Under the pieces are notes generated by a model. It ran no database searches, had not been told where the DNA came from, and worked only from the letters and a program-made list of their open reading frames with translations. Below are positions 1-64,000 of a DNA stretch of 64,000 nucleotides, one piece after another. The DNA comes from a virus. Lineage: Duplodnaviria > Caudoviricetes. Both the position numbers and the translations under genes were made by a program. Each line of letters opens with the position of its first letter. Positions within the stretch are counted from its first letter, which is position 1. The DNA lies in the IMG/VR virus record IMGVR_UViG_3300027754_000037; one strand, given 5' to 3'.

Positions 1-2
1 AA

Positions 3-659
3 GATTCCTACAAGGAATTCTCCAACGCTGCCCAACACTTGTTCAACCAGCTTGACGAAAGTGCTACAAACGAACTGAATATCTTCTCCGACCTGTACAA
101 GGCCCTACACGAGGTTCACCGCATCGCTGCCGAAACCGGCGACGAGGCAACCCGCATCGAAGTCGCTGACTTCATGCGTGAGTGCTCATCCATCCTGAAC
201 GGCAACAGCGAAACCGACATGGAACTAGCCGAGGCAATCGCTGATTACCTCGCTGACATGCTCGAAGCTTCCGAAGAGCACGAAGAAGGATGGGGACACG
301 GAGTTGAGGTTTCCGCCACAGGCGAACACCCCATGACCAAGTGGAACGCAAAACAAAACGCAGTCGCCAGCAACAACACAGGTGGCTGGAAGGACGCTGC
401 TCCAGCCAGCGATGGCAAGAACTACAACAAGGGACACGCCGATGAAATGGGGTACAGCGCCCTGTCAAACTTGGCAAACGATGACACTTGGCCCAACATG
501 AGCAATCCTTATGTGCCCAAGGCAGTCAACGCAAAGATGAAGGAAAAGAATGTTGTTGACGACAGCGAGGGTCTTGGCGACGACCGCTTCAGCAACACTT
601 GGCCCGGTCTGAATAACCCAATGTCACTCAAGCCAGTTATGCCCAAACCTGTTGTTTAA
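3..659 (+). CDS. Partial (5'-truncated) acidic head-module protein upstream of the prohead protease
   Basis: Frame open from the window edge to TAA at 659; acidic; two TWP-x-x-x-NP repeats; adjacent to gp21. Confidence 0.6.
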   Translation, partial: DSYKEFSNAAQHLFNQLDESATNELNIFSDLYKALHEVHRIAAETGDEATRIEVADFMRECSSILNGNSETDMELAEAIADYLADMLEASEEHEEGWGHGVEVSATGEHPMTKWNAKQNAVASNNTGGWKDAAPASDGKNYNKGHADEMGYSALSNLANDDTWPNMSNPYVPKAVNAKMKEKNVVDDSEGLGDDRFSNTWPGLNNPMSLKPVMPKPVV

Positions 660-677
660 CAAAATAAAGGAGTAAAA

Positions 678-1337
678 ATGGACAATCAGGTACTGTTTGT
701 TGACTGCTGCGGAGGCCTCTGCATGAGCCTCAACGAGTCGGTTTCCGATAGGGGACTGACTCGCTTCCGAGGGAAATTCCAAGAAGCCGAAGCCATCAAC
801 AAAAACAAGAGAATCTATCCCTACGCTGTTCTAGACGAGAATTTCAAGAAACTCACGCCCATCATCGAAGCCCGTGGCCTCATCGGTGAGCTCGACCACC
901 CTACAGACAGCATTATCCACTTCGAGAAGGCATCCCACATCATCACTAAGCTGTGGTGGGATGGAAACAGCCTGATGGGAGAAGGAGAAATCCTCAATAC
1001 CCCACATGGAAAAATCCTCAAGAGCCTCCTCAATGACGGAGTACGCATCGGTATCAGCAGCCGTGGAGTAGGAAACGGAAGAAGCGATGAGAACGGCATC
1101 CTCGTCATCGGTGAAAGCTACAAGCTCATCACCTTCGACGCTGTAGCCGATCCCAGCACCCACTCCGCTTTCCAAGAGAAAGTAGCAGGAGCCAAAAAGG
1201 AAAGCTACAATCCTACACCCTCAGCAGCAGCATCAACAAACACGACTGCTCGCAAAACCGTCAACAAGGATGCCCTCCTAGCTTGCTTGGGTGGTATCAT
1301 CGAAAGCAAGACCAAGAAAATCACAAGCAGACTGTGA
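678..1337 (+). CDS. gp21: Prohead core protease (T4 gp21-like)
   Basis: NKNKRIYP, GELDHP, IGISSRGVG and FDAVADPS motifs; SD AAGGAG; precedes scaffold and capsid genes. Confidence 0.95.
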   Translation: MDNQVLFVDCCGGLCMSLNESVSDRGLTRFRGKFQEAEAINKNKRIYPYAVLDENFKKLTPIIEARGLIGELDHPTDSIIHFEKASHIITKLWWDGNSLMGEGEILNTPHGKILKSLLNDGVRIGISSRGVGNGRSDENGILVIGESYKLITFDAVADPSTHSAFQEKVAGAKKESYNPTPSAAASTNTTARKTVNKDALLACLGGIIESKTKKITSRL

Positions 1338-1357
1338 AATTAATCTAATCCCCACCT

Positions 1358-1400
1358 TTAAAAAGAAACCGTGACCAAAAATCACGGTTTCTTTTTTTAA
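1358..1400. terminator. Bidirectional intrinsic terminator
   Basis: AAAAAGAAACCGTGA / TCACGGTTTCTTTTT stem between convergent genes. Confidence 0.85.
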
Positions 1401-1403
1401 CAC

Positions 1404-2306
1404 CTAAGGAAACTTACGACCCTCCACCAGCTTTTCCATCAAAAAACGAGCCCTCGCTCCACATATCTCATGCTCCCATTCCGATCCCTCATTGCAACGC
1501 AAATTCCTTAATTTCTTGTTTAATTCTGGATACCAAGAATCAAACCAACCCTTAACCCATGTCAAAAGATCACGACTACCATACAACTTCAAAACCACAC
1601 CAACACAACCCTGACCATCCACCAGTCCAGCTATGAAAGCCAAAGATTTGTCCTCATCAAGAATCGATACATCACCATAATTCAAACGCAAATCCTCAAC
1701 CCAACTCTCAACTCCATGCAAAACCAACATCAACCTGCCACTACTCACCCTCTGAAGCAATCCAGTATGACATATAAAATCTTGAAAAGATCTTAATACG
1801 CCCTCTTGACCCACAGGAACCCTCAGGAAAAATGAACCTCGACCATCAATCCTGTAATGATGACCACACAAATAACCAGCCCAATAACTGTTCACCAAAC
1901 CCGCAACCCGAAAGAAATCCTTGTCAAAAAAATACCTCCTGCCACGACCACGACAAGCAATACTCATCACCTTCGACCTGTTTCCCCGAAGTCCTAACAC
2001 GGCAGCACGAGACTTAACAGAACCGTATGTCTTGTTTTTTAATCGAGATAATATCTCCGAACGACCCACACGACCATAACATTCTCGCAATATATAATCC
2101 TCATCCTTTGTCCACAATCCAACACAATCCTTGCAGCACTCACCACGACGGACTCTCTGTCTAAACTTGTCCAGACTTATTTTTCCAACTACACCACATG
2201 TGCAACGATAATCCACAGGTGTGCTAAAACCACTATATTCCCCGAGCAATTCGCAAGCATACGATGCAAACTCAGCCTTCACAGAATCTTGAGATAATTT
2301 TTTCAC
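1404..2306 (-). CDS. Free-standing LAGLIDADG homing-endonuclease-like protein (degenerate motifs)
   Basis: FDKDFF...SYWAGYLCG and LAFIAGLVDGQGCV motifs; N-terminal Cys cluster and WTKDED helix; inverted insertion between gp21 and gp22. Confidence 0.7.
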   Translation of the reverse strand: MKKLSQDSVKAEFASYACELLGEYSGFSTPVDYRCTCGVVGKISLDKFRQRVRRGECCKDCVGLWTKDEDYILRECYGRVGRSEILSRLKNKTYGSVKSRAAVLGLRGNRSKVMSIACRGRGRRYFFDKDFFRVAGLVNSYWAGYLCGHHYRIDGRGSFFLRVPVGQEGVLRSFQDFICHTGLLQRVSSGRLMLVLHGVESWVEDLRLNYGDVSILDEDKSLAFIAGLVDGQGCVGVVLKLYGSRDLLTWVKGWFDSWYPELNKKLRNLRCNEGSEWEHEICGARARFLMEKLVEGRKFP

Positions 2307-2428
2307 TTTAAGTCCAAAAAAATAGATATTGATGCATACTTATATTATGTGTCGCCACCAAAGAACCTGCGAAATTAAGTTGCTTTTTTGAGCGGAATAG
2401 TTTTTTGGTTAAAAAATTCATTGTTCAG

Positions 2429-2436
2429 CATATATA
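2429..2436 (+). promoter_or_regulatory. Putative late promoter box (CATATATA)
   Basis: TATAAATA-like box upstream of SD GAGG and the scaffold ATG at 2458. Confidence 0.5.
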
Positions 2437-2457
2437 AAACAAAGCGAGGATAGGCTA

Positions 2458-3357
2458 ATGGAAAAGATTGTAAATGCATTAAAGAAGCTTCTTCCCGAGA
2501 ATGAGGTCAACGAAGTTGCCGAGTCGGTCAACAGTTTGCTCGAGCAAGCCAAGCAAAATCTCGAAACCGAATACAACCAGAAACTCGAAGAGGCTTATGC
2601 CGAACTGACCAACGAGCTTGCAGATGCAGAGAAGACTGCCGAGCAAGGCTATGAAGAAGCATACGCCATCATCGGTGACCTCCGCACCCGCCTCGAAGTC
2701 CAAGGCGAAGAGTACAAGTCCGCTCTAGAAGAGGGATACGAGGAAGCCTATCAGATGCTTAAGGGCGAGCGTGAAAAGAACAACAACTTGGAAGTCGATA
2801 TGTACGAAGAGTACGATCACAAGCTGGCCGAGATGAAGGAATACATCGTTGACAAGGTTGATCAATTCCTGCAAATCAAGGGCTCTGAAATCTACGAGCA
2901 AGCCCGTCAAGATATCCTTAAAGACCCCCGCATGGCAGAGCATAGAGTTGCTCTCGACCGCATCATCGACATCACATCAAACTACCTGTCCGACGACGAC
3001 TTTGCAGGTGTCAACAGCGCCAAGCTGCAAGAAACCTCAAAGCAAGTCGAGGAACTCAGGGGCCAACTGCGTATTCTCGAAGCACGCAATATTCGCATCA
3101 ACACAGAGAATACAAAGCTCAACGAAGCCGTCCGTCAGGCTCAGGAACTCATTACTGAAAGCCGTAAGGTCGTCTCTAAAGAGAGGAAGTACGCTGTTAT
3201 CAGCGAACAGAAAGAAAGATTACAGAAAGCAGAGAAAGTAACGGGGAGAGGTACAACCGCTAATGACAATGTAGTCATCAGCGAGTACGCAGCTTCGGCT
3301 GCAAATACCGACCATGACCAATTGTTGGTCCTGTCGGGTCTGAAGAAACAACAGTAA
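2458..3357 (+). CDS. gp22: Prohead scaffolding protein (gp22-like)
   Basis: Acidic coiled-coil protein between protease and MCP; I/L-x-E sites near the C-terminus. Confidence 0.85.
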   Translation: MEKIVNALKKLLPENEVNEVAESVNSLLEQAKQNLETEYNQKLEEAYAELTNELADAEKTAEQGYEEAYAIIGDLRTRLEVQGEEYKSALEEGYEEAYQMLKGEREKNNNLEVDMYEEYDHKLAEMKEYIVDKVDQFLQIKGSEIYEQARQDILKDPRMAEHRVALDRIIDITSNYLSDDDFAGVNSAKLQETSKQVEELRGQLRILEARNIRINTENTKLNEAVRQAQELITESRKVVSKERKYAVISEQKERLQKAEKVTGRGTTANDNVVISEYAASAANTDHDQLLVLSGLKKQQ

Positions 3358-3387
3358 TTCCCTTAACCTAAAGAATAGGAAAAACAG

Positions 3388-4824
3388 ATGAACGCAAATT
3401 CAAGATTTTTGAACGAAGCTAGGGAGTTAGAAACTCGCTGGAAGAAGACCGGACTCCTCGAAGGTATCCAAGACCGCCACATTCGCTCTGCTACCGCAGT
3501 TCTACTCGAAAACCAAAGGCTGATGAACGAAGTCAGCACCGACACAGGTGATGTTGCTCAATTCAAACGCATCAGCATTCCCCTTGTTCGTCGTATTTAC
3601 CCCCAGTTGATCGCTAACAAAGTCGTCAGCGTTCAACCCCTGCTCGGACCAACCGGCTTGGTGTACTATCTCCGCTTCCGCTACTCCACTAACAAGGGTG
3701 CTACCCGTGGTGCTGATAACAACGGCGGTTTCCCCGGTGACGATGCAAACTCATTGATGCAGAAGGCTGATGGTACTGCAAATTTGGATATCTTCTACTC
3801 CAGCCAATTCGTTCAAAACGAAAGCACCAATACTGATGCTGGCTTGGGAGTTGTGTCCACCTATGCTCCTCTTGAACACACACCAGTCCTCGCCGGAACT
3901 ATGACCGGAACTGTCTATGACGGCGCTACCGCTGTCCAGACATTCACCGTTTCCGCTGCTAACTCTTTCACCTTCACCACCATTGGCACTCCCGACCCTT
4001 CAGTATCTAGCGGTAGCCTGAACACCACCACCGGCCAACTGGTACTCAACTGGAGCGGCGCTCCCGGTCCTAACCGTGTTGTAGTCTCCTACGAGTACAA
4101 TATGGAGTGCAATCAAGACCTCCCCGAAATCAATCTCGTCATTGAGTCGGAAGAGATCGCTGCCAAAACCCGCAAGCTGAAAGCCGTATGGAGCTACGAG
4201 GCCCAACAGGACCTCCGCAGCCAACACAACCTCGACGCAGAGGCCGAATTGACTGCTGTTCTCGCTCAAGAAATCAACCTCGAAATCGACCGTGAAGTTC
4301 TGACCGACCTCCGTAACAACGCCGGTACTGTCAGCGCATGGGACTTCAACACCGCACTCGGTGAGACCATCAAGGAAAAGTACGAGAGCCTCTATGTTAA
4401 GGTTGTCGAGATTTCCAATGTCATCCACAGGAAGACCCTGCGTGGTGGCGCTAACTGGATCGTGACCAGCCCCGAAGTCGCTTCGATCTTCGAGACTGCA
4501 ACCGCCGGTTTCGCTCCCGCTCCTTCCGAGACATTCACCAGCAGCTTGGGCATCCAATATGTCGGTACTGTCAACAACCGTTGGAGGCTCTACAAGGACC
4601 CCCTGTTCCCAAGCAACCAATTGCTCATGGGATACAAGGGCGACTCCTACATGGACAGCGGATATTTCTACTGCCCCTATGTGCCTCTCACCCAGACCCC
4701 CGTTGTGCTTGACCCAGAGAGCTTTTGCCCACGCAAGGGAATTCTCACAAGATATGGAAAAAAGTTATTACGGGAAGGTGCCAAGTTCTATGCCCGCATG
4801 AGTATCGCAAATTTTGTGATTTGA
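3388..4824 (+). CDS. gp23: Major capsid protein (T4 gp23-like)
   Basis: VSVQPLLGPTGLVYYLRFRY, AKTRKLKAVWSYEAQQDLRSQHNLDAEAEL, EINLEIDRE, YCPYVPL and RKGILTRYG motifs. Confidence 0.98.
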   Translation: MNANSRFLNEARELETRWKKTGLLEGIQDRHIRSATAVLLENQRLMNEVSTDTGDVAQFKRISIPLVRRIYPQLIANKVVSVQPLLGPTGLVYYLRFRYSTNKGATRGADNNGGFPGDDANSLMQKADGTANLDIFYSSQFVQNESTNTDAGLGVVSTYAPLEHTPVLAGTMTGTVYDGATAVQTFTVSAANSFTFTTIGTPDPSVSSGSLNTTTGQLVLNWSGAPGPNRVVVSYEYNMECNQDLPEINLVIESEEIAAKTRKLKAVWSYEAQQDLRSQHNLDAEAELTAVLAQEINLEIDREVLTDLRNNAGTVSAWDFNTALGETIKEKYESLYVKVVEISNVIHRKTLRGGANWIVTSPEVASIFETATAGFAPAPSETFTSSLGIQYVGTVNNRWRLYKDPLFPSNQLLMGYKGDSYMDSGYFYCPYVPLTQTPVVLDPESFCPRKGILTRYGKKLLREGAKFYARMSIANFVI

Positions 4825-4854
4825 CGGAAGTAGCATAAAACAAGGAAAAAACAA

Positions 4855-4892
4855 ACAAAAACCTCCTGCGAAAGTAGGAGGTTTTTGTTTTT
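4855..4892 (+). terminator. Intrinsic terminator after MCP
   Basis: ACAAAAACCTCCTGC-GAAA-GTAGGAGGTTTTTGT followed by T tract. Confidence 0.9.
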
Positions 4893-4911
4893 TATTTTTT
4901 TGTCCCTCTAG

Positions 4912-4940
4912 TTGTTTTTTGACTAGATATGTGCTATAAT
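4912..4940 (+). promoter_or_regulatory. sigma70-like promoter with extended -10
   Basis: TTGTTT-N17-TATAAT with TG-n upstream of -10. Confidence 0.5.
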
Positions 4941-4968
4941 GAAGTTATCCAACATAAAGGAGGCTTCG

Positions 4969-5763
4969 ATGTCCACGAATAAGTACACACGCAAGCATTA
5001 CTACGAAACCAAAAAAGCTGCTGCTCCCGTTCATGCGGAGTCCTCATATGAATTACGAGCCGTAGTTCTGATCGATGATAACGACGACATTGTATTCTTT
5101 GAGGACCATCAAAGTTTCATAGCAAGTAGCGGTCAAAAAAGACTGTTTGATTTTTTGGTCACTTTGAGAAATGGCGATAAAAAAATAATCGAGATCAAAC
5201 CAAAAAAAAGACTCGGTCAATTTACGGAACAAATCAGAGACAATCGTGAATATGCTGCCTCCAAGGGCTGGCTGTTTGAGCTTTGGACTGAAGAAGAACT
5301 TGGATTTAGAGATAGCAAACAAATCACAAGCTGGGCTGATGAATTCATCAAACAGAGAACTGGAATAGATTATGGTGAAGTCCGTAGGCAAAAAACAAAT
5401 TTAAAAGCCAAGAGGCATTATCGTTCAAAAATAGCCAACGACACGGTGACGGTCTTCTGTGCATTCTGTAATGAGGAGCATCATCCCTTGAGGCTCACGC
5501 ATGGCCGTAATATCGCCAGAAATGGCCATTACATCTGCGAACGAGAGGGTGGCCACATAGCTGGGAGCAAGCCTAAAACCAGCCGTATAAAGGAAAATCC
5601 CTATGCTTCTGAGGGAAAGAAGAAGTGTGCTGGTGAGTGTGGTCAGATATTGGAGTTTGAGTGTTTTTCACCTGACAACAGCAAGCGTGATGGTTATTGC
5701 TCATCCTGTAAAGTTTGCAGGAGCGCCAAGGGCAAAAAGAGATATCACGAGAATAAACGGTAG
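4969..5763 (+). CDS. TnsA-like PD-(D/E)xK endonuclease with C-terminal Zn-finger motifs
   Basis: ESSYE...FDFLV...IIEIKP; C-terminal CxxxC/CxxC motifs; SD AAGGAGG before ATG 4969. Confidence 0.75.
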   Translation: MSTNKYTRKHYYETKKAAAPVHAESSYELRAVVLIDDNDDIVFFEDHQSFIASSGQKRLFDFLVTLRNGDKKIIEIKPKKRLGQFTEQIRDNREYAASKGWLFELWTEEELGFRDSKQITSWADEFIKQRTGIDYGEVRRQKTNLKAKRHYRSKIANDTVTVFCAFCNEEHHPLRLTHGRNIARNGHYICEREGGHIAGSKPKTSRIKENPYASEGKKKCAGECGQILEFECFSPDNSKRDGYCSSCKVCRSAKGKKRYHENKR

Positions 5764-5789
5764 ATAATAAAGTCCGAGCATGACTAATG

Positions 5790-5823
5790 AAAAAAACCGG
5801 GGTTTTTTAGGCCCCGGTTTTTT
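5790..5823. terminator. Bidirectional intrinsic terminator
   Basis: AAAAACCGGGG...CCCCGGTTTTT between convergent genes. Confidence 0.85.
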
Positions 5824-5880
5824 ATAAATGGCTATATTTTTTCCATTTTAGATTTTTAAACTGGCTGGGTTTATTGTTTT

Positions 5881-6771
5881 TTATGACTGTTGAACTATCT
5901 GCTGCTGTGACTGCATCTGTGGCATCTGTTGTTTGTTAGCGCCTGTTGCTTGAGGCTGCGACTGCATCTGTGGCACCCCAGAAACCTGTTGTTGGTTCAT
6001 TCCCGCTCCTTGAGGTGGTGTCCAAGTGACACCTTGAAGTCTTGGGAAGTGGTCAGCACCTAGGAAAAGCAAGCCGCCATTTTTTTTAGCAAATGGCACA
6101 ATCTGATCCTCTCTATTTTTTTCTGCTGCGTCTCCAAGTACGCTGAGTGTATTTCCCTTTTCTTCCCACATTTTATTTTCTGCTTGCAGAAGCCATTGTT
6201 TGAATTCAGCAGCTTTATCTCCTTTGAATTCCTGCTGCTCGAAATCTGGGAATACTTCTCGCACAACATCAAATATTTGTTTTATTTCTGCATCGCTTAG
6301 TTTTTTATTTACACCTTTATTTGCGAAAGTTCCAGCGCCGTTTGCTAGTGCGCTTCTGAGAGCATCGCCTATTGTATTTGAATTTTGGAAGTCGATCTTT
6401 GGTGAGTTCGTATCCCAATTAGCTTTAACGCTGGAGAAGACTGGTACACCGGCATGAAATCCGGGCATAGTGACATCGTCATCGTAGGAGCCGTTGTTTT
6501 TGGGGTTTTGGACACCCAGAACTTTTTCTAAATACGATTTTTCGGGACCGTTACCAAATTGTCCCTCTTCGCCTATGCCCTCATACCGATATCCATACTT
6601 CTCGCAGATATTTTTTGCATATTCTTTTGCGATGTTATCGGATGGTGGTGCAATTTTTGTGGTGCCGGGTTTATCTCCATGTGCTGATGGAATGATAATC
6701 GCATTGCCGACATAGGCGAAACCGTTTCCGGCTTGTTCGATCAAATATAGCCATTCTTTGAAATTCAGCAT
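5881..6771 (-). CDS. Putative head-packaged protein, capsid-targeting-like leader; possible TIKI/TraB/EreA-type fold
   Basis: Starts MLNFKEWLYLIE; SAHG, YEG, NRE and LFLGADHF motifs; Gln-rich tail. Confidence 0.55.
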   Translation of the reverse strand: MLNFKEWLYLIEQAGNGFAYVGNAIIIPSAHGDKPGTTKIAPPSDNIAKEYAKNICEKYGYRYEGIGEEGQFGNGPEKSYLEKVLGVQNPKNNGSYDDDVTMPGFHAGVPVFSSVKANWDTNSPKIDFQNSNTIGDALRSALANGAGTFANKGVNKKLSDAEIKQIFDVVREVFPDFEQQEFKGDKAAEFKQWLLQAENKMWEEKGNTLSVLGDAAEKNREDQIVPFAKKNGGLLFLGADHFPRLQGVTWTPPQGAGMNQQQVSGVPQMQSQPQATGANKQQMPQMQSQQQIVQQS

Positions 6772-6775
6772 AAAT

Positions 6776-6783
6776 TATCTATG
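6776..6783 (-). promoter_or_regulatory. Putative late promoter box CATAGATA, 4 nt before ATG
   Basis: CATAGATA-ATTT-ATG. Confidence 0.6.
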
Positions 6784-6789
6784 CTGAAT

Positions 6790-7443
6790 TTATTTTTTTT
6801 TTCTGATTTCAGAGATGAGATTTTTGAGCAGGTTGGAGGCTTCGTTTATAAGTTGGCTTTTGCGCACATCGATATTGTTTTGGCTGTAGGGTTTTTTGTA
6901 GCCGAAAACAGCGCCTTGGATGCAATTATCGGGAACGAAGATGCCTGAGTAGCGGCATTGGTTAACGATGGGCATGATAGCTTCTTTGGGGCTGATATTG
7001 TCTTGTGTTTTGTAATCAGCCATAGCTAAGGGCAATTTACGGTTATTGTAGTCATTAGCTCCGTCATCGCCGTGTATGAAAAACGCTCCTACTTTGCCTT
7101 CGTAGTGATTTTTGAGCAGTTCCTTGTATTTTCCTGACTGTTCTAATTTGGTGGTTTTATTGGGGTCTTTGATATCTTTTCCCATGAGTTCTTTGGCATC
7201 TTCACGGGTAAGTGTGAGGTTGATGCAGACGAGGCGGTCAAATAGTGCTTTGACTTGGCTGGATGGTGCGGACCAATGTACTGGGGTAAATACGGCAAAG
7301 CCGTGTGCTTTTTCAAGTCTTTCGTAGACATTTTCTTGGTGCATGAGGTCATCTGTGCCATCATTTTTGTCATAGCAACTGCAAGGGTAGTGGCAATGGA
7401 AGCCGTTAGCAGAAGAACTACACAAAAGTTGCATTGTCGGCAA
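6790..7443 (-). CDS. Flavodoxin-like / NADPH-dependent FMN reductase family, N-terminally truncated
   Basis: CHYPCSCY, VFTPVHWSAPSSQVKALFDRLVC and AFFIHGDDG; in-frame TGA at 7476-7474; first Rossmann strand absent. Confidence 0.65.
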   Translation of the reverse strand: MPTMQLLCSSSANGFHCHYPCSCYDKNDGTDDLMHQENVYERLEKAHGFAVFTPVHWSAPSSQVKALFDRLVCINLTLTREDAKELMGKDIKDPNKTTKLEQSGKYKELLKNHYEGKVGAFFIHGDDGANDYNNRKLPLAMADYKTQDNISPKEAIMPIVNQCRYSGIFVPDNCIQGAVFGYKKPYSQNNIDVRKSQLINEASNLLKNLISEIRKKK

Positions 7444-7454
7444 ACAGGCTTCAC

Positions 7455-7664
7455 ATGACAGATGTAGAAAATGTCAAGAACAAAAAGGCTATAGAAAGAA
7501 TTTTGAAGAGAACGGATAGTGGAAAAGCATTTCCGACTGACTTTAAGACTTTAGAAGATTTAGAAAAAAAAGATAGAGATATTGAAATGAAATTAGCGCA
7601 AGCCAAGAGAAATCATCAGGCAGCTTTGCAGAGGAGGCGTGGTGGTTGGGAGGTGGTTCAATGA
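7455..7664 (+). CDS. Small charged hypothetical protein
   Basis: ATG at 7455; K/E-rich helical sequence; no clear promoter space. Confidence 0.4.
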   Translation: MTDVENVKNKKAIERILKRTDSGKAFPTDFKTLEDLEKKDRDIEMKLAQAKRNHQAALQRRRGGWEVVQ

Positions 7665-7717
7665 ATTTCAGGGAATACGCTATACAGGGTGTTGTTTCGG
7701 TGTTAAGTTAGTTCTGG

Positions 7718-7987
7718 GTGCAAATTTCATATAGTTATAAATTAATGAATAAAGCTATGAAATACAAGCATGTGTTATATCCTGTGACCAGCCAAGGTAA
7801 GTTGAGGCAGCTTCTCAGATTTTATCAGTCTGATTTAGCATTTGGTAAAACTTCTAGAGACCCTAAAGAGGTAGCTGAGGTTTTGTTGTGGTTTGATAAT
7901 GAAAGTGCCAAATTCAAAAATTCAACTAAAAGGGTGTCGAGTCTTATTGCTGCTCTCTGGTCGCAGTATTGTCGGAGCAATGGTTAA
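7718..7987 (+). CDS. Hypothetical protein
   Basis: ORF of up to 89 aa; true start uncertain. Confidence 0.4.
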   Translation: MQISYSYKLMNKAMKYKHVLYPVTSQGKLRQLLRFYQSDLAFGKTSRDPKEVAEVLLWFDNESAKFKNSTKRVSSLIAALWSQYCRSNG

Positions 7988-9138
7988 TAGCCGCTTGACA
8001 GAAGACCTCGCACCCGCCAACCAGAAAGGTATCTCTTCACAACTATTTTGCCTAGGTCAGCGATAGCTTGGTTTACAACTTTCAAATACCTCTCCACAAG
8101 GACTTTCTTGCTGATATCTACAGATTTTTCTTTGTATAGCATATACATTGCCAGTACGGTATTGAAAGCTCCTATAGCCAGCAAAGTACCTCCCGACAAA
8201 GCTCCAGCAACTGCTGAGAAAGCAGCGCCAGCGACTCCGGCGTACTTCTCGATGCTTGTGAGGGCACTTGAGCTTTGAGGCTTATCTATAATCTCCTGAA
8301 TTTCTCCAGCAAGCAACCTAAACTTAGGATGTTCTTGGTCGATAAATCCTACTAACTCCTCTGTGCTCATATTGTTGATATTGCGCATGATGATTTGAGC
8401 TTCCCTCAAGTTGGCAGAGGGATTGCGTTGTTTGAGGAGCAAGTTTAAAAATTGTTCCAAGCCTTGAAGGGTGGGCTCACCGCTTGAAATTTGTTTCATT
8501 TGGCCTTGTTTCAAATCCATTTTTTTCTTGTCACCAAGGGCACGAAGATCATTCTTGATAGTATCCAAATCGCCGTCAAATTTCTTGGAAATTTTGTCGG
8601 TGCCAGTACGCTTTTCTGGTGTTGCCAACCAATTCTTATAAAAAATGGCAGCTTTATCGTACATTAAATTACGATAATCATTCAGATTGTAGGTCTCATC
8701 GAGTGCTTCTACGCTTTCAAATTTTCTGCCGAACCAGTTAGCAAGAATCCAATTCTTATAGCGAGCTCCCAAGGCTTTTTTATAGTTGTCTAGAGTTAAA
8801 GCAGCACGATAGTAAGCATCGCTTTCCTTATTTTTTTTGGAGTATGCACCGAGTGTTATGCTAATCATCTTGGCCAGCATGTCGTTAAGACCGCCGAGAA
8901 ACCTATTGGCGAGAAATTTCATGTCGGATTGTTTAAGTTTTGAATCAATTTTTGAAGGTGGAGGTGGTTCTGGCATGGGGACATCTTTAATTCCAGAGGC
9001 ATTTAGGGATGCTGCCTTATCATCGCCTTTGGCGTTAATGTCTTCTAATTGCAGTATTTGAATCTTTGACTCTCTTAGGTCAAAGTCATTGATGCTGAAG
9101 CATTCTTCGGTGTTGAGCCATTCTTTAAGATTAAGCAT
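7984..9138 (-). CDS. Putative head-packaged protein with C-terminal hydrophobic segment
   Basis: Starts MLNLKEWLNTEE; segment AGVAGAAFSAVAGALSGGTLLAIGAFNTVLAMYML. Confidence 0.7.
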   Translation of the reverse strand: MLNLKEWLNTEECFSINDFDLRESKIQILQLEDINAKGDDKAASLNASGIKDVPMPEPPPPSKIDSKLKQSDMKFLANRFLGGLNDMLAKMISITLGAYSKKNKESDAYYRAALTLDNYKKALGARYKNWILANWFGRKFESVEALDETYNLNDYRNLMYDKAAIFYKNWLATPEKRTGTDKISKKFDGDLDTIKNDLRALGDKKKMDLKQGQMKQISSGEPTLQGLEQFLNLLLKQRNPSANLREAQIIMRNINNMSTEELVGFIDQEHPKFRLLAGEIQEIIDKPQSSSALTSIEKYAGVAGAAFSAVAGALSGGTLLAIGAFNTVLAMYMLYKEKSVDISKKVLVERYLKVVNQAIADLGKIVVKRYLSGWRVRGLLSSGY

Positions 9139-9142
9139 AATG

Positions 9143-9150
9143 TATCTATA
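9143..9150 (-). promoter_or_regulatory. Putative late promoter box TATAGATA, 4 nt before ATG
   Basis: TATAGATA-CATT-ATG. Confidence 0.6.
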
Positions 9151-9166
9151 TTTTTGGTCTCTGGTT

Positions 9167-9607
9167 TTAAGAGATTTGTTGGTCTGATGTTTTAGGTTTT
9201 CTGATCATGGTATCTTGGTCATCTCTCCGCAGGGAGTTGAAGCCGAATGATTTATAAAAGTTTTTCAATTTCCTTGAGGGAATTCTCTCATCAGTTTTTA
9301 GAGGAACTGCGTTGAGTTCCAGCCAAGTATTTGTCTCATCTGCCATCCTTGTGATTTTTTCCATGAATCTTTGGCCTGCGCCTGTTTTGGTTGGTACGGT
9401 GTGAATTTCTTCGATATGGATGCCACCGGGTTTCATTACCGATGAATTGATTTTGAACATTACAACGGTTTCGCCGTCTGTGTAGTAGTAATTGTGGCCA
9501 AAGGGATTCATTTGTGCATTTACGCTTGCAAAGAATCTACTGATAAATTGTTGGGAATTTGCGGGATTTACTGTTTCAACTGTTAGCCAATCTTTGAAAT
9601 TTAACAT
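9167..9607 (-). CDS. GNAT-fold acetyltransferase with capsid-targeting-like leader
   Basis: MLNFKDWLTVE; IHIEEIHTVPTKTGAGQRFM (motif A); LELNAVP; LKNFYKSFGF (motif B). Confidence 0.75.
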   Translation of the reverse strand: MLNFKDWLTVETVNPANSQQFISRFFASVNAQMNPFGHNYYYTDGETVVMFKINSSVMKPGGIHIEEIHTVPTKTGAGQRFMEKITRMADETNTWLELNAVPLKTDERIPSRKLKNFYKSFGFNSLRRDDQDTMIRKPKTSDQQIS

Positions 9608-9611
9608 AAAT

Positions 9612-9619
9612 TATTTATG
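9612..9619 (-). promoter_or_regulatory. Putative late promoter box CATAAATA, 4 nt before ATG
   Basis: CATAAATA-ATTT-ATG. Confidence 0.6.
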
Positions 9620-9704
9620 TCAAATTATGTTTTTTTTATTGGGCTCATTTGAAACGAGAAACAAAAGTAAAAAAAATTTTAAATCAATCATTCTTTGTTA
9701 AGTC

Positions 9705-10295
9705 ATGGACAGAATTCAGATTATCAACAAGATCATATCGACACTTAATTTTAAGAGATATCTTGAGATAGGAGTTGAGGATGGCGAGTGTTTAAGGAAT
9801 GTGGTGTGTGGGGAGAAGGTAGGTGTTGATCCAGAACCTATAGATGGCGTGATTGGATTGACGAGTGACGAGTTTTTTGCGAGTTATCGTGGTCTTGCAT
9901 TTGATTTAATTTTCATAGATGGATTGCATCATTCTGAGCAGGTCATAAGCGACATTGAAAATGCTTTCATGAATTTGTCTGAGCGTGGGGTGGTGATTTG
10001 TCATGATTGTTTGCCACCGAGTGAGTTGTTGCAGAGGAGGCCGAGGCCACAGAGGTTGTGGAATGGTGATGTATGGAAGGCTATTCATCACATTCGAGCG
10101 AATCGTGGTGATTTGCGGTTATTTACTTTGGATTGTGACTGGGGATGTACGGTCATAGAGCGTGGTGAATCTAAAAAGTATATTGGTCCTTGTGAGGAAG
10201 TGGATTGGGAATATTTCAAGAGTCATGGGCGTGAGTTTATGAATATTGTTCAGCCTGAATATTTAGATGAATTTTTAAATGGGAGATTGTCATGA
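9705..10295 (+). CDS. Class I SAM-dependent methyltransferase (Methyltransf_24-like)
   Basis: YLEIGV, GVDP, FDLIFIDGLHH, VICHD and WNGDVWK. Confidence 0.85.
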   Translation: MDRIQIINKIISTLNFKRYLEIGVEDGECLRNVVCGEKVGVDPEPIDGVIGLTSDEFFASYRGLAFDLIFIDGLHHSEQVISDIENAFMNLSERGVVICHDCLPPSELLQRRPRPQRLWNGDVWKAIHHIRANRGDLRLFTLDCDWGCTVIERGESKKYIGPCEEVDWEYFKSHGREFMNIVQPEYLDEFLNGRLS

Positions 10296-10753
10296 ATTTG
10301 AGACAGTTGTTGAGTCATTTGGCGGCTAATTTTTTGTTACCGGTATCGATTCGTTTGCCGGATGGCAGCATGGTTCCACCGCATTTTCACATCACGGAGG
10401 TGGGTGTAGTTGCGAAGAATTCCAAGGATTGTGGTGGCGAGAACATGAGTTCTGCCAAGGCTTACATGCAGATTTGGGTGGCGAATGATGTAGAGCACAG
10501 GCTTTTATGCAAGAAATTTTTTGATATTATTGGAAAGTGCGTCAATCAGATTATTGTTGACACGATGGAAGTTGATTTCGAGTATCAAAATGGGACTATC
10601 AACACATTCAAGCTTGATGGTTTGAGTGTTGAGAGTGATACTATTGTTTTGATTTTGGGTAATTACTATACAGCCTGCATGTCGCCTGACAAGTGCGGTA
10701 TTGAGGTGTTGATGGCATCGAAGTATTGTTCAGAGGGAAGTGGTTGTTGTTAA
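10292..10753 (+). CDS. DUF6428-like Cys-rich protein
   Basis: PPHFHITEVG...KDCGG motif; C-terminal CMSPDKC...CSEGSGCC. Confidence 0.65.
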   Translation: MNLRQLLSHLAANFLLPVSIRLPDGSMVPPHFHITEVGVVAKNSKDCGGENMSSAKAYMQIWVANDVEHRLLCKKFFDIIGKCVNQIIVDTMEVDFEYQNGTINTFKLDGLSVESDTIVLILGNYYTACMSPDKCGIEVLMASKYCSEGSGCC

Positions 10754-10757
10754 AAAG

Positions 10758-10791
10758 AAAAAGAGACCAGAATTGCTTCTGATCTCTTTTT
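10758..10791. terminator. Intrinsic terminator (bidirectional)
   Basis: AAAAGAGACCAGAA-TTGC-TTCTGATCTCTTTT. Confidence 0.7.
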
Positions 10792-10808
10792 AGATTTTGT
10801 GTTTAAAA

Positions 10809-11285
10809 TCAATAAGTGTTAAAGCTTTTACCGCCACCTGTTTTCAGAACGACATAAGCGAACTTACGGGGGTAGCCGGAATCGGTTCCATCATCGTCTC
10901 CTGTGTGGAGGATGAAGCCACCGAAGGTCACGCCTTGCTCCCATTTGTAGGTGGTTTCATCTCCTGAGTCATCGTCGGTAAAATCCGAATCGTCGAAGTT
11001 ATTGCCATTGCTGTCAATCTTTTCGATGTGAGGAGGATTGTCTCCACGACCATCAGAGTTGGTCCAGTCGGATTGGGTGACGAGTACGACCACATCATCG
11101 GGGTTCTCGTTGATACCGGGAATACGGACTTCGAGTTGCCAAACATCTTCGTAGTCCCAAACTTCTCCAGCAGCGAGAATAGCTGCGCCGTTTGCGGGTT
11201 GATAGATAGTTCTCTTGTTTCCGGGTCCTTTATTGAGGCCATCGGAGGAACCATTTCCTGTTCCAGTAACGCTAGTAGCTGACAT
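10809..11285 (-). CDS. Putative virion protein with M(S/G)AT-x-x-x-GTG-x-G N-terminus
   Basis: MSATSVTGTGNG; SD AGGAG; acidic beta-rich body. Confidence 0.65.
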   Translation of the reverse strand: MSATSVTGTGNGSSDGLNKGPGNKRTIYQPANGAAILAAGEVWDYEDVWQLEVRIPGINENPDDVVVLVTQSDWTNSDGRGDNPPHIEKIDSNGNNFDDSDFTDDDSGDETTYKWEQGVTFGGFILHTGDDDGTDSGYPRKFAYVVLKTGGGKSFNTY

Positions 11286-11311
11286 ATTTTTTTTCTCCTG
11301 TTAAAAAATGA

Positions 11312-11599
11312 TTAAGCAAGCTTGACGACGACATAATCTTCAGAGTTGTGTTCGGCGCTAACAACAGCTTTGCCGTTCACGACGACTTCTAAACTGCCAG
11401 AAGCACCGGCATCGACCTTACCAAGAACTTCGAGAGCGTTGACAACGGTATCAACATGCTTCTTTTTCATATCGGCAACTGTGACTTTGACGAGGTTGTC
11501 AGCGACAACAGCTTCGGTCATTTTGTTTTTAACGCCCATGACAACAAACTTGTCTTCCTTATGTGCGTTGAGAACTTCGAGAAGTGCATTCAGGTTCAT
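11312..11599 (-). CDS. Hypothetical protein
   Basis: 95-aa ORF with SD GGGAG and typical codon usage. Confidence 0.65.
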   Translation of the reverse strand: MNLNALLEVLNAHKEDKFVVMGVKNKMTEAVVADNLVKVTVADMKKKHVDTVVNALEVLGKVDAGASGSLEVVVNGKAVVSAEHNSEDYVVVKLA

Positions 11600-11755
11600 A
11601 ATAATCTCCCATAAAAAGATGAGTCGAAAGTATTTATGGTTTTGCTTTTAACAATGCGTTTTATACAGATGTTGTTTCGCAAAATTATTTTATTTTTACA
11701 TTTTTGCATTTATTGTCATGGCAAAAACTAAATATTTCTTGAAAGGGCAAAAAAA

Positions 11756-12028
11756 ATGAAGTCATTTGATGAATATCTGGTTGAGACTGCTGCAAAAAAG
11801 GGTGAGAAGAAGAAGTCTGACAAGAGCAGCAGCAATAAAATCATGGCTATGCAGGACATAGCGAACCATCTAAAGTCAATCTTGGCCGATTATGATATTT
11901 CGGTGCGAAGGTTTGTTTGGGATAGGTTGACGAGTGCCAAGGGGCATGAGTTGATGGAAAAGATTTTGCGTAATCCCAAGACTTATTTAAGCATGAGTGA
12001 GTTTACTCAACTGGTAACCAAGAAGTGA
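11756..12028 (+). CDS. Small protein with capsid-targeting-like leader
   Basis: MKSFDEYLVE. Confidence 0.7.
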   Translation: MKSFDEYLVETAAKKGEKKKSDKSSSNKIMAMQDIANHLKSILADYDISVRRFVWDRLTSAKGHELMEKILRNPKTYLSMSEFTQLVTKK

Positions 12029-12038
12029 GGACATTGAA

Positions 12039-12349
12039 ATGAGAGCATTTTTAGTATTTGTTTTTGGGATATTATTGGTGGCAGAGGTTCAAGGTGGTCC
12101 TTTTGGCAGGCTTTTCAAGCGCAATCAACCACAGGTTAATCCTCCTGCCGAAAAGGTTGAGCCTAAGAAGGAGAATCCTAAAGTTGATTCCAAGAAAGAG
12201 CAGCCGAAGAAGGCAGAGCCAAAGTTGGAGGGTCGTCCTAAGAAGGAGGAGCCTAAGAAGGCAGAACCAAAGCCAAAGTTGGAGGGTCGTCCCAAGACCG
12301 AGGTTGCATCTCAGGCTATTCGCAAGGTTCCTGCGCCAAATTTCAGGGA

Positions 12350-12353
<4 letters not shown>
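12039..12353 (+). CDS. Signal-peptide protein with K/E/P repeats
   Basis: Hydrophobic N-terminus ending VQG; repeated PKKAEPK(PK)LEGRP. Confidence 0.65.
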
Positions 12354-12706
<353 letters not shown>

Positions 12707-12721
12707 AGACTTATAGAGTAG

Positions 12722-13060
12722 TTAGCATCGACATTTCCATACTCTTAGTGCCGCATTGATTTTACTCTTTGGGTCATTGGCTGTTTTGGCAGATGTATTG
12801 TGTTTTCGCATTCCGCACATGCGACTGCAAAATGATTTGCGGCGACTTTTCGTTTTGTCGGACATCTTGCTTACGCCACCTTTGCGTTCTGCCTCACGCT
12901 TGGTTTCAATACCAGCGTGGATGCCGAGTTTTTTAGCGTAGGCTGGTTTAAGCCCGCCTTCTGGGTGATTCTTTTTGGGGTTATAGCCTTTATATGGCTT
13001 CTTTCCTTCATGTAGGAAATCTTCATCTCGTTCTTGCAGCCATTCGGAAAAAGATTGCAT
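12722..13060 (-). CDS. DUF6321-like basic protein with capsid-targeting-like leader
   Basis: MQSFSEWLQERDE; RRKSFCSRMCG...ALRVWKC. Confidence 0.7.
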   Translation of the reverse strand: MQSFSEWLQERDEDFLHEGKKPYKGYNPKKNHPEGGLKPAYAKKLGIHAGIETKREAERKGGVSKMSDKTKSRRKSFCSRMCGMRKHNTSAKTANDPKSKINAALRVWKCRC

Positions 13061-13082
13061 AATTCACCTCAATTGATGAATT

Positions 13083-13108
13083 TATTTATGGTTCGTCCTG
13101 TATAAATA
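13083..13108. promoter_or_regulatory. Back-to-back putative late promoter boxes
   Basis: CATAAATA on minus (13083-13090) and TATAAATA on plus (13101-13108) between divergent genes. Confidence 0.7.
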
Positions 13109-13113
13109 TCATT

Positions 13114-13317
13114 ATGAAATTTGCAGACTGGTTATCAAGATTGAACGAGATGATGTCCTCTAAAGGCAAGGGTCATCCATTCAAACCCGGACCTAGGGAT
13201 GTAAAGCCAAAGCCACATGATTTAAAATTGTGTGGTCAGGGAGGAGGGCCGGGGCCTTGTGAGGGTGGTGGAGGTGGAGGTGGAGGTGCTATGCCTGCTG
13301 CGCCTCCTGCTGGTTAA
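13114..13317 (+). CDS. Small Gly/Pro-rich protein with capsid-targeting-like leader
   Basis: MKFADWLSRLNE; TATAAATA 5 nt upstream of ATG. Confidence 0.65.
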   Translation: MKFADWLSRLNEMMSSKGKGHPFKPGPRDVKPKPHDLKLCGQGGGPGPCEGGGGGGGGAMPAAPPAG

Positions 13318-13679
13318 ATAATATCAACTTCAAGAGATCTGACTTCTACTGATGCATAGCATATATCACAATCTTGTGTGAAAGAAGAAGCGATCACGAC
13401 TGCATCGTGGACTAAATATTTATTATTATTTGTTTTAAAAATCATACAAATTTTATGATTCAATGGTTCATTTCTGGTTCTTGTGAATACAAACTTGCTG
13501 AGTTCTTCTGATTCATCACAATAAAAGCTAAATTCAACTTTTGCGGATCGAAAGGCGACATCGAGAGTTACATTTTTGACTGGAATATTTTCAACATGTG
13601 GAATCCAAGAATTGGAGTCCACGATTGTTAACAAAAAAATGTTTTCTGCGAATAATTCTTTTTGTATGATTGCATTCAT
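13314..13679 (-). CDS. Hypothetical protein
   Basis: 121-aa ORF. Confidence 0.55.
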   Translation of the reverse strand: MNAIIQKELFAENIFLLTIVDSNSWIPHVENIPVKNVTLDVAFRSAKVEFSFYCDESEELSKFVFTRTRNEPLNHKICMIFKTNNNKYLVHDAVVIASSFTQDCDICYASVEVRSLEVDII

Positions 13680-13696
13680 TTTTGAAAAATAATCTT

Positions 13697-14269
13697 TTAT
13701 TCAAAAAAAGTCAACATGCAATTTGGTATTTTTGGCCCTACTATTTTTAAGAATTCTTGAGCACCTTGATTGCTGAATACGATTTCGTGGCGATTGCGAC
13801 ATTGGTGTGTAGTACAATCGCAATCTAGGCTGTTGAAGTAATCTGCTATAATTTTCGTGCCTTCCTCGCCAAACTTATGTGTTCTGAGGTAAGCTTTTCT
13901 TACGCCTTTTCTTCCAGCGTCGATGAACCAAGTCATCCAAGCCTCATCGGTGAGTATTTCCAGAATTTCACGGGTAATTATTTTATCATTATCTTGGTAA
14001 AAAGTTTTGTAGACATCGTTAAAGACTGGGAAGGCGATGCTGTAGCATCGAAATGTGTTTTTGTCTTGTTTGATGGTATTTTGGTCAATTTTGAAGAAAT
14101 CTTGGAGGACTTGGACCTTGTATTGGAGCCAAGTGTGGTTGTTGTCACGCATGGCTAGGTAGCAATTCTTGCCACGGTCTGGTCGAATTATGGACGAACC
14201 GCCGAGAATGGTGCCATACAGGATTTGCCTCTGGCAGTCTTTGAGGCTTGGACCGCATTGATATGTCAT
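13697..14269 (-). CDS. LAGLIDADG_2 (I-SceI-like) protein lacking the catalytic aspartates
   Basis: QILYGTILGGSSI and WMTWFIDAG correspond to GLILGDAY and AYWFMDDG. Confidence 0.75.
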   Translation of the reverse strand: MTYQCGPSLKDCQRQILYGTILGGSSIIRPDRGKNCYLAMRDNNHTWLQYKVQVLQDFFKIDQNTIKQDKNTFRCYSIAFPVFNDVYKTFYQDNDKIITREILEILTDEAWMTWFIDAGRKGVRKAYLRTHKFGEEGTKIIADYFNSLDCDCTTHQCRNRHEIVFSNQGAQEFLKIVGPKIPNCMLTFFE

Positions 14270-14392
14270 TGTTTACCTCTTGATTTATATATGATTTTTC
14301 GCAAAATTTTGTCCGATATGTGGCAAATTGATTTGAATTGTTTGATTGATTTTAATAAATACCTGAGTTCTTTTCTTTAAAGGAGAAATAAA

Positions 14393-14941
14393 ATGGGAGC
14401 TACAACAACGCAAGGAACTGGACCCGGTTCTACATATAACATTAAGCCTTTGGTTTTCAACGGAATTGTTAAGACTGGCAACTTGGGGCCTATGGCTGTT
14501 CAAGACAATCTGTCTGGCGAGAGCAAGCTGTTGGCTTTGTCCAATGCAACTGTTACTTTGACCGAAGCTGATCATGCTGGCAAGATTTTGGTTCTGAATA
14601 TTGCTGATGGAGTGACTGTCACCCTGCCTGCCACTAGTGGCAATGGCGCAAAGTATACTTTTGTTGTAAAAACAACTGTCACCAGCAACAACTACATCAT
14701 CAAGGTTGCTAATACTACTGACAGCCTTGTTGGTCGTGCTTTGGCATGTGCTGACGGTGGCAACACCGTTAACGGCTGGGAAGTTACTGGTGGCGATGAC
14801 ACCATCACCCTGAATGGTGGCACTAAGGGTGGATATGCTGGAGACACTATTGAATTGATCGACATCGGTGGCAAGTTTGTTGTGAACGCTTTCTTGAATC
14901 AAACCGCCAGCGAAGCAACTCCTTTCAGCGCAACCGTCTAA
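14393..14941 (+). CDS. Putative virion structural/decoration protein
   Basis: MGATTTQGTGPG; T/G-rich beta sequence (TLTEADHAGKILVL...VTVTLPAT); SD AAGGAG. Confidence 0.7.
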   Translation: MGATTTQGTGPGSTYNIKPLVFNGIVKTGNLGPMAVQDNLSGESKLLALSNATVTLTEADHAGKILVLNIADGVTVTLPATSGNGAKYTFVVKTTVTSNNYIIKVANTTDSLVGRALACADGGNTVNGWEVTGGDDTITLNGGTKGGYAGDTIELIDIGGKFVVNAFLNQTASEATPFSATV

Positions 14942-14956
14942 ATTTAGGAATTTATC

Positions 14957-15307
14957 ATGGGAGCCACAACCACACAAGGAACTGGACCCGGAATGGCTCA
15001 CCCCAAACCGGGACTTCAAAACAAGAAGATTAATGAAGCTGCGCAAGTTAGTTTATCTTTGAATAATTTTTTTGGTCCTAGGGTTGTGGCTGCTGGAATT
15101 ATCAAATTGCAGGGCGAAACCGGTAAGGTTTGTTTTGCAGCGCAAGTTGGCAACATCAAGGATTACTGTGTGCTGTTGACGAACAACAGCCCCAGTAATC
15201 CTTTTCTTTCATATCCTCTATCTGAGGAATCCCAGTTTTGGTCATTTGAGGTGACGGCTGGCATCAACGATGTAGTTTCCTATGTTGTTTTGAGGTCAGG
15301 AAGCTGA
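14957..15307 (+). CDS. Putative virion protein, same N-terminus as upstream gene
   Basis: Identical 12-aa start MGATTTQGTGPG; SD AGGA. Confidence 0.7.
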   Translation: MGATTTQGTGPGMAHPKPGLQNKKINEAAQVSLSLNNFFGPRVVAAGIIKLQGETGKVCFAAQVGNIKDYCVLLTNNSPSNPFLSYPLSEESQFWSFEVTAGINDVVSYVVLRSGS

Positions 15308-15308
15308 C

Positions 15309-15869
15309 TTATTCTTCCTTGGGTTTATAAAACTTGATATTTTTGTCGGCCCATTCGATGGCCATATGCGAGCCTCTGGTGAGTAGTCCCACGAGTTGAG
15401 TTGGGTTTCCGCTGCCTTCGATGGCGATATTGTCTCGTTCCGTGTTTTCGATCCAGACGAGTGCAAAGGTTAATCCGCTTCTTTGTTTGAGTTCGGTTGC
15501 CATTTGACGGATGGTGACGAGAGAGAGGTCTGGAAGTCCGAGTTCTGACTGTTTGGCTTTCTTGTCATCGCCTCCAGCGGACAGCATATTGTCGAGTTTT
15601 TTAGTGAGAAGGATGATGGCGTTAAGGGTGTTGTGGTCTTCGATGACGAGTTGGTAGGAGGTGTCTTTGGATTTGGAATTACCAGCAAGCACTATTAGGT
15701 TGCAGGCGTATTGTTCTTTAACTTCTTTGATCTGACTTGATATGGTAGCCAGAGTGTTTTCGTTATCTGTTTTGAAATGAATCCAGTTGTATTCTGTACT
15801 TTTGTCAATGATTTCAAGCCCCTCGAATTGGACGAGGGTTTTTGCGAGTTTTTCAAATTCCTTTTCCAT
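15309..15869 (-). CDS. Hypothetical protein
   Basis: 186-aa ORF; SD GGAGG. Confidence 0.7.
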   Translation of the reverse strand: MEKEFEKLAKTLVQFEGLEIIDKSTEYNWIHFKTDNENTLATISSQIKEVKEQYACNLIVLAGNSKSKDTSYQLVIEDHNTLNAIILLTKKLDNMLSAGGDDKKAKQSELGLPDLSLVTIRQMATELKQRSGLTFALVWIENTERDNIAIEGSGNPTQLVGLLTRGSHMAIEWADKNIKFYKPKEE

Positions 15870-15872
15870 TTT

Positions 15873-16409
15873 TTAATCCTCCAAGATACCGGCATCGTTG
15901 AGTGAGCGTGCAAGTTTTATTAGGTGCTTGCACATACCCGGAAGTTCGAGCGGATTGCTTGAACCCGGATTTGTTTTCGCCTCGTACTTCTTCCTGACTG
16001 TGCCGTACAGCGACTTATCTTTTTTGTCTTCAAAATTGAAACGATAATAAAAATCGCTACAGTTACAACGAAGGGCTACTTCGTTGTTGGCATTAAGTTT
16101 GTCGAAAAAGTAATTGCGTCCATCGCTTGCGACTATTTCCACCCAATTCCGATTATCTTTGGAGTTGTGATAATTCACTTTTTTGAAGAGAATTATTGGG
16201 TTGTATTCCTTACCATTTCCTTCGTTCTTCGCCAGACCTTTGACGAATAATGTTCTGACACCCTTGTAGGGTAGCCAATTCATTTGTTTGATAACAATTT
16301 CATCGATTGAGTGTTGTCTTTTAGCTGTTTTGGGAAAAGCCTGTACTGTAGATTTGTATAAATCGTACAGGTTGGATTCCTTGATCAACAGATAATCGTT
16401 GAAATTCAT
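15873..16409 (-). CDS. SWIM-type Zn-finger protein with capsid-targeting-like leader
   Basis: MNFNDYLLIKES; RCNCSDFYYR...GMCKHL. Confidence 0.7.
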   Translation of the reverse strand: MNFNDYLLIKESNLYDLYKSTVQAFPKTAKRQHSIDEIVIKQMNWLPYKGVRTLFVKGLAKNEGNGKEYNPIILFKKVNYHNSKDNRNWVEIVASDGRNYFFDKLNANNEVALRCNCSDFYYRFNFEDKKDKSLYGTVRKKYEAKTNPGSSNPLELPGMCKHLIKLARSLNDAGILED

Positions 16410-16413
16410 GTAG

Positions 16414-16421
16414 TATTTACA
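16414..16421 (-). promoter_or_regulatory. Putative late promoter box TGTAAATA, 4 nt before ATG
   Basis: TGTAAATA-CTAC-ATG. Confidence 0.5.
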
Positions 16422-16495
16422 CATTTCCTGATTATTTCGTAAACAGCATACTTAATTATCGTTGATAATGGTGAAATTAATGTTTGAGGTGCATC

Positions 16496-16792
16496 GTGAG
16501 TGAAGAGCAGCCTGAATTGACACCTGAACAGTTGGGCAAGAAAAGTTTTGAAGTGCGTTATGGGATGGGCAAGAATAGCACGATTGAGAAGGCTATTTTC
16601 ATAGATGGTGAGTTATTGGATTGGCGTGTGGACATGAGCACTTACTTGGATGCAATGAAAATGGGTCCAATGTACATGAGGGAAATTCAAAAAGACATTG
16701 AGAAACACTTTATTGAGTCTGTATCCGACTTTTTGGGTCGGAATGTGACTGTAGAGGACATCAAGCAGGCCACGAAGAGTGGCTGGATTTGA
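16496..16792 (+). CDS. Hypothetical protein
   Basis: SD GAGGTG then GTG at 16496. Confidence 0.65.
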   Translation: MSEEQPELTPEQLGKKSFEVRYGMGKNSTIEKAIFIDGELLDWRVDMSTYLDAMKMGPMYMREIQKDIEKHFIESVSDFLGRNVTVEDIKQATKSGWI

Positions 16793-16900
16793 GACATTTC
16801 CCTGTAATTGTTTACTAGTATGTTTTTGAAACCGAATGGGGGTGATTTCTTTATATACATCCTGCGAAGGGAAATAGACGCAGCTTAGTAAACAAAGTAA

Positions 16901-16938
16901 GGCTGGCTGATTTATTTCAGCCAGCCTCTTCTTTTTTA
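16901..16938. terminator. Intrinsic terminator
   Basis: GGCTGGCTGA-TTTATT-TCAGCCAGCC plus T tract. Confidence 0.85.
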
Positions 16939-18432
16939 TTCGTGGAACATCCAACTGGTCTTTTTTCTATAAGCTCCGTAAATCGACTCCATGAAAGCCT
17001 CATCATCATCGTATTTTGTCCAACTTTTATCGGTTGGTGTTGTTTCAGGCGGTTCAAAAGCAGGAGCTTTAGGAGGTGTTACACCTGTGACATATTGTCT
17101 AAATAGGGCTTTTTCATGATCGGATAATTTTATCCATGTATAGCTTTTTCGGAGATCTATAAATTCTCCTAATTTACGAGGGTCTCTGAATTCTATTGTG
17201 CCATAGTTTATAGCCATACCATTTTCGGGTTCCTTACGAAGACTTTCATAAATTTCCCTAAGTTTATCGTCTGTTATATCGGGTACTGGCTGTTTTCCAC
17301 CTTCAGGTTGACCTTTGGGAGCCATTACACCTGTGACATATTGTCTGAATAGTGCATGTTGATCAGAACTCAGATTGCCCCAGACATTTGCTTTGTTTTC
17401 ATCGATGAACTTTTCGGCCTCTGGTGAAGTATCTTTGAGTACGATATTTTTATTGTTATATGTTGGTTGTTGGCCTTGTCTTACTTTCTCCCAAATATTT
17501 GCGAGCTCTGTTTCTGAAATGCTTTCAGGCGCAATTTCTCCTCCGGGTTGTTCTCCTCCGGGTTGTTCTGCGGGAGCTTGCTGTTGTTGTTGTTTAATGT
17601 TTTTAAGAGTAAATTTTATAAAATGTGCATATTTTGCGAAATCTCGATGAGGTGCGCTGCCGGAAAATTGCAAAGTTTTTTCCATAGCATCGATTTTTGC
17701 GAGCACATTATCGATTGATTTGCGTGCATTTTCTTGGTCGATTTGTGTGCCTTTTTCTTGCCAACCAGTATGAAAACCTTTATTGCCCATCCAACTCATA
17801 ACTCCAGAGCCTAATTGGCGTGCGTAGTCCCACAATCCTTCGTTGAGTTCTTTGCCTTGAAGATTTGCGATATAGAACTCATAAACTATTTCTGGGGACA
17901 TGCCAAATCTTGTAATATCTTTGAGTGTTTGGCGAATTTCATTCTTGATTTTTGCTTTGCTTGATACCGATTCAGGTAGATATGGGTTATTATGGACGGT
18001 GTGATCCTTAACCTCTTCTTTCTCAGCGCCGAAAATTTTGAGACTGTTGATCAGTCCCATGATTGTATCGTTGAATCTGGGGTTATTGATTTGTTGTTGG
18101 AGTGTAGACGACCTTTGAAATCTTGCTGAAAAATCGCTGAGTGCAGATTGAAGTTCCGAGGATGCTTTTTGGACATTATTTTGGCCGAATCCGAATAACT
18201 CAGAGAAAACATCGTTGGGATTGATATTCTTTTGTACAAAATGGAGTTGATGTTGAAGCCACTTTTGTGCAGATTCTTGGAGTTCATTTCTTTGCTGATA
18301 GTGGATTCCATTTGAGAAGTACCATTCAACAAATTTTTTGGGGCTTACGCCAGCTTGCTCCATGAGATCAAGACAATTTTGCAAATTTTTTATATGGTTT
18401 GTAAAACGAAGACTTTCAGAAAATGTTTTCAT
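16936..18432 (-). CDS. Modular repeat protein with capsid-targeting-like leader
   Basis: MKTFSESL; duplicated block ending ALFRQYVTGV; SD GAGG. Confidence 0.75.
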   Translation of the reverse strand: MKTFSESLRFTNHIKNLQNCLDLMEQAGVSPKKFVEWYFSNGIHYQQRNELQESAQKWLQHQLHFVQKNINPNDVFSELFGFGQNNVQKASSELQSALSDFSARFQRSSTLQQQINNPRFNDTIMGLINSLKIFGAEKEEVKDHTVHNNPYLPESVSSKAKIKNEIRQTLKDITRFGMSPEIVYEFYIANLQGKELNEGLWDYARQLGSGVMSWMGNKGFHTGWQEKGTQIDQENARKSIDNVLAKIDAMEKTLQFSGSAPHRDFAKYAHFIKFTLKNIKQQQQQAPAEQPGGEQPGGEIAPESISETELANIWEKVRQGQQPTYNNKNIVLKDTSPEAEKFIDENKANVWGNLSSDQHALFRQYVTGVMAPKGQPEGGKQPVPDITDDKLREIYESLRKEPENGMAINYGTIEFRDPRKLGEFIDLRKSYTWIKLSDHEKALFRQYVTGVTPPKAPAFEPPETTPTDKSWTKYDDDEAFMESIYGAYRKKTSWMFHE

Positions 18433-18534
18433 GCTTCCTCACCTAGAACTGTCGTTATTTTATATATTTAGTGAGGCTTAAAATAAAACACCCGTTCTTT
18501 GGGAACGGGTATTTTATTTAATTTTGAATTAAAC

Positions 18535-18768
18535 TTAGACGATCCAGTTTCCACCAGCGCCATTGCTGTAGTCGGTGGGATCTTCAGGAGTGTCGGTGAA
18601 AGCCTCTCCGTCGAGCAGTTCGAGGACCTTACGGCCACCGTCAGAGTCAACGGTCTCGAGGTAAGCGGTGCGTTGAATGGAAACGCCACTCACGACTGCT
18701 GTGTCGAGAGAGCCTTCGCTGGCCAGATTGACCAAAGAAGGGGTGAGTTGAATAGTGTAACTTGCCAT
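18535..18768 (-). CDS. Small acidic hypothetical protein
   Basis: MASYTIQLTP; SD AAGGA; CATATATA box upstream. Confidence 0.65.
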   Translation of the reverse strand: MASYTIQLTPSLVNLASEGSLDTAVVSGVSIQRTAYLETVDSDGGRKVLELLDGEAFTDTPEDPTDYSNGAGGNWIV

Positions 18769-18829
18769 GTTTGTGTTCCTTTTTGCAAAAAGATTTTAAC
18801 AGATTATATATGCTTATTATCTCAAATTC

Positions 18830-19378
18830 TTAACTAAGGGGTTTCAGAGTAAAATTAAATTGTCTTTCACCCGGTTTTTTCGCACTTGCATTCGTATACA
18901 GGGTCACGCAGACATTCTTGCTTACCGGATCAAATGCCACTATTTTCCAATCTGGACTGGTTAGCAGCATCCTACGGGGCATGATTTCCTCGTAGTAAAT
19001 CCAAGTCTTGTTATTTATGTACTTGTAGATATTATTATACATCAAATACTTTGCTGTTGATGTATTTTTGATTAATTTTACGGTTTTAATGGAAACATTA
19101 TTGACGATCATTTTAGTTTTATTGATATCAACGACTTCGCCTTGGTTTGTCAATTTGAAGGATGGCCTGAGGTATGAATCGGCGTAGCTCCATGCGTTAG
19201 AATCGACTTTTTCTTGTAAAACTTGATTATATGCTGCTGCTGCTATGGGGCTTAGATCTATGATTTTTCCCGTGTTTACTACGATAGTTTTACTGCGATC
19301 TAGTTTGGAATCCAGCATGGCCAAAAGTGTTTCTTTGGCAAGTTTTTCGTAGGTTGTACAAGGTTGTTTGTAAATCAT
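18830..19378 (-). CDS. Hypothetical protein
   Basis: 182-aa ORF. Confidence 0.6.
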   Translation of the reverse strand: MIYKQPCTTYEKLAKETLLAMLDSKLDRSKTIVVNTGKIIDLSPIAAAAYNQVLQEKVDSNAWSYADSYLRPSFKLTNQGEVVDINKTKMIVNNVSIKTVKLIKNTSTAKYLMYNNIYKYINNKTWIYYEEIMPRRMLLTSPDWKIVAFDPVSKNVCVTLYTNASAKKPGERQFNFTLKPLS

Positions 19379-19413
19379 AAGGTTTTTTCTCTACTACTAC
19401 AGGTATTTAGGCT

Positions 19414-19629
19414 ATGACCGAACAAAACGAAGACTGCTATTTTTGGGTTGACATTTCTCTGCCTGAGGCGGAGCGTGTCGTAAATGCCATGTGCGTCAAT
19501 TGTCATGACACCAATCCAACCAAGGGCTGGCTTTGGGAAGGATCGAATAGGGGTTACGGCCCCCACGAAATGACTTGTGATGTTTGTGGTCACATCATAT
19601 ATCAACCACCAGTTCTGAGGCCACAATGA
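19414..19629 (+). CDS. Small Zn-ribbon protein
   Basis: CVNC...CDVC pairs. Confidence 0.6.
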   Translation: MTEQNEDCYFWVDISLPEAERVVNAMCVNCHDTNPTKGWLWEGSNRGYGPHEMTCDVCGHIIYQPPVLRPQ

Positions 19630-20381
19630 AGCAATTGCGTCCCATCATAAAATTAAACAACGAGAAGTATGCCTTGCGTGATTGGATTTTGTCGCAATTT
19701 CCAGAAAATTACGAGGCAATGACATATGTCGAACCCTACGGTGGCAGCGCAGACATTCTTTTTTGCAAAAACAGGTCCACCACAGAAATCATCAATGATA
19801 GAGATGTAGAAATCGTCAATATTCTGCGAGCGGTCAGAGATGAATCCAGCGAATTAGTCAAAAGGTTGAGCGCTTTTAAAACTGTTGCAGATGTCTTTGA
19901 AAAAGTAAATAAAAAGAAGAATTTTGATGACTATCTGGACCACGCCACTCACGACCTATACCTAAGAAAAATCAGCAGAAATGGAAATAAAAGCCAATTT
20001 TCTAAACCGAGTAGTCCTACAATTTGGAAGAATAACATCAAATCAATTAATGATTATAGCATAAGATTGCAAGATGTTTATCTTTTTTGTAAACCTGCTT
20101 TAGAAGTTATCTATGCTTTTAACTGTGAGGACACATTTTTGTATTGTGATCCATCGTATTTGATAGACAACAAGGTATCGAAGACGGTTTACACATCAGA
20201 TATGCCACCTGAAGATCATATTGAGTTGAGCAGGTTTTTGAATGACTTTTCTGGCAAGGTTGTTTTAAGTGGTGTGATGTCACCTTTATACGCCAGACTT
20301 TACAAGAATTGGAACATGTCGAAGAAGCGTATTGCGACAGGCAAAGAGAAAAGAACAGAGATTATCTGGAAGAATTTTTAG
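19626..20381 (+). CDS. Dam-like (D12 class) DNA adenine methyltransferase
   Basis: YVEPYGGSA, EIINDRD, LYCDPSY and TEIIWKNF; ATG overlaps the upstream stop. Confidence 0.8.
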   Translation: MKQLRPIIKLNNEKYALRDWILSQFPENYEAMTYVEPYGGSADILFCKNRSTTEIINDRDVEIVNILRAVRDESSELVKRLSAFKTVADVFEKVNKKKNFDDYLDHATHDLYLRKISRNGNKSQFSKPSSPTIWKNNIKSINDYSIRLQDVYLFCKPALEVIYAFNCEDTFLYCDPSYLIDNKVSKTVYTSDMPPEDHIELSRFLNDFSGKVVLSGVMSPLYARLYKNWNMSKKRIATGKEKRTEIIWKNF

Positions 20382-20393
20382 TCGCCCAACTTG

Positions 20394-20401
20394 CATAGAT
20401 A
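20394..20401 (+). promoter_or_regulatory. Putative late promoter box CATAGATA
   Basis: Box followed by SD GGGAGG and ATG at 20426. Confidence 0.45.
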
Positions 20402-20447
20402 AATCTCACAAAAAGTGGGAGGTCGATGCGTGTTAAGTTTTTTTCAA

Positions 20448-20990
20448 ATGTGCGAAGTTTTAGAAAACTACATCGGCTACACAATTTACTGTGATTTAGA
20501 TGGAGTATTGGTCGATCTAGAAAGAGGCGTAAGAGAAAATCTTGGCATGGGAAGTCCCATGAGTAGACTTGAGATGGTGAGATCTTTGGCGAGGATGAGG
20601 CGCAATAGTGATGAAGAGTTGGTGGAATTTTTCGCAAATTTGCCTTGGACTGAGGATGGGGAAAGATTATGGACATATCTAACGCCTTACGAGCCTTTGA
20701 TTTTGACAGGCGGAGCGGAAGAAGCCAATGCGATTGGAGCAGGCAAAAACAGATGGGTACAGAGAAATCTTGGAATATCTGCAAGTAAAATTATTCACGA
20801 GAGTAACAAATCTAAGTTTGCGGGTCCAAATAAAATTATAATTGATGATTATGACAAGAATGCCCGAGATTTCACTTCTGCTGGTGGCATAGGAATTTTA
20901 CATACCAATACAGGTAACACGATTTCGCAGCTTAAAAACATTATTGTTGGTCAAATAAAGCCTAATCTTAGTGTGAGGGGGTTATCATGA
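20448..20990 (+). CDS. HAD-superfamily 5'(3')-nucleotidase-like phosphatase (start uncertain)
   Basis: IYCDLDGVLVD, LILTG, GK..W and IIIDD motifs. Confidence 0.8.
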   Translation: MCEVLENYIGYTIYCDLDGVLVDLERGVRENLGMGSPMSRLEMVRSLARMRRNSDEELVEFFANLPWTEDGERLWTYLTPYEPLILTGGAEEANAIGAGKNRWVQRNLGISASKIIHESNKSKFAGPNKIIIDDYDKNARDFTSAGGIGILHTNTGNTISQLKNIIVGQIKPNLSVRGLS

Positions 20991-21205
20991 AGTGTGACAT
21001 GCCGGACTGTTGTAACGATTTTGTTAAAACTTATAAATTACATGGAATTTATGCGGGAGTGGCGCAAAAAGTCGAAGTGTATTTTTGCAATAATCACAAG
21101 ATCAATGAAATCAACAAAAGAATTGATGAAATATGCGATAACAAGATTTGTACTTTGCAGAATGTGAATCCATTTAAAGATGTGAAAATGCACATCAATT
21201 CATAG
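20987..21205 (+). CDS. Small Cys-containing hypothetical protein
   Basis: 72-aa ORF coupled to the upstream stop. Confidence 0.5.
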   Translation: MKCDMPDCCNDFVKTYKLHGIYAGVAQKVEVYFCNNHKINEINKRIDEICDNKICTLQNVNPFKDVKMHINS

Positions 21206-21208
21206 ATA
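21201..21208 (+). promoter_or_regulatory. Putative late promoter box CATAGATA, 4 nt before ATG
   Basis: CATAGATA-AAGC-ATG. Confidence 0.6.
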
Positions 21209-21212
21209 AAGC

Positions 21213-21419
21213 ATGAGGTCTTTTAAAGAATATCTATCAGACAAGCTTTCACATGACCAGCCTCCTAGTGCTGGCGATTTGGGAGACAATCACTCCAATG
21301 CTGACAGGAATTTTGGTCGTAGTGGCGCTAAGTCGAAGAATGTGATGTCCGGGGGGTCTAAGTCGATTAGTGATTTGAATCCAGATCGTTTATTTGGCAA
21401 AAAAAGGTTTAAAAAATGA
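21213..21419 (+). CDS. Small protein with capsid-targeting-like leader
   Basis: MRSFKEYL; basic C-terminus. Confidence 0.65.
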   Translation: MRSFKEYLSDKLSHDQPPSAGDLGDNHSNADRNFGRSGAKSKNVMSGGSKSISDLNPDRLFGKKRFKK

Positions 21420-21721
21420 ATTTTCAAAGATTGTGGGAAAACATGAAGTTGGGGGAAGAGAAAAAGCAGTCTCCCGATGACAAGGCCATGTCTGCAATCA
21501 GAACTGGTTTGGGTTTGCGTGAAGACTTTTGGGATGATTTCAATCTGATTGTGAATAACGCAGAGGGGTTATCAGCCCTGTTGGACATACCTGTGGAGAA
21601 GATATCCACATGGCGCAGCAAAGTTGAAGAGGTTCTTGACAAGGTTCGTGAGGCAGATGGCCAAAGCGAAGTGGGCAAGAACAAGAAAATTGTTAAAACT
21701 GGAATATCGGTGGGAGAATAA
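21416..21721 (+). CDS. Hypothetical protein
   Basis: Coupled 101-aa ORF starting MNFQRLWE. Confidence 0.7.
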   Translation: MNFQRLWENMKLGEEKKQSPDDKAMSAIRTGLGLREDFWDDFNLIVNNAEGLSALLDIPVEKISTWRSKVEEVLDKVREADGQSEVGKNKKIVKTGISVGE

Positions 21722-22104
21722 TGAAAAATTTCCTTGAATTTATGCAGATGAAAGAAGACGATAACCAATCCCAAATTGCACCGGGGGGTCAAACTCCCTT
21801 GGGTCACGCATCTGGCGCTGGAGCACTACCTCAGACTGCTCCCGGTTCTCAACACGAGGAAAAAATCATAGAGGAATTGGGCAATTCTTTGCGCCGTGTT
21901 CTGGAAGAGAAATTATTTCCAGCTTTGGAAAAAAGCCATTTAAGCAAGACTAGTGCCATGAAACTGCTGCAAACAATAGTGAGTGAGGTTGCCAACAAGT
22001 TTGGATTGAGCGCATCGGCAGTTCAACAGACAGGCAAGAATGCTATGACTACGAATTCTGAGCCTCGGATGCCTGCTCCGAATCAACCAACGGCTGCTGG
22101 CTGA
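21721..22104 (+). CDS. Protein with capsid-targeting-like leader
   Basis: MKNFLEFMQMKE; SD GGGAG. Confidence 0.7.
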   Translation: MKNFLEFMQMKEDDNQSQIAPGGQTPLGHASGAGALPQTAPGSQHEEKIIEELGNSLRRVLEEKLFPALEKSHLSKTSAMKLLQTIVSEVANKFGLSASAVQQTGKNAMTTNSEPRMPAPNQPTAAG

Positions 22105-22840
22105 GAAAATCCTTGATTTCTTCGTAATTGGCTATTTTTTGATATAGATTTTCATCATTGAGTTTATTGCTTGGACCCATGATGTCCTCAAGATGTTGCC
22201 AATTAATTATTTTGCAATTTAGGAAATCAAATATTCTTTGTATTTCTGCTTTCCAATTATCTGAATATAAGTCCTCGTAATAGACTTGGATGCCATTTTT
22301 GATTTTATCTTCGTAAATTTTTATGAGTTCAAAATTTTTTTTTGTGATTTCTAGGTTGACAAGAGGAACTGAACCCATTCTTTCGTACAAAAGCTGTAAG
22401 TCTCTATCTCTGTTGTCTTGTCTGATTGAGCCATTTTTATTTCTTTTTGTGGCGTGCCAAATTTCACTAATTTTAGCAACATGGAATGATAGGGCAGCAA
22501 GAGCTAAATCTTTTCTGGTGAGAAAAATTACAGGGTATTTTTCAAGAATTATTTCATTATTGATTTGACTCAATTGCAAGAAAATATGTTTAAAAACTTG
22601 GCATTTTTGAAAAATTTGATTGAAAACTTCAGTTGGTTTTTCAGTTTGGATTAATTTTGTGAATATGTTATCGAATTTGTCATCGTTATTTAAACAATTA
22701 GCACGATTGAATGGTTCATCGAATACTGATATTCCCTGTGATCTAAGTGCTTCTAGAAGACTTCTGCTCCCTGCCCTGTAATGTGTAAAAATAACAAAAT
22801 TTTTACGATTTACATATAACATAATTGTTTGTCGATCCAT
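22049..22840 (-). CDS. Stf0-like sulfotransferase
   Basis: FVIFTHYRAGSRSL (PAPS-binding loop), DEPFN, IFLTRKDL and VYYEDL. Confidence 0.7.
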   Translation of the reverse strand: MDRQTIMLYVNRKNFVIFTHYRAGSRSLLEALRSQGISVFDEPFNRANCLNNDDKFDNIFTKLIQTEKPTEVFNQIFQKCQVFKHIFLQLSQINNEIILEKYPVIFLTRKDLALAALSFHVAKISEIWHATKRNKNGSIRQDNRDRDLQLLYERMGSVPLVNLEITKKNFELIKIYEDKIKNGIQVYYEDLYSDNWKAEIQRIFDFLNCKIINWQHLEDIMGPSNKLNDENLYQKIANYEEIKDFLSQQPLVDSEQASEAQNS

Positions 22841-22882
22841 TTAAACATGCCACAATCATATATAACTAAACATGGAGGTTTT

Positions 22883-23302
22883 ATGCAAAAATCATTGACA
22901 ACAGATGAAGTGCAGGAAGTTTTAAAAAGATTACAGAATTTTTTAGAAGATGCCAAGGGGCAATGGGCGACTGAAAATCCAACATCTAGCTCTTGGGTTC
23001 AGATCAACAAAACCAACTTGGTGAATGTGACTGTCTTTTTGCTGAATAAGACTGACGATTTGATTCAGTATGTTGAAACATTTATTTCATATGGCCCTGA
23101 CAAGAAAGCTGCGGCTCTTCTTATTCTTGCCAAATTATTCGATTCAATAGCAGGTTCTGCTTTTCCTATTTGGATCAAACCTTTTGTACCTACTATCAAA
23201 CAAATATTGATCAATATTGTTCTGGGCAATTTGATTGACTTTATCGTTTCCAAGTACAAGGGTGGTTTTTGGAAAATGGAGCAAAATGACGCAACAAAAT
23301 AA
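22883..23302 (+). CDS. Hydrophobic/amphipathic hypothetical protein
   Basis: SD GGAGG before ATG 22883; hydrophobic helices in the C-terminal half. Confidence 0.65.
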   Translation: MQKSLTTDEVQEVLKRLQNFLEDAKGQWATENPTSSSWVQINKTNLVNVTVFLLNKTDDLIQYVETFISYGPDKKAAALLILAKLFDSIAGSAFPIWIKPFVPTIKQILINIVLGNLIDFIVSKYKGGFWKMEQNDATK

Positions 23303-24236
23303 CACCATAGGGCTTTTGCCTTTTATTCGTGAAGATGTCTTGAGTGTTCAAGATGTTCAGCAAAAATCTGGATGGGAGATCACGGCGTTTGATCTACCTA
23401 ACGCTTGGAATTTCACCGAGGGCGAAGGCGTTAAGGTTGCAGTTCTTGATACTGGAGCGGATTTAAATCATCCCGATTTGAAAGACAATTTGCTTCCGGG
23501 GAAGAACTTTGTCGATACGAATAATCCACCGCAAGATGATAACGGCCACGGCAGTCATGTATCGGGAATTATTTGTGCACTTAACAATGATTTAGGAATT
23601 GTTGGCGTTGCTCCTAAGGCTAAAGTCGTGCCTGTTAAAGTATTGGACAGCAACGGAAACGGGACCTTACAAACAGTAGCTGCGGGCATTCGTTGGGCTG
23701 CTGATGCTGGAGTTGATTTTATCACGATGTCTTTAGGATCTCCCGAACCGACTCCTTCGATACATAGTGCGATTGTTTATGCTGCATCCAAGGGAATTGT
23801 GACATTTTGCGCTGCTGGCAACGCTGGCCAGACTAGACAAATTTTTTATCCCGCAGCTTATCCAGAAGCTGTTGGTATTGGAGCGATTGATGAAAATTTT
23901 AATCGTGCGAATTTTTCATGTACTGGCCCCGACCTAGACTTCTTGGCTCCCGGTGTGAAAATTTTGAGCACAGTTCCCGTCAATTGGTACTCTGTATTGT
24001 CTGGTACGAGCATGGCGAATCCATTTGCGGTGGGCATTGCATGTTTGATGCTTTCTCACAAGCGCAAGCACAATTTGAAAATTAAGCTTGAAACAGCACA
24101 AGATTATATCGAAATGCTAAAAAGCTACACGATTCCCACCAGCGATCCTGAATTTGCTGGAAAACACTTCTTTGAGGGTTTTGGAATTATTGATGCACGC
24201 AAAATGAATGAGTGGATCAAAACCAACAAAGACTGA
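23286..24236 (+). CDS. Subtilisin-like S8 serine protease
   Basis: Catalytic triad motifs VLDTG, HGSHVSG and SGTSMA; oxyanion AAGN. Confidence 0.95.
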   Translation: MTQQNNTIGLLPFIREDVLSVQDVQQKSGWEITAFDLPNAWNFTEGEGVKVAVLDTGADLNHPDLKDNLLPGKNFVDTNNPPQDDNGHGSHVSGIICALNNDLGIVGVAPKAKVVPVKVLDSNGNGTLQTVAAGIRWAADAGVDFITMSLGSPEPTPSIHSAIVYAASKGIVTFCAAGNAGQTRQIFYPAAYPEAVGIGAIDENFNRANFSCTGPDLDFLAPGVKILSTVPVNWYSVLSGTSMANPFAVGIACLMLSHKRKHNLKIKLETAQDYIEMLKSYTIPTSDPEFAGKHFFEGFGIIDARKMNEWIKTNKD

Positions 24237-24254
24237 TTTTGTTCCCAAGGGAAA

Positions 24255-24788
24255 TTAAATTTCGTAGTTTCCCTTGGGGTTTTCCAATTCTTGGATCATT
24301 TTTTTAAGTTCAGCAGCAACTTCGTAGTTTTCAACAGCTACGACTTTTTTAATTTTTTCTCTTAATTTTCTGATTTTTTCCACGGTTGCCTCATTAAGAA
24401 CTGTGCATCCCCAAGTGTTCGGCTTTTTTCCGATATGTTTAACACCATCTTGGCAACGATAAAAAAGATCAATTGCCAGATTTTCAAATGTCGAATAGCA
24501 ATTTGCGCATCCAAATCTAGAATTTTCAATGATTTTTTTATAATTGATGCCACAAGTGCATTTTTTGGTATAAATATCCGTATCCAAGTTGGCTATCTTG
24601 TCAATCAAATTGATTAATGAATCAATATTTGGTGTAGTGGGAATCTTGATAAGTGACAATTTTTGTGAATATTCAATTCCACACTCATCACAGAGTTGTA
24701 AATCAATTATTTGTTCTTTTTTAATATCAGTAACATTAATGCTTTTGTGTTTCGAGCATGCTTTGCCAGACAGAGGGCATTTATCCAC
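24255..24788 (-). CDS. mcsA: McsA-like Zn-finger/UVR-domain protein
   Basis: LCDEC, RFGCANCYSTF, HIGKKP and C-terminal UVR ENYEVAAELKKMI; SD GAGG then GTG. Confidence 0.85.
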   Translation of the reverse strand: MDKCPLSGKACSKHKSINVTDIKKEQIIDLQLCDECGIEYSQKLSLIKIPTTPNIDSLINLIDKIANLDTDIYTKKCTCGINYKKIIENSRFGCANCYSTFENLAIDLFYRCQDGVKHIGKKPNTWGCTVLNEATVEKIRKLREKIKKVVAVENYEVAAELKKMIQELENPKGNYEI

Positions 24789-24792
24789 AGTA

Positions 24793-25626
24793 TCAATCCT
24801 CAAAAAGTGTTCCTGCGACTCTCAGGATAAATCCATCTGTTTCGATTGCGCCAGAACCAGCGGGAATGGTTCTTCTAATCCAAATCGGAATAATATCCAA
24901 ACCTTTCATTTCACCAAGCACCGCATCGGTTGCATCGAATGTTACATTGTTTGGTGCTGTTGTGTCTATATCAATTGAATCGGCTTCGCTGTTTACTGGA
25001 GAGCCATTACTGGTTTTTTGTACTGTAGCCGTGGGTTGTGGATTTGATGGATTTGAAAGTGTAATGTTAAGAGTTTCCATGATATCGTGAAATCTATTAC
25101 CAGCTTTGGTTACAAAGTCTACTTGGAAAGTCAAGGGGTTGCCGGGAATTTGACTGCCTGTAACTGTCACATTTCCTGCTCCTAATGCACTTTCCATACC
25201 GCTCAATACTGAAGCTGTCATGTTCGTGATAGTGTCTGCGTTTACCGTGAAGGTGCTGTTGCCTTGTGCATTTGTGTATTTGACATCAAAACTTCCGGTT
25301 GTAGTTCCTTCTGTAAAATTGCCGACAAAAATATATTGCCTTTCGTTTTGAAAAATAAACCCGAAATCTACAGTCACATCCCCCGGCGCATCGTAATACA
25401 TGGAAACTGTAGTTGCAAATAAAGAATCTGATGCATTTTCGTTTACCAAGTAAACGCAACGATAGTCTACTCTGCCAACTAATGCTTGATTAGCGGACAC
25501 ATTGTTAAATAGATTTGTGCCAATTACATACTGGAGAGATGGCGTTCCTCCAATTGATAGTTGAGGTGAAGTCGGACTTCCGTCGCCGCTGTACACATAT
25601 CTAATTTTTGTTTTGTCGATTGGCAT
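24793..25626 (-). CDS. Putative virion structural protein
   Basis: NLFNNVS...VDYRCVYLVN; T/G/N-rich beta composition; late box plus SD. Confidence 0.65.
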   Translation of the reverse strand: MPIDKTKIRYVYSGDGSPTSPQLSIGGTPSLQYVIGTNLFNNVSANQALVGRVDYRCVYLVNENASDSLFATTVSMYYDAPGDVTVDFGFIFQNERQYIFVGNFTEGTTTGSFDVKYTNAQGNSTFTVNADTITNMTASVLSGMESALGAGNVTVTGSQIPGNPLTFQVDFVTKAGNRFHDIMETLNITLSNPSNPQPTATVQKTSNGSPVNSEADSIDIDTTAPNNVTFDATDAVLGEMKGLDIIPIWIRRTIPAGSGAIETDGFILRVAGTLFED

Positions 25627-25642
25627 AATTTACCTCGGAAAA

Positions 25643-25650
25643 TATCTATG
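25643..25650 (-). promoter_or_regulatory. Putative late promoter box CATAGATA
   Basis: Box, then SD GAGG, then ATG 25626. Confidence 0.55.
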
Positions 25651-25651
25651 T

Positions 25652-25680
25652 TTGACTCTTATAAGTTAGAAATATAAAAT
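25652..25680 (+). promoter_or_regulatory. sigma70-like promoter for the amidoligase pair
   Basis: TTGACT-N17-TAAAAT. Confidence 0.7.
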
Positions 25681-25713
25681 TAATTGTTGCGTTTATTTAA
25701 ATAACGAGGCGAA

Positions 25714-26550
25714 ATGCGAACTACAGCAAAACATGCTGGTGTGATGGATTTTCCTCGTGCGAAAGCATACAAGCGTCATATTGTCTGGAAGGCAAGTGAA
25801 GCTACGCCTTCTTTCTTGCAGATCTACACCAAAGGTTTAGAATACGCTCTGGTTTCAGACAATTACGAGCAAGTCCATGAATTCGTTTTATGCAAGGATT
25901 TCTTGCACGATGTGATATTTTCTTGTACAAACAACTTGCCGTTTCAAATTTACAAATTTTCATATAGTCCTGATTTATCACCAAAATGCAGCTTTAAGAA
26001 GTTAAAACTTTTAGTTACGAATTCTCAGGACAAAAAGTTTTCATCTAAAGTTAAAACTGCTTTGGAATTTATAAATCAATTTGAAGATATGCTTAAAATG
26101 CCTCGCAGCAGGTTTCGAGAGTGTTCTAATCTACCGGCAAAGTATGGACACTCTGGAATTTACTTGTTTGAAGCTCATCGAAGGTGGTTACAGGCACCTC
26201 CTTTGATTTCTCTTTATACGCTTTTGTTGCGGATAGGTTTTGTTCATGTGAGTGGCGAAAATTTCTGGTGTACTATTGAAAAAGTCAACAACAAATTAGT
26301 GAGTCCCTATCAAAAAAAAGATGCCAAGTGGTTGCGGGTTGTAGATTCTGCAATTCGCAAAATTGCAAAATACGGTGACAGGAAAATATTTTACAAAGAT
26401 ATTTCTTACAATTATCCCAGAAATTTGCATATGGAAACCGTGCATAATCGTCTGGGTATATTGAATTTTTCACACGACATGATTTGTGCTGAAAAAGGTC
26501 AACATGTAATCATGCAGTATTGGCATCGTTCAATTAAGGGGGCTTTATGA
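25714..26550 (+). CDS. Hypothetical protein coupled to amidoligase
   Basis: 278-aa ORF; SD GAGG; stop overlaps the next start. Confidence 0.75.
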   Translation: MRTTAKHAGVMDFPRAKAYKRHIVWKASEATPSFLQIYTKGLEYALVSDNYEQVHEFVLCKDFLHDVIFSCTNNLPFQIYKFSYSPDLSPKCSFKKLKLLVTNSQDKKFSSKVKTALEFINQFEDMLKMPRSRFRECSNLPAKYGHSGIYLFEAHRRWLQAPPLISLYTLLLRIGFVHVSGENFWCTIEKVNNKLVSPYQKKDAKWLRVVDSAIRKIAKYGDRKIFYKDISYNYPRNLHMETVHNRLGILNFSHDMICAEKGQHVIMQYWHRSIKGAL

Positions 26551-27461
26551 ACTTTACATTTGGTAGCGATCCTGAGTTTATGGTTGGCAAGAACGAGGAA
26601 ATTGTCTCAGCAATTCCGCACTTGCCAAGAAAAGAATCAGCGTTAAATCGCAATGGGCACAAGTTTTACTACGACAATGTATTGGCAGAAATCGCCATTA
26701 AGCCAGCCTCCACAAGAAATCAAGCTGTCGAACATACTCAACAAGCGTTGGGGCAACTTTCAAAGTTGATAAAGCCATATAAACTTCTGATTAGATCATC
26801 TGCAAAATATCCGATTAAGCAATTAACACACAAGGAAGCGAGAATTGCAGGATGCAATCCTGAATGGAATGTTTATACCTTGAAGTGTGTGTTGCCTCCA
26901 GAAGATACGATTTCAAACACCTCATTCCGCACGGCTGGAGGTCATATCCATGTTGGGGCAGAGGGTTTGAACAATCCCGTAAAAGCTTTTGATGTTATAA
27001 GAATGATGGATTTGTTTATTGGAATACCTGCCCTATTTTTGGACAAAGATGAAACTTCCAAGGAACGCAGAAAAATTTATGGTCATGCTGGCAGTCACAG
27101 AGCAACTAATTATGGTTTTGAATACCGAAGTCTGGGTAATTTTTGGTTTCAATCACCGGATCATGTTAAATTAATTTACGATTTGGTCAATTTTGTATTG
27201 GAATTTATTGAAGAAGATGGTCATAAAAAGTTTTGGATTGTGAACGAAGCTTTGTTGGAAAGTAACGACCCGAGCAAGGCCTACAAATGTACAGGCTATG
27301 ATTCTAAACTTTTGTGTAAAACAATCAACGGATGCGATATGCAACAGGCAGAAAAGTTTTTGATGTTTATAAACAATTATCTGCCTGATGATTTGTCTAA
27401 TAAGATTGATTCGCTTTCTAATCAAGAGATGAGTGATCCTTACGAGACTTGGTGTTTGTGA
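26547..27461 (+). CDS. phiEco32-like COOH-NH2 ligase type 2 (amidoligase)
   Basis: TFGSDPEF, YDNVLAEI, GCNPEWN, RTAGGHIHVG, RRKIYG and FEYRSLGNFW. Confidence 0.9.
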   Translation: MNFTFGSDPEFMVGKNEEIVSAIPHLPRKESALNRNGHKFYYDNVLAEIAIKPASTRNQAVEHTQQALGQLSKLIKPYKLLIRSSAKYPIKQLTHKEARIAGCNPEWNVYTLKCVLPPEDTISNTSFRTAGGHIHVGAEGLNNPVKAFDVIRMMDLFIGIPALFLDKDETSKERRKIYGHAGSHRATNYGFEYRSLGNFWFQSPDHVKLIYDLVNFVLEFIEEDGHKKFWIVNEALLESNDPSKAYKCTGYDSKLLCKTINGCDMQQAEKFLMFINNYLPDDLSNKIDSLSNQEMSDPYETWCL

Positions 27462-28158
27462 TTTTACGGAACTCACGACAATCTTCACGAATATCGATTG
27501 TCCTGCAATCCTTGCACATCCAAAGCATCTTGTAATTTCTGAAAACCTGTACTTCTAGTCGCAATCTAGTATCGTGAATATAATACTTATTTTTGCAGCG
27601 ATTACATTGTGTTTTACGGTGATGTTTTTTTTGTTTTCTCGGTTTGTTGGCGTGTTTTGTTTTACTTTGTTGTGAGTCTCTTGTCTTTTTATTTTTAAAA
27701 TAAAACTCCTTCAGTTCCTCTGGCATTGGAGGAATGGGGAATTTGCTTCCTGCCAACCAAGCATATTCTGTTCCAGACTCGTGTTTGCTAGGAGGAAAAA
27801 CTGATTGATGCAGATATCCTCGAAATTCGATTCCTGAAACTACCAGCCTTTGCAAAGTTGGGTCTGGATTGATAAAAAGATTGTGGATGGATTTGTAGCT
27901 TCTGAATTTAGGCCTTTCAATTCCATCAATCATGCGTTCCAGACGGTCGTTTGCCTCTTCTGAATCAGCCTCAACATCTACAATGTCTCCCAACAAAACA
28001 CCCATGTTCATGGTGGGATCGTTGAAAAAAAATCTCCATTTTTCCACAGACCAATTTTGGTTCCAACCTACGCCAATAGGCAATTTGTTCTGTGGATAAA
28101 TTGCAATCGGTTTAAAACCCAATTGCACATATTTGTCAAAGAATCTTAAGAGGCGCAT
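27418..28158 (-). CDS. Bifunctional primase-polymerase (Prim-Pol) N-terminal domain with C-terminal Zn finger
   Basis: NMGVLLG, VDVEAD, SIHNLF, EFRG..HQSVFPPSKH...YAW; CNRC/CKDC. Confidence 0.8.
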   Translation of the reverse strand: MRLLRFFDKYVQLGFKPIAIYPQNKLPIGVGWNQNWSVEKWRFFFNDPTMNMGVLLGDIVDVEADSEEANDRLERMIDGIERPKFRSYKSIHNLFINPDPTLQRLVVSGIEFRGYLHQSVFPPSKHESGTEYAWLAGSKFPIPPMPEELKEFYFKNKKTRDSQQSKTKHANKPRKQKKHHRKTQCNRCKNKYYIHDTRLRLEVQVFRNYKMLWMCKDCRTIDIREDCREFRKITNTKSRKDHSSLD

Positions 28159-28218
28159 TTTTTTCTCTTGGTGATTTTTTAACATAATAACAAAAAAAAT
28201 TCTTAGGACAAATAAAAA

Positions 28219-28245
28219 AAAGGGACGAGAATAATTCTCGTCCCT
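28219..28245. terminator. Intrinsic terminator
   Basis: AAGGGACGAGAA-TAA-TTCTCGTCCCTT; T run on the minus strand. Confidence 0.85.
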
Positions 28246-28267
28246 TAAAATTGTTTTTTTAAATTTT

Positions 28268-29365
28268 TTACCAGTCAGAACGAATAGCTTGAGTCAAATT
28301 GTTTACATCGACGGGTGTGAACAATCCATCGCTGTACTTGGTGTCTGCATTGCCAACCATGCTGTGGACGCTGTCCCACCAAGCTTGCTCTTCATTCTTG
28401 GATTCAGCCTTCTTGTGCTTCTTGCCCTTGTGCTTCTTGTTTCTCAGCATCGCAAAGTCGCCTGCGTCAATCTTGCCGTTTTTGTTCATATCCATTTTGC
28501 TTTGACCGCCCTTGAGCATCTTTTTCTTGCTCTTCTTTGCAAATTTAAGCTTGTTTTCATCCTCATCCTCATCCTCATCCTCATCCTCATCCTCATCCTC
28601 ATCCTCATCCTCATCCTCATCCTCATCCTCATCCTCATCCTCATCCTCATCCTCATCCTCATCATCGTCTTGCTGATCATCATCATCGGACCAAGCTTCG
28701 GCCTTCATCTTCTTTGTGCCGTATTTCTTTGACTTCTTTTTGCTCATCATTTTAGGAGATTCTTCATCATGATCTTCTTCATCATGATCTTCTTCATCAT
28801 GATCTTCTTCATCATGATCTTCTTCATCGTGATCTTCTTCATCATGGTCCTCGTGACCCTCTTCGTCATGATCTTCTTCGTCATGATCTTCTTCGTCATG
28901 ATCTTCTTCGTCGTGAACTGGTTTACCGACACCCTTCATGCCTTTATTTTGTTTTACACTATCCATGTCCTCATGTTCTTCATCATCATGATGATCTTCT
29001 TCTCCTTGTCCCATGTCCATCTTCTTCTTGGATTTCATGTGAGATTTCTTGCTGGACATAGCACCGCACTTAGAGCACTTCTTTTTAGACATTGAGCCAC
29101 ACTTAGAGCAGACGCTGATGTCGCCATCATCGTCGTGGCCGACAACATCGACATCTGCATCGTCAGAAGGTTTATCTTTGGCAGAGGAGGGCTTCACGAT
29201 CTCTCCATCACCTGTAACCATCTTCTTTTTCTTCTTCTTTTCAGACTTGACTTCTTCAAATCCATACTGAGATTGAATGCCAAGATTGCTGACCCTGCCC
29301 AATCCAAGGTTAAAGCTGGGAAGAATGGACTCATTCAAAGTCTTCCATTTTGTGTACGATAACAT
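28268..29365 (-). CDS. Low-complexity acidic/His/Lys-rich protein with capsid-targeting-like leader and EF-hand-like loop
   Basis: MLSYTKWKTLNES; (EEDHD)n; (DE)n; CSKC x2; DMNKNGKIDAGDF. Confidence 0.75.
   Translation of the reverse strand: MLSYTKWKTLNESILPSFNLGLGRVSNLGIQSQYGFEEVKSEKKKKKKMVTGDGEIVKPSSAKDKPSDDADVDVVGHDDDGDISVCSKCGSMSKKKCSKCGAMSSKKSHMKSKKKMDMGQGEEDHHDDEEHEDMDSVKQNKGMKGVGKPVHDEEDHDEEDHDEEDHDEEGHEDHDEEDHDEEDHDEEDHDEEDHDEEDHDEESPKMMSKKKSKKYGTKKMKAEAWSDDDDQQDDDEDEDEDEDEDEDEDEDEDEDEDEDEDEDEDEDEDENKLKFAKKSKKKMLKGGQSKMDMNKNGKIDAGDFAMLRNKKHKGKKHKKAESKNEEQAWWDSVHSMVGNADTKYSDGLFTPVDVNNLTQAIRSDW
28558..28659. repeat. Coding microsatellite (CATCCT)x17
   Basis: 17 perfect copies encoding Asp-Glu on the minus strand. 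Confidence 0.95.
28761..28915. repeat. Coding 15-nt tandem repeats (EEDHD)
   Basis: TCATGATCTTCTTC(A/G) units. Confidence 0.9.
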
Positions 29366-29454
29366 GATTGTCCTCTTAATAAAGAATATGAAACATAAGG
29401 AGAGTATATCAAAACTATATATGTCGAATAAAAATATTTTAGCAAGGAAATAAG

Positions 29455-30258
29455 ATGAATAAGGTGGTTCTGGCAACAGTCGCTTTAGTAGGTTTTTTAA
29501 TTTTTTTTTGGTATGCAAAGAACAACAGCATTCATGTTTCAGAATATGTAGATGAATCGATAATATCTCCTGAATCAAAAAACAGGGACAAGAACATCAT
29601 AAAAATAGTCGAAAAAATCAATCAAAAAAATCAAAACATCAAAACTTTAGCCGTAGACTACATGCCTATGCGTGTTTCGACAGGCGGTGCAACATATAAG
29701 CTGAACGGGAATCTACTCTACGAAAAAGAAAAAAATTTCAGGCTAAAAGTTCATCATCGTCTAACTGGATTGGAAATGGATATTGGCTCAAATAAGTCAG
29801 AATTTTGGTTTTGGTCCAAAAGAATGCAGCCCCCAGCCCTATATTTTAGTCCTCACGACAAGCTAGGCATTACCAACTTAAAGACACCTCTGAATCCTGA
29901 TTGGATGATTGAATCCTTGAATATTGGACTCGTGGACACAAAAAATATTGCTCAAACCTCACAAAAGGGAAATTTGTGTTTCACCTACGAACCAAGAACT
30001 AGTGCTTTGGGAGATCCCGTGACCATGATTACTGTTTATAATCTTAAAAATCTCTGTGTTGTCGGCAGAAATTTGATTGATGAAGACGGCAATAAAATCA
30101 TAACAACTTCATATGAAGGCGACACCATGAACACCTTGTGGCACAACGAAGGTATCATAATGGAATGGAATCTAGCTACAAAACAAGTAAATCCAGATGT
30201 GGACAGAAAAATGTTTGTGTTGCCAGATTACAAGAAGAAAATAGACCTGTCTAAATAA
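29455..30258 (+). CDS. Membrane-anchored protein, possible LolA-like fold
   Basis: N-terminal TM; YEKEKNFRL...EMDIGSNKSEFWFWSK. Confidence 0.65.
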   Translation: MNKVVLATVALVGFLIFFWYAKNNSIHVSEYVDESIISPESKNRDKNIIKIVEKINQKNQNIKTLAVDYMPMRVSTGGATYKLNGNLLYEKEKNFRLKVHHRLTGLEMDIGSNKSEFWFWSKRMQPPALYFSPHDKLGITNLKTPLNPDWMIESLNIGLVDTKNIAQTSQKGNLCFTYEPRTSALGDPVTMITVYNLKNLCVVGRNLIDEDGNKIITTSYEGDTMNTLWHNEGIIMEWNLATKQVNPDVDRKMFVLPDYKKKIDLSK

Positions 30259-30291
30259 AAATTGCCGCCCTTTCGGACGGCAAGTTTTTTT
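30257..30291. terminator. Intrinsic terminator
   Basis: TTGCCGCCC-TTTC-GGACGGCAA plus T tract. Confidence 0.75.
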
Positions 30292-30310
30292 GTTGTAAAA
30301 CTTGACAACC

Positions 30311-30550
30311 TTATTTGTTGAGAGCTCTTCTAATCGCATCTCTTCGTAAAGCCTGCGTCTTCCTTTGTTCAGAAGTAACACCGCCGGAATTTCTGACGGG
30401 AGCAGGAGTCATTGAATTGTTGGTTTGTGCAGGATTCATGGCTGCTGTTACCGATCCTTGGATTCCACGAACATTGCCCGTGGGCCTGAGCATAGGTCTG
30501 CTACGGTAACTGCCGCCTGCCCCGCCTCCTTTACTGCATCCACAAGCCAT
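30311..30550 (-). CDS. Small basic protein with N-terminal CGC
   Basis: MACGCSKGGG; SD GGAGG. Confidence 0.65.
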   Translation of the reverse strand: MACGCSKGGGAGGSYRSRPMLRPTGNVRGIQGSVTAAMNPAQTNNSMTPAPVRNSGGVTSEQRKTQALRRDAIRRALNK

Positions 30551-30563
30551 TTTGCCTCCGTAA

Positions 30564-30722
30564 TTATAAATATTTGATTCTGGCTATCTTGCTTTTTCTC
30601 TCTTCTACGGCCTTGATGCGATCTGCCAAATCCTTTTGACTTACCGTAAGAGGCCTAAAACCAAAATTTTTGGGTAGTGCTGATTTAGCTCCACAACCAC
30701 AACCTTTTTGATTTTTCTCCAT
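30564..30722 (-). CDS. 52-aa basic protein with GCGCG (absent from ORF track)
   Basis: MEKNQKGCGCGAKSALPKNFGFRPLTVSQKDLADRIKAVEERKSKIARIKYL; CATAAATA-N4-ATG. Confidence 0.6.
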   Translation of the reverse strand: MEKNQKGCGCGAKSALPKNFGFRPLTVSQKDLADRIKAVEERKSKIARIKYL

Positions 30723-30726
30723 ACTC

Positions 30727-30734
30727 TATTTATG
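30727..30734 (-). promoter_or_regulatory. Putative late promoter box CATAAATA, 4 nt before ATG
   Basis: CATAAATA-GAGT-ATG. Confidence 0.6.
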
Positions 30735-30750
30735 CTAGGAGATTTGCATT

Positions 30751-32265
30751 ATGGTAGATGAAGCTGAAATTGAGAGTCTTATCAAACAAGCTATTGATGC
30801 ATCCTACAAAAAACTTACCGAAGAGCAGTATGAAGCAGTCTGCGTCATCACTAAACAGGTTTTAAAAATCTTTCCAGAAAATACTCACGCTCTTCACATG
30901 CTCGGAGTTGCGCTCCACGCCTTGGGTGAATTCAAGGATGCATTGCAAATTATTGAGAAATTACATCAATTGGAGCCCAAAAATTATGAAAACATCAACA
31001 ACATGGCGCTGACGCTGTCTAGTTTGGGCCAACATGAAAAAAGCGTGGAACTACTTATACAAGCAATCGAGGTAAAGTGTGATTTGCCAAGCCTTTACAA
31101 CAATTTGGCCCTCAGCTACCGAAGCTTGGATCAGCACGAAAATGCCATCAATGTTCTCCTCAAGTCGTTGAATCTCACACAAGAACCAAAAACATATGGT
31201 TTGTTGGGTGCTTGTCATGGTGAAATGCAAAATTTAGAGAAAGCCAAGGACTTTTTCATGAAAGCCTTAGAGCTTGATCCTGAGTATTATCCCGCAAGAG
31301 TTGACCTCGCTGCGGTATATCATTTAATGGGTGATTATGATGCAGGATTCAGGGAATATGAACATCGTTTCAAGGTTTATGAACAACTAAGTTTATGGAT
31401 GCGTGTTTACAAATCTGAAAAAAGATGGCAGGGGCAAAGTCTTGATGGAAAAACAATTATAATACACACGGAACAAGGTTTAGGCGACAATATTCATTTT
31501 GTAAGATATGTCCCGCTTTTAAGGCGATGGAATGTGAAGATAATCATTCATTGCAGCGAGTCTTTAAGAGAATTATTTTCGCCATTTGCAGATGAGATTT
31601 ACACAGAAGACCCCAAAAAAATTGAGCAAAATCCCGAAGAGTTCAAAACTCCAGAACATGATTATGCCTGCTCAGTTGTGAGTTTATTGCATCTTTTGGA
31701 CAATCCTCCGATACCATCTTGTTCTTACATTCATTTAAAAACCGCTGTGGACATGTCTGCATATGAGGGTCTTTTCAAGATAGGAATAGTGTGGGCTGGT
31801 AATCCCCAGCACCCGAATGATCGCAAGAGATCATGCCATTTGAAGATGTTTAGGGATATTCAGAACTTGCCGGGAGTAAAACTATTCAGCCTTATGAAGG
31901 ACACAAGGCTTAGGTTTTATAGCGATAAAGACTCTCCAATTGACTTGACGGCAGGCACAGAGGACATGAAAATCGTTGATATGTCGGAGAAAATGAATTC
32001 ACTTGCTGACACAGCTAGGATTTTAAATTCATTAGATTTGGTCATAGGAGTGGATACTTCGGTAATTCATCTTGCGGGTGCTATGGGAGTGCCAACATTT
32101 TGCGCTCTAGCTTGGAATCCTGACTGGAGATGGAAACTACAAGGCAAAAGCACGGAATGGTATGGGAGCGTTTGCCTGTTTAGACAGACAATCAAAGATG
32201 ATTGGCACCATGTGTTTGAAGATATTTTAGCTGGGGTTAAAAAACAAATCGGATGTGCCAACTAG
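30751..32265 (+). CDS. TPR-repeat glycosyltransferase family 9-like protein
   Basis: N-terminal TPRs; EQGLGDNIHFVRY, GIVWAGNP and LDLVIGVDTSVIHLAGAMG. Confidence 0.85.
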   Translation: MVDEAEIESLIKQAIDASYKKLTEEQYEAVCVITKQVLKIFPENTHALHMLGVALHALGEFKDALQIIEKLHQLEPKNYENINNMALTLSSLGQHEKSVELLIQAIEVKCDLPSLYNNLALSYRSLDQHENAINVLLKSLNLTQEPKTYGLLGACHGEMQNLEKAKDFFMKALELDPEYYPARVDLAAVYHLMGDYDAGFREYEHRFKVYEQLSLWMRVYKSEKRWQGQSLDGKTIIIHTEQGLGDNIHFVRYVPLLRRWNVKIIIHCSESLRELFSPFADEIYTEDPKKIEQNPEEFKTPEHDYACSVVSLLHLLDNPPIPSCSYIHLKTAVDMSAYEGLFKIGIVWAGNPQHPNDRKRSCHLKMFRDIQNLPGVKLFSLMKDTRLRFYSDKDSPIDLTAGTEDMKIVDMSEKMNSLADTARILNSLDLVIGVDTSVIHLAGAMGVPTFCALAWNPDWRWKLQGKSTEWYGSVCLFRQTIKDDWHHVFEDILAGVKKQIGCAN

Positions 32266-32313
32266 ACACATCCGATTAAAGACAAGCATCAAGAATTAGC
32301 GAGTCTTGTCGTT

Positions 32314-32646
32314 TTAATTAGTGGTAGCAGGAGGGGCTTGCGTTGTGTTAACGCTACGGTTGACGGAAGACTTCTTAGCAGCCTTCTTGGCAACTGGAGC
32401 CTTTGCATCAGGAGTCTTGGATACGGTGGCGTTTGGATCGACGAAATTCACATCGGAGTATCCATACCTCTTAGCAAAGTTGCGGGCAGAACCTGCAACT
32501 GCGCTTCGGCTGGGAAATTGAGTGGTGCCATCGGCCTTGCGGACGAGCTTGGTGGGCTTGGCACCTTCAATGCTGACAGTACCCTCATAGACTTCACCTT
32601 CGGAGGTCTTGCGGGTAGTCAAACGAACAGACAGAGTATTACTCAT
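32314..32646 (-). CDS. Small basic protein with K/A-rich tail
   Basis: SD AAAGG; APVAKKAAKK tail. Confidence 0.65.
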   Translation of the reverse strand: MSNTLSVRLTTRKTSEGEVYEGTVSIEGAKPTKLVRKADGTTQFPSRSAVAGSARNFAKRYGYSDVNFVDPNATVSKTPDAKAPVAKKAAKKSSVNRSVNTTQAPPATTN

Positions 32647-32715
32647 GTTTAAACCTTTCAATTGAAATTCAAATAGCGTACATTACGCACATACGATTTT
32701 AAGTATGATTAAATT

Positions 32716-33423
32716 TTAAGTCAACATATTTTTGCCAATTTGTTCAAAAAATACCAAACTTTTTGACTTATCGCTCGGCACTTGCATGACCAGTTCACCG
32801 CATTTGCCCAGAGTTGGCATCAATATCAATTTGTTTTTGGGTCTGAATCTTTGCTTATAAAACTCGTCCACAGCAATCTTGAACTTCTTAAAATAAGCCT
32901 CGACATTCAAACCTACGATTGTTTCCCATGTGTTGAAACATGAGATTATGTTGATAATTGTCTTGTAAACTTCCTCCAAAGGTAATTGCTTGGGCTTTTT
33001 CCCGATCTTTGAAAAATCCACGAACCAGAGCATGGTTTGTGGATCATAAGCAAAAATTGGATTCAATAATCCAACTTGTTGATGAATCTTGATAAAATCT
33101 CTGATTTCCGAGAGGTAAATTTTTTTGGATGCGAAAGATGAAATATAGTTGCAGAAATAAAATTGGGCAAAAATCGGCCTGAAGCTGAGGATCAGGACAT
33201 CCTTTCTGCGTTTGTAATTAAATCCGTGTCTGATACAGAAGTTGCAAAAGAAGTTGCTTTCTTGGCAAATCGATTGGCAAAACTTGGTGTCTTGCTTTTC
33301 AGAATGGCATTTTTTTTCACAAAAACAGCAGTTGCGAATAAATATATCAGATAACTCTTGTGAGGTAGAAGCTGGGATTTTTTCGATCCTAACTTCGCTG
33401 ACATACATATTTTGCGGTTTCAT
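32716..33423 (-). CDS. Hypothetical protein with Cys cluster
   Basis: CCFCEKKC...FFCNFC. Confidence 0.65.
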   Translation of the reverse strand: MKPQNMYVSEVRIEKIPASTSQELSDIFIRNCCFCEKKCHSEKQDTKFCQSICQESNFFCNFCIRHGFNYKRRKDVLILSFRPIFAQFYFCNYISSFASKKIYLSEIRDFIKIHQQVGLLNPIFAYDPQTMLWFVDFSKIGKKPKQLPLEEVYKTIINIISCFNTWETIVGLNVEAYFKKFKIAVDEFYKQRFRPKNKLILMPTLGKCGELVMQVPSDKSKSLVFFEQIGKNMLT

Positions 33424-33502
33424 TTTTCACCAAGAAATTAATGTAAAACTGCATACATATCATAAGTTAGTTAGTTTCACTCATCTATGAGACGAGGAAA
33501 AT

Positions 33503-33733
33503 ATGAAGACATTTGTGAAATGGGCTGAGAAAACCAAGAAAGAACTTCCTGTATACACCCAAGAGGAATCTGGTGCAAGTCGTCGTGGTGGCATTGCTTA
33601 CTGGGCATACCCCGATGCCTATATAAGGGCTCAATATCCTGATGCGCACTTCACCCCAATCGCTGCCGATGCCCTGTTCAAACTGGGTTATGCCAAGGGT
33701 GGACCCAAGGCTGGTAAGGAGAAAAACGGATAA
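33503..33733 (+). CDS. Small protein, tandem paralog 1, capsid-targeting-like leader
   Basis: MKTFVKWAE; GGIAYWAYPDAYIRAQYPD. Confidence 0.75.
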   Translation: MKTFVKWAEKTKKELPVYTQEESGASRRGGIAYWAYPDAYIRAQYPDAHFTPIAADALFKLGYAKGGPKAGKEKNG

Positions 33734-34038
33734 TGCGTACTTTTGTTCAATGGGCTGGTAAGACTAAAAAAGAACTTCCGGTTTACTCCCAAAATGAAGG
33801 TGGAAGTACAGCGAGAGGCGGAATAGCACATTGGGCTTATCCAGATGGATATGTTCGTAGTCACTATCCAGATGCTTATTTCATGTCTAGGGCTGCTGAT
33901 GCCTTGTGGAAGATGTCCCCCGGACCTCCAATTACCCCACACAAGCACCATGTGAGCCACGAGACACCACCGGATTATGCGATTGGACTGGATGGCAAGC
34001 TCAGACCGGAAAAAGAAGTCGATTACGAGACAGACTGA
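33733..34038 (+). CDS. Small protein, tandem paralog 2
   Basis: MRTFVQWAG; GGIAHWAYPDGYVRSHYPD. Confidence 0.75.
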   Translation: MRTFVQWAGKTKKELPVYSQNEGGSTARGGIAHWAYPDGYVRSHYPDAYFMSRAADALWKMSPGPPITPHKHHVSHETPPDYAIGLDGKLRPEKEVDYETD

Positions 34039-34040
34039 TG

Positions 34041-34071
34041 AAAAAACCCGGTCCATCAAGACCGGGTTTTT
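34041..34071. terminator. Bidirectional intrinsic terminator
   Basis: AAAAAACCCGGTC-CATCAA-GACCGGGTTTTT. Confidence 0.85.
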
Positions 34072-34073
34072 CT

Positions 34074-34406
34074 CTAAGTCTTGACCTTATTTATCCTACT
34101 ATCGTGATCCTCATCTGTTATTGATTTTTTTAGAGTTGGAATCATTTGTGGAACTCTCTCCCAATAGCCCCATTGATCATCGTTTTGAGGATTCTGGAAG
34201 ATAAGCCCCTTTTTGAAATACTTGTTCAACAATTGTTCCACACGCTCCTTGGAAAGTCCCGACTCCTTGGCAATTGCAGCAACGCTTCTCCATTGCCATT
34301 TTGGGTGACGAGCGATTGCAATAAAGAAATCCTGTTCTTCATCACCAGCCTTGCTGCCTTGGGGGTAAATATCAGTCCATTTCGGCAAATTTACAGCAGT
34401 AGTCAT
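34074..34406 (-). CDS. Winged-helix-like small protein
   Basis: WRSVAAIAKESGLSKERVEQLLNKYFKKGLI. Confidence 0.6.
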   Translation of the reverse strand: MTTAVNLPKWTDIYPQGSKAGDEEQDFFIAIARHPKWQWRSVAAIAKESGLSKERVEQLLNKYFKKGLIFQNPQNDDQWGYWERVPQMIPTLKKSITDEDHDSRINKVKT

Positions 34407-34482
34407 ATAGTTCTCCAAAAACAAAATATTCAGCACACTATATTATCGAGTAGTAGGACGAAAATTCCAAACAAAGGAAAAC

Positions 34483-34956
34483 ATGAAGTACACATCACGA
34501 ATGAACCGTCATGAGCGCAGAGAAATGCATGCTGTTCAACTTGCAAATAACATGGGCGGTACTGGCTTATACATCTTTGAAAACAACACGGACGGTGACC
34601 TCAAGCTTCCCAAAGCAACAGCAAGCGGTGTCAGAATGATTGGTCCAAGAAAAAGATTCCAAGGGGATAGCTACTTTATGAAATTGGTGGGCCATCCTAT
34701 GAATCTCCTTCGGTTTATTGAGGAGATTGTACCCAAGGGCGCACCTCAATCTCAATTAAAGGAAAGTACCATGCAAGCAGATAAACTTATTCTTGATCAG
34801 CCCGATACAGTTACCACCAAGGGCAAAATCGAACATGTCGTTGAATCAGGCCCCAAAACCATGCCCATCAATGATGCAACAGTATTGACCCAACCCTTTC
34901 CTGATGTTCTCCTTAACGAGAACCCTTTGTATGGCGTTGAAATCATCAAAGGTTAA
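34483..34956 (+). CDS. Hypothetical protein
   Basis: 157-aa ORF; SD AAGGA. Confidence 0.65.
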   Translation: MKYTSRMNRHERREMHAVQLANNMGGTGLYIFENNTDGDLKLPKATASGVRMIGPRKRFQGDSYFMKLVGHPMNLLRFIEEIVPKGAPQSQLKESTMQADKLILDQPDTVTTKGKIEHVVESGPKTMPINDATVLTQPFPDVLLNENPLYGVEIIKG

Positions 34957-35006
34957 GTTCTACTAGTATAATCCCTATATTATCTTAATAATATCTATAT
35001 ACCCGT

Positions 35007-35486
35007 ATGAATTCCCGCTGGATAGGGCAGCGGAACGGTTCGGGTTGCGGACCCGTTGCCATTTTGAATCTCTTGAAATGGCTAGGCGAGCCTATCTCCT
35101 ACGCTGAAAATTATCGCTATTATTCTAAAAAAATGAAGACTAGCAGGTATGGGACGGAACTCCGTGATTTTGTGCGTATTTTGTACGGCATAAATGGAAT
35201 TAAAATAAGTCCAAGAAATGTTCCAGACATCGGCGTGATTGAAGAAGCCTTGGATAATGGCAAGGCAGTCATTATGAAATCGGCGTATTTTAACGGTAAG
35301 GATTTGGAAGGGCACTATTTTCTGGTAACGGAAAAAACTGAAAAATCATTTTTTTGCGTAAACATCAACAGAAAACATCAATGGGTTTCAAAACCCAGTT
35401 TCAGATTAAAATGGTTGCAACACCATCAAAATTATTGCAACACCTGTGGAATAGCTCCGTATTGTTGGATTGTCAGAAAAGTGTAG
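35007..35486 (+). CDS. C39-like cysteine peptidase domain protein
   Basis: QRNGSGCGPVA (Q-x5-C) and GHYFLV. Confidence 0.7.
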   Translation: MNSRWIGQRNGSGCGPVAILNLLKWLGEPISYAENYRYYSKKMKTSRYGTELRDFVRILYGINGIKISPRNVPDIGVIEEALDNGKAVIMKSAYFNGKDLEGHYFLVTEKTEKSFFCVNINRKHQWVSKPSFRLKWLQHHQNYCNTCGIAPYCWIVRKV

Positions 35487-35922
35487 CAGTTCTTCTGACA
35501 ATCCATTCTTTGAAAGACTCGTTTTTGTTAAATTTTTTTCTTATTTTTGATTTGAAGTGATCCCAAACTTCACGGAATTTTGGATGAAGAGCCAAATCAT
35601 CGACACTATCAAGGTCACACCAACGAGCTTCGGTATGTTCTTTTGAAATTAATGCCTTAAATGGTTTTTCAATTGCGTGAAAATAAGTTCTGAACAACTT
35701 TTTGTCATCTTTGAAGTCAAAATAACCAAATGGAATTCCTATGCTACAACCGCACTCCTCATCTGACTCCCTATGGGCAGCTTGTTCTAAACTTTCGCTC
35801 TTTTCTAATTTGCCACCGGGAATGGTCCATGTACCGGGATGACTGTCTTTTGTGTTTCTCTTCAGTAGCAAAATTTTTTTGCCGTCTGTGAAGAGTATAC
35901 CGGCGCTTAATTTTTGTTTCAT
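35473..35922 (-). CDS. Nudix hydrolase
   Basis: GGKLEKSESLEQAAHRESDEECG Nudix box. Confidence 0.9.
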   Translation of the reverse strand: MKQKLSAGILFTDGKKILLLKRNTKDSHPGTWTIPGGKLEKSESLEQAAHRESDEECGCSIGIPFGYFDFKDDKKLFRTYFHAIEKPFKALISKEHTEARWCDLDSVDDLALHPKFREVWDHFKSKIRKKFNKNESFKEWIVRRTATLF

Positions 35923-36512
35923 CCTTTTGGTCCTCTTTTCAGAGGCACAGGTTTAAGTTTTTCTGTTTGACGGTCGGGCTGTCCCTTAAGGTGATGCATA
36001 GTGTTGATCAGTTCCTTGGCAACATCGGCAGCGGAATTGCCTGTGCATTTTGACGAACTTTGAATGGCAACCGTTTTTCTTTCCCTATTATAAAAACCCT
36101 TGCTGATTACAAAACATTTATGATCTGGGTGCCATGTGACTACCCCGGCCCACTCGCCATCATCCCAGTTTCTGGAAGAAATCAACAATCTCAATGGTTT
36201 TTCGGAAAAAACATGCTTGGTGTGATAGCCGTGATTTTTGAGTGCTGCGCTGATATATCCCAAACAAATTTTAGCGAAGCCTTCCAAGGCCTCATCTCCG
36301 TTTGTTCTGTAGTTTACCTCCACGCTATATCTTGATGTTTGAACACTTTCAACAAGTTCAGAATTCTTGTATTCCTGCATGGTCTTCATATTGCCACGCA
36401 GAGTTGCTCCGAAGAATTCAAGGCAAACCCTCAACAAGCCTTCTTTGTCAACCGTTCTAGGTTGAAATCCATCAATTTTTTGTTGATCTCGCCATGTAGA
36501 AAAATTTTTCAT
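35919..36512 (-). CDS. Hypothetical protein with capsid-targeting-like leader
   Basis: MKNFSTWRD. Confidence 0.65.
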   Translation of the reverse strand: MKNFSTWRDQQKIDGFQPRTVDKEGLLRVCLEFFGATLRGNMKTMQEYKNSELVESVQTSRYSVEVNYRTNGDEALEGFAKICLGYISAALKNHGYHTKHVFSEKPLRLLISSRNWDDGEWAGVVTWHPDHKCFVISKGFYNRERKTVAIQSSSKCTGNSAADVAKELINTMHHLKGQPDRQTEKLKPVPLKRGPKG

Positions 36513-36538
36513 ATTTATCTCCGATACCTATATATTGT

Positions 36539-37303
36539 ATGATGTGGATCAAATTTAGCGAATGGGTTGAATTGCGTGAGAGCTACAACGCTCCGAGAAA
36601 GGGCATGAAGTCCCGTTGGAGCACATCTTATAAAAAGAGCATTAATTGCGGCCATCCCAAAGGTTTTAGTCAAAAAAATTATTGCAAAAGAAAAGCCCGA
36701 GGTGGACAGTACACGGAGCAGTCAACTGTCGGTACTGAAGAGGTTGACTTCTCGCAAATAGAACAAAGATATTCCAAAACCAAGATTTCCGTCATGCTGG
36801 TTAGGCTTTACGACCAAATGACCAATCAAAAGCTTCTCACAAATATATCAACCATTGCCAACTTAAGCGGAAGCGCCTATGGAGTTTATGTAAGTAGCGA
36901 AAATAAAAAGGCGATTGGTTCTGATATTGTCAATAAAATTAAATTAATTTATCCGAACGATCCTAGCTTGGGAGAAAAACTTCAAAAGTTGCCCAAAAAA
37001 GTTTTAATGCAGTATATGCCTCACTTGGATGACAAAAAAATTGTTCCTTCAGATGTAATCCATGTCGATGTGAACAGACATCTGAGTGATTTAGGAGATT
37101 CTCCAGCAGCTATTATTGAAATAGCCAGCACAATTGTACACGAGGCAACTCATGTGTTGGAATATGAAGCCACAGGACAAACCAAGGACGGCCCAAATAC
37201 AGCCGTCGAGGTTGCAGAAAGAAAATTCAAGGCTTGGGTCCAACAGAACTGGAAAATGCTTCAGCAGAAGTTTGGATTCCAAGGTGAATATCCTTTTAGA
37301 TAA
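36539..37303 (+). CDS. HEXXH zinc-metallopeptidase-like protein with capsid-targeting-like leader
   Basis: MMWIKFSEWVELRE; IVHEATHVLE; N-terminal YKKSINC..PKGFSQKNYC module. Confidence 0.7.
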   Translation: MMWIKFSEWVELRESYNAPRKGMKSRWSTSYKKSINCGHPKGFSQKNYCKRKARGGQYTEQSTVGTEEVDFSQIEQRYSKTKISVMLVRLYDQMTNQKLLTNISTIANLSGSAYGVYVSSENKKAIGSDIVNKIKLIYPNDPSLGEKLQKLPKKVLMQYMPHLDDKKIVPSDVIHVDVNRHLSDLGDSPAAIIEIASTIVHEATHVLEYEATGQTKDGPNTAVEVAERKFKAWVQQNWKMLQQKFGFQGEYPFR

Positions 37304-37314
37304 GCAGGTGCAAC

Positions 37315-38022
37315 ATGGCTTTTGAATTCGTTGAATGGTTGGCAAAAAGAGATATTAGAGAAGATTTTGCAAGCAAATCTGGCGGTAAGAAAAATATTTG
37401 GATTACAATTGGTGCCGATGGCATAGAAAACGATCCTGTATTGGCCCAACAGCTTTTCCGATTGATTGATGACGCATATTCATCAATTGGAGGACATGTG
37501 GAATTCAGATCGCCGCAAGACATTGTAAATGCTTTTAAAAACCAAGATATTTCAGTAATTAAAGCAATTGATGTTGATGAAGATTCCGATCCTGACGCAC
37601 TAAATGTTTACAAAAATAAAGCAGGAGGATTAAAAACAGTAGCTTCTGCTGCAAAAACAAAAAGCGATCAAGCTAAAAGTGCACTCACAACAGGCAAAAA
37701 AGCAGAATTGAATCTTCCGGGTTATTACGGCGAAGTTTCAGATAAAATTGCAAAAGTGCTTCTGGACATAGGTGTTCCTGTCGTTGAAGATGAGGCAACA
37801 GTCAGAAAAGTTTTGCAAAAAGATATCATTTGGTATGGAGAGAATCCACAACTATCCTCTTTGCCTGAAAGAGTCCAACAAACCTTTGGAAAATACAAGG
37901 GTTGGTACGGAAGACAATTGAGAGATGGAAAGGCTCATGTAAAAATAATGGTTGGAAAACCAATTGTTCCTCAACAAAAACAAGATTTGGCTACGCCTGT
38001 AAATAAAGAAATTATTCAGTAA
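37315..38022 (+). CDS. Hypothetical protein with capsid-targeting-like leader
   Basis: MAFEFVEWLAKRDIRE; SD CAGG. Confidence 0.7.
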   Translation: MAFEFVEWLAKRDIREDFASKSGGKKNIWITIGADGIENDPVLAQQLFRLIDDAYSSIGGHVEFRSPQDIVNAFKNQDISVIKAIDVDEDSDPDALNVYKNKAGGLKTVASAAKTKSDQAKSALTTGKKAELNLPGYYGEVSDKIAKVLLDIGVPVVEDEATVRKVLQKDIIWYGENPQLSSLPERVQQTFGKYKGWYGRQLRDGKAHVKIMVGKPIVPQQKQDLATPVNKEIIQ

Positions 38023-38082
38023 AAAGTTTTTCTTGCAAATAAGTTCTCTTGTTCGATAACAAGAGACCTTATAGCATAAATA

Positions 38083-38985
38083 TTACATCATTTTAATGGG
38101 TAAAATATCTCCAAAGCGTGTTAAAAGTGCGTCTTGCCAATCTTTCTTTTCTTGGAGGCCTTCTGCCAATATGGTTGCGCCATCCAGTTGTACTCCACCA
38201 TTAGGTCCGGGTGGATTGCCAATTCTGCTTCGTATTCTTCCTAAAATGATCTTGGCGAATGCTAAAGCTCCTTCTTGCATGGCTTGAGTGACAATCCTGA
38301 AGTCCGGTCTTCTCGGCAGATATCTTACGGCAACAGGGTAATTTCTGTATGGAATAGGATAAATTTTGATGTGTTCAAAACCACCTAAAAATTCCCAACC
38401 ACCTTGTTGTCCAGATACACGGTTGTACATATCCTCATATTGTTTGTAGAGCACCCAATCAGACATTTTGCCCCAGACGGGTTGCTGAGGATTGATACCG
38501 CCAGCAATCGAGCCGTATGCGCCAGCGCCCATGTATTCCAAAGGAATTACACCACCCAAGTCAGAAGCTGAAAAAGCATAGTTGGCAGTTTCTTTGTAGG
38601 AAATCTGGCGTATAAAACCAACATCATTGGGCATTTTATAAACACTTTGACCGGGAGTCGTATAAAAAGTGTAGTATTGGAAGTATTCTGCCGGGGCATA
38701 ATCCTCAAATATTTGCAGGGCAAAATCAATACAGTTTTCAACTTGTTGGTCATCCAACTCTAGAGGTAAAACGGGAGCTCCGAGCATAGTCAGAACATAT
38801 TCTTTGATTTGGCCACGAACTTTTTCCCTGTTTTTTCTTGGACCAATCTTTTCCAAGGTATCTGTTGGTCCGAGGCTGGTGCTGCAACCCTGTCCACAAG
38901 ATAATTGGTTGTATTGATCTTTTGTTGGTCTTGGAATGTAAAGCGTATTGCTTGCCATAGTATCCTTTGTAAAAACGAAATCCAT
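38083..38985 (-). CDS. gp13: Neck protein (T4 gp13-like)
   Basis: IKEYVLTMLGAPVLPLELDDQQVENCIDFALQ; LGRIRS...PGPNGGVQLDG. Confidence 0.85.
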   Translation of the reverse strand: MDFVFTKDTMASNTLYIPRPTKDQYNQLSCGQGCSTSLGPTDTLEKIGPRKNREKVRGQIKEYVLTMLGAPVLPLELDDQQVENCIDFALQIFEDYAPAEYFQYYTFYTTPGQSVYKMPNDVGFIRQISYKETANYAFSASDLGGVIPLEYMGAGAYGSIAGGINPQQPVWGKMSDWVLYKQYEDMYNRVSGQQGGWEFLGGFEHIKIYPIPYRNYPVAVRYLPRRPDFRIVTQAMQEGALAFAKIILGRIRSRIGNPPGPNGGVQLDGATILAEGLQEKKDWQDALLTRFGDILPIKMM

Positions 38986-39050
38986 TTCCCTTATATATTC
39001 TTGGTAAAAAAGATATATATTTTATTAAAGAATTAGTGCAAAAGGTTGAA

Positions 39051-41651
39051 ATGTACCAAAGTTTCAAAGAATTTTTGTGGAAAACTGCGGATGAGATGCC
39101 GGACAGATCATTTTCATTCCATCAAAAAAACTATTTTCGCAACCTTTTTGAAATGGCAGAGGAAGGAGATCGAATCAGATTTCCTGTGCACATTGATGAA
39201 GAAGATTTAAAATTTCTGAAACAGTTTGACGAAATTTATTGGCCAAGTGCTCTTTATCAACGCTACCAGATGCTTTTTGGTGAAATTGAAAAGATGCACA
39301 ATAGTCGCATGGAAGCTGGAATGGGTAGTCTCAAGGACGAGATTTTAAAAGCAATCAAAACTCAAAACTGGAACAAACTTAAAGAGTTAGAAAGTCATTT
39401 GGTGCTTCCAGATTTAACTATAGATCGTCTGAAGAGAGATTACTCTAATCATTCAAAAAACGACGATGAGCTTAATGATATTGCTGACAAGATGTCCACC
39501 AAGCACATGAAGGAACAAGATTACTTTGTTGGCGATCCAGCAACAGCGGCATTTAGATTTCCCAAGTTCATCAAAAACAAGCAGGGCAAGTTGAAATTCA
39601 TCAACAGAGCCAAAGAAAAAGTTGAGGTTGTCGCCAAGCCCTACTTAAATCGACTGTATCATAGGCTTGAAAGAAGTTATGGGCATCCACATTCAGAGGA
39701 TAGCGGATTAGAGGGCTCAGGCAGGTATGGTTTCGATATGGCGCACCCTGTTCGAGCTATTCCCACACCGGAAGGCTTGGAGCTACCTCATACTACTGCT
39801 GGTATGAAATTCCCCACTTACAAACAAATTGCAGACAGGATGCAAGATTTCTTGGCTCACAATTCACACCGTACATTTGGAGAAATCAAAGGTGATGGCT
39901 TAATTTGGAAAAAAGTACAGAACAGAGAAGACACAGAAACAGCAGGATTTTATCTCAAAAAATTTGAAAAACAGTTTTATAATCAAAACAAAAACAATTC
40001 AGCGGAGTTTGCAACCAAAGACGCAGTCCTTAAGGCTGCTCGCATCCATGCGAAAAAACAAGTTATCAAAATGGCCAAGAAAAAAGAGCTTCTTGGTCCT
40101 CCTGTTCCGGGTGTCGATGAAAGAGGAAGGCCTAGTCGCAGCAAAACAACTCGATTTCCCGTAAAGGTTGCTAAAAATGTTGATGGGCAAGAAGTCCTAG
40201 TAAATCCCCCTCTGTTTCTGCCTTACAAAAAAGAAATCGTCAATGGCAAGGAAAAATTAGTTCCTACTGTAAATCCAGCTTTCTTTTATCGTGAATTGGG
40301 CACAGACGAAAATGATTTTAAGAAAGAGAGAGTCAAGGACAAAGATGGCAACTATATTGTCAGAAATGCCACAGATGAAAACGGCAAGTCTATTTGGAAC
40401 ATTCCTCATGAAATGAGACTTGGACATGAAGGAAAATATGTAAAAGTTAATGACGATGAATTCAAATATGGCAAAGAAGTACAAAAAGATGGTTCTATAG
40501 ATTTCAATCACAATAGTGAATCTTTGCACCACTATATTCCCGGCACCGAAGAATACGAGAAAGTTTTCAGCGACATATTTGCCAATCAAAAGCAAGTTGA
40601 TATGGCTCACAACAAGACTGATGGTCACCATCTAGTGGATAGCGAAGATTCTGGCATGACTGAAGACATTATGCGTGGAATTTTAAACTGTATCAGGATG
40701 GCATCTTGCGGAGAAAAAACAGACTTTGAGAAGTCCAAGATGCTTCAGAGCGTTGATTTGATTTACCAGATTGTTTTCAACACTATGATTATGGACCTGA
40801 GAAAGCATCAAATTGGCAACCTTGATAGCAAAAGAGGCAGAAGAGAATATGCTCGTCATAAAGCTTCAATGTATGCGCAATATGATTTAGGTGGTGGTTC
40901 AAGAAGATTGAGAGCATTGACTCCTGCTGCCCGTAGGAGGCACAGGAGTAATCCCAGAGCAGGAATCCGCAATATTCCAGCTAATCTTGAAGAATATCGT
41001 AACCTTAAAGCCAAATTATATTCCTTGCGTAGCAAGGCTTTGAGAACAGATCAAGAGGTTGTCAGCACTATTCAAACTGGCAAAACAAATCTGACGCAAG
41101 GTTCTTTGAATGCAATGATCAACGCTCTCAAAGGCCGATATGATGTGGCCAACGAATTGCAAACCATGTTGGTTAACATACACTCTCAACACAAAGATCA
41201 GAGCAGCACAGAATCCTCAGAAGATTGGGCAAACAGTCAAATCAGATCGTGGGCAGAAGACAACTACAATTCAAACATGATGTTGCAACAGTTCCAACAA
41301 CTGCCAATTGTGCGAAAAGCTTTAGCAAATGAAGGTCAAGTAGCTCCTACTTCTCAAGAGCGTCCCGGCGAAGCTGCTGCTCCTGTAGTTGCTGGCGCTG
41401 CTCCTGTGTCCAAAATGGGGCCAAAACCAGAGGGTCAAGAATGGTTTCAATTTTTCCAACAAGGCACTCCTCAAAGCATCTTCCATCTTACTCAGGACGA
41501 CAATTTCCATCGACAAGCCAGCAACAATTTGCTAACAGCCGTAAAAAGTCGAATAGAGAAAAACTCTAGTAAGTACAACCCTGACGATTACAGGGCTGCA
41601 ATTGATAGAGTTGAAGCCACCATGCGTCAAAGAGGCATAAGAATAAGGTGA
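39051..41651 (+). CDS. Large (~866 aa) protein with capsid-targeting-like leader
   Basis: MYQSFKEFL; long ORF in the neck/tail gene region. Confidence 0.75.
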   Translation: MYQSFKEFLWKTADEMPDRSFSFHQKNYFRNLFEMAEEGDRIRFPVHIDEEDLKFLKQFDEIYWPSALYQRYQMLFGEIEKMHNSRMEAGMGSLKDEILKAIKTQNWNKLKELESHLVLPDLTIDRLKRDYSNHSKNDDELNDIADKMSTKHMKEQDYFVGDPATAAFRFPKFIKNKQGKLKFINRAKEKVEVVAKPYLNRLYHRLERSYGHPHSEDSGLEGSGRYGFDMAHPVRAIPTPEGLELPHTTAGMKFPTYKQIADRMQDFLAHNSHRTFGEIKGDGLIWKKVQNREDTETAGFYLKKFEKQFYNQNKNNSAEFATKDAVLKAARIHAKKQVIKMAKKKELLGPPVPGVDERGRPSRSKTTRFPVKVAKNVDGQEVLVNPPLFLPYKKEIVNGKEKLVPTVNPAFFYRELGTDENDFKKERVKDKDGNYIVRNATDENGKSIWNIPHEMRLGHEGKYVKVNDDEFKYGKEVQKDGSIDFNHNSESLHHYIPGTEEYEKVFSDIFANQKQVDMAHNKTDGHHLVDSEDSGMTEDIMRGILNCIRMASCGEKTDFEKSKMLQSVDLIYQIVFNTMIMDLRKHQIGNLDSKRGRREYARHKASMYAQYDLGGGSRRLRALTPAARRRHRSNPRAGIRNIPANLEEYRNLKAKLYSLRSKALRTDQEVVSTIQTGKTNLTQGSLNAMINALKGRYDVANELQTMLVNIHSQHKDQSSTESSEDWANSQIRSWAEDNYNSNMMLQQFQQLPIVRKALANEGQVAPTSQERPGEAAAPVVAGAAPVSKMGPKPEGQEWFQFFQQGTPQSIFHLTQDDNFHRQASNNLLTAVKSRIEKNSSKYNPDDYRAAIDRVEATMRQRGIRIR

Positions 41652-41654
41652 AAA

Positions 41655-41921
41655 ATGGCTAGTTGGATGGACTACATGATGAATCCTAGGACTCATCATT
41701 TAAAAAAAGCGATGTATGAAATACTGAAGGAACGATATGGACCACATGACCAGATACTCGAAAGAGTTTCATCGTCTTTGGTGACTGAATCTGATATTCA
41801 GGATTTTTTTAAATTAATTACTTCCATTTATGAAACAGCTTATTTAAAAGCCGTAAATGATCACTCGGATGCTTTGACTAAATTGGGATTACATGCTAAA
41901 GTGGTATCGGACAAAAACTAG
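41655..41921 (+). CDS. Hypothetical protein
   Basis: 88-aa ORF; SD AAGG. Confidence 0.65.
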   Translation: MASWMDYMMNPRTHHLKKAMYEILKERYGPHDQILERVSSSLVTESDIQDFFKLITSIYETAYLKAVNDHSDALTKLGLHAKVVSDKN

Positions 41922-42565
41922 GATTCAAAGCTTGGTTGATAGTCTGATGGGATCGATTCTATCAAAAAACCACCTTCCTTGGGTTCTATATTTTTTACTT
42001 TCCACCATCTTTTGAACATGGTTTTAGGGTACAGAATCGACCCCAAGGTAACTTTGTTGACATCTGTCCATACAACTAATTTGAAATCTTCCTGAACCAA
42101 GACAACACCTTCAAATGAAGATGGAGATCCATATTGAACAGTCTTTTGGGCTTCGCCATAAAGGCTGTCTATTTTAGTTCTGATTGTTGCAGGCAAAAAG
42201 TGGATGAAATTTTTTTCAATCTCTGGCTTTTGGTCTTCTTCTTTTCTTTTAAGGTCTTCTTGAATAACTGTTTTTCTTTCAAATTTTTCTGCCTCGGGGG
42301 GATCTGGCGATTTTTGCAATGGGACTTTATCTGTTTTTGGGACAACGATTTTGATTTCGGGTTTTGTTTTTTCTAATTCTGTAACAAAGTTATCTTTAAG
42401 ATCAAAATCAGACTTCTTGGGGATAACTACTGTGTTATCTTCTTTGGTTTCTGTGTCCCAACTCATGTTGTGAACCGTGAAACCATCCCAAACATCTTGC
42501 GTTTCCATAGCTGGGTTTGGGCCAAAAAGTTTGTATACACTACCGTCTTTATTGTAGAGTGTCAT
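41918..42565 (-). CDS. Hypothetical protein
   Basis: 215-aa ORF. Confidence 0.7.
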   Translation of the reverse strand: MTLYNKDGSVYKLFGPNPAMETQDVWDGFTVHNMSWDTETKEDNTVVIPKKSDFDLKDNFVTELEKTKPEIKIVVPKTDKVPLQKSPDPPEAEKFERKTVIQEDLKRKEEDQKPEIEKNFIHFLPATIRTKIDSLYGEAQKTVQYGSPSSFEGVVLVQEDFKLVVWTDVNKVTLGSILYPKTMFKRWWKVKNIEPKEGGFLIESIPSDYQPSFES

Positions 42566-42602
42566 ACTATTATATAGTTATGCTTTAGGAGTAAAAGAAA
42601 CG

Positions 42603-43025
42603 ATGGCCTTAGTCGTACCAAATAACGCCGATGTGCTGATGTTGAAATACATCTTGAATCAACTAACAACGGAAGGTAGCCCCGGCGGGGCTGGTGGACA
42701 AAGGATATTGAAGCTTTTTTCCAATGGCAATTTAAATCCAGCGAAAAATACTGCAATTGCAGATATTACAGAACTTTCACATCCTGACTATACGCAAAAA
42801 ACACTCTTTGGAGCAAGCTGGACTATTGCAACATCAACGGCTGGCACAAATACGGCTGTTTATAGTGAGCAGGTTTTCAATTTTTCTTCAGGAGTAAGTG
42901 TCTACGGCTACTATGTTACTAATGCTACAGGTTCTTTGTTATGGGTGGAAAGATTTTCCACGACTCCGTTCGTTCTTACCGGTGCGGGCGAGATCGCAGT
43001 AACCCCACGATTAACTTTGGATTGA
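42603..43025 (+). CDS. Putative virion structural protein
   Basis: LKLFSN...VYGYYV...LLWVERF beta-rich pattern; SD AGGAG. Confidence 0.65.
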   Translation: MALVVPNNADVLMLKYILNQLTTEGSPGGAGGQRILKLFSNGNLNPAKNTAIADITELSHPDYTQKTLFGASWTIATSTAGTNTAVYSEQVFNFSSGVSVYGYYVTNATGSLLWVERFSTTPFVLTGAGEIAVTPRLTLD

Positions 43026-43049
43026 AAATTATTACACATTAAAATCACT

Positions 43050-43085
43050 AAGCCCATTTTCTTTAAGAAGATGGGCTTTTTTTTT
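43050..43085 (+). terminator. Intrinsic terminator
   Basis: AAGCCCATTTTCT-TTA-AGAAGATGGGCTT plus T tract. Confidence 0.8.
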
Positions 43086-43104
43086 GTGAAAAATGAATTA
43101 TAAA

Positions 43105-43112
43105 CATAAATA
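43105..43112 (+). promoter_or_regulatory. Putative late promoter box CATAAATA
   Basis: Box, then SD GAGGT, then ATG 43129. Confidence 0.6.
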
Positions 43113-43128
43113 AAAAAAGAGGTATATC

Positions 43129-44508
43129 ATGAGCGATTTAAGTTTTAGAGAATGGCTGTATGCTGAAGAATTAGAAGACATGGGCTCAACATCGTCTGAT
43201 CCTGTTTCTAATACTTCTTCTTCTAGTTTGATACCTGTGCGTAAAAGAACTGGAAGGACTAGTAGTTCAGAAACAGAACCTGTTGCAGAGCCAGCAGGTT
43301 ACACTAGATGGGAAAAACCCGGAGGTGGCTTGTATGAACCTCCCAATAAAAAGTTTGGTTTCTCTGGAAAAGAACCCAGAGAATACAGACGAGTCAGTAA
43401 GAACTTAGGTTCCTACGAAGCCGATCCTGCTCACAACAATATATTGAAAGAAATTCTTGGATTCACTCCAGTAAGTGGCAAGTCATGGACCAAGGAAATC
43501 GGAGGTTTTCTCTTGTTCAAATTTAATAACACTAAAGACAAGAATGAAGTAAATCAAAAAATAAACACAGCAATAAATGATTTTGTTGTGCATTACAATA
43601 ATCCAAAATTCGGCTCAATATTTGCTGATGATGAAGGCAACAAGTCTTTTGTAAGCTTCAAAGACAAAATTGAAGCAACGGAAACTCCTATTGAAAAATC
43701 AAATATTGTCAAGTCTGCTATTAGAAAAATAGTTAGCCAATTGATTGGCATAGATGCAAAAGAGACTGGCAAAATGCATCGTGCAAGACTACCGCAAAAG
43801 GTTTTAGGTCGTAGAACTGGAACTCCTGTTCGGCAACTTACAATCGACGATTTGGAGAGTTCGGTTGGCACTCCCGATTATGAGAACCTGTTGCGTCAGA
43901 TGGACCCAGCTACGGGAGGCAAAAGAGCAGCCCGAGACTGGATGGGCAACAGATATGCGACCGAAAAGGTTGCAAAAGCCTTAAAGGGAGACCCCACTAA
44001 AGCTGTGAAATTGATGTCGCAAATCTTGGGCAGAGAAACCACTCCTGAAGAAATCAATCAGATGAGAAAAGATTTGGAAGCCCAAGGATTTTCTTTACCA
44101 CAAAGAATTTTTGATCTAGCAGGACAAGCAACTCCAGAGACGCAAGCTTTCATGCGAGATGCTAAAGATTATATTGCCAAAGAGCTCATGGATGAACTGC
44201 ATCGCAAACAGACGACAAGAAGTCGTGGTCCTCAAACTGGAGCAGGTGCAAAAATTCAAAAAGTTGCAATTGAAATGTTGGATGATTTTATCGCTGGCAA
44301 GGAAATCACAAACACCATTAAAGACAAATATCCAGAAATCACAAATCCGAGCAGGGTTCTCGACGCAATTAGATCGGCAACTAGAAAAGTTGTCGATGAA
44401 TATGGCACAGAAGAACAAAAGCGTATGTTCCAAGCATACACAAGCAGGATTGAGAGAGGCAAACTTCAGGCAAGAGCCAACAGAGCAAGACCTACAGAGG
44501 ATAGTTAA
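43129..44508 (+). CDS. Protein with capsid-targeting-like leader
   Basis: MSDLSFREWLYAEE. Confidence 0.75.
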   Translation: MSDLSFREWLYAEELEDMGSTSSDPVSNTSSSSLIPVRKRTGRTSSSETEPVAEPAGYTRWEKPGGGLYEPPNKKFGFSGKEPREYRRVSKNLGSYEADPAHNNILKEILGFTPVSGKSWTKEIGGFLLFKFNNTKDKNEVNQKINTAINDFVVHYNNPKFGSIFADDEGNKSFVSFKDKIEATETPIEKSNIVKSAIRKIVSQLIGIDAKETGKMHRARLPQKVLGRRTGTPVRQLTIDDLESSVGTPDYENLLRQMDPATGGKRAARDWMGNRYATEKVAKALKGDPTKAVKLMSQILGRETTPEEINQMRKDLEAQGFSLPQRIFDLAGQATPETQAFMRDAKDYIAKELMDELHRKQTTRSRGPQTGAGAKIQKVAIEMLDDFIAGKEITNTIKDKYPEITNPSRVLDAIRSATRKVVDEYGTEEQKRMFQAYTSRIERGKLQARANRARPTEDS

Positions 44509-45050
44509 TGCCTATAAAGAATTTGGACGGGAGTCCATATAGTCTTAGAGGCAGCGTTCAAATGTACGATCCTTTAGATCGTACATTTGATCTTTTCAAT
44601 TTATGGGATCAAGAAGCAATTAGAAGGGGTGGATCGCCAATTTACTACTATGAAGTAGTAATTACGCAAAACATGATTGATCCGATATATTTAGAAGCAC
44701 GCAATAAGCTGTTTTCAAATAATCCCGTACAACTGTGGTGTACATATGATCCAATTCCGAGTCAAAACTTGGTAAATCAGTTTGGCATAGATGCACCGGA
44801 TGAAATGAAATTTGAATTGAATTATCGTTCAGTTCTTCAAAGTCTTGGACATCCACCAAAGATTGGTTCTAGGCTTTTTACTCCTCATCTGCGTGAAAAC
44901 TGGGTGATTGTGCAGCGCAACTTGGGCGAATTCAAAATGTGGGGAGTTTTGAGAATAGAGCTTATTTGTCAAAGGTTTCAAGAGGATGTGGTTACTGGAG
45001 ATGGAAAAGTTACGCAGAAGCAACCGGACCTTAAAATCAAGATCGTATGA
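44508..45050 (+). CDS. gp14: Neck/head-completion protein (gp14-like)
   Basis: DQEAIRRGGSPIYYY...DPIYLE...FGIDAPDE pattern; location in the neck cluster. Confidence 0.65.
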   Translation: MPIKNLDGSPYSLRGSVQMYDPLDRTFDLFNLWDQEAIRRGGSPIYYYEVVITQNMIDPIYLEARNKLFSNNPVQLWCTYDPIPSQNLVNQFGIDAPDEMKFELNYRSVLQSLGHPPKIGSRLFTPHLRENWVIVQRNLGEFKMWGVLRIELICQRFQEDVVTGDGKVTQKQPDLKIKIV

Positions 45051-45060
45051 GGAAAATCCT

Positions 45061-45486
45061 ATGAAGACATTTTATGAATTTTTAAAACAAATGTGGAACG
45101 AGCAAGTTCCTGTTCAAAACGCCCCTGTGGCTGGACAACCTCAAGGAGCACAGCCTGCTACTGCTGCGCCTCCCGGTCAACAAGGTGCGCAACAGCAACA
45201 AGCCGGAGGCAGAGGGGTATCTCCAGCAGTTCCGCCTCCAGATAAGGCGTTTAACGATATTCTAACAACCGCAGCTAAAAATAAAGATTTCGTAACTGCT
45301 TTGACGCAAAATGCTTCCAAGGTAACTGATCCCAACATGAAAAAGTTTTTGACATCATTTGCTCAAAGCTTGAATAACTCACAACAAGCTGCTAAATCCG
45401 GCGGTCAAGCACAACAGGCTCAACAAGGCCAAGCTGCTCCACAAGCTGGTGGTGCTGGCATGGCTGGAGGAGCTCCTACTGCTTGA
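45061..45486 (+). CDS. Q/A/G-rich protein with capsid-targeting-like leader
   Basis: MKTFYEFLKQMWNE; SD GAGG. Confidence 0.75.
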   Translation: MKTFYEFLKQMWNEQVPVQNAPVAGQPQGAQPATAAPPGQQGAQQQQAGGRGVSPAVPPPDKAFNDILTTAAKNKDFVTALTQNASKVTDPNMKKFLTSFAQSLNNSQQAAKSGGQAQQAQQGQAAPQAGGAGMAGGAPTA

Positions 45487-45617
45487 AAATAATCTGTGTC
45501 GATTTGTACAGAGTGGGTTTATTCACCCGAAAAAATAATTTTCTCGGTAATTTTGGTTTTTTAAATTTAGCCACAGGTTCCCCAGCAATATATGTTGGCA
45601 CCTTGTGGCTTCTTTTT

Positions 45618-46460
45618 TTAATTCTGAAGGCCTTCATTTTTTTTCCTCATAAAAAGTCTGCCTTTGAATTTTCTTTGAACTTTGCTATGCAGATTTTTTG
45701 AAACTTGATCAAGAAATTTGATGACACCCTCTTTGCCACTTTTAGTAAAAACATTATTCAACACTTTATATTTATCGTTGAAATTATGACCTAAATTATC
45801 ATGCCAGTCATTTGTCGAGAATATTTTTCCATATTTTACGATGATATCATCAATATTGTTTCTTCGGTTAGCCTCAGTCGCTGTCATGGGTTCGATGTCA
45901 TACTGCACCTTTCGAGGCAATACTAGAATCTGAGCGTAGGGCTCGCCTTTTCTGAAAATATATGTTTGCCCCGGCATGGGATTTTTGAAAACTACAAAGA
46001 AAATTTTAGGCCACCATGCCGTTGCCAAATGACCGGGAATGCACAGCGGAGTGGTATGAGTTTCGTCGGTGTAATAGCGGGGATGTGGCTCCAATCTGAG
46101 TATGTGGCCTTCTGGGACCATTATATCAGCACAGGAACTCATGCCGAAATGCCCCGGAGCAAAGATCGAAAAAGGAGGTAGACTTATTTGTGGAACTATT
46201 TTGTGTTTTTCTTGGGAAAAATCTCCTATAAACTTAAGTTCTCCATCGACATATTTAACATGGCATTCCGTATCGAAATTATAAACGAGTTCAAGTCCAT
46301 AAGTGCTTGCTTCAACAAAAGGGGTGCAATGCCAAGCTTGTGGCACATCTCCGTCTGTGTGTCTATTCTGTTCACCGGCCCAACCGGGGATTTGCAATCG
46401 AATTGGTCGAGGCGGTTCCCCTTGATACCAAGTTCTGTATTTGATTGGTATTTTTTCCAC
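45618..46460 (-). CDS. Hypothetical protein, DUF6065/dUTPase-like fold possible
   Basis: WHCTPFVEAS..GLEL; FRKGEPYAQI. Confidence 0.5.
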   Translation of the reverse strand: MEKIPIKYRTWYQGEPPRPIRLQIPGWAGEQNRHTDGDVPQAWHCTPFVEASTYGLELVYNFDTECHVKYVDGELKFIGDFSQEKHKIVPQISLPPFSIFAPGHFGMSSCADIMVPEGHILRLEPHPRYYTDETHTTPLCIPGHLATAWWPKIFFVVFKNPMPGQTYIFRKGEPYAQILVLPRKVQYDIEPMTATEANRRNNIDDIIVKYGKIFSTNDWHDNLGHNFNDKYKVLNNVFTKSGKEGVIKFLDQVSKNLHSKVQRKFKGRLFMRKKNEGLQN

Positions 46461-46498
46461 AATTCAGTCCTTCATGAATACTTACTTGAGGAGTAAAA

Positions 46499-47494
46499 AT
46501 GAGTGCAGATTCGCCAAATCATCAACAAAGAGATTACATCCAATGTGATCCCAAGGCAAGCTTTCCTGATCCGAATCTCGATTCGGCTCCACCTTACTGC
46601 GATCCTGACGGACCTCCGCTCGACAATTTAAGAACAGTAAATGACAAAAGCTACAACTGGCTTCGTGACCAAACCATGAAAAAAACTGGTTTTGGTGCAA
46701 AAGTTGATTGTGATCCGATGCAGCGTGGACAGATAGTCAATGATTTGGAAAATCCCGACAGAGCAGTTTTATACCGATATTCCAAGTCCATTCGTGGCTG
46801 TGATGAGGCCATGCTTGATATGTTCAGAAATGTTGTTGTGATTGATGAGGACGGCAAAGCTTGGCCCATTCCGGTTATGCTTGGACCTCCAGAAAAAGCC
46901 GTGGCTGCTATCATTCAGGACAATGTAAGAAAAGACGAAACTTTGGTCGTTGATAGACTGAAGCTTCCTTTAATGGCGTTGGCGCAAACGAATATAGAAT
47001 ATGATTTGAATCGTTACACATATCACAAAGCTTTGAATTATTACACAAACTTATCAGACGGAAAACCCAGCTTCACGGTTTCGGAAAAATACAACAGAGA
47101 TACGATCTTTGGAATGGCTCGTGGCGTGCCTATAAACATAGGTTACACGCTTACTGCGTGGACAATGTATCGTGAAGATATGAACCAAATTTTGGAACAA
47201 ATTTTAACAAAATTCAGCCAACTAGCCTATATAAGGGTGACAGGCGTACCTTGGGAAACAATTGTTAAGCTAGACTCTCTTGCGAACAACCTGAATGCGG
47301 AACCGGGCGATCAAGCAATAAGAGTGATTAAATACGAATTTAATCTAACTGCTCAAACATATATACCGCAGCCCATTGAGCGCAAGAAAGCGGTGCTGAA
47401 AGTGAAGCTGGACTTCGTGGACGGCATAAGAGATGAACAAATTACTGAAGTGTTGTCAAGAATTGAAGACACAGTAAAGGAACTGGAATGTTAG
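46499..47494 (+). CDS. gp15: Tail terminator/sheath stabilizer (gp15-like)
   Basis: LPLMAL...MARGVPINIGYTLTAWTMYREDMNQILEQIL; upstream of the sheath gene. Confidence 0.75.
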   Translation: MSADSPNHQQRDYIQCDPKASFPDPNLDSAPPYCDPDGPPLDNLRTVNDKSYNWLRDQTMKKTGFGAKVDCDPMQRGQIVNDLENPDRAVLYRYSKSIRGCDEAMLDMFRNVVVIDEDGKAWPIPVMLGPPEKAVAAIIQDNVRKDETLVVDRLKLPLMALAQTNIEYDLNRYTYHKALNYYTNLSDGKPSFTVSEKYNRDTIFGMARGVPINIGYTLTAWTMYREDMNQILEQILTKFSQLAYIRVTGVPWETIVKLDSLANNLNAEPGDQAIRVIKYEFNLTAQTYIPQPIERKKAVLKVKLDFVDGIRDEQITEVLSRIEDTVKELEC

Positions 47495-47709
47495 AGATCG
47501 TTAATAAGCAAAAACATCCTGTACAATTGATTATCAGGTCGAGGAGGGCCACCCGATCTTTTACGACCCTAAATCTTCCGGGGATAGGGTCAGGAAAAAA
47601 TGTTTATCTTTTAGAAGATGAAAGAAAAACTGAATACATAGATAGAGCAGTTAAAGATGGATTGATTTCCATGAAACATACATCAAACAAGTTACGAAAG
47701 GGAGAATAA
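47488..47709 (+). CDS. Small hypothetical protein
   Basis: Coupled 73-aa ORF before the sheath gene. Confidence 0.6.
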   Translation: MLEIVNKQKHPVQLIIRSRRATRSFTTLNLPGIGSGKNVYLLEDERKTEYIDRAVKDGLISMKHTSNKLRKGE

Positions 47710-47713
47710 GACT

Positions 47714-50077
47714 ATGGCGCTTCTAAAAGGCTTCCCGCCTTCTAACACAATTAGTCCAAGTGTTAGGATTACTGAAAAAGACCTGAGCTTTATTGCTCCT
47801 GAGCAGTCTAATCATGTTGCAGGACTTATTGGCTTCGCATCCAAGGGACCAGTCAATCTTCCTACCTTGATTAGCACCAGCCGTCAATTGCACACGGTTT
47901 TTGGCAATCCACACCCCGACACGAGCGATCCATTCCTTATCTACGCTGCCGATCAATACCTTCTGGTCGCAAACCAGTTGTATGTCGTGCGTGTTGCAGA
48001 CACGGATACAGTCAGCGACGAGCAAGCTTTAGTAGCAACTGTCGATGTGCCCGCTGCTGGTACTGTTGCCGAACTCGAGTCTGACACGGCTGGCCCTTAC
48101 ACCTTTGATGAGGATTCCTTCTTTAGGTGGAAACTCAACGGTGTATTGTCTACAAAAACTCTCGTAGTTCTAGCAGGAACTTACACCACCGAAGAAGTCG
48201 AGATTGCCCTGAACGAGCAACTTGATCTGATCAATGATGGCATTGAGTTCTTTGTAAGCGGAACAGACACATTGGGTGTCAGAAGTTTGTGGGCATATGG
48301 CCCTTTCGCCTCTTTGGAACTTGTTTCCATCCAGAACGCCATTTATGGCGGTGAAGTTGACGATAGCGTTGACTTGACCGATGGCGACATCCGCAATAAT
48401 CCGACTGGATTGGGTACTGCAATGACGAGAGCTATGACCACCACGGGAACAGCTTTGTCTTTTGATTTGATCATATCGGACTCTCCAACTATTGATTTGG
48501 TTCTGGACGGAACCGACAATATCTTGATTGACCAAGTAGTCCAGTCTTTAGAATTGACCAACGACACCTACACCACCATTGACGACCTTGTCACTATGAT
48601 TAACGGTCTTTTGGTCAGCGAAGGTGGCGATCTGATTGGTGGATGGCACGCTGTTGCGGTTGGCGACAACCTACGCTTTGTGACGGATCATCATGGCAAA
48701 GATGCCAGAATCAGAGTAAAGCCCAGCAGCACAGCAATCACCAGTTTGAGCAATCCATTTGATTTTGATACTCTGACTCACAGCGGAACCAGTCCTTCTG
48801 GCGCTGCCGATGATGTTGCTGGAACCAGCAGCTTCGGAGTCGTGTATGGAGCAAATAATACAAGTGGCGATGTTAGCTTCACCCTGTCTGCTGACTCTCC
48901 CGGTATTGATGGCAACTACACCAAGGTTAAGATTAGCACCAGCAGCTACGACCAGACCTTCATTTTCGAGGTTTATAATAACGATGTGCAAGTTGAGTCT
49001 TGGGGTCGTCTGACCAAGGACACAGCAAGCCGATTTTATCTTGAGACCTACATGGCTCTGGTTTCGGATTACATCCGTGTTCTTGACAACACGGCGATCC
49101 TAGCAGGTCCCCTGAACGGCGAATACGACCTGACAGGTGGATCAGACGGTATCCCTTCTGATCCTGACGGTCAAGATGTTCTGCTCGCAGGAAGTCCTTT
49201 GGCATACACCGGCATCTACTGTCTCAGCGAGCCTGAGCAAGTTGATATTGATCTCATCGCAATTCCCGGCCACTCCAGCACCGCAATCGTGCAGGAACTC
49301 TTGGCCTTCTGCCGTGATACTCGCCAAGACTGCTTGGCAATCATTGACTCTCCTTTCGGCCTGACCGTAAAAGAAGTTGTCGCATGGCAAAATGGTACAC
49401 ATCCTCTGAACACCACCAAATTCGACAGCGATTTCGGCGCTCTGTTCTGGCCTTGGGTCAAACTGTATGACCCATACAACAAGGTTGATGTGTGGTGTCC
49501 TCCCAGCGGTTCGGTGCTCGCAACCATCGCTCGTAGCGACTTCTTGAGCGCACCTTGGTTCGCACCCGCTGGTTTGAACCGTGGCGTTGTGCCCAACATC
49601 ACAGATGTCTACAGCCGTCCTACTTTGCAAGAGCGGGACTTGATGTATGGCAATCGCAACTGCGTCAACCCGATTGTGAACTTTGTGGATGTCGGTGGCT
49701 TTGTGATCTTCGGCCAGAAGACCTTGCAGAGAACGCCTACGGCTCTGGACCGCATTAATGTTCGTCGTCTGATGTTCTACATCGAGAAGAGAATTCGCAA
49801 GGCCAGCCGTGGCTTGCTGTTCAATCCTAACGACGATATTTTCCGCAACAGGTTCGTGAGCATTGCTACTCAAATTCTCAATGAAGTAAAGATTGGTCGT
49901 GGCTTGACTGATTTCATAATCAAGGCAGACACAGAGCTCAATACTCCCGATGTGATTGATCGCAACGAGTTCCGTGCTCGTATCGGCGTGCAACCCACAA
50001 GGGCAGCGGAATTTATGTTCATCGAGTTCTCGATTCACAGAACGGGAAGCTTCGCTGAAGACGCAGCTACTTTCTAA
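47714..50077 (+). CDS. gp18: Contractile tail sheath protein (gp18-like)
   Basis: SPSVRITEKDLS, GFASKGP, PWFAPAGLNRG, GQKTL, RINVRRL and QPTRAAEFMFIEF. Confidence 0.97.
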   Translation: MALLKGFPPSNTISPSVRITEKDLSFIAPEQSNHVAGLIGFASKGPVNLPTLISTSRQLHTVFGNPHPDTSDPFLIYAADQYLLVANQLYVVRVADTDTVSDEQALVATVDVPAAGTVAELESDTAGPYTFDEDSFFRWKLNGVLSTKTLVVLAGTYTTEEVEIALNEQLDLINDGIEFFVSGTDTLGVRSLWAYGPFASLELVSIQNAIYGGEVDDSVDLTDGDIRNNPTGLGTAMTRAMTTTGTALSFDLIISDSPTIDLVLDGTDNILIDQVVQSLELTNDTYTTIDDLVTMINGLLVSEGGDLIGGWHAVAVGDNLRFVTDHHGKDARIRVKPSSTAITSLSNPFDFDTLTHSGTSPSGAADDVAGTSSFGVVYGANNTSGDVSFTLSADSPGIDGNYTKVKISTSSYDQTFIFEVYNNDVQVESWGRLTKDTASRFYLETYMALVSDYIRVLDNTAILAGPLNGEYDLTGGSDGIPSDPDGQDVLLAGSPLAYTGIYCLSEPEQVDIDLIAIPGHSSTAIVQELLAFCRDTRQDCLAIIDSPFGLTVKEVVAWQNGTHPLNTTKFDSDFGALFWPWVKLYDPYNKVDVWCPPSGSVLATIARSDFLSAPWFAPAGLNRGVVPNITDVYSRPTLQERDLMYGNRNCVNPIVNFVDVGGFVIFGQKTLQRTPTALDRINVRRLMFYIEKRIRKASRGLLFNPNDDIFRNRFVSIATQILNEVKIGRGLTDFIIKADTELNTPDVIDRNEFRARIGVQPTRAAEFMFIEFSIHRTGSFAEDAATF

Positions 50078-50108
50078 TTTAGATTAACGATAAAGGAGAT
50101 TTTGAATC

Positions 50109-50747
50109 ATGGCACTAGAAAACAATCAACCAATGGGCATGGGTCAACTAGGTGGCTCAGGTCTTATCTTCAAAAGGAAGTACCGCTGGACATTCAAGGT
50201 GGACTGTAGCTGCGGTTTTGGCGAAATCCCCGAGTATTTCGTCAAGCTGGCTTCTCGCCCTAACTTGACGATTGAAGAGCAGGAAATCAACTACTTGCAT
50301 GGCAAGATGTGGATTCCCGGCAAGGGCTCGTGGGAAACCATCACCGTAACCTATTACGACATCGCTGGACCCGACGCTGTTCAAGGCATGACCACGCTGT
50401 TTAGCTGGTTGGCAACGGTGTATGACTTCACCGATCCTGTCGGTCTCAAGCAGTCTTCCATCCGTGGTATTCCCGGTGGTGGCAATATTAACGCAAACGC
50501 CGCAACCCCCAACAATCGTGCTGGTGGCTACTCCGCAAGAGGAACCCTGCAACTGTTTGACGGTTGCGGACAACCTGTGGAAAGGTGGACTCTGGACAAC
50601 ATGTGGCCTCAAGCTGTTAACTTTGGCGAGCTCGATTATTCAAGCTCTGAAGAAGTTACCCTTGAATTGACTCTACGCTATAGCGAAGTCAAGTACGAAC
50701 CCCTCTGTGGTGGTTCGGTCAAGCCCTGCTGCGTTGGATGCGGTTAA
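50109..50747 (+). CDS. gp19: Tail tube protein (gp19-like)
   Basis: ASRPNLTIEE, WETITVTYYD, WPQAVNFGELDYSS and LTLRYS; directly after the sheath gene. Confidence 0.9.
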   Translation: MALENNQPMGMGQLGGSGLIFKRKYRWTFKVDCSCGFGEIPEYFVKLASRPNLTIEEQEINYLHGKMWIPGKGSWETITVTYYDIAGPDAVQGMTTLFSWLATVYDFTDPVGLKQSSIRGIPGGGNINANAATPNNRAGGYSARGTLQLFDGCGQPVERWTLDNMWPQAVNFGELDYSSSEEVTLELTLRYSEVKYEPLCGGSVKPCCVGCG

Positions 50748-50763
50748 TATTTATTTAAAAATT

Positions 50764-50805
50764 AAACGGGCCTTGTATATTAGAATATACAAGGTCCGTT
50801 TTTTT
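50764..50805 (+). terminator. Intrinsic terminator between the tube paralogs
   Basis: AAACGGGCCTTGTATATT-AG-AATATACAAGGTCCGTTT plus T tract. Confidence 0.85.
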
Positions 50806-50821
50806 ATGAAAGGATAACGGC

Positions 50822-51364
50822 ATGGCAGAAAATATGGGTTTTGGATTTGGACTTAATGGTCCGAATACCATCTATAAAAGAAAGCATCGTTGGCTTTTAA
50901 AAATTCCAGATGTTTCCGCTGAAGGAATTGACACCTTACCTCCGCAAAAGAGTGCAAGGCCATCCTTATCTTTCAAGGAAATTGAAGCTCAACATCTTAC
51001 TGAAACAGTCTATTTCCCCGGTAAACCAGACTGGAAGCCTATTCCTCTTACCTTATATGAATTAAAAAAACCAAACAGACATCCTGTTTGGGATTGGTTA
51101 TCCAATCCCAAATACGGCTGGACTTATGCTCCAGACAGAAAAAGTGAATTTCAGCCATCTTGCGATGGATTCAAAAAACAAAAAGCCCGTCTTGAAATGT
51201 ATGACGGTTTTGGAGACACCATCGAAACATGGATTTTTGAGTCTGTTTGGTTTAACGATATTCAGTTCGGCGACCTTGATATGACAGATAGTGGTATCGT
51301 TATGTGCGAACTTACTCTTCGTTACGACAGAGCGTACTGGCAACAAGGTTGTATACGAAAATAA
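50822..51364 (+). CDS. Second tube-fold protein (gp19/gp54-like)
   Basis: SARPSLSFKE, FPGKPDWKPI, IQFGDLD and LTLRYD. Confidence 0.85.
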   Translation: MAENMGFGFGLNGPNTIYKRKHRWLLKIPDVSAEGIDTLPPQKSARPSLSFKEIEAQHLTETVYFPGKPDWKPIPLTLYELKKPNRHPVWDWLSNPKYGWTYAPDRKSEFQPSCDGFKKQKARLEMYDGFGDTIETWIFESVWFNDIQFGDLDMTDSGIVMCELTLRYDRAYWQQGCIRK

Positions 51365-51622
51365 TTATTCTTCCGTGCCCTCAACATGTAACTCGTTTCT
51401 CAATAACTCTTGACAAGCTTTAATATGATCTTCGAGGTCTTTAGGTTTGCATTTGAGAACACGACAGGCTCCGCTTTTGTTCAATCTCCCCTTCTTGGTA
51501 TAAACTTTAGCATCATTTAACAAAAAGGCATCAACAAGTTTTCCGTAACCGCTGTCGATAAGTTTCTGAATCAGTTCTTGATTTTCAATTTGCTCAAATG
51601 AGCTTTTTGCTTGTTTGGTCAT
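51365..51622 (-). CDS. Small HTH-like protein downstream of the late sigma factor
   Basis: SD GGCGG before ATG 51622; RLNKSGACRVLKCKPKDL. Confidence 0.6.
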   Translation of the reverse strand: MTKQAKSSFEQIENQELIQKLIDSGYGKLVDAFLLNDAKVYTKKGRLNKSGACRVLKCKPKDLEDHIKACQELLRNELHVEGTEE

Positions 51623-51702
51623 ATTTCCGCCATAAATAAAAAGCCAAAGTAAGTTATCTACTTTGGCTAGTGAATCTATTATACCCGATAATGTCTCTAA
51701 TA

Positions 51703-52251
51703 TCAAGGATCGCTAACTATATTATGTCTTTTGTAAAGATTTTTAGTTTTTATAGCTGGTAATTTTTGATCCATTTGTATTTGCACAAAGTCAAGATATT
51801 TTCTTTTTAATTCGTTATAATTGCGAGCAGTTCGATAAAGTTGTCTAAAATGGTTCAGAATACAAGTTGTCATATAATTGAAAGCTTTGCCTTTTTTAGG
51901 ATCAAAGCGATCAATTTTTTCAAAGCAGATCATGACACCCTCTTGAATGGCATCGTCTTGATCAATTAAATTAAACTTAGCATATCGAACGATGTTTTGG
52001 GACAGGGTATAAAAAGCAAGCGCAAGCTCATCTTGAACCCCGTGATAATTGCTAGATATGAGTCTAAAATCCTGTTCAACAACAATCCAAGCCGAGGGTT
52101 TTTGGTATTTTCCTCGTTTCATGGTCCTTTGCTGAGTTCCAATGATATCATCCATGAGGAGTTGACATTTGATTCTTTCTTTCTTGGTTTTCTGGAATTT
52201 CACTATCAAAGCTTCAAATGTTCTGTTGTTTAAATATTCTGTCGCCATCAA
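51703..52251 (-). CDS. gp55: Late-transcription sigma factor (T4 gp55-like)
   Basis: YLNNRTF, DDAIQEGVMICFEKIDRFDPKK and AFNYMTTCILNHF. Confidence 0.85.
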   Translation of the reverse strand: MMATEYLNNRTFEALIVKFQKTKKERIKCQLLMDDIIGTQQRTMKRGKYQKPSAWIVVEQDFRLISSNYHGVQDELALAFYTLSQNIVRYAKFNLIDQDDAIQEGVMICFEKIDRFDPKKGKAFNYMTTCILNHFRQLYRTARNYNELKRKYLDFVQIQMDQKLPAIKTKNLYKRHNIVSDP

Positions 52252-52284
52252 ACTCCTTGGGGGTAACGGTATCAGCGAAACTAT

Positions 52285-52485
52285 ATGTATATCATGGAAC
52301 TAATGCAAATTTTAGCAAACATTTTGGAAAAACCTGAAGTTCCTAGATTTTATCGTGAGCTACAATCATATTGCAACAATAACAATATGACAGAAGAATC
52401 TCAAGCTATAGCTTTCTTAATAGAGAAAAAATTCGAGAAAAAAAATGAAGTCCCCGCTGACAATCAGCATATTGGTGAAAAATAA
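52285..52485 (+). CDS. Small hypothetical protein
   Basis: 66-aa ORF. Confidence 0.5.
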   Translation: MYIMELMQILANILEKPEVPRFYRELQSYCNNNNMTEESQAIAFLIEKKFEKKNEVPADNQHIGEK

Positions 52486-53404
52486 CGCAGACACTATTCA
52501 AAGTTGTCTTGATTCTATAGCTTTTTTAAATTGCACAATTCAAATAGGTGATTTAGGATGCACCGATGAAACAATCAACAAATCTCTGATTCACAAGCCA
52601 GAAATAATCAGACTATCCTGCAACGATGATCTTTCGGCAGCAAGAAATGAACTTATTTCCAGATGTAAAACTGAATGGCTTTTCATTCTGAATCCTTATG
52701 AAACGCTTTTATCGGGCGCTGATATTTTTTTGAATTGCATTTCTGGTCCATCAGAAATTTATAAAGTCTGCGTTTTGCAAAATGATTTGATCACCAAGGA
52801 AACCAGACTTTGGCATAAAAATAAAAACTTGCAATTCAAAAACCCCATATACGAAACAGTTGGCAGTAAAGGGAATCAAACACAAATTTTCTTGAATTCA
52901 GCAAATAAAAAAAACAAGATTGATGCTTTGCAAATTTGTAAAAAATGGATGATCAAAAGCCCTATAAGTCCTGATCCTTTGTACTATATGGCCTGTGCCT
53001 GTCTGACAAAACAAAATTGGGACTCATTTTTGAATTATGCAGAACAATATTTGCATCAAGAAACAAAAATGGAAATGTCTTTTTACATGACTCATTACTA
53101 TTTGGCGTTGGTTAATTGCTATGTGAAAAAGGATTACACAAAAGCCTTGCAATCTGTTTTTTTATGTATTGCAAAAAAACCAATCATGGCAGAATTTTGG
53201 TGCCTTCTAGGAGATGTGTATTATGCTCTGAATGATTATGAAAAAGCTTTTCAATTTTTTCAAAATGGATTAATTATTGGGAAAAAAAGAAGAATGGATT
53301 GTGAGTGGTTTATGGAAATTTCAAAATACGAAGAGTATCCAAAAAAAATGATGGAGGCTTGCGCTTCCATCAAAAAACAAACATCTTTGTATGTGTCTCA
53401 GTAA
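52445..53404 (+). CDS. GT2-like glycosyltransferase with C-terminal TPRs
   Basis: ISILVKNNADTIQSCLDSI, DLGCTD, SAARN and WLFILN; TPR tail. Confidence 0.75.
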   Translation: MKSPLTISILVKNNADTIQSCLDSIAFLNCTIQIGDLGCTDETINKSLIHKPEIIRLSCNDDLSAARNELISRCKTEWLFILNPYETLLSGADIFLNCISGPSEIYKVCVLQNDLITKETRLWHKNKNLQFKNPIYETVGSKGNQTQIFLNSANKKNKIDALQICKKWMIKSPISPDPLYYMACACLTKQNWDSFLNYAEQYLHQETKMEMSFYMTHYYLALVNCYVKKDYTKALQSVFLCIAKKPIMAEFWCLLGDVYYALNDYEKAFQFFQNGLIIGKKRRMDCEWFMEISKYEEYPKKMMEACASIKKQTSLYVSQ

Positions 53405-53778
53405 ATAATATCCAATTCATTTACAATCACGGTGACCACATCTTCATAACGAGACATTGCGATTTGTTTTCTTCCGGGTGCAAGCTTTCTGAGTTTTGCT
53501 TCTAATTCATCGATTTTGCAATTGATTACTGTCCAGTTGTTGTCTGCTAATTTTTTGATTTCTTCATCAAGTTGAGATACGGGCCTGCCGGGATAATACT
53601 GTTGGATTTGCTGTTTCGCCTCGTTCATGACCTTCTTGTAGATGGGCATATTGCAGGCACAGCCCGGATTGTTCAAAAATTTATTGATATCCTCTTTGAA
53701 ATTTTCAGGCAAACTGTCCCTGAATCTTTTATCTCTCAGAGCTTGTTTCACATCCATCAAGGTAATGGGTCTACTCAT
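53398..53778 (-). CDS. Hypothetical protein
   Basis: 126-aa ORF; CAC motif. Confidence 0.65.
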   Translation of the reverse strand: MSRPITLMDVKQALRDKRFRDSLPENFKEDINKFLNNPGCACNMPIYKKVMNEAKQQIQQYYPGRPVSQLDEEIKKLADNNWTVINCKIDELEAKLRKLAPGRKQIAMSRYEDVVTVIVNELDIIY

Positions 53779-54031
53779 TTGTCTCCTCTACTCTTTGATC
53801 TGGATCAAAGGCACGAACCATATAACCACACTTGGGGCATTTGAAATACTTTTGTCTTTTTAAATCTGGTGGAACTACTGCTTTATTGGTCAATGGATCA
53901 AACTTTGGAGAGGCACGGGGAATATCGCTCCTTTTTACTGGAACCAAGTCACCCAAGTCATATCCGTCAGTAAATCGTTTGTAATCGCATTGATTACAAT
54001 GCATTACAAAAATCTTTTTGTCAGGATTCAT
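53771..54031 (-). CDS. Small Zn-ribbon protein
   Basis: CNQC and CPKC; probable start MNPDKK. Confidence 0.6.
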   Translation of the reverse strand: MNPDKKIFVMHCNQCDYKRFTDGYDLGDLVPVKRSDIPRASPKFDPLTNKAVVPPDLKRQKYFKCPKCGYMVRAFDPDQRVEETNE

Positions 54032-54398
54032 TGGTTTGATTTTGATTTTGATTGCTGGGGGTGGTATCCATCGGGAAATTAAGCACAGTTTGCGCCTCAA
54101 TCCAATTCAAGACAACAGCAGCAAAGTTTGCGATAAATCCTCCTGCACATCCACAAGCGAAAATCTCAAATGGGTTTTGACTCAACCAAACCCATCCCAT
54201 GAAAAAACCGCACCAAGTGCCAGAACACATATAACAGTCTACAACACCTCCCAATTTAGGCACCTTGACTGCCGTGGCGCATCTTTTCACCAAGTCTCGA
54301 AACCATTGAAGAATAGTTCCATCAACAACGATATGGCTCATGCCAACTGTGCTCAACACATACAACAAAAATGCAACTACCATAACGATCATCTCCAA
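54021..54398 (-). CDS. DUF1360-like membrane protein
   Basis: Three hydrophobic segments; GVVDCYMCSGTW. Confidence 0.65.
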   Translation of the reverse strand: MEMIVMVVAFLLYVLSTVGMSHIVVDGTILQWFRDLVKRCATAVKVPKLGGVVDCYMCSGTWCGFFMGWVWLSQNPFEIFACGCAGGFIANFAAVVLNWIEAQTVLNFPMDTTPSNQNQNQTNES

Positions 54399-54748
54399 AA
54401 GGTTACTTTTATTTCTTCGCCTTTTCTATAAAGGCAGAAGTCTTTATACTCTGAAAATTCGCAAAGCCGCTCTTCATCAGTCTCATTAAAATCATAATGA
54501 TCAACAAGTTTGTGATTCAACTTGTTTATTTCAATATCTTCTTTCAAAAAATTACGAATTCTATCGATATGTTCTGATTGCAGGATGTTTAGTAGGTCTG
54601 CGATGCTTTTTTTCCCAAGCATTTGCAGACCGGGAATCCTATAGGACATTTCCCATTGGTCAAAAATATATTTTAATTCCGGCAGCAATGCACGGATTTC
54701 TTTGTTCATAAAAATTTTTTGTTCAATATTTTTTAGATTTATTTCCAT
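54389..54748 (-). CDS. Hypothetical protein
   Basis: 119-aa ORF coupled to the downstream gene. Confidence 0.6.
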   Translation of the reverse strand: MEINLKNIEQKIFMNKEIRALLPELKYIFDQWEMSYRIPGLQMLGKKSIADLLNILQSEHIDRIRNFLKEDIEINKLNHKLVDHYDFNETDEERLCEFSEYKDFCLYRKGEEIKVTFWR

Positions 54749-54816
54749 GATACTATGAATAATTTAACCGCAGAAGGACACTTAGAATTAAGTGAGTATC
54801 CCAAGGAGATAAAAAA

Positions 54817-55902
54817 ATGGCAGATGACACTTTTCGCCCACGCAAGTTTGAAGAAACGACCCCCAACGATCCAGTCGATATGGCACAGCAGATGCGTCAA
54901 CAGGTCAATCCTGAAGCAGCCTCTGAAAATCCTGTTCAAGGCGCATTCAATATTCAAGGAAATGTTCCGCCAGCTTTTCAGGCAGCTTTAAGCGCAGCCA
55001 GAGGCGATTCGCCAAAAGAGCCCAAGCGTGGTTTTGGAAAAATGAGCACAGGCGGTGAGAGTCCAGTTGCCGCCAAACTTCAAAACTCTGGTTTGTCTGC
55101 TACTAGCCATCTTCAGGAACTTCTTCAAGGCCTGCGTGAAAACAAAACCATCTACGAAGAACTCGAATTGCCTTCTAAGGGCAAGTTCTACAATGGCGAA
55201 GACGGCCCTTTAAATGGCGTTATCTCCATTCGTGCTATGACCGGTGAGGAAGAGCAAATTCTTGCTACTCCCCGATTCGTCCGCAAGGGCCAAGCAATCA
55301 ACATGATTTTTCAAAAGTGCATCAAGGAGAGTTTCCGACCAGAGAACCTCTTGACGATTGATAGAACCTATCTCCTTATTTACCTGCGTGGTATTTCCTA
55401 CAGCCCAGAATATGAAGTTGAAATTAAGTGCCCCGAGTGCGAAAAGAAGTTCAGTACCACAATTGACTTGAATAGCCTTTATGTTGAGTCTTGTCCCAGC
55501 GAATATGGACCCAATCTTCAAGATGTACTCCCCAACAGCAAGCTTCCTTTTACCTACAGATTATCAACAGGCAAAGATGAGCAAGACATTCAGGAACACA
55601 GGGATCGTCGCCTCAAGGCTTTCGGTGATGCTAGCGCTGATGATACTTTGATTTACAGAACTGCACAGCTATTGCTTGACATCGATGGAATTACGGACAA
55701 GCAAGAACTTCAAGTCCTCCTCAAAAACCTTCCAATCAATGATGTCGCCTACATTAGAAGTTTGGTAAATGAACCTCCATTTGGTGTTGATACCAGCATT
55801 GAAATGGTTTGTGGCAGTTGCCTTCAAGAGTTTGATATCGACTTACCCCTTGAAGCAAATTTTTTCTTCCCCCGGCGCAAGAAGGTGAAGACCCAAGTCT
55901 AG
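54817..55902 (+). CDS. gp26: Baseplate hub / tail assembly protein (gp26-like)
   Basis: YEELELPSKGKFY, IRAMTGEEEQIL, LLIYLRGISY, CPEC...CGSC and ANFF; SD AAGGAG. Confidence 0.8.
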   Translation: MADDTFRPRKFEETTPNDPVDMAQQMRQQVNPEAASENPVQGAFNIQGNVPPAFQAALSAARGDSPKEPKRGFGKMSTGGESPVAAKLQNSGLSATSHLQELLQGLRENKTIYEELELPSKGKFYNGEDGPLNGVISIRAMTGEEEQILATPRFVRKGQAINMIFQKCIKESFRPENLLTIDRTYLLIYLRGISYSPEYEVEIKCPECEKKFSTTIDLNSLYVESCPSEYGPNLQDVLPNSKLPFTYRLSTGKDEQDIQEHRDRRLKAFGDASADDTLIYRTAQLLLDIDGITDKQELQVLLKNLPINDVAYIRSLVNEPPFGVDTSIEMVCGSCLQEFDIDLPLEANFFFPRRKKVKTQV

Positions 55903-56087
55903 TTCTTTGGCAGAACTTGGCTGAGGAAGTATTCTTTTTCCAATACCACTTGCGTCTAGATATGTATGGGTCTATGAGTCTGCCAATCAACATGAGAAGG
56001 TGGTTGATTGAAAGGTTTATTCAACAAAAGGAAAGCGAAAATCAAGCAATGGAGGCCCAACAAAGAAAAGGAAGGTCTAGAAAGTAA
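55860..56087 (+). CDS. -1 frame extension of the gp26-like ORF (gp51/gpGT-like tail), via predicted frameshift
   Basis: T TTT TTC at 55860-55866; -1 frame open to TAA 56087 encoding ...LWQNLAEEVFFFQYHLR...RWLIERFIQQK. Confidence 0.7.
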   Translation, partial: FFLPPAQEGEDPSLVLWQNLAEEVFFFQYHLRLDMYGSMSLPINMRRWLIERFIQQKESENQAMEAQQRKGRSRK

Positions 56088-56827
56088 TGGCAAAAGAAAG
56101 ATATCAAAATCCGAGTTGCGGAGATGAGATTACGCTGCGATTGTTTACCTACCAAAGTAACAATCGCAGCAATGTCGAAAGCATTACAGAAATAAAAATT
56201 TATGTGATTGATGATACGCTCAGAACTTCAGAAAATCCTGAAGGATTGCATTTGATTGAAACAATCGATGGATCAAATGTCGTCGAAGAAGAAACTGGAC
56301 AATATTCGATTACATTTACAGCAAATCCAGACCTTTACATCATCGGCAATTATTACGATGCATGGACTGTAGTTTTTTCTACTGACGACTGCGCATCATC
56401 TGATATCTATAACAAATTCAAGTTGTATAGCCACCTTTGGTTTACTTCTCCAGTACCTTTAATTTACGATTTTAACTTTAATTTCAGGCCAAACAGGATT
56501 CGCAAGGGCTCAAAACGCTATGTAATGGTGCAAATCACCCCGAATGTTCCACGAGGTGCCGATATAACTCCCTATTACGAAAATCTTGCCATAGTCTCAG
56601 ATTTAAGGGTCAGTATGTCACTTTCTTGTGGAGAATGTGTACCTGCTGAGGAAGACCTCAGGTTGGTTGTAGATCGGCACCTTGTGGAATATCGGGAAAA
56701 GGGTTATGGGTATTGGTATTTTGACACAAGTCTTTATGAAGAAGGCATTTACGATGTTTGGTTTGAGCTCGCTTTGGGCGAAAACATCTATCTTTCTGAA
56801 AAGAATGCCCTACAAATTTTCACTTAA
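56087..56827 (+). CDS. Putative baseplate/structural protein
   Basis: 246 aa, beta-rich; TAATG coupling to the frameshift ORF. Confidence 0.65.
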   Translation: MAKERYQNPSCGDEITLRLFTYQSNNRSNVESITEIKIYVIDDTLRTSENPEGLHLIETIDGSNVVEEETGQYSITFTANPDLYIIGNYYDAWTVVFSTDDCASSDIYNKFKLYSHLWFTSPVPLIYDFNFNFRPNRIRKGSKRYVMVQITPNVPRGADITPYYENLAIVSDLRVSMSLSCGECVPAEEDLRLVVDRHLVEYREKGYGYWYFDTSLYEEGIYDVWFELALGENIYLSEKNALQIFT

Positions 56828-56967
56828 TTGAAAATTTTCCAATTTATTTGTATCTAGCGCACAAAACTTCCTGTAAACACATGTGCAACAGTAATTCGTT
56901 GTGTTTAACAACAACATGAATTCGTGTTACTGTGACCTACTATTCACAGCAATACAGGGAGGTTTTC

Positions 56968-58605
56968 ATGCGCTCTTCCGATTCTTTATCCGCAAAACTG
57001 AACTGGTGGATTTCGCACAACAAAAATGTTCTCTTCGTGGGCAAACACGGAGTGGGCAAAACGGCGATGGTCAAAGAGGCTTTTGACCAGCATGGTCTCA
57101 AATGGCGGTATTTTAGTGCTGCCACGATGGACCCGTGGGTTGACTTCGTGGGCGTGCCCCGTGAGAAAACGGAGCAAAAAATACCCAAAGAGTTTGAAAT
57201 CATTCGTGAACTGGCCAGTATAAGCCGTGACATCGCAGTCCAATGGGTGGTCAACAACTGGAAACTCGATGTTTCTGCCGCTCAGACTGTGGTGCAGCAC
57301 GCTGTTGATCGCAAGGAGGGTTTGACCCACCTCGAGATAGTGCGTCCGCACGACTTCGCAAGCGGAGAAATCGAAGCTTTGTTCTTCGATGAGTTCAACC
57401 GTGCTCCCAAAAAGGTGCGTAACGCCACGATGGAATTGATTCAGTTCAAGTCCATTAATGGTCACAAGTTCCCCAAATTGAGGTTCATTTGGGCTGCAAT
57501 CAACCCAGACGACAACGAGTTGGGCTACGATGTGGAGAAGATCGATCCCGCTACGCTGGATCGGTTCATAATCCCCGTCGAAGTGCCTTACAAGCCGAAT
57601 GTGGAATGGTTCCGCATCAAGTACGGTCAGAGGCTGGCCGACAGCGCAGTTCAATGGTGGGACGAACTGTCAGACGAGGAGAAGAACAAAGTTTCTCCCC
57701 GCCGACTCCAGTACGCACTTGATGTGTTCGTGGAGAAGGGTGATGTTCGTGATGTTCTGCCTGTAAGCAGCAATGTCAGCAAGCTCATCACGGCTTTCAA
57801 CACGGGACCCGTCACAGAAAAGCTGGATGCGCTGCTGCGTACCCGCAACGATGATGACACTCGTAAGTTTCTAAACAATGAAAACAACTTCGCTGCTGCC
57901 ATCAAGTACATCCCCAAGGCTCCGACCTTGATGGAATACTTCACTCCGTTGATGCCCAAGGAGAAGCTTGCTTCTCTGATAGACACCGACGAGAAGATGG
58001 GTAGCTACATCATCAACAACATTGACACGGTGCCTGTCTTCAACTCCCTGTGCCACGAGATGGTTGATGCCAATCTCAATGCCAAGGTAGTGAAAAAGAT
58101 TCGCCGTGCCTTGACCGAGAACGAGGGACTTGCTAAGGCTTATGCCCAGCGCACCTCGATTCAAAACCAAACCGCTCCGCAACACTTCAATGTGATGCGG
58201 GCGAACGCAAAACCTTGGGGTGCTCAACTTGTGGCCTTGAACAATGCCGACTTCTCATCGGCTGCGAACAGGTCCGCAATCTACGAGATGATCGCCCAAA
58301 AAATACCCGCCAAACTCACGGTTGAGGAGGCGGTTGATACTTTGGTGCTGTTTGAGAAGCTTTTTTGCGACATCAACAGCATCAATGATGCAAACGAGAA
58401 GGGAAAGTGGCACTTCCCAAGTGTCTTGACGGGTTTTGACAAGTTGATGGGCATGGTGAATCATTGCTTGTACCAGATTCACATGAACACAGGTCAAAAC
58501 CTTCCCAAGATCATTGAGGAAGGCAAATGCAAGTTTGGTAATCTTATGACGAAGATTGTCAACGCTGGCCTGCGCCACCACCTCCCAAATGATGACTTCA
58601 AGTAA
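56968..58605 (+). CDS. MoxR-like AAA+ ATPase
   Basis: Walker A GKHGVGKT, Walker B FFDEFNR, WAAINP and DPATLDRF; SD GGGAGG. Confidence 0.9.
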   Translation: MRSSDSLSAKLNWWISHNKNVLFVGKHGVGKTAMVKEAFDQHGLKWRYFSAATMDPWVDFVGVPREKTEQKIPKEFEIIRELASISRDIAVQWVVNNWKLDVSAAQTVVQHAVDRKEGLTHLEIVRPHDFASGEIEALFFDEFNRAPKKVRNATMELIQFKSINGHKFPKLRFIWAAINPDDNELGYDVEKIDPATLDRFIIPVEVPYKPNVEWFRIKYGQRLADSAVQWWDELSDEEKNKVSPRRLQYALDVFVEKGDVRDVLPVSSNVSKLITAFNTGPVTEKLDALLRTRNDDDTRKFLNNENNFAAAIKYIPKAPTLMEYFTPLMPKEKLASLIDTDEKMGSYIINNIDTVPVFNSLCHEMVDANLNAKVVKKIRRALTENEGLAKAYAQRTSIQNQTAPQHFNVMRANAKPWGAQLVALNNADFSSAANRSAIYEMIAQKIPAKLTVEEAVDTLVLFEKLFCDINSINDANEKGKWHFPSVLTGFDKLMGMVNHCLYQIHMNTGQNLPKIIEEGKCKFGNLMTKIVNAGLRHHLPNDDFK

Positions 58606-58625
58606 TCATTTGCCCGAATCGTGTT

Positions 58626-58661
58626 AAGGTAGGTCGGGATTAAGTCCCGGCCTACCTTTTT
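58626..58661 (+). terminator. Intrinsic terminator between ATPase and vWA genes
   Basis: AAGGTAGGTCGGGA-TTAAG-TCCCGGCCTACCTT plus T tract. Confidence 0.75.
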
Positions 58662-58688
58662 GTTGGCACATAAAAAAAGGATTCAGCC

Positions 58689-59996
58689 ATGCAAACAACT
58701 ACTCGGCCAGTCATCACTAACGAAGAATGGTATGAGATTAGCAACGCTTTGGAACCACATCACGCAGTCTTCTACAAGTTATGGCAGATGGGAAAACCGG
58801 TTTTTGACGAACGAATACCTACCGCCTGCGTACAATTCGACAAGGAAGGTCAATTCGTAGTCTTCCGGTTTAACCCGAAGTTTTGGCAAGAGCTTGATCT
58901 ACAAAATCGCTTGTTCGTGATCTGCCATGAGGCGCTTCACATCGTGCTCAATCACGGCATGCGTGCGATTGATGCAAAGATCAACGCACAAGCAACGAAT
59001 GTGGCGATGGATGTCGTGGTCAATCACACTCTTGTCGAGAAATTTGGGTTTGATCGCAAAAATATTGACAACCAAGAAAATTACTGCTGGGTCGATACGG
59101 TTTTCAAAGACCGTGACCCTTTACCTGAAACCGATGAGGCTTTCGAGCACTATTACAACTTGTTCGAGAAGACTTACGGAGATGGTGGCATGGGTGACGG
59201 CGAGGCTGGCACACCTCAGACCGTTGATGATCACAGCGATATGGCACAGCAAGGCCAAGATTGGGGTGATGTGATTGACAAGCTCAACGAGGGTCTTTCC
59301 GACGAGGAAAAAGAGACTCTCAAGGATACGGTAAAGAAACACTTCCAAAAACCTTCCGATAAGCCCATCGAAGATGCACCGGCTGGCACGGGCACGGGTG
59401 GTCAATGGGTTTTTGCTGGTGGACCGAAAGCTGTCAAGAAGCAGAAGTGGGAAACCATCATCCGCAACTGGGCAGCGAAGAGCATGAAGGAAAGCGACCG
59501 TGATGTCGAGCAATGGGCTAGGCTGAATCGCCGTCTGACCATGCTTCCACGAGACATGATCTTGCCATCAGAAATGGAAGTTGATGACTTCTATGACGAG
59601 AAAAACAAGATCGATGTGTGGTTCTTCCTCGACACTAGCGGTTCTTGCTGGAACCTAAAGGATCGTTTCTTTACTGCTGCCGAAAGTCTCCCAGAAAAAC
59701 GCTTTAATTTGCGTTTATTCTGCTTCGACACGACAGTTGCAGAAACCACTTTGGCCAGCAGGAAGATTTATGGTGGTGGAGGTACATCCTTTTGGATCAT
59801 CGAAGACCATATTCAAAAAGTGATGAAGAATGAAAAGGCACAGTATCCCAAAGCGGTTTTCATCATCACCGATGGACACGGTGACAATGTGAAACCGCAG
59901 TTCGCCAAGAACTGGCATTGGTTCCTGACTCAAGGCGGTTCAAAAGTTTACATTTCCAAAGAGTCGAACACCTACAATCTTGGTGACTTTGAGTAG
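58689..59996 (+). CDS. DUF2201-type metallopeptidase plus vWA domain protein
   Basis: CHEALHIV (HEXXH), FLDTSGS (MIDAS), GGGGTSF and IITDG. Confidence 0.9.
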   Translation: MQTTTRPVITNEEWYEISNALEPHHAVFYKLWQMGKPVFDERIPTACVQFDKEGQFVVFRFNPKFWQELDLQNRLFVICHEALHIVLNHGMRAIDAKINAQATNVAMDVVVNHTLVEKFGFDRKNIDNQENYCWVDTVFKDRDPLPETDEAFEHYYNLFEKTYGDGGMGDGEAGTPQTVDDHSDMAQQGQDWGDVIDKLNEGLSDEEKETLKDTVKKHFQKPSDKPIEDAPAGTGTGGQWVFAGGPKAVKKQKWETIIRNWAAKSMKESDRDVEQWARLNRRLTMLPRDMILPSEMEVDDFYDEKNKIDVWFFLDTSGSCWNLKDRFFTAAESLPEKRFNLRLFCFDTTVAETTLASRKIYGGGGTSFWIIEDHIQKVMKNEKAQYPKAVFIITDGHGDNVKPQFAKNWHWFLTQGGSKVYISKESNTYNLGDFE

Positions 59997-60003
59997 TCCT
60001 CTT

Positions 60004-60044
60004 AGGCGCACGCTTTCTCCTCCCGAGAGCGTGCGCCTTTTTTT
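60004..60044. terminator. Intrinsic terminator
   Basis: AGGCGCACGCT...AGCGTGCGCCT plus T tract. Confidence 0.9.
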
Positions 60045-60046
60045 GG

Positions 60047-60664
60047 CTAAAATCTGGCCCTCCAGCCCGTTTGATCCAGTTCTTGACCTAAGTCCCCAAT
60101 CGGGTAACGAAAGGCCGTCTTATCGTCAAATTTGAAGCCGAAAAAAGAAATATCTAATGGGCACAGTTCCTCAACTTGCTGGATGGTTTCCGAATTGTAA
60201 TATTCACGGTAGTCCAAGTGATCATTGCCACCCATTTTAGGATACATGATATCTTGAGGCATTCTCGTTGCCCTTTTTATTTTTTCCCAATCTTGATCGA
60301 TATTTGGTAGAAGTGCGACATAGTCTACAGCAATCTGACCCGTGTAATCAGTTAGGTAGTGGTATTGCTGAGAGTTATCGTACTTCCAAGGCTCCTGTTT
60401 CAATTCTTTCATGAAGTCATCAAATGTATTTGCTTTGCATGTTGTGGTTTCCATTTTTTCATAAAAATACAAGCTCACCAACCTATCCCAAGGATTACGA
60501 ACTATGGTCCAAATAAAATAATCTTTTATTTTTTCTCCCAATTTTGCCTTATTTTCCCCGAATCCTGCATGGCTATCGTTAGGCTCGGGGAATAGGTGCC
60601 AGAGGCTTCTTCCACCGCATTTCTTGATGTGTATTCGGATGAACTTGTATTCTTCGCAAATCAT
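60047..60664 (-). CDS. Sulfotransferase family 2 protein
   Basis: FIRIHIKKCGGRS and WTIVRNPWDRLVSLY. Confidence 0.85.
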   Translation of the reverse strand: MICEEYKFIRIHIKKCGGRSLWHLFPEPNDSHAGFGENKAKLGEKIKDYFIWTIVRNPWDRLVSLYFYEKMETTTCKANTFDDFMKELKQEPWKYDNSQQYHYLTDYTGQIAVDYVALLPNIDQDWEKIKRATRMPQDIMYPKMGGNDHLDYREYYNSETIQQVEELCPLDISFFGFKFDDKTAFRYPIGDLGQELDQTGWRARF

Positions 60665-61209
60665 GATTTTTTATGAGTCAGAAAGAACTCATCTTCCAGT
60701 TTGAGTAAATGATCAAGAGCCACGGCGGTCCACTTGCCGTATTTCATGGAATATTTGAATTCATATCCCTCTAGATTTTCAGTTATAAGAAATGCCAGCC
60801 AAGGTTTTCTGGTTTTCTTCCAGCACATCATGGGTTTTCGTCCGCTGCGTCTTGCATCGGACATAGCCTGTTCCAAAAAACCGTCCAACTCGCTGTTGCC
60901 ACGCATGAAGACGCTGCTCATGTCGATGCTGTCGTAGCCGCCCTTGCTTTCAATGGCAAATCCAAAATCTTCTGGGACAACGATGTCTCCGCTGAAAACT
61001 TGTTTTGCCTGTTCGCTCAACATGGTTTGCGACCAACGATTGCCTGAACCAACTGAACGACTGAAAGGCTTACCAAAACGAGATGTCAGAAGCTTGCTCA
61101 ATTCGAGCTCGTTGCGGTTGCCCTTCTTCTTGCCGTTCACTTTCTTTTTCCTTGGTTTCAAAAGATCGCCATCGATGATGAAATCATCCATATTTTCAAA
61201 ATCATGCAT
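60661..61209 (-). CDS. Holliday junction resolvase-like PD-(D/E)xK nuclease
   Basis: KKKGNRNELEL, SGDIV and AIESK. Confidence 0.75.
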   Translation of the reverse strand: MHDFENMDDFIIDGDLLKPRKKKVNGKKKGNRNELELSKLLTSRFGKPFSRSVGSGNRWSQTMLSEQAKQVFSGDIVVPEDFGFAIESKGGYDSIDMSSVFMRGNSELDGFLEQAMSDARRSGRKPMMCWKKTRKPWLAFLITENLEGYEFKYSMKYGKWTAVALDHLLKLEDEFFLTHKKS

Positions 61210-61266
61210 TAATCCTCGATCCCGTCCTAGCAGGACGGTAAAGCTTCACCTTATTTAGAGAGTATT

Positions 61267-62400
61267 TTAGCGGTTAATATTTGCGCTTAGATTTTCAAGT
61301 TCTTTTTTCTTGGACTCAAGCTCTGCAATCAGTTCTTCAAATTCGATCTTGCCGATAGACTGTTCTTGAACTAGCTGTTCGCTGTATTGTCTGATGTTGT
61401 TTACGATATCAATTATTTCATCGCATTTTCTGTCAACCACATCGACACGAAGTTCATCTTTGTTTTTTAAATATTCATTTTTCGGTTTTCTGTATTCGTC
61501 TCTTTCGTTCAGTTGCGTGACGATTTGAAATTTGGGTTCTACAAAATTAAGATCATGTCGCTTGCCATCAAATTGCCAAGGTTTGTAATTGTCTTTGAAT
61601 ATCTCAAACTTGTGAACATCTTTAACTTGCGTTTCTGAATCAGTCAGTCTGAAGTACCAAACTTGATTGTGGGGGAATTCAATAAGTTTATGAGACCTTG
61701 AAATACCTTTGATATCATGCACGCCTTCTTCCCATATTGCTGGTTCAGACATGAAGAATATTTGACCTAATTGCTCCCTGAGATCAACAAGCCACAGCGG
61801 TCTATGCTGGTTTCTAAAAAGCCATAGGTGCCTATCTCCTTCTAGACCTCTTTCGCCCAGAGCAACTGCCATGTGTCCTTCGTTGATGAAGCTGAATGTG
61901 TTGCGAATTCCAGCAAGTCTTTTTGGGTAAAGATCATCTGGAAGTTCCAGATCACAGTTTTCGGCATTTTCGATAATTCGTAAAATAATTTCTGAATCAC
62001 AATTTGAATTTACTACAAATTTTTGCTTGAGCGCATTGTATTCGATGTCATCAACACGACCATTATGTACCAATCCCAACGATCTGTCTGTGCTAGTGAA
62101 CGGATGATTGTTTTTGTTGAAGGCTGGTTCGCCAACACCTTTAGAAGCTCCTCTTGCGTGAACAAGCAAAAGATTTAGGTCATAACTTTGTATTTGTTTC
62201 CAAACTAAGCTTTTAACAAATTGACTAGAGCGTGTTGGTTCCTTGTGGTAAAGCAAAGCACCATCTTTGCCTGTTTCAACACCCCAATAACCGCTTGCGT
62301 CAATTCCTCTGGTTTCGCTTTTTTCAAACAGTCTGGTAATGATCTGATAAGAAACCAAAGGCTTAGTTGACTTGCCTATGAAGCCTGCGATGCCACAAAT
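61267..62400 (-). CDS. Class II (Ntn) glutamine amidotransferase; apparent ATT start
   Basis: Frame extends upstream of the track start to ATT-CGIAGFIG; RG.DA.G, HARGAS, NNHPF, HNG and DSE motifs. Confidence 0.8.
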   Translation of the reverse strand: MCGIAGFIGKSTKPLVSYQIITRLFEKSETRGIDASGYWGVETGKDGALLYHKEPTRSSQFVKSLVWKQIQSYDLNLLLVHARGASKGVGEPAFNKNNHPFTSTDRSLGLVHNGRVDDIEYNALKQKFVVNSNCDSEIILRIIENAENCDLELPDDLYPKRLAGIRNTFSFINEGHMAVALGERGLEGDRHLWLFRNQHRPLWLVDLREQLGQIFFMSEPAIWEEGVHDIKGISRSHKLIEFPHNQVWYFRLTDSETQVKDVHKFEIFKDNYKPWQFDGKRHDLNFVEPKFQIVTQLNERDEYRKPKNEYLKNKDELRVDVVDRKCDEIIDIVNNIRQYSEQLVQEQSIGKIEFEELIAELESKKKELENLSANINR

Positions 62401-62415
62401 AATACACCTACCTTT

Positions 62416-63000
62416 TTAGAATGCATCCATAGGACCGCTGCTACCACCCAGAGGAGGCGCAGCCATATCTTGGCCTGTGCCTACGGGAGGTGTGCCCTGT
62501 GGAGATTGATCAAGATTCATTGGCCCCGATGGCGCTCCCTGTGAGGCGGTTTTGCCACCTTTTTCTGCTTCTGGCGGTTGAGTAGGCTCTGGAGGTTTTG
62601 TTTCCGTACCACCCGTACCCTTTTTATCTCCGGTATTTTTCTTGCCACTCTCTGTCGGGGTAAGCTTGTTGATCGGAATGCCAAGATCAGCAACTAGTTT
62701 TTCCAAGGTGTCAGAAACACCTTGAATAATTCCCGGCATATCATCTTTTTCTTCAATTGACTTCATCAAAGCTACGCCGACCTTCTGCAAAACTAAAAGA
62801 TTTTTCCTCTCCTCTTTTGGCCAACTACTGTGCAAAACACGGCGAATCTGATTTACAATTCTTTGTGAATAGGAAATCATGTCACGAGTGCCAAGATTTT
62901 TGGCATCATCTCGCAATTCATGCACAGCAGTTAAAATATTGCCGACTTTTTGGGCCAAATAAGCCTGCTGCTCATTTAGAAGAAATTCTTTGAAACGCAT
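62416..63000 (-). CDS. Protein with capsid-targeting-like leader and Pro/Gly-rich tail
   Basis: MRFKEFLLNE; TATAAATA-N4-ATG. Confidence 0.75.
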   Translation of the reverse strand: MRFKEFLLNEQQAYLAQKVGNILTAVHELRDDAKNLGTRDMISYSQRIVNQIRRVLHSSWPKEERKNLLVLQKVGVALMKSIEEKDDMPGIIQGVSDTLEKLVADLGIPINKLTPTESGKKNTGDKKGTGGTETKPPEPTQPPEAEKGGKTASQGAPSGPMNLDQSPQGTPPVGTGQDMAAPPLGGSSGPMDAF

Positions 63001-63004
63001 ATTC

Positions 63005-63012
63005 TATTTATA
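63005..63012 (-). promoter_or_regulatory. Late promoter box TATAAATA, 4 nt before ATG
   Basis: Exact T4 late consensus; TATAAATA-GAAT-ATG. Confidence 0.7.
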
Positions 63013-63063
63013 GTTGGCAAATACAAAAAATCAATATTAGGACTAAAAAGTAGAGGTGTTTCT

Positions 63064-63255
63064 GTGAAAATTGGAATTTATCAAATTAGAAATTTAATTG
63101 ACAAAAAGGTCGCTCAATATAAAAACGGAAATTTTATTCAACAATTTGAATCAGTTTCTCAAGCAAGAAAAGAAAAAAATTGTAGTAAAATCTCAGAATG
63201 TTTAAGTGGTAAAAGAAAAACCTGTGGTGGTTTCACATGGGCACTTGTTCAATAG
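63064..63255 (+). pseudogene. Internally deleted GIY-YIG/NUMOD1 homing endonuclease remnant
   Basis: GIYQIRNLIDKKV joined directly to NUMOD1-like AQYKNGNFIQQFESVSQA...ISECLSGKRKTCGGFTW. Confidence 0.65.
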
Positions 63256-64000
63256 GCGGGAAGTTGGATTGTCTGTAATTGTTGGCAGCTTTTATTAATC
63301 CGCAAAAAAGAGCACTTGGAAATTGCAATTTTGACTTAAACTCAGGGTGCGCTTGGGTGCCAATAAAATATGGATGGATTGAACGGTCCAATTCCATAAT
63401 TTCAACCAGACCTTCGTCCGTGCTTTGACCACTTACTCTAAATCCCTTTTTCGCATATTGCTCCGTGTAGGCTGGATTAACCTCGTATCTATGGCGATGC
63501 CTCTCATGAATTATTTTGCTTCCGTAAAGCTCTAATGCCAAACTGTCTTTAACGAGTTCGCATCCATAAGAACCAAGACGCATAGTGGCAGATTTCTTCT
63601 TGAGGTTTTCTTGACCTTCAACATAGTGCACAACCGGATTAGTGGTGTTTTTATCGAATTCCAAAGAATTTGCATCGGTCAAATTGCAGGCATTTCTGCC
63701 AAACTCAACAACGGCCATCTGTAGACCTAAGCAAATTCCCAAAAATGGTATTTTCTTTTCACGCACATACTGAATAGCCTTGATTTTGCCCTCAACTCCA
63801 CGATTGTCAAATCCTCCCGGCACGATGATGCCAGAAAGTCCTTCAAAGTATTTGTGAAGACCACGAGCATCCTTGTATTTTTCTAGCTCTTCTGTCTTAA
63901 CCCATCGGATATTCACACGAACATCGTTGGCGATTCCAGCATGCATTATCGCCTCTTTGAGAGACATATAAGCTTCGTCGCAATTATCATATTTGCCAAA
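63233..64000 (-). CDS. pyrG: CTP synthase, C-terminal glutaminase domain (partial)
   Basis: GKYDNCDEAY.S, VPGGFDNRG, LGICLGLQ, MRLG, ERHRHRYEVN and QAHPEF. Confidence 0.95.
   Translation of the reverse strand, partial: FGKYDNCDEAYMSLKEAIMHAGIANDVRVNIRWVKTEELEKYKDARGLHKYFEGLSGIIVPGGFDNRGVEGKIKAIQYVREKKIPFLGICLGLQMAVVEFGRNACNLTDANSLEFDKNTTNPVVHYVEGQENLKKKSATMRLGSYGCELVKDSLALELYGSKIIHERHRHRYEVNPAYTEQYAKKGFRVSGQSTDEGLVEIMELDRSIHPYFIGTQAHPEFKSKLQFPSALFCGLIKAANNYRQSNFPPIEQVPM

Follow-up and report, generated by a model that had tools for sequence, protein, structure and literature searches.

A leader peptide resembling the head-loading tag of phage T4 on 15 to 20 unrelated proteins of an uncultured lake phage

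Introduction

Why should some 20 genes of one phage, coding for unrelated proteins, begin with nearly the same few residues? The question is raised by a 64,000-nucleotide stretch of DNA (the window, IMG/VR record IMGVR_UViG_3300027754_000037) of an uncultured 239-kb lake phage, which is a distant T4-like myovirus. [quoted passage not shown] The CTS of IPI, IPII and IPIII has been reviewed (PMC9026906, PMC3012670). Mutagenesis of IPIII showed that residues 4 and 7 drive the targeting and residues 8 and 10 the processing, and gp21 cuts after L/I-x-E (PMC9026906). The starts that had been quoted for T4, MKTYQEFIAE for ipII and ipIII and MKTFKEF for ipI, were read as such in the T4 record.

Results

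The leader peptide and the genes that carry it

All 20 N-termini listed in the preliminary description were found where they had been placed and read as claimed. Membership was defined by the strict motif M-x(0-4)-[FY]-x-[ED]-[WFY]-[LMIV], whose core [FY]-x-[ED]-[WFY]-[LMIV] begins at residues 2-7, and 14 proteins match it. At the left of the window these are MLNFKEWLYLIE (5881..6771, minus strand, 296 aa with a Q-rich tail), MLNFKDWLTVE (9167..9607, minus, 146 aa, a predicted small GNAT acetyltransferase), MKSFDEYLVE (11756..12028, plus, 90 aa, basic) and MQSFSEWLQE (12722..13060, minus, 112 aa with a DUF6321 body in Pfam). They are followed by MKFADWLSRLNE (13114..13317, plus, 67 aa, Gly/Pro-rich), MNFNDYLLIKE (15873..16409, minus, 178 aa, phrog_18980), MRSFKEYL (21213..21419, plus, 68 aa, basic) and MKNFLEFMQMKE (21721..22104, plus, 127 aa). 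Further to the right, MMWIKFSEWVELRE (36539..37303, plus, 254 aa) lies next to MAFEFVEWLAKRDIRE (37315..38022, plus, 235 aa), and then come MYQSFKEFL (39051..41651, plus, 866 aa, basic, of no known family), MSDLSFREWLYAEE (43129..44508, plus, 459 aa), MKTFYEFL (45061..45486, plus, 141 aa, Q/A/G/P-rich) and MRFKEFLLNE (62416..63000, minus, 194 aa).

One further protein, MLNLKEWLNTEE (7984..9138, minus, 384 aa with a hydrophobic C-terminal segment), starts with MLNLKEWL and departs from the neighbouring leaders solely by Leu at position 4. About 15 genes of the proposed 20 are therefore firm members, and the other five are loose matches that have only the aromatic i/i+3 pattern. These are MKTFSESL (16936..18432, minus, 498 aa), a weak member without the aromatic at position 7 that has a second motif, KKFVEWYF, from about residue 32; the hyper-acidic repeat protein MLSYTKWKTLNE (28268..29365, minus, 365 aa); the paralogs MKTFVKWA (33503..33733, plus, 76 aa) and MRTFVQWA (33733..34038, plus, 101 aa); and MKNFSTWR (35919..36512, minus, 197 aa). 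Since the loose pattern occurs by chance at 5% per Met, some of the five may be chance matches, and we count this quarter of the set against a common targeting function.

The preliminary description had named enrichment at N-termini as the check to be made, and the strict motif was found at 14 of 594 N-terminal positions and at 5 of 19,450 other positions of the 64-kb window (odds ratio 94, p 3.5e-18). When the window was translated in six frames, 16 of 38 matches directly followed an ORF-initial Met. The DNA form of the motif matched 7 times where 0.59 matches are expected, and none of 100 shuffles attained 7.

Position 4 is F or Y (L in the one near-strict case) and position 7 is W, F or Y in the 14 strict and the one near-strict member, and position 8 is L, M or V in all strict ones. 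Of the 14 strict leaders, 9 have an [LIVM]-x-E in the next 10 residues, compared with a background of 12% (p 7e-6). The conserved features, aromatic 4, aromatic 7, hydrophobic 8 and then [LIVM]-x-E, are the functional positions of the T4 CTS, and MKSFDEYLVE matches MKTYQEFIAE position by position. The remaining five strict leaders weigh against processing of the T4 type: four have non-canonical x-x-E sites only, and the one at 21213 has no Glu nearby. The leader is a ten-residue peptide that matches the tag by which T4 loads proteins into its head and which is then removed, and it stands on 15 to 20 unrelated proteins of the window.

Start sites and upstream DNA

The starts at 16409, 29365, 39051 and 45061 are internal to the longest open reading frame, and all are plausible. 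A Shine-Dalgarno-like sequence precedes the three checked (29365, 39051 and 45061), and a late-promoter-like box precedes 16409. Independent JGI gene calls agreed with the chosen starts in 8/8 leader genes covered, including 16409. Late-promoter-like boxes occurred upstream of 7/20 leader genes versus 7/72 (p 0.011). In about nine leaders a late-like box lies 4-5 nt ahead of the ATG, such as the CATAGATA box at 4 nt in the gene 5881..6771 and an exact TATAAATA at 5 nt in 13114..13317 and at 4 nt in 62416..63000. Use of late promoters of the T4 type is supported by a gp55-like late sigma factor (51703..52251, minus, 182 aa, region 2 only; Pfam Sigma70_r2 E 2.6e-7).

The three tandem genes starting at 6771, 9138 and 9607 are 47-77% identical in their upstream DNA and 75-88% identical over codons 1-8, after which identity falls to 14-29%. 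Outside this trio the upstream identity equals background (mean 0.35). Because codons and upstream DNA vary among the leaders, which are found both behind Shine-Dalgarno sites and abutting promoters, selection acts, as far as these sequences tell, on the leader peptide.

The proteins behind the leader

The mature parts had been described as unrelated, and all-against-all BLASTP bore this out with the paralogs 33503/33733 as the sole exception. Acidic and Q-rich bodies were confirmed by eye. Small basic proteins (pI 9.4-10), hyper-acidic ones and low-complexity ones rich in Q, G or P account for many of the bodies.

The proposed GNAT cargo (9167-9607) is supported by three approaches. In the Atlas it scored 0.95, with 191-193 features shared with Acetyltransf_1 clusters. 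The AF2 model (pLDDT 79) places the leader in a helix of its own, a short one at residues 4-9 that precedes the predicted GNAT fold. Nearly all of the 50 PDB matches listed, and every top one, were GNATs (E ~1e-3), and AcrVA5 and tRNA-acetylating toxins were among those listed. A TKTGAG segment is conserved. Together these observations support a GNAT fold and a motif for binding acetyl-CoA. A Pfam search of the protein gave no match. In its homologs the leader is kept and the linker is variable in sequence and length.

The proposed HEXXH peptidase (36539-37303) does contain the motif, as HEATH at residue 201, so that it is a putative zinc peptidase; the peptidase assignment itself had weak M85-like leads only in the Atlas. 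Pfam did not confirm the SWIM-like reading of 15873..16409. With one supported enzyme, the GNAT, and one putative one, the HExxH protein, the "dozens of enzymes" were not borne out, because most of the cargo consists of ORFans or low-complexity proteins. The cargo proteins of 459-866 aa far exceed the T4 internal proteins in size, a difference that we count against equating the two. The metabolic and replication genes (Dam methylase, Prim-Pol, GATase, sulfotransferase, glycosyltransferases, AAA ATPase and PDDEXK) were without the N-terminal motif, as had been stated.

Head genes in the window

The window encodes a T4-type head module: a gp21 S77 protease, a scaffold, assigned by position and composition only, and gp23. 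The gp21-type prohead serine protease (678..1337, plus; Peptidase_S77, Pfam E 1.5e-24), presumed to be the enzyme that removes the leader, is 32% identical to T4 gp21 and conserves the ELxHP and SSRG blocks. Between it and gp23 lies the gp22-like scaffold candidate (2458..3357, plus), an acidic, helical-looking protein of 299 aa with 12 [LI]xE sites where 7.1 are expected (p 0.03). It had no Pfam match and no sequence similarity to T4 gp22, and the latter we count against an equivalent scaffold. The major capsid protein gp23 (3388..4824, plus; Pfam Gp23 E 1.4e-86) is about 31% identical to that of T4, the nearest cultured gp23 being at 34%, and an L-L-E/M-N-E pair aligns with the L-T-E cleavage site of T4 gp23. 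A T4-type portal is encoded directly upstream of the window.

The leader pattern in other phages

Relatives were scanned with a DNA pattern built solely from the leaders of the window, with the reversed pattern as a control. The pattern retrieved T4 ipII and ipIII, so that the window leaders and the T4 tags are equivalent at the sequence level. It matched LR756511 26 times (reversed pattern 3) and four IMG/VR relatives 7-14 times (0-2). There was no enrichment over the reversed pattern in phiKZ (8 vs 10), phage G (4 vs 7) and a cyanophage (2 vs 2). Judged from the genomes scanned, the pattern is clade-specific. That it was not enriched in cyanophage and Microcystis T4-likes counts against the capsid-targeting reading.

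In a close relative, G001, whose gp23 is 89% identical, only about 7 leader genes were found among 314, and in the 48 kb preceding the window only 2 among 54. The expansion of the leader set is therefore local and lineage-specific and not general to the clade. Among close relatives the cargo set differs sharply.

Tag positions other than the N-terminus

In a survey of 120 DUF6321 homologs the leader was present, absent, doubled, or internal behind another domain. Its most conserved positions are 4 (F, 4.2 bits) and 7 (W, 3.5 bits), values for which the selection was partly circular. A NUDIX hydrolase of the window (35473..35922, minus; Pfam NUDIX at residues 4-121) has the motif near its C-terminus (...NKNE SFKEWIVRR...), from residue 137 of 149. 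On this sequence evidence the tag is modular and not strictly N-terminal; copies are also found inside proteins, in tandem and at a C-terminal end. These placements were not part of the preliminary description.

Discussion

The shared peptide is best explained as a T4-type capsid targeting sequence that loads cargo into the prohead and is cleaved, with some of the cargo being injected; by analogy with T4 we give this a probability of roughly 0.7. The leader would be a short helical docking motif (aromatic 4, acidic 6, aromatic 7, and Leu, Met, Ile or Val at 8) that binds the scaffolding core of the prohead as it assembles late in infection, and the fused cargo would be enclosed upon closure of the gp23 shell. 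In the next step the gp21-type protease (678-1337) would cleave behind a neighbouring Glu, as a rule in an [LIVM]-x-E at leader positions 10-14, so that the mature protein is released within the head. At least some cargo, of which the small GNAT acetyltransferase, the putative HExxH enzyme and the small basic, acidic or Q-rich proteins are examples, may exit with the DNA and act in the next host cell, as do the T4 internal proteins. That the tagged proteins dock, are packaged, are cut after Glu and are injected is in each case inferred from this analogy. A CTS-like address tag on unrelated proteins, with gp21/gp22/gp23 machinery encoded beside them, passed the computational tests, whereas the number 20 and the "dozens of enzymes" overreached.

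The targeting could be the same and the cargo be mostly structural or physical, serving as DNA counter-ions, as inner-body or core-accessory proteins, or as ejection aids, all required for packing and releasing the 239-kb genome. The many small basic, hyper-acidic or Q/G/P-rich bodies would fit this, and the T4 internal proteins are abundant and embedded in the DNA, and phiKZ-type heads have inner-body proteins (PMC9026906, PMC3012670). We nevertheless regard it as unlikely, since all three T4 internal proteins are anti-restriction proteins (PMC12373910), at least one cargo has an enzyme fold that is typical of modifiers directed at the host, the GNAT with its matches to AcrVA5 and tRNA-acetylating toxins, and the sharp cargo differences among close relatives are expected of an arms race and not of structural proteins.

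More improbable still is another protein signal unrelated to the capsid, such as a degron, a chaperone or compartment tag, or a membrane-association helix. A short amphipathic helix carrying a pair of aromatic residues has many potential partners, and the window has a McsA-like gene (UVR motif only). However, the motif agrees with the experimentally defined T4 CTS at the residues on which function depends and picks out the T4 ip genes, a gp21-type cleavage motif follows it, it is confined among the phages tested to those with a T4 head module, and its hydrophobicity is too low for signal peptides. Conservation at the level of nucleic acid, in the form of a promoter and translation-start cassette or a leaderless-translation requirement copied before many genes, would account for the trio, where identity collapses past codon 8, and for the late-like boxes close to about nine ATGs. 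We consider it highly improbable, as outside the trio the peptide is kept through synonymous and conservative changes (TTC/TTT, GAA/GAT/GAC, six Leu codons) with the upstream DNA at background, half of the leaders lie behind ordinary Shine-Dalgarno sites, and the peptide is also found in internal, tandem and C-terminal positions, where a start signal is not needed.

Within the capsid-targeting explanation, the peptide might be a position-independent docking module with flanking protease sites, able to stand N-terminally, twice in a row, between two domains or C-terminally, by which a widespread uncultured clade of T4-like jumbo phages loads dozens of proteins, polyprotein-like fusions and enzymes included, in one "cargo grammar". 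We put this forward tentatively, at somewhat less than even odds. If true, injected proteomes could be read from sequence and would supply candidates for anti-defence and takeover proteins. With the tag on 15 to 20 unrelated proteins in 64 kb, the protein load of its capsid is probably unusually large.

Comparison with known systems

The targeting mechanism is already known; the scale and the flexible placement of the tag are new. Like that of T4, the tag is N-terminal and 10 residues long, has aromatic residues at positions 4 and 7, a hydrophobic one at 8 and Glu at roughly 10, and precedes mature parts that have no relationship to each other. In both cases a gp21 S77 protease, a scaffold and gp23 are encoded close by, and the tagged genes occupy variable regions. 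T4 has 3 tagged genes in total and the T-evens about 10 families, whereas the window has about 15-20 in 64 kb, with 19 distinct bodies. The window also prefers Trp at position 7, its predicted cleavage site is often at 12-14 and not at 10, its cargo proteins are up to 866 aa long and include predicted enzymes, and its tag is also tandem, internal or C-terminal.

The phiKZ-like giants (phiKZ, 201phi2-1, SPN3US) resemble this proposed system in having many different head-packed proteins (about 50), a gp21-homologous protease that cuts after Glu and the ejection of some proteins into the host, but their propeptides are long (often >100 residues), with a cleavage motif S/A-x-E and no shared short leader. 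The Dar (defence against restriction) proteins of phage P1 are anti-defence proteins that enter the capsid and reach the host together with the DNA; unlike the proteins of the window, they are incorporated in an ordered way via specific Dar/Hdf interactions, without a shared short cleavable tag and in another head lineage. In T4-type phages, PeSLs are mobile regulatory cassettes involved in gene shuffling (PMC2839356, PMC4122927). There, too, short conserved promoter-bearing DNA at gene boundaries could mediate swaps of the downstream genes, and the trio 6771/9138/9607 has such a promoter-plus-leader cassette. The PeSLs consist of an early promoter and a stem-loop outside the coding sequence, whereas the cassette of the window combines a late-like box with the first eight codons and is found at three genes only.

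A T4-like phage with a gp21-type prohead protease

The window, positions 159,303-223,302 of a 239,391-bp contig from a JGI freshwater metagenome (sample 3300009181), belongs to a T4-like myovirus that is only distantly related to T4. Its genes include those for gp23 (Pfam E 1.4e-86), gp15, the tail sheath, tail tube and baseplate, and a gp55-like late sigma factor. The gp21-type prohead protease (678-1337, +; Peptidase_S77, E 1.5e-24) is 32% identical to T4 gp21 and keeps the ELxHP and SSRG blocks. The large terminase and a T4-type portal are encoded just upstream of the window; the portal gene (3560-7336 (+) of the upstream segment L108, ~5.8-2.0 kb from the window) specifies 1258 residues with two intein-splicing regions inside the Portal_T4 domain. 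Three genes embedded in the head region appear from their sequences to be selfish or of nuclease type: a TnsA-like endonuclease directly after gp23 (4939-5763, +), a LAGLIDADG homing endonuclease among the cargo genes (13697-14269, -) and a 300-aa reverse-strand ORF between gp21 and the gp22-like gene (1404-2306, -).

The closest database phage by gp23 is the uncultured LR756511 (595 kb, 81% identity), and the closest cultured phages reach only 32-34%. In IMG/VR there are 382 gp23 relatives with identities of 83-94%, and some of their contigs measure 220-530 kb. A nucleotide search of the phage collection gave one match, which was weak.

Enrichment of the leader motif at N-termini

The preliminary description had listed about 20 genes with a common N-terminal leader, and all 20 quoted N-termini read as stated. 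The strict motif [FY]-x-[ED]-[WFY]-[LMIV], with its first residue at positions 2-7, was found in 14 of them and MLNLKEWL departs from it at position 4 only, so the set stands for these 15; the other five (MKTFSESL, MLSYTKWK, MKTFVKWA, MRTFVQWA and MKNFSTWR) show just a loose aromatic i/i+3 pattern, which is expected by chance at 5% of Met residues. When counted over the 99-protein set of the window, the strict motif occurred at 14 of 594 N-terminal and 5 of 19,450 other positions (odds ratio 94, p 3.5e-18), which bears out the proposed N-terminal enrichment. In the six-frame translation 16 of 38 matches came after an ORF-initial Met, and the motif in DNA form gave 7 matches versus 0.59 expected. 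The independent JGI gene calls have identical starts for all eight leader genes that they cover. As had been claimed, the bodies are unrelated: comparison of all tagged bodies detected no similarity save between the paralogs 33503 and 33733.

Two proteins outside the original list are possible but uncertain extra members, 41655-41921 (+), starting MASWMDYMMN with Trp at position 4, and 21416-21721 (+), starting MNFQRLWENMKLGEE with an aromatic spacing of 4. The weak member MKTFSESL (16936-18432, -) has a second, better motif, KKFVEWYF, from about residue 32, as well as duplicated ...ALFRQYVTGV... segments; the element that actually targets it may be internal.

Likeness to the T4 capsid targeting sequence

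In T4 IPIII, according to a review (PMC9026906), the first 10 residues are enough for packaging. Residues 4 and 7 are the main determinants of targeting, residues 8 and 10 those of processing, and gp21 cleaves after L/I-x-E. The T4 record gives MKTYQEFIAE-A for ipII and ipIII, as had been quoted, and MKTFKEFTSTTTPVSTITE-A for ipI. The window leaders keep the key positions of this capsid targeting sequence (CTS), with an aromatic residue at 4, an acidic one at 6, an aromatic one at 7 and L/M/V at 8, and MKSFDEYLVE and MQSFSEWLQE match the T4 leader position by position. A [LIVM]-x-E site lies within 10 residues after 9 of the 14 strict leaders, compared with 12% of internal windows (p 7e-6); four of the remaining five have other x-x-E sites, and 21213 is without a nearby Glu. 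TVE, AEE, ADE and WNE are among the non-canonical sites.

The L-T-E cleavage position of T4 gp23 corresponds to L-L-E and M-N-E in the window gp23, and the acidic gp22-like scaffold candidate (2458-3357, +) contains 12 [LI]xE sites versus 7 expected. BLASTP found no similarity of this candidate to T4 gp22, and a complex prediction that paired it with residues 1-35 of the 11756 protein, run without controls, scored 0.00, which speaks neither for nor against binding.

A DNA pattern built from the window leaders alone (ATG, two codons, F/Y, one codon, E/D, W/F/Y-like, xTx) matched T4 ipII, ipIII and gene 61.1. The hypothetical 54-aa gp61.1 (267-431 (-) of segment L083, equal to NC_000866 18966-19130) starts MKTFKEFIKE, an ipI-type leader with an I-K-E site, and may be a T4 protein whose CTS has so far gone unrecognised.

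Peptide tag, other signal or DNA cassette

The leader is probably a T4-type CTS carried by some 15-20 proteins in 64 kb, to which we assign a probability of about 0.7. By analogy with T4, we infer that the tagged proteins would be packaged, cleaved and injected. Much less probable is the same targeting with a cargo that is mainly structural or serves as counter-ion, and a different protein signal is improbable. That the leaders are a nucleic-acid cassette is more improbable still, because their codons differ (TTC/TTT, GAA/GAT/GAC, six Leu codons) and most pairs show no more than background identity in their upstream DNA. This explanation was retained only for the tandem trio with starts at 6771, 9138 and 9607, where identity is 47-77% upstream, 75-88% in codons 1-8 and 14-29% past codon 8. 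Here a late-like box (CATAGATA, TATAGATA and CATAAATA in 6749-6801, 9116-9168 and 9585-9637 (-)) stands 4 nt before the ATG. The trio resembles a portable unit of promoter plus leader, which hints at a way for new cargo to gain the tag.

Two kinds of context precede the leaders, either an ordinary Shine-Dalgarno sequence or a late-promoter-like box abutting the start. A putative late-promoter box, with at most one mismatch from TATAAATA, was found in the 40 nt before the start of 7 of 20 leader genes and 7 of 72 others (p 0.011). Such boxes often lie 4-5 nt before the ATG, as in 13093-13113, 63001-63012 and 9608-9619. If transcription starts as in T4, these late mRNAs would have little or no 5' untranslated sequence. 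The boxes and the gp55-like sigma factor fit the late expression that prohead loading would require.

Modularity and placement of the tag

The DUF6321 cargo protein (12722-13060) has 146 homologs, of which 120 among the matches listed were surveyed. The leader was N-terminal in 36, absent in 25 (many of them 93-aa forms starting at the body), doubled in 7 and single but internal in 44, some of these being over-long gene calls. Many internal-motif homologs have a Cys-rich N-terminal domain, then ...NE-SFSFTEWLKNRDE... and the body, with W-L-x-[LI]-R-E usually following the internal leader. Among the relatives, including the homologs P0007, P0028, P0080 and P0087, tandem leaders (MRTFDEFIENK...TKTFEQFLEEKKPYKG) or a CWKxY...PNC Cys-rich domain before the internal leader were seen. 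These fusions suggest a polyprotein-like cargo that would be cut at Glu sites.

Four homologs of the GNAT cargo keep MLNFK(D/K)W(L/F), and the linker that follows differs in length and sequence. A NUDIX hydrolase (35473-35922, -; domain residues 4-121) ends in ...NKNE-SFKEWIVRRTATLF (SFKEWIVRR...), with the leader motif past the domain and a Glu site before it; this may be a C-terminal targeting peptide, comparable to the C-terminal processing of T4 Alt. Taken together, the DUF6321, GNAT and NUDIX placements suggest that the motif acts as a movable docking peptide with flanking Glu sites and not as a strict N-terminal signal.

The putative cargo proteins

Several body types had been proposed for the cargo. 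The GNAT was corroborated for the 146-aa protein 9167-9607, which scored 0.95 to acetyltransferase clusters in the Atlas. In its AF2 model (pLDDT 79) the leader forms a short helix (residues 4-9) that precedes the fold. Nearly all of its PDB fold matches, at E-values of only ~1e-3, are GNATs, among them tRNA-acetylating toxins and the anti-CRISPR AcrVA5. For the proposed HEXXH peptidase, the 254-aa protein 36539-37303 does contain a HEATH motif, but its peptidase identity has only weak Atlas metalloprotease leads. The SWIM assignment of 15873-16409 found no Pfam support; the CxC...CxH spacing is 41 residues. Acidic and Q-rich bodies are indeed present among the other cargo, which consists of ORFans: small basic proteins, one hyper-acidic repeat protein, Q/G/P-rich proteins, and basic proteins as large as 459-866 aa. 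Pfam and PHROGs gave nothing useful for most cargo, and an Atlas search with the 866-aa protein found no match. The 365-aa product of 28268-29365 (-) is an extreme polyanion with long (D/E)H-D-E-E and D-E repeats, Lys-rich flanks, two CxxC pairs and a loose leader ending L-N-E.

Distribution along the genome and among phages

Nineteen of the 20 leader genes lie between gp23 (3388-4824, +) and gp15 (start 46499), in a 41-kb variable insert with head and tail modules on either side. The adjoining 48 kb on the upstream side, a stretch of core structural and replication genes, has strict leaders on only 2 of 54 genes (MKQSFLDYLNKKE and MKTFEEFVVQKE), and a 223-kb relative with an 89% identical gp23 has about 7 leader genes out of 314. 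The expansion is therefore confined mostly to a hyperplastic region that differs among relatives.

The DNA pattern was searched in other phages with its reversed form as the specificity control. Matches and control matches numbered 26 and 3 in LR756511, 7 and 2, 14 and 2, 9 and 0, and 11 and 1 in four large IMG/VR relatives, 7 and 2 in Xanthomonas phage XacN1, 8 and 10 in phiKZ, 4 and 7 in Bacillus phage G, 2 and 2 in a T4-like cyanophage, and 3 and 2 in Microcystis phage Mel-JY01. These counts indicate that the tag in leader form is a feature of the T-even phages and the uncultured clade, not of large phages generally or of all T4-likes. No account of an expanded CTS set in an uncultured T4-like phage turned up in the literature searched, mostly papers available without subscription.

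Comparison with the T4 internal proteins

Each of the three T4 internal proteins inhibits type IV restriction enzymes (PMC12373910). Proteins injected with the phage DNA act ahead of phage gene expression and are prime anti-defence candidates. If the tag works as in T4, first-strike proteins of uncultured large phages could be listed from sequence only. The T4 tag would then be ancient, common across ~31% gp23 identity and scalable at least five-fold, and its natural variants and placements could serve engineered protein delivery by phage capsids. In conclusion, the targeting mechanism is already known from T4, and what is new here lies in its scale, in cargo of enzyme size and in how flexibly the tag is placed.

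Follow-up and report, generated by a model that had tools for sequence, protein, structure and literature searches.

Putative late-promoter boxes four to five nucleotides before the ATG in an uncultured freshwater huge phage and its relatives

In a huge, uncultured freshwater phage belonging to the T4 superfamily, and likewise in its relatives, about 10% of genes carried a T4-style late-promoter box 4–5 nt before the ATG, without a Shine-Dalgarno (SD) motif. Judged from its sequence, the late mRNA of these short-spacer genes probably begins on the start codon itself. T4 is without this layout, and a literature search found no paper describing a late promoter fused to the start codon in such phages. 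The phage was represented by the window, i.e., the whole 64,000-nt stretch of DNA that was analyzed (IMG/VR record IMGVR_UViG_3300027754_000037), and the relatives included 80 related IMG/VR loci and LR756511, a complete genome of 595 kb.

The short-spacer class in the window and its family

The eight short-spacer sites listed in the initial annotation were all present in the window. Six were on the minus strand, each with a 4-nt spacer (N4). The sites CATAGATA-ATTT-ATG (box 6776–6783, ATG 6769–6771) and TATAGATA-CATT-ATG (box 9143–9150, ATG 9136–9138) opened genes of 296 aa (5881–6771, N-terminus MLNFKEWL) and 384 aa (7984–9138, MLNLKEWL), both with T at -1 and no SD. The 146-aa gene at 9167–9607 (MLNFKDWL), with a divergent upstream neighbor, followed CATAAATA-ATTT-ATG (box 9612–9619, ATG 9605–9607), and the 178-aa gene at 15873–16409 (MNFNDYLL) followed the box variant in TGTAAATA-CTAC-ATG (box 16414–16421, ATG 16407–16409); a contig from an RNA library matched the latter gene exactly at 16028–16262, although such assembled contigs are not informative on starts. 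Only 28 nt separated the 52-aa gene at 30564–30722 from divergent gene 30751, with CATAAATA-GAGT-ATG (box 30727–30734, ATG 30720–30722) at its start, and TATAAATA-GAAT-ATG (box 63005–63012, ATG 62998–63000) opened a gene of 194 aa (62416–63000, MRFKEFLL). On the plus strand, TATAAATA-TCATT-ATG (box 13101–13108, ATG at 13114) had a 5-nt spacer (N5) and led a 67-aa gene (13114–13317, MKFADWL) from a 53-nt divergent gap that also contained an opposite-strand box at 13083–13090. The other plus-strand site, CATAGATA-AAGC-ATG (box 21201–21208, ATG at 21213, N4), led a 68-aa gene (21213–21419, MRSFKEYL); the TAG within its box was the stop codon of ORF 20987–21205, so translational coupling is possible there.

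Three further window members were found via the core hexamer of the box: TATATA-TTGT-ATG (+, N4; hexamer 36529–36534, ATG at 36539; gene 36539–37303, leader MMWIKFSEWVEL) in a 26-nt divergent gap, TATATA-ATAGT-ATG (-, N5; hexamer 42571–42576, ATG 42563–42565; gene 41918–42565, 215 aa) in a 37-nt divergent gap, and TATATA-CCCGT-ATG (+, N5; hexamer 34996–35001, ATG at 35007; gene 35007–35486, 159 aa). The last two had T at -1 and no SD.

The pattern YATARATA-N4-ATG (YATARATANNNNATG) had seven matches in the window compared with 0.17 expected from shuffles, a count reached by 0 of 100 dinucleotide-preserving shuffles, and a chance origin of the window sites is excluded. The pattern TANATANNNNATG had 10 matches vs. 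1.68 expected; its match at 56397–56411 (-) was rejected as a chance hit, lying inside a plus-strand gene and opening a few codons only. The conserved core of the box was the hexamer TANATA, often with C/T-A before it, and not the full T4 octamer. This hexamer is low in information content, and its sense bias between co-directional genes was just 1.6-fold, so it defines the actual promoter determinants only in part.

A histogram of box-to-start distances, proposed in the initial annotation as a check, peaked at 4–5 nt both in LR756511 and in the window plus the 80 related loci. In LR756511, TANATA stood before an ORF-opening ATG 31 times at 4 nt and 40 times at 5 nt, against ∼6 per other offset (Poisson p = 5e-13 and 5e-20); the window and related loci, de-duplicated, gave 42 and 45 against ∼10 at other offsets. 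Four further family contigs of 220–530 kb contained TANATA-N4-Y-ATG 33, 8, 23, and 24 times, compared with 1, 2, 0, and 4 in the reversed control. No comparable excess was found in T4, a cyanomyovirus, Microcystis phage Mel-JY01, or XacN1. The peak was limited to ATG, with none at GTG, TTG, CTG, or ACG in either dataset, in keeping with the dependence of leaderless mRNAs on a 5′-terminal AUG (Brock et al. 2008, cited in PMC5312081).

The box, SD-led operons and a gp55-like sigma factor

T4 late promoters (TATAAATA) span positions -13 to -6 and are recognized by gp55 together with gp33 and the gp45 clamp (PMC2988020). Like them, the box described here was an A/T-rich -10-type element without a -35 element, its core matched TA-A-ATA, it headed capsid and tail operons, and a small region-2-only sigma factor was encoded. 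Unlike in T4, positions one, two, and five of the box were degenerate (NNTANATA), and phmmer detected no homologues of gp33 or gp45 in the window or LR756511, which weighs against the promoter reading. The presumed reader of the box was the product of the gene at 51703–52251 (-; ATG at 52246–52248, after AAGGAG), which, as anticipated, proved to be a small gp55-like sigma factor: it matched PHROG 234 “late sigma transcription factor” (4e-9) and Pfam Sigma70_r2 (30.8 bits, cut-off 24), and aligned with T4 gp55 over 94 residues by BLASTP (E = 4e-4).

The four SD-led boxes reported previously were likewise recovered. On the plus strand, the variant CATATATA at 2429–2436 lay 21 nt before gene 2458–3357, at the head of an operon with a scaffold-like gene and the major capsid protein gene (3388–4824, PHROG 138), with a second box, AATAGATA, upstream at 2321–2328. 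At 43105–43112 (+), CATAAATA was followed after 7 nt by the start of GAGG and after 16 nt by the ATG at 43129, and headed a plus-strand block with the tail sheath and tube genes. The minus-strand boxes were CATAGATA at 25643–25650, with 16 nt between it and the ATG of gene 24793–25626, and CATAAATA at 13083–13090, with 22 nt to that of gene 12722–13060 (leader MQSFSEWL). In addition, CATATATA at 14286–14293 (-) was found 16 nt before a LAGLIDADG homing-endonuclease gene (13697–14269), whose orthologues in relatives had the box at N4–N7 without an SD. In SD-led genes with a box, GGAG/GAGG started 5–9 nt after it, with a peak at 6 and rarely closer, as expected if RNA starts at the fifth or sixth base after the box. 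The presence of the same box at the head of the capsid and tail operons, together with the encoded gp55-like sigma factor, supports the late-promoter reading. An RNA-library contig (assembled, and thus not informative on transcript starts) crossed the box at 2429; because it begins upstream, at 2373, RNA at least there is not confined to box-initiated transcripts, though the second box lies at 2321.

We infer that the box is the counterpart of the T4 late promoter in this phage family, with the core TANATA, and that it would be read by host RNA polymerase with the gp55-like sigma factor for late expression. In about 10% of genes the A of the ATG was the fifth or sixth base after the box, where T4-type late promoters initiate; the polymerase would start on this A, with a pyrimidine before it. 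We hold this whole reading, in which the mRNA is leaderless, to be likely.

Signatures of a probable start at the AUG, and the shared leader

Pyrimidine at -1 and purine at +1 is a signature of bacterial transcription start sites. The -1 base was a pyrimidine at 70 of 73 N4 sites and 71 of 85 N5 sites (89% overall) vs. 44% among those LR756511 genes that are SD-led (Fisher p = 1e-24) and that favored A; in the window all 11 sites had one. T4 itself has a purine ∼6 nt after the box and a pyrimidine before it, as here: the sixth base was a purine in 26 of 32 T4 sites and the fifth a pyrimidine in 21 of 32. An N5 spacer sets the A of the ATG exactly at the T4 +1, and an N4 spacer sets it one base nearer the box, a point against the reading for the N4 sites. 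In LR756511, an SD-like motif preceded 1 of 51 class genes vs. about half of all other genes, and a divergent upstream neighbor was present for 49% of the class vs. 18% genome-wide (p = 2e-8), with a gap of 17–32 nt in 16 of 35 cases, leaving no room for a leader. Taken with the restriction to ATG, the spacing and its retention in orthologues (below), these features support, at the level of sequence, the earlier proposal that transcription starts at or next to the AUG.

Longer transcripts from further upstream might instead be translated by SD-independent initiation, through termination–reinitiation coupling or an unstructured A/U-rich region, with the box incidental or serving downstream genes only. 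Coupling could operate at the 22 of 71 class sites in LR756511 (∼30%) that lay ≤18 nt after a co-directional gene, in seven of which the TAA or TAG of the box was the upstream stop codon, and window site 21213 was alike; the RNA contig spanning the SD-led box at 2429 also favors such transcripts. However, half of the sites faced a divergent gene across 17–90 nt, boxes without a stop codon (TATATA, TACATA) made up 35% of the class, and the box also occurred upstream of SDs at variable distances. Neither the -1 pyrimidine (about 95% at N4, 83% at N5), where SD-led genes favor A, nor the sharp 4–5 nt spacing plays a part in coupling, and we regard this explanation as unlikely.

Orthologues of class genes kept the N4/N5 spacing with unrelated spacer sequences. 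For gene 16409 the box was at N4/N5 in seven of eight orthologues (40–72% aa identity), again with unrelated spacers; for gene 13114 the spacer was N5 in related loci L005, L008, and L030 and N4 in L018. The LR756511 orthologues of genes 63000 (50% aa identity) and 36539 started with TACATA-AGTGT-ATG and TAGATA-AACCC-ATG. One orthologue, in locus L073, had GTG at N4, which counts against the reading proposed here. Genes 6771, 9138, and 9607 had no homologues in the 80 related loci or LR756511 and are variable cargo.

The capsid-targeting-like leader attributed to seven of the eight initial genes (M-x-x-F-x-E/D-W/F/Y-L) was indeed at the N-terminus of seven, being absent from gene 30722. It closely resembles the M-K-T-F/Y-x-E-F start of the T4 internal proteins IPI, IPII, and IPIII, which carry a capsid targeting sequence (PMC3012670), as in MKTFKEF of T4 ipI and MKTFKEFAALKE of LR756511. 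As in T4, a gp21-type prohead protease was encoded (678–1337, +; PHROG 207, 2e-46; phmmer with T4 gp21, 3.6e-21), and the cargo here was diverse and variable. Carriers of this capsid-targeting-like leader numbered dozens per genome, compared with three or four in T4, and about a third of them were fused to a late promoter without an SD, unlike the SD-led T4 internal-protein genes. The idea that cargo genes are minimal portable cassettes of box, ATG, and leader held in part: the leader was ∼12-fold enriched in the class (41% vs. 5%, LR756511), and three variable cargo genes were without homologues, but the leader was not exclusive to the class, since over half of the window genes that carried it were ordinary SD-led genes and about half of the class had no leader.

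Joint inheritance of box, ATG, and leader as the conserved edge of shuffled cassettes, an idea put forward for T-even internal-protein loci, would make the constant spacing a product of common ancestry or recombination homology and not of a constraint on the transcription start. It would agree with this enrichment and with the neighboring genes 6771, 9138, and 9607, which shared the box, spacer-like sequence, and MLNF/LKEWL codons and were placed between conserved genes. However, spacers and flanks were unrelated among most sites and among the orthologues that keep the spacing, the leader was missing from about half of the class, and the homing-endonuclease family alternated between SD-led and short-spacer forms. 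Descent also leaves the -1 pyrimidine and the ATG-only rule unexplained, making this account quite improbable.

Comparison with leaderless systems, hairpins and proposed control of translation

In T4, every box is at least 13 nt from an ATG, whereas here it was at 4–5 nt in ∼10% of genes; because T4 has no TATAAATA closer than this, the layout does not simply follow from having the motif. In leaderless genes of Actinobacteria and Deinococcus-Thermus, the -10 hexamer (TANNNT) is found 6–7 nt ahead of the start codon (Cortes 2013; Shell 2015; PMC4633059). These genes and those described here alike have a -10 element right next to the start codon and no SD, and in both settings a whole gene class is concerned instead of single instances; there, however, the host housekeeping sigma is used and GTG starts occur too, whereas here the box would be that of a phage-specific late sigma, with ATG only. 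Among phages, the lambda cI transcript from PRM begins at the start codon, and those of the middle and late genes of Thermus phage P23-45 reportedly do so as well, as proposed here. These use host sigma-A promoters (remodeled by phage factors in P23-45), and neither phage has a gp55-type box or belongs to the T4 superfamily.

At site 6771, a 14-bp hairpin (z = -3.6) carried the box in its loop. The 13-bp hairpin at 9607 (z = -3.1) had pairing-preserving changes relative to that at 6771. At both sites the 5′ arm lay upstream of the predicted transcription start and paired with the ATG, and a T-run followed on the opposite strand. The element might act mainly as a palindrome or hairpin, for example as an opposite-strand terminator, RNA-processing signal, or protein-binding site, with the 5′ end made by processing and not initiation. 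Pairing of the ATG with sequence upstream of it occurred at 55% of class sites vs. 34% of N16/17 sites, but this enrichment is modest, and most window sites were without a significant hairpin. The layout moreover fits that of T4 e, soc, 49, and I-TevI, in which a hairpin keeps longer early transcripts from being translated and the late promoter inside it frees the start site (PMC3014915), and so complements the promoter reading without replacing it; a hairpin-centered origin seems most improbable.

With transcription beginning at the first base of the start codon, the mRNA would open with 5′-AUG, and the ribosome, by the leaderless route, would recognize this terminal AUG without SD pairing. 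As in T4 e, soc, 49, and I-TevI, the start at 6771 and 9607 would be accessible only in RNA initiated at the box, and a homing endonuclease is among the genes gated here. The late transcripts of the T4 genes keep an SD leader, whereas in this family a hairpin is an optional addition, and lack of an SD would by itself keep read-through RNA silent. Since short-spacer genes are without an SD, read-through transcripts from upstream would be poorly translated, and in a subset of genes the hairpin would bury the AUG further, so translation would be tied to the firing of each gene's own late promoter.

Phage identity and window content

The window (64 kb, G+C 41.6%) is a fragment of a huge, uncultured phage from freshwater that belongs to the T4 superfamily. 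The fragment encodes a T4 gp23-type major capsid protein (3388–4824), a gp21-type prohead protease (678–1337), tail sheath stabiliser, sheath, tube and baseplate hub genes, and a small sigma factor (51703–52248, minus strand). The capsid protein matched more than 2,500 records of T4-like phages, the closest being LR756511, an unannotated metagenomic genome of 595 kb (81% amino acid identity); the other nearest records, from Microcystis phage Mel-JY01 and Xanthomonas jumbo phages, reached at most 34% identity. In IMG/VR the capsid gene had at least 382 relatives, and the best 80 of these (83–94% amino acid identity, source contigs up to 532 kb) were used as related loci L001–L080. The phage DNA occurred in freshwater and lake metagenomes.

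A strong bidirectional terminator, made of an A-run, a GC stem and a T-run, lies right behind the capsid operon at about 5790–5823. A small signal-peptide protein (12350–12706, minus strand) contains a (Pro-Glu)n stretch encoded by a (GGTTCT)n repeat at 12549–12590, where the depth of the DNA run rises to 107x and many contigs break, as expected of a simple repeat common to other sequences. Small paralogues at 10809–11285 (−), 14393–14941 (+) and 14957–15307 (+) have the N-terminus M-G/S-A-T-T/S-x-x-G-T-G-x-G, and two of them (10809–11285 and 14393–14941/14957–15307) are covered by RNA-library contigs.

Boxes placed directly before ATG

Eight boxes located 4 or 5 nt (N4 or N5) before an ATG, leaving no room for a Shine-Dalgarno sequence (SD), had been described in the initial annotation, with the A of the ATG at 6771 (−), 9138 (−), 9607 (−), 13114 (+), 16409 (−), 21213 (+), 30722 (−) and 63000 (−), together with four boxes lying farther upstream of SD-led genes, at 2429 (+), 13083–13090 (−), 25643–25650 (−) and 43105 (+). 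All twelve were recovered at these positions. YATARATA-N4-ATG occurred 7 times in the window against 0.17 expected, and the core TANATA-N4-ATG 10 times against 1.7, so that the dinucleotide-preserving shuffles rule out a chance origin. With 23 copies in all, YATARATA was no more frequent than composition predicts; it is the position of the copies that departs from random. Boxes of the form NATANATA facing a gene start were found at a distance of 4 (six cases), 5 and 6 nt, followed by a gap until 13 nt and a second mode at 16 nt. The core hexamer identified three more, at 36539, 42565 and 35007, bringing the class to 11 of about 88 genes. None of the 11 had an SD, compared with 47% of called genes carrying a clear one (GGAG/GAGG) and 20% of random positions. 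The energy of the anti-SD duplex ranged from above 0 to −2 kcal/mol at every class site of the window, and the base before the ATG was a pyrimidine in all 11. Pfam and PHROGs assigned no function to the first eight class genes.

The genome-wide tests were run on LR756511, put together from twelve 50-kb pieces, and on IMG/VR contigs, by counting, at each distance d, the cases in which TANATA precedes an ATG with an open frame of 60 codons or more. LR756511 had 31 copies at d = 4, 40 at d = 5 and 17 at d = 6, with about 6 at other offsets, and the window plus the 80 loci, de-duplicated, had 42, 45 and 10, with about 10 at other offsets. The genome-wide distance peak at 4–5 nt, on which the initial annotation had staked its reading, is thus present in both data sets, and in neither did the start codons GTG, TTG, CTG or ACG give such a peak. 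In four more large contigs of the family, TANATA-N4-Y-ATG was counted 33, 8, 23 and 24 times, versus 1, 2, 0 and 4 times in the reversed control.

That the layout might be a general trait of T4-like phages is contradicted by T4, a cyanomyovirus and Mel-JY01, whose short-spacer counts were not above control; XacN1 showed no excess at N4, and its excess at N5 was small (11 vs 4) and in part a product of repeat duplication. In T4 itself, 32 copies of TATAAATA sit 13–41 nt before the next ORF-opening ATG, with none closer. The box-ATG layout is real, conserved and specific to the phage family.

The spacing was conserved in orthologues. In the family of the gene at 15873 (40–72% amino acid identity), a box at N4 or N5 was retained in 7 of 8 members, with unrelated spacers and with the box variants TGTAAATA, CGTACATA, CATAAATA, TGTAGATA and AATAAATA. 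Short spacing was also retained in the LR756511 orthologues of the genes at 15873, 62416, 36539 and 41918. A LAGLIDADG homing endonuclease at 13697–14269 (−; PHROG 11023) carries a late box as well, and within its family (L008, L044, L045, L047, L062 and L073) a box at N16 or N18 with an SD alternates with a box at N4 to N7 without one. The two architectures are therefore interchangeable routes to the expression of one gene.

Position of the RNA start and nature of the box

Judged from the sequence, the class probably consists of leaderless late mRNAs, whose gp55-type promoter is joined directly to the start codon. Several independent signatures favour a 5′ end on the A of the ATG. Bacterial RNA polymerase start sites favour a pyrimidine at −1 and a purine at +1. 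Among the pooled, de-duplicated sites a pyrimidine occupied −1 in 70 of 73 N4 and 71 of 85 N5 cases, compared with 44% in the SD-led genes of LR756511, where A accounted for 48% (Fisher p = 1e-24 vs the class). The T4 late box spans −13 to −6 (PMC2988020), and after T4's own 32 boxes the sixth base was a purine in 26 and the fifth a pyrimidine in 21. The A of the ATG at N5 sites falls exactly on the T4 start place, and at N4 sites one base nearer the box.

SD-led genes that carry a box gave a corresponding picture: the SD core begins 5–9 nt past the box (mode 6) and rarely nearer, as expected if the RNA starts at box+5/6. At 14286–14293 (−), 25643–25650 (−), 36529–36536 (−) and 43105–43112 (+) the box is followed by 6 nt, GAGG or GGAG, 5–6 nt and the ATG, a minimal leader in which the SD would occupy the extreme 5′ end of the transcript. 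An SD-like motif was found in 1 of 51 class genes of LR756511, and any SD-like word between −20 and −1 in 10 of 158 pooled class sites. The restriction to ATG fits recognition of a 5′-terminal AUG, the sole exception seen being the LAGLIDADG orthologue of L073, with a GTG 4 nt past its box.

A divergent upstream neighbour was present at 35 of 71 class sites in LR756511, versus 18% genome-wide (p = 2e-8), and 16 of these 35 gaps measured just 17–32 nt; in the window the divergent gaps are 26 nt at 36539, 28 nt at 30722, 37 nt at 42565 and 53 nt at 13114. With gaps this small, an alternative promoter would need to sit in the neighbouring gene, and the leader could be at most a few nucleotides long. 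Coupling of stop and start codons is ruled out as a general explanation, since half of the sites face divergent genes. Between −30 and −24, the pooled N4 sites have an A-rich tract (about 50% A at −30 to −28) followed by a T-rich one (about 50% T at −27 to −25); the whole tract, 13–18 nt ahead of the box, may represent either an upstream promoter element or the tails of terminators that come before it.

Several observations bear on whether the box is a late promoter of the T4 type. No 7-mers were more enriched ahead of genes than ATAAATA and ATATATA, and 32 of the 52 copies of NATANATA fall in the intergenic portion, about 10% of the window. The core matches the T4 consensus, being an A/T-rich −10-type element that resembles TATAAATA, with no −35-like conserved block in the position matrices. 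Of the SD-led boxes, the one at 2429 opens the capsid block and the one at 43105 the tail block. The presumed reader of the box, the sigma factor at 51703–52248, has 182 aa (gp55-type about 185 aa, region 2 only), matched PHROG 234 at 4e-9 and Sigma70_r2 at 30.8 bits (cut-off 24), and aligned colinearly with T4 gp55 by BLASTP (E = 4e-4). Phmmer with T4 gp55 gave no match in the window or LR756511, and the sigma sequence found nothing significant in the PDB. T4 gp33 and gp45 likewise had no phmmer match in the window or LR756511, although at such divergence a miss means little. Together with the low information content of the hexamer and its sense bias of only 46:28 in co-directional gaps, the gp33 and gp45 misses leave the evidence that the box is a late promoter weaker than we would like.

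Lake metatranscriptome contigs (X14) gave exact matches to pieces of the scaffold-like and capsid genes, of 10933–11604 and 14844–15170, and of the N4 gene at 15873–16409; being assembled contigs, they do not reveal starts, strand or level. No RNA runs were listed for 5860–9660. Another box, AATAGATA, occupies 2321–2328, 100 nt ahead of that at 2429, and one RNA-library contig begins between the two, at 2373 (adapter junction). There are hints here that two late promoters precede the capsid operon, an arrangement known from T4 gene e.

Leaders of putative cargo genes, hairpins and possible temporal control

Cargo genes had been viewed in the initial annotation as portable cassettes of box, ATG and capsid-targeting tag. 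A leader resembling a capsid-targeting sequence (CTS) begins 41% of the class genes in LR756511, whereas the SD-led genes reach 5%, a difference with an odds ratio of 12 (p = 2e-11). The combination is thus frequent, but it is not obligatory, because 10 leader-bearing genes of the window are SD-led and about half of the class genes have no leader. The leader is very close to the internal-protein motif of T4 ipI, ipII and ipIII and, as in T4 CTS cargo, is an N-terminal motif of about 10 residues ending at a putative Glu cleavage site, accompanied by a gp21-type protease. Three genes in 5881–9607 had no homologue in the 80 related loci or LR756511, while their neighbours were conserved, which fits variable cargo.

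Hairpins were found at 6771 (14 bp, z −3.6; 6758–6794, minus strand) and 9607 (13 bp, z −3.1; 9594–9632, minus strand), formed by CATAAAT/ATTTATG plus flanks, with the box in the loop and the ATG in the 3′ arm; the two differ by two fully compensatory pair changes. An RNA begun at the ATG would be without the 5′ arm. The arrangement at these two sites follows the gating logic described for T4 e, soc, 49 and I-TevI, in which a hairpin hides the start site and contains the late promoter (PMC3014915). On the plus strand a T-run comes after each hairpin, so that each resembles an intrinsic terminator too. Across the class, the ATG was paired with upstream sequence at 55% of sites versus 34% of N16/17 controls, a modest excess.

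A tentative and rather doubtful extension is that a promoter fused to the AUG, with no SD, may act as a built-in AND-gate, allowing translation only from the gene's own late-promoter RNA and never from early read-through. It would be a family-wide design of freshwater huge phages replacing the hairpin gating of T4, perhaps matched by phage-modified ribosomes, as some members encode bS21. The genes so controlled could be largely head-packaged cargo plus a homing endonuclease. bS21 (PF01165) was found in LR756511 at 332226–332384 (27 bits, at the cut-off) and in two copies in the 343-kb contig behind L041, and none was found in the window. It was absent from a 532-kb contig rated 100% complete, despite 33 copies of the motif against 1 in the control, and the layout is therefore independent of phage bS21.

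Late transcription in T4 is a textbook system, and to our knowledge every late mRNA of T4 has an SD leader. Our literature search found nothing relevant on leaderless late mRNAs in T4-like, cyano- or jumbo phages, and the early transcripts of phiKZ include no leaderless members. The layout is a variation on T4 late promoters and leaderless mRNAs, both known, and no published description of it was found. The prediction is sharp, namely that primary 5′ ends should lie on the A. For gene prediction, the layout offers a simple rule for locating late genes and real start codons in huge-phage genomes that lack annotation, where SD-based callers will misplace such starts. Across an entire clade of abundant, very large lake phages, tens of genes per genome appear to have their late promoter joined to the start codon, which suggests a very economical way of silencing potentially harmful cargo until proheads exist and, if this reading is true, implies that the host translates leaderless mRNA efficiently.

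Follow-up and report, generated by a model that had tools for sequence, protein, structure and literature searches.

The gp26/gp51-family gene in the stretch of DNA analysed here, which belongs to an uncultured giant phage of fresh water (64,000 nt of IMG/VR record IMGVR_UViG_3300027754_000037, hereafter the window) is very probably translated into two proteins, a short form and a C-terminally extended form, through a -1 frameshift at the heptamer T TTT TTC close to the 3' end of the gene. A preliminary description of this DNA had proposed such a recoded gp26-like pair resembling the lambda G/GT pair, and the proposal has held up well in comparison with relatives. We read the site as a frameshift because the heptamer is conserved, because the -1 ORF lacks a conserved start codon of its own and shows purifying selection that begins at the shift site, and because a diverged relative appears to encode the same two products, with the FFLP junction, as two separate genes.

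All of the features concerned lie on the plus strand. The gp26/gp51-family gene occupies 54817..55902 and its 0 frame encodes a protein of 361 aa, the short form; the 3' end of this ORF reads ...GCA AAT TTT TTC TTC CCC CGG ... GTC TAG, with the TAG at 55900. The heptamer (AAT TTT TTC in the 0 frame) lies at 55860..55866 in the X XXY YYZ phase, just as had been described. Counted from 55860 the -1 frame runs for 75 codons and terminates at a TAA at 56085-56087; the extension proper (55866..56087) consists of 73 codons and this stop, and the stop and the start codon of the following ORF (56087..56827) overlap in a TAATG, again in the layout given by the preliminary description. Between 55866 and 55902 the DNA appears to be dual-coding, with both peptides conserved, the 0 frame giving FPRRKKVKTQV followed by the stop and the -1 frame giving LPPAQEGEDPSL. 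The predicted long form would comprise 350 + 73 = 423 aa with the junction ...LEANFF-LPPAQ..., and the junction peptide predicted from a -1 slip is ...NFFLPPAQEGEDPSLVLWQNLAEEVFFFQYHLR. Upstream of the gp26-like gene are genes for a sheath stabiliser, a tail sheath and two tail tube proteins (46499-51364, the tube genes at 50109-51364), and no tape measure gene adjoins it. Downstream of the extension the first gene encodes a protein of 246 aa without a family match, a conserved neighbour that is also present on the related contigs L062 and L063, and it is followed by genes for an AAA ATPase and a DUF2201 protein.

The closest public record to the window is LR756511, a 595-kb uncultured phage at 45% identity, which was also the sole match of the extension in a tblastn search of phage records; a blastn search of the locus against phage records gave no match. 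IMG/VR contributes a further 60 relatives with identities of 50-79%, among them a 532-kb contig rated complete by CheckV, and the sequence of the window itself was also recovered in freshwater metagenomes. RNA contigs from one run (X9) cover 55702-55852 and 55938-56088 and leave a gap at the heptamer; contigs of this kind cannot reveal rare slippage products.

The heptamer T TTT TTC is identical base for base in 44 out of 44 distinct gene sequences, whose proteins share 45-79% identity, and the peptides of both frames are conserved alongside it, which answers the check that had been suggested on relatives; loss of the heptamer among them had been named as grounds for rejecting a frameshift and it is instead invariant. 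The codon ahead of the heptamer is AAT in 41 sequences, AGT in two and GGT in one, such that its final T stays constant while the residue it encodes varies between N, S and G. Elsewhere in these genes F is encoded by 302 TTC codons against 278 TTT codons, and N by 493 AAT against 383 AAC. An internal control is offered by a second FFF situated 25 codons downstream in the -1 ORF, for which 7 codon combinations are used. The heptamer is therefore more strictly conserved in its bases than the encoded residues would demand. It is also found in phase in LR756511, Atu_ph07, PA5oct and PBECO4, and in diverged relatives from other metagenomes (X2 record 2 and X3 record 5) sequence similarity is confined to a short island at the heptamer.

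The -1 ORF is open from the heptamer onward in every relative, often with a stop codon 6 nt upstream (CTT GAA, read as TGA), which in many of them leaves only a narrow window for entry into the -1 frame. Among the relatives no start codon is conserved in this ORF before codon 29-39, and in many the earliest ATG, GTG or TTG of any kind falls at codon 29-39. The peptide that precedes these start codons, (I/L)xLWxxLAEE(I/V)FFFQYH, is conserved all the same, while its codons show abundant synonymous change. In the window itself the first ATG of the -1 frame is at 55962, in line with the earlier remark that there is none with an SD near the beginning of the frame, and the first possible start, as well as the sole candidate for an own start ahead of the conserved peptide, is a TTG at 55917..55919. 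Initiation at this TTG had been put forward as the event that would overturn a frameshift; the codon is not conserved, recurring at this position in three relatives only (L003, L010 and L021).

The 17 codons directly 3' of the 0-frame stop, which lie beyond the reach of the short form, evolve by the measure of pN/pS as protein only in the -1 frame, with a ratio of 0.23 as against 0.98 and 2.31 in the remaining frames, and in the -1 frame none of 38 sequences contains a stop compared with 27/38 and 11/38 in the others. Variability by alignment column peaks at the 0-frame wobble position upstream of the site and at the -1-frame wobble position past the stop, and both signals are damped in the overlap, with the 0-frame wobble variability there falling from 1.37 to 1.06 and from 1.17 to 0.61; such damping is the pattern expected of dual coding. 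The 0-frame stop alternates between TAG, TAA and TGA and yet is always located 40-49 nt past the heptamer, and since its identity varies while its place is fixed it is a genuine stop rather than a recoded codon.

A natural two-gene version of the arrangement came to light in a search of 1.84 billion proteins with the extension profile as query. Most of the matches are ORFs of 32-120 aa whose called starts are inconsistent between them, but one is a protein of 327 aa (P0027) on contig L062, which carries a tandem pair of PF12322 genes, with the genes that follow arranged as they are in the window. The first gene of the pair ends in ...SGFFFPIAKRETEEK, coded GGG TTC TTT TTC CCA, so that the heptamer is broken, the -1 frame closes at once and the product is ...FFFP with a short tail. 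The second gene reads through ...TGFFLPSPDSEKG... into the extension in one frame (GGG TTT TTC TTG CCA), with the junction ...TGFFLPSPD.... The two genes thus match, at the level of their sequences, both products predicted for the -1 slip, down to the FF-LP junction, each of them fixed as a gene in its own right. Two further candidates for a fused protein were discarded: P0156, from a Symbiodinium assembly, is a eukaryote-style gene model that skips ~40 codons at the shift site and is an artefact, and P0028, a seemingly longer fused form, looks like the product of an error-ridden contig. In the complete 532-kb relative, as in LR756511, PF12322 is represented by exactly one gene and the extension by exactly one ORF, and with a single copy of both per genome the long form would be available there only via recoding. 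A relative from soil, L063, has the frameshift arrangement alongside a standalone 123-aa paralog of the extension domain.

The same design can be recognised in other phages. According to the depositors' annotation, LIS04 (Listeria) and HSE3 (Bacillus) have sheath and tube genes followed by the PF12322 gene, then a gap or small ORF and finally the tape measure gene, which puts the PF12322 gene between tube and tape measure in the classical chaperone slot; SP-15 (Bacillus) and Mel-JY01 (Microcystis) have the same order but the final gene encodes a very long, differently annotated protein. A homologous extension is present in the +1 frame in SP-15 (hhalign 95%, E 2e-8), where it begins exactly at FF-TP, and again in the +1 frame in Mel-JY01 (hhalign 94%). 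The +1 shift sites read GAA TTT TTT CAC, GAG TTT TTT AGT, AAC TTT TTT TGG and TTC TTT CGT CCC, and in HSE3 and GXN1 the +1 frame is reached at TTC TTT CGT. In the cultured giant phages Atu_ph07 (CAT TTT TTC GCA), PA5oct (AGT TTT TTC AGA) and PBECO4/121Q (CAT TTT TTC GAG) the in-phase T TTT TTC stands at an ...(H/S)FF end of the protein and is followed by -1 ORFs of 74-81 codons. By hhalign the extension of the window has no significant match to those of PA5oct and Atu_ph07 and a weak one to those of PBECO4 and LR756508, and it is only the architecture that these four have in common with the window extension.

It might be argued that the downstream ORF encodes a separate small protein, made from its own start at TTG 55917 or a later ATG or else by termination-reinitiation at the stop of the 0 frame, and that there is no fusion at all. 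Gene callers applied to public data do give the extension as separate short ORFs, PBECO4 has an ATG right at the upstream stop and its ORF is annotated as a gene in its own right, L054 has an ATGA at the 0-frame stop, and standalone proteins of 112-123 aa exist in which the extension domain has its own N-terminus. Against this, the called starts of the extension ORF vary from one relative to the next, and the stretch of peptide ahead of codon 29-39 is conserved and under purifying selection without a conserved start from which it could be made. Independent initiation moreover gives no reason for an invariant heptamer, and in L062 the extension domain is fused in frame with exactly the junction that a slip would produce, so that we regard separate initiation as improbable. 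An explanation that does produce the fusion is slippage of the RNA polymerase, by which some transcripts would gain one U in the U6 run and then be translated normally into the same long form. The slip site lies in a run of a single base. Some relatives enter the homologous extension in the -1 frame and others in the +1 frame, in many cases at T6-T7 (SP-15, LIS04 and Mel-JY01), and either could be accommodated if one base were inserted or deleted. A U6 run is, however, shorter than the runs of ~9 residues that bacterial transcriptional slippage uses; conservation falls on the X XXY YYZ pattern in its particular phase, down to the wobble T of the codon ahead of it, and the site in HSE3 and GXN1 has no long run whatever. 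Polymerase slippage is likewise judged improbable.

Homopolymer runs are also error-prone on some sequencing platforms, and the frame change could in principle be an error of sequencing or assembly, or the extension the dead remnant of a decaying gene. The arrangement recurs, however, in 44 distinct assemblies from many samples, and the T run is bridged without any difference by independent DNA runs (X2 record 1 over 55300-56170 and X4 record 10 over 55746-55961), which means that it is not an assembly error. The position of the 0-frame stop is kept whether it is TAG, TAA or TGA, and both frames are under selection. Error or decay is effectively refuted by the conservation of the heptamer together with the independent runs.

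With regard to elements that might stimulate the shift, the stem that had been pointed out about 27 nt downstream does exist, its arms CCAAGT (55893-55898) and ACTTGG (55915-55920) starting 26 nt past the heptamer, but it is not a conserved element: all 6/6 pairs form in only 1/39 sequences, that of the window alone, and 115/234 cells pair overall. RNAalifold applied to the 39 sequences revealed no covarying stem, and the sole consensus it returned, in which the FFF codons pair with EE codons 80 nt away, is a by-product of the complementarity of TTC and GAA. When the 70 nt downstream of the site were folded in 37 relatives the mean z was -1.3 and there was no common helix. A stimulatory RNA structure 5-9 nt past the heptamer is frequent at -1 sites of this type but is not indispensable. 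An SD-like GGAGG occurs 5 nt upstream of the heptamer only where L-E is coded CTG GAG. In the sequences of this clade that were compared there is thus neither a conserved downstream structure nor a conserved upstream SD-like element, from which it follows that the efficiency of slipping may be low and the heptamer may act alone at a low rate. Some phage G/GT sites work without a stimulator, at a low rate. In E. coli UUY codons in the A site and all-pyrimidine heptamers are prone to frameshifting (PMC4066793).

It is envisaged that most ribosomes translating 54817..55902 would terminate at the TAG at 55900 and release the 361-aa short form. A minority would slip at U UUU UUC (55860-55866) with a tRNA-Phe on UUU in the P site and a tRNA-Phe on UUC in the A site; both tRNAs would re-pair one base back on UUU UUU, and decoding would resume with CUU and continue in the -1 frame to the TAA at 56085, giving the 423-aa long form (...ANFF-LPPAQ...), the 73-residue extension of which is predicted to fold as a helical hairpin. 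The mechanism itself is, as far as the sequence allows it to be judged, very probably an ordinary heptamer-type -1 frameshift that follows the logic of lambda G/GT. By analogy, the short form would be the counterpart of lambda gpG and T4 gp26 and the long form that of gpGT and T4 gp51; the core that they share would hold the hub and the assembly of the tape measure, while a second component of the tail would be brought in by the extension in a fixed, low proportion.

The assignment of the gene to the gp26/gp51 family is based on a match of the 361-aa protein to Pfam PF12322 (T4_baseplate) with E 3.3e-18 over residues 117-350, which covers positions 8-218 of the 219 in the profile at 66.6 bits against a curated cut-off of 24.5, and on a match to phrog_150 ("baseplate hub") with E 2.4e-21. 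The domain ends exactly at ...LPLEANFF, and the short form consists of a variable N-terminal region of ~100 aa, the PF12322 core and a basic, disordered tail, PRRKKVKTQV. The AF2 model of the short form has a pLDDT of 82.4, with the final 10 residues below 50, and that of the extension has a pLDDT of 86.7 and forms a helical hairpin (H12-31, H35-39 and H43-74). Foldseek against the PDB found no match at E <= 0.001 for either the extension or the core, and the sequence profile of the core matched only zinc fingers in the PDB, which are put down to chance. When the core was compared exhaustively with 48,161 PDB chains, the best match was YqbN of B. subtilis (3klu_A, Z 6.6, rmsd 2.8, 78 aligned), which we take to be a prophage tail chaperone of the XkdN type, and the second was the HK97 tail assembly chaperone (2ob9_B, Z 5.8, rmsd 2.9, 72 aligned), these matches spanning model residues 135-221 only, at modest Z values under the safe level of the tool. 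Ranks 3-4 were taken by small uncharacterised phage-type proteins (Z 4.8-4.9), and unrelated proteins begin at Z 3.7.

In T4, gp26 (208 aa) is covered by PF12322 over residues 1-206, and its gene ends GAG TTC TTT GAG TTA CTA TAA, without a heptamer and without an extension. PF12322 covers residues 1-201 of the 249 in gp51 (E 3.9e-52) and is followed by ~48 more residues, a C-terminal tail that is named Gp51_C (PF28602) in a newer Pfam release. The preliminary description had likened the pair in the window to 26/51, and as far as the architecture goes the comparison stands, gp51 being a PF12322 domain with a tail of ~48 residues; homology of the tails themselves did not reach significance, the profile of the extension aligning to the gp51 tail by hhalign with E 0.04-0.08. 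There is a certain likeness of motif between the gp51 tail, DEIFTFYQINH...MIPAERGFVLKLIEKDK, and the window extension, EEVFFFQYHL...LPINMRRWLIERFIQQKE, and 27 of the 100 Atlas clusters nearest to the extension carry Gp51_C. T4 gp51 and gp28 gave no significant hhalign match to the extension profile, the C-termini of the T4 proteins could not be aligned to an HMM of the reconstructed long forms because the two are too far apart, and in PHROGs the extension has no link to phrog_150 or phrog_634. By shape the extension matches the C-terminus of 340-aa PF12322 proteins (TM 0.69), a cluster bearing Gp51_C (TM 0.63/0.78) and a Phage_TAC_6 cluster (TM 0.56/0.63), although for short helical pieces such scores mean little. 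Common descent of the extension and the gp51 tail is thus only a lead suggested by sequence. Both gp26 and gp51 are listed as hub assembly chaperones, and gp51 is described as essential and of unknown function (Leiman et al. 2010, PMC3004832).

On the grounds of synteny, the modest structural matches and analogy, it is probable that in T4-related and giant myophages the part of the tail assembly chaperone is played by the gp26/gp51 family. Xu, Hendrix and Duda reportedly established in 2004 that the tail-assembly-chaperone frameshift is conserved in long-tailed phages. In a review, G-T frameshifting is said to be conserved among long-tailed phages "except T4" (Atkins et al., PMC5009743). We lean towards a scheme in which PF12322 is the tail assembly chaperone of the T4-type and giant myophages and its ancestor was one gene recoded at a C-terminal ...FF, with a -1 shift at U UUU UUC in giant phages of the Gram-negative type and a +1 shift in phages of Bacillus, Listeria, Streptococcus and Microcystis, and with T4 having resolved it into gene 26 as G and gene 51 as GT. 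If this is true the "except T4" exception disappears, the system would exist as one frameshifted gene in giant phages, as a tandem pair in one lineage and as two genes in T4, and gp26 and gp51 would gain a testable model as a ratio-controlled pair with a common core. The literature covered, outside of which most subscription journals fall, contained no report of a frameshift in gp26-like genes or of gp26/gp51 being equated with G/GT. A frameshift is likewise absent from the annotation of SP-15, LIS04, HSE3, Mel-JY01, Atu_ph07, PA5oct and PBECO4/121Q, and these are examples of many phages in whose public records the long form is missing, a small ORF has been called spuriously or the tape measure gene is preceded by a gap. 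As several of the affected phages are cultured, direct tests would be easy.

Among known systems the nearest is that of lambda gpG/gpGT, where ribosomes likewise slip close to the 3' end of a gene for tail assembly and a single start gives both a short and an extended product. The shift in lambda is also of the -1 heptamer type, and the +1 shifts seen in relatives of the window gene are known among chaperone genes too. Like the G/GT genes, the family members of LIS04 and HSE3 sit between the tube gene and an annotated tape measure gene, those of SP-15 and Mel-JY01 lie between the tube gene and the gene for the very long protein, and the two best structural matches of the modelled core, at modest Z values, are tail assembly chaperones. 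The differences are that PF12322 is annotated as "baseplate hub" and not as a chaperone, that the core in the window is larger (~250 aa, with a four-cysteine motif and a further N-terminal ~100 aa), that the extension has 73 aa compared with ~140 for the lambda T domain, and that the gene in the window is located away from the tape measure gene. The tau/gamma pair of E. coli dnaX offers a second parallel, in that a -1 shift at a heptamer allows one gene to encode two forms and that some lineages encode the forms differently; the dnaX shift, however, truncates the protein whereas that in the window would extend it, and it is driven by a strong SD-like element and a stem-loop whereas the site in the window is without a conserved stimulator. 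As for T4 itself, genes 26 and 51 are separate and divergently transcribed whereas the window has one gene with predicted recoding, but both of the T4 proteins belong to PF12322 and gp26 stops at ...EFF, as does the domain of the short form in the window at ...NFF.

Upstream of the gp26-like gene, the window has a tail module at 46499-51364, made up of a sheath stabiliser gene at 46499-47494, the tail sheath gene at 47714-50077 and a pair of tail tube paralogs at 50109-50747 and 50822-51364. A tape measure gene was not seen adjoining the gp26-like gene in the window. The gp26-like gene is followed by a trio of genes (56087-59996) whose products are a 246-aa protein with no family match, an AAA ATPase that is MoxR-like (56932-58605) and, at 58689-59996, a putative metallopeptidase of the DUF2201_N type. 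The trio is conserved in L062, a relative with tandem PF12322 genes, and partly kept in L063, a soil relative with the frameshift arrangement. This trio may represent a further assembly or chaperone module.

Downstream of the shift site, at 55923-55943, the codons for EE(I/V)FFF (GAA GAA nnn TTC TTC) are self-complementary and give a small hairpin, as they do at the same place in most relatives. They are also able to pair with the FFF codons at the slippery site, which lie about 60-80 nt further upstream. No covariation was seen across the window and its relatives, and both structures are probably a by-product of coding. Contigs from a lake metatranscriptome (run X9) match the window at 100% on both sides of the shift site, extension included (55702-55852 and 55938-56088); such contigs show neither strand nor level, and may reflect DNA carry-over.

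An apparent natural long form, P0156 (365 aa), is encoded on a 619 kb giant-phage contig inside a dinoflagellate assembly, recorded at NCBI under the name Symbiodinium microadriaticum. In its eukaryote-style gene model some 40 codons surrounding the shift site are "spliced" out, which joins the two frames, and P0156 was rejected as an annotation artefact that imitates the long form.

The extension motif, EE.FFL.YHLHM...RKW.I.RFI.QK, also occurs in a family of standalone proteins of 112-123 aa (P0017, P0019, P0029, P0053, P0074 and P0134), which have an N-terminus of their own, often cysteine-rich, and the tail DFL.EIERT.NG. In L063 the frameshifted gene lies directly 5' of one of these, P0029 (6001-6372).

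In Gram-positive and cyanobacterial phages a homologous extension is found in frame +1 relative to the PF12322 gene, namely in SP-15 (L067, 2243-2470), LIS04 (L073, about 3190-3422), HSE3 (L074, about 3215-3428), GXN1 (L075, about 3205-3494) and Mel-JY01 (L068, about 2240-2461), where it is either without annotation or called as a small ORF. The entry sites are TTT TTT N or TTC TTT CGT CCC, with predicted junctions FF-TP, FF-VP or FF-GL; these phages probably use the recoding of the -1 site in a +1 form. The -1 arrangement itself is seen in the giant phages Atu_ph07 (L069, 2271-2513), PA5oct (L070, 2340-2573) and PBECO4/121Q (L071, PBECO4, 2244-2465), in which T TTT TTC lies in phase at the 3' end of "baseplate hub" genes and is followed by -1 ORFs of 74-81 codons; as these phages are cultured, they offer ready systems for a direct test of the frameshift.
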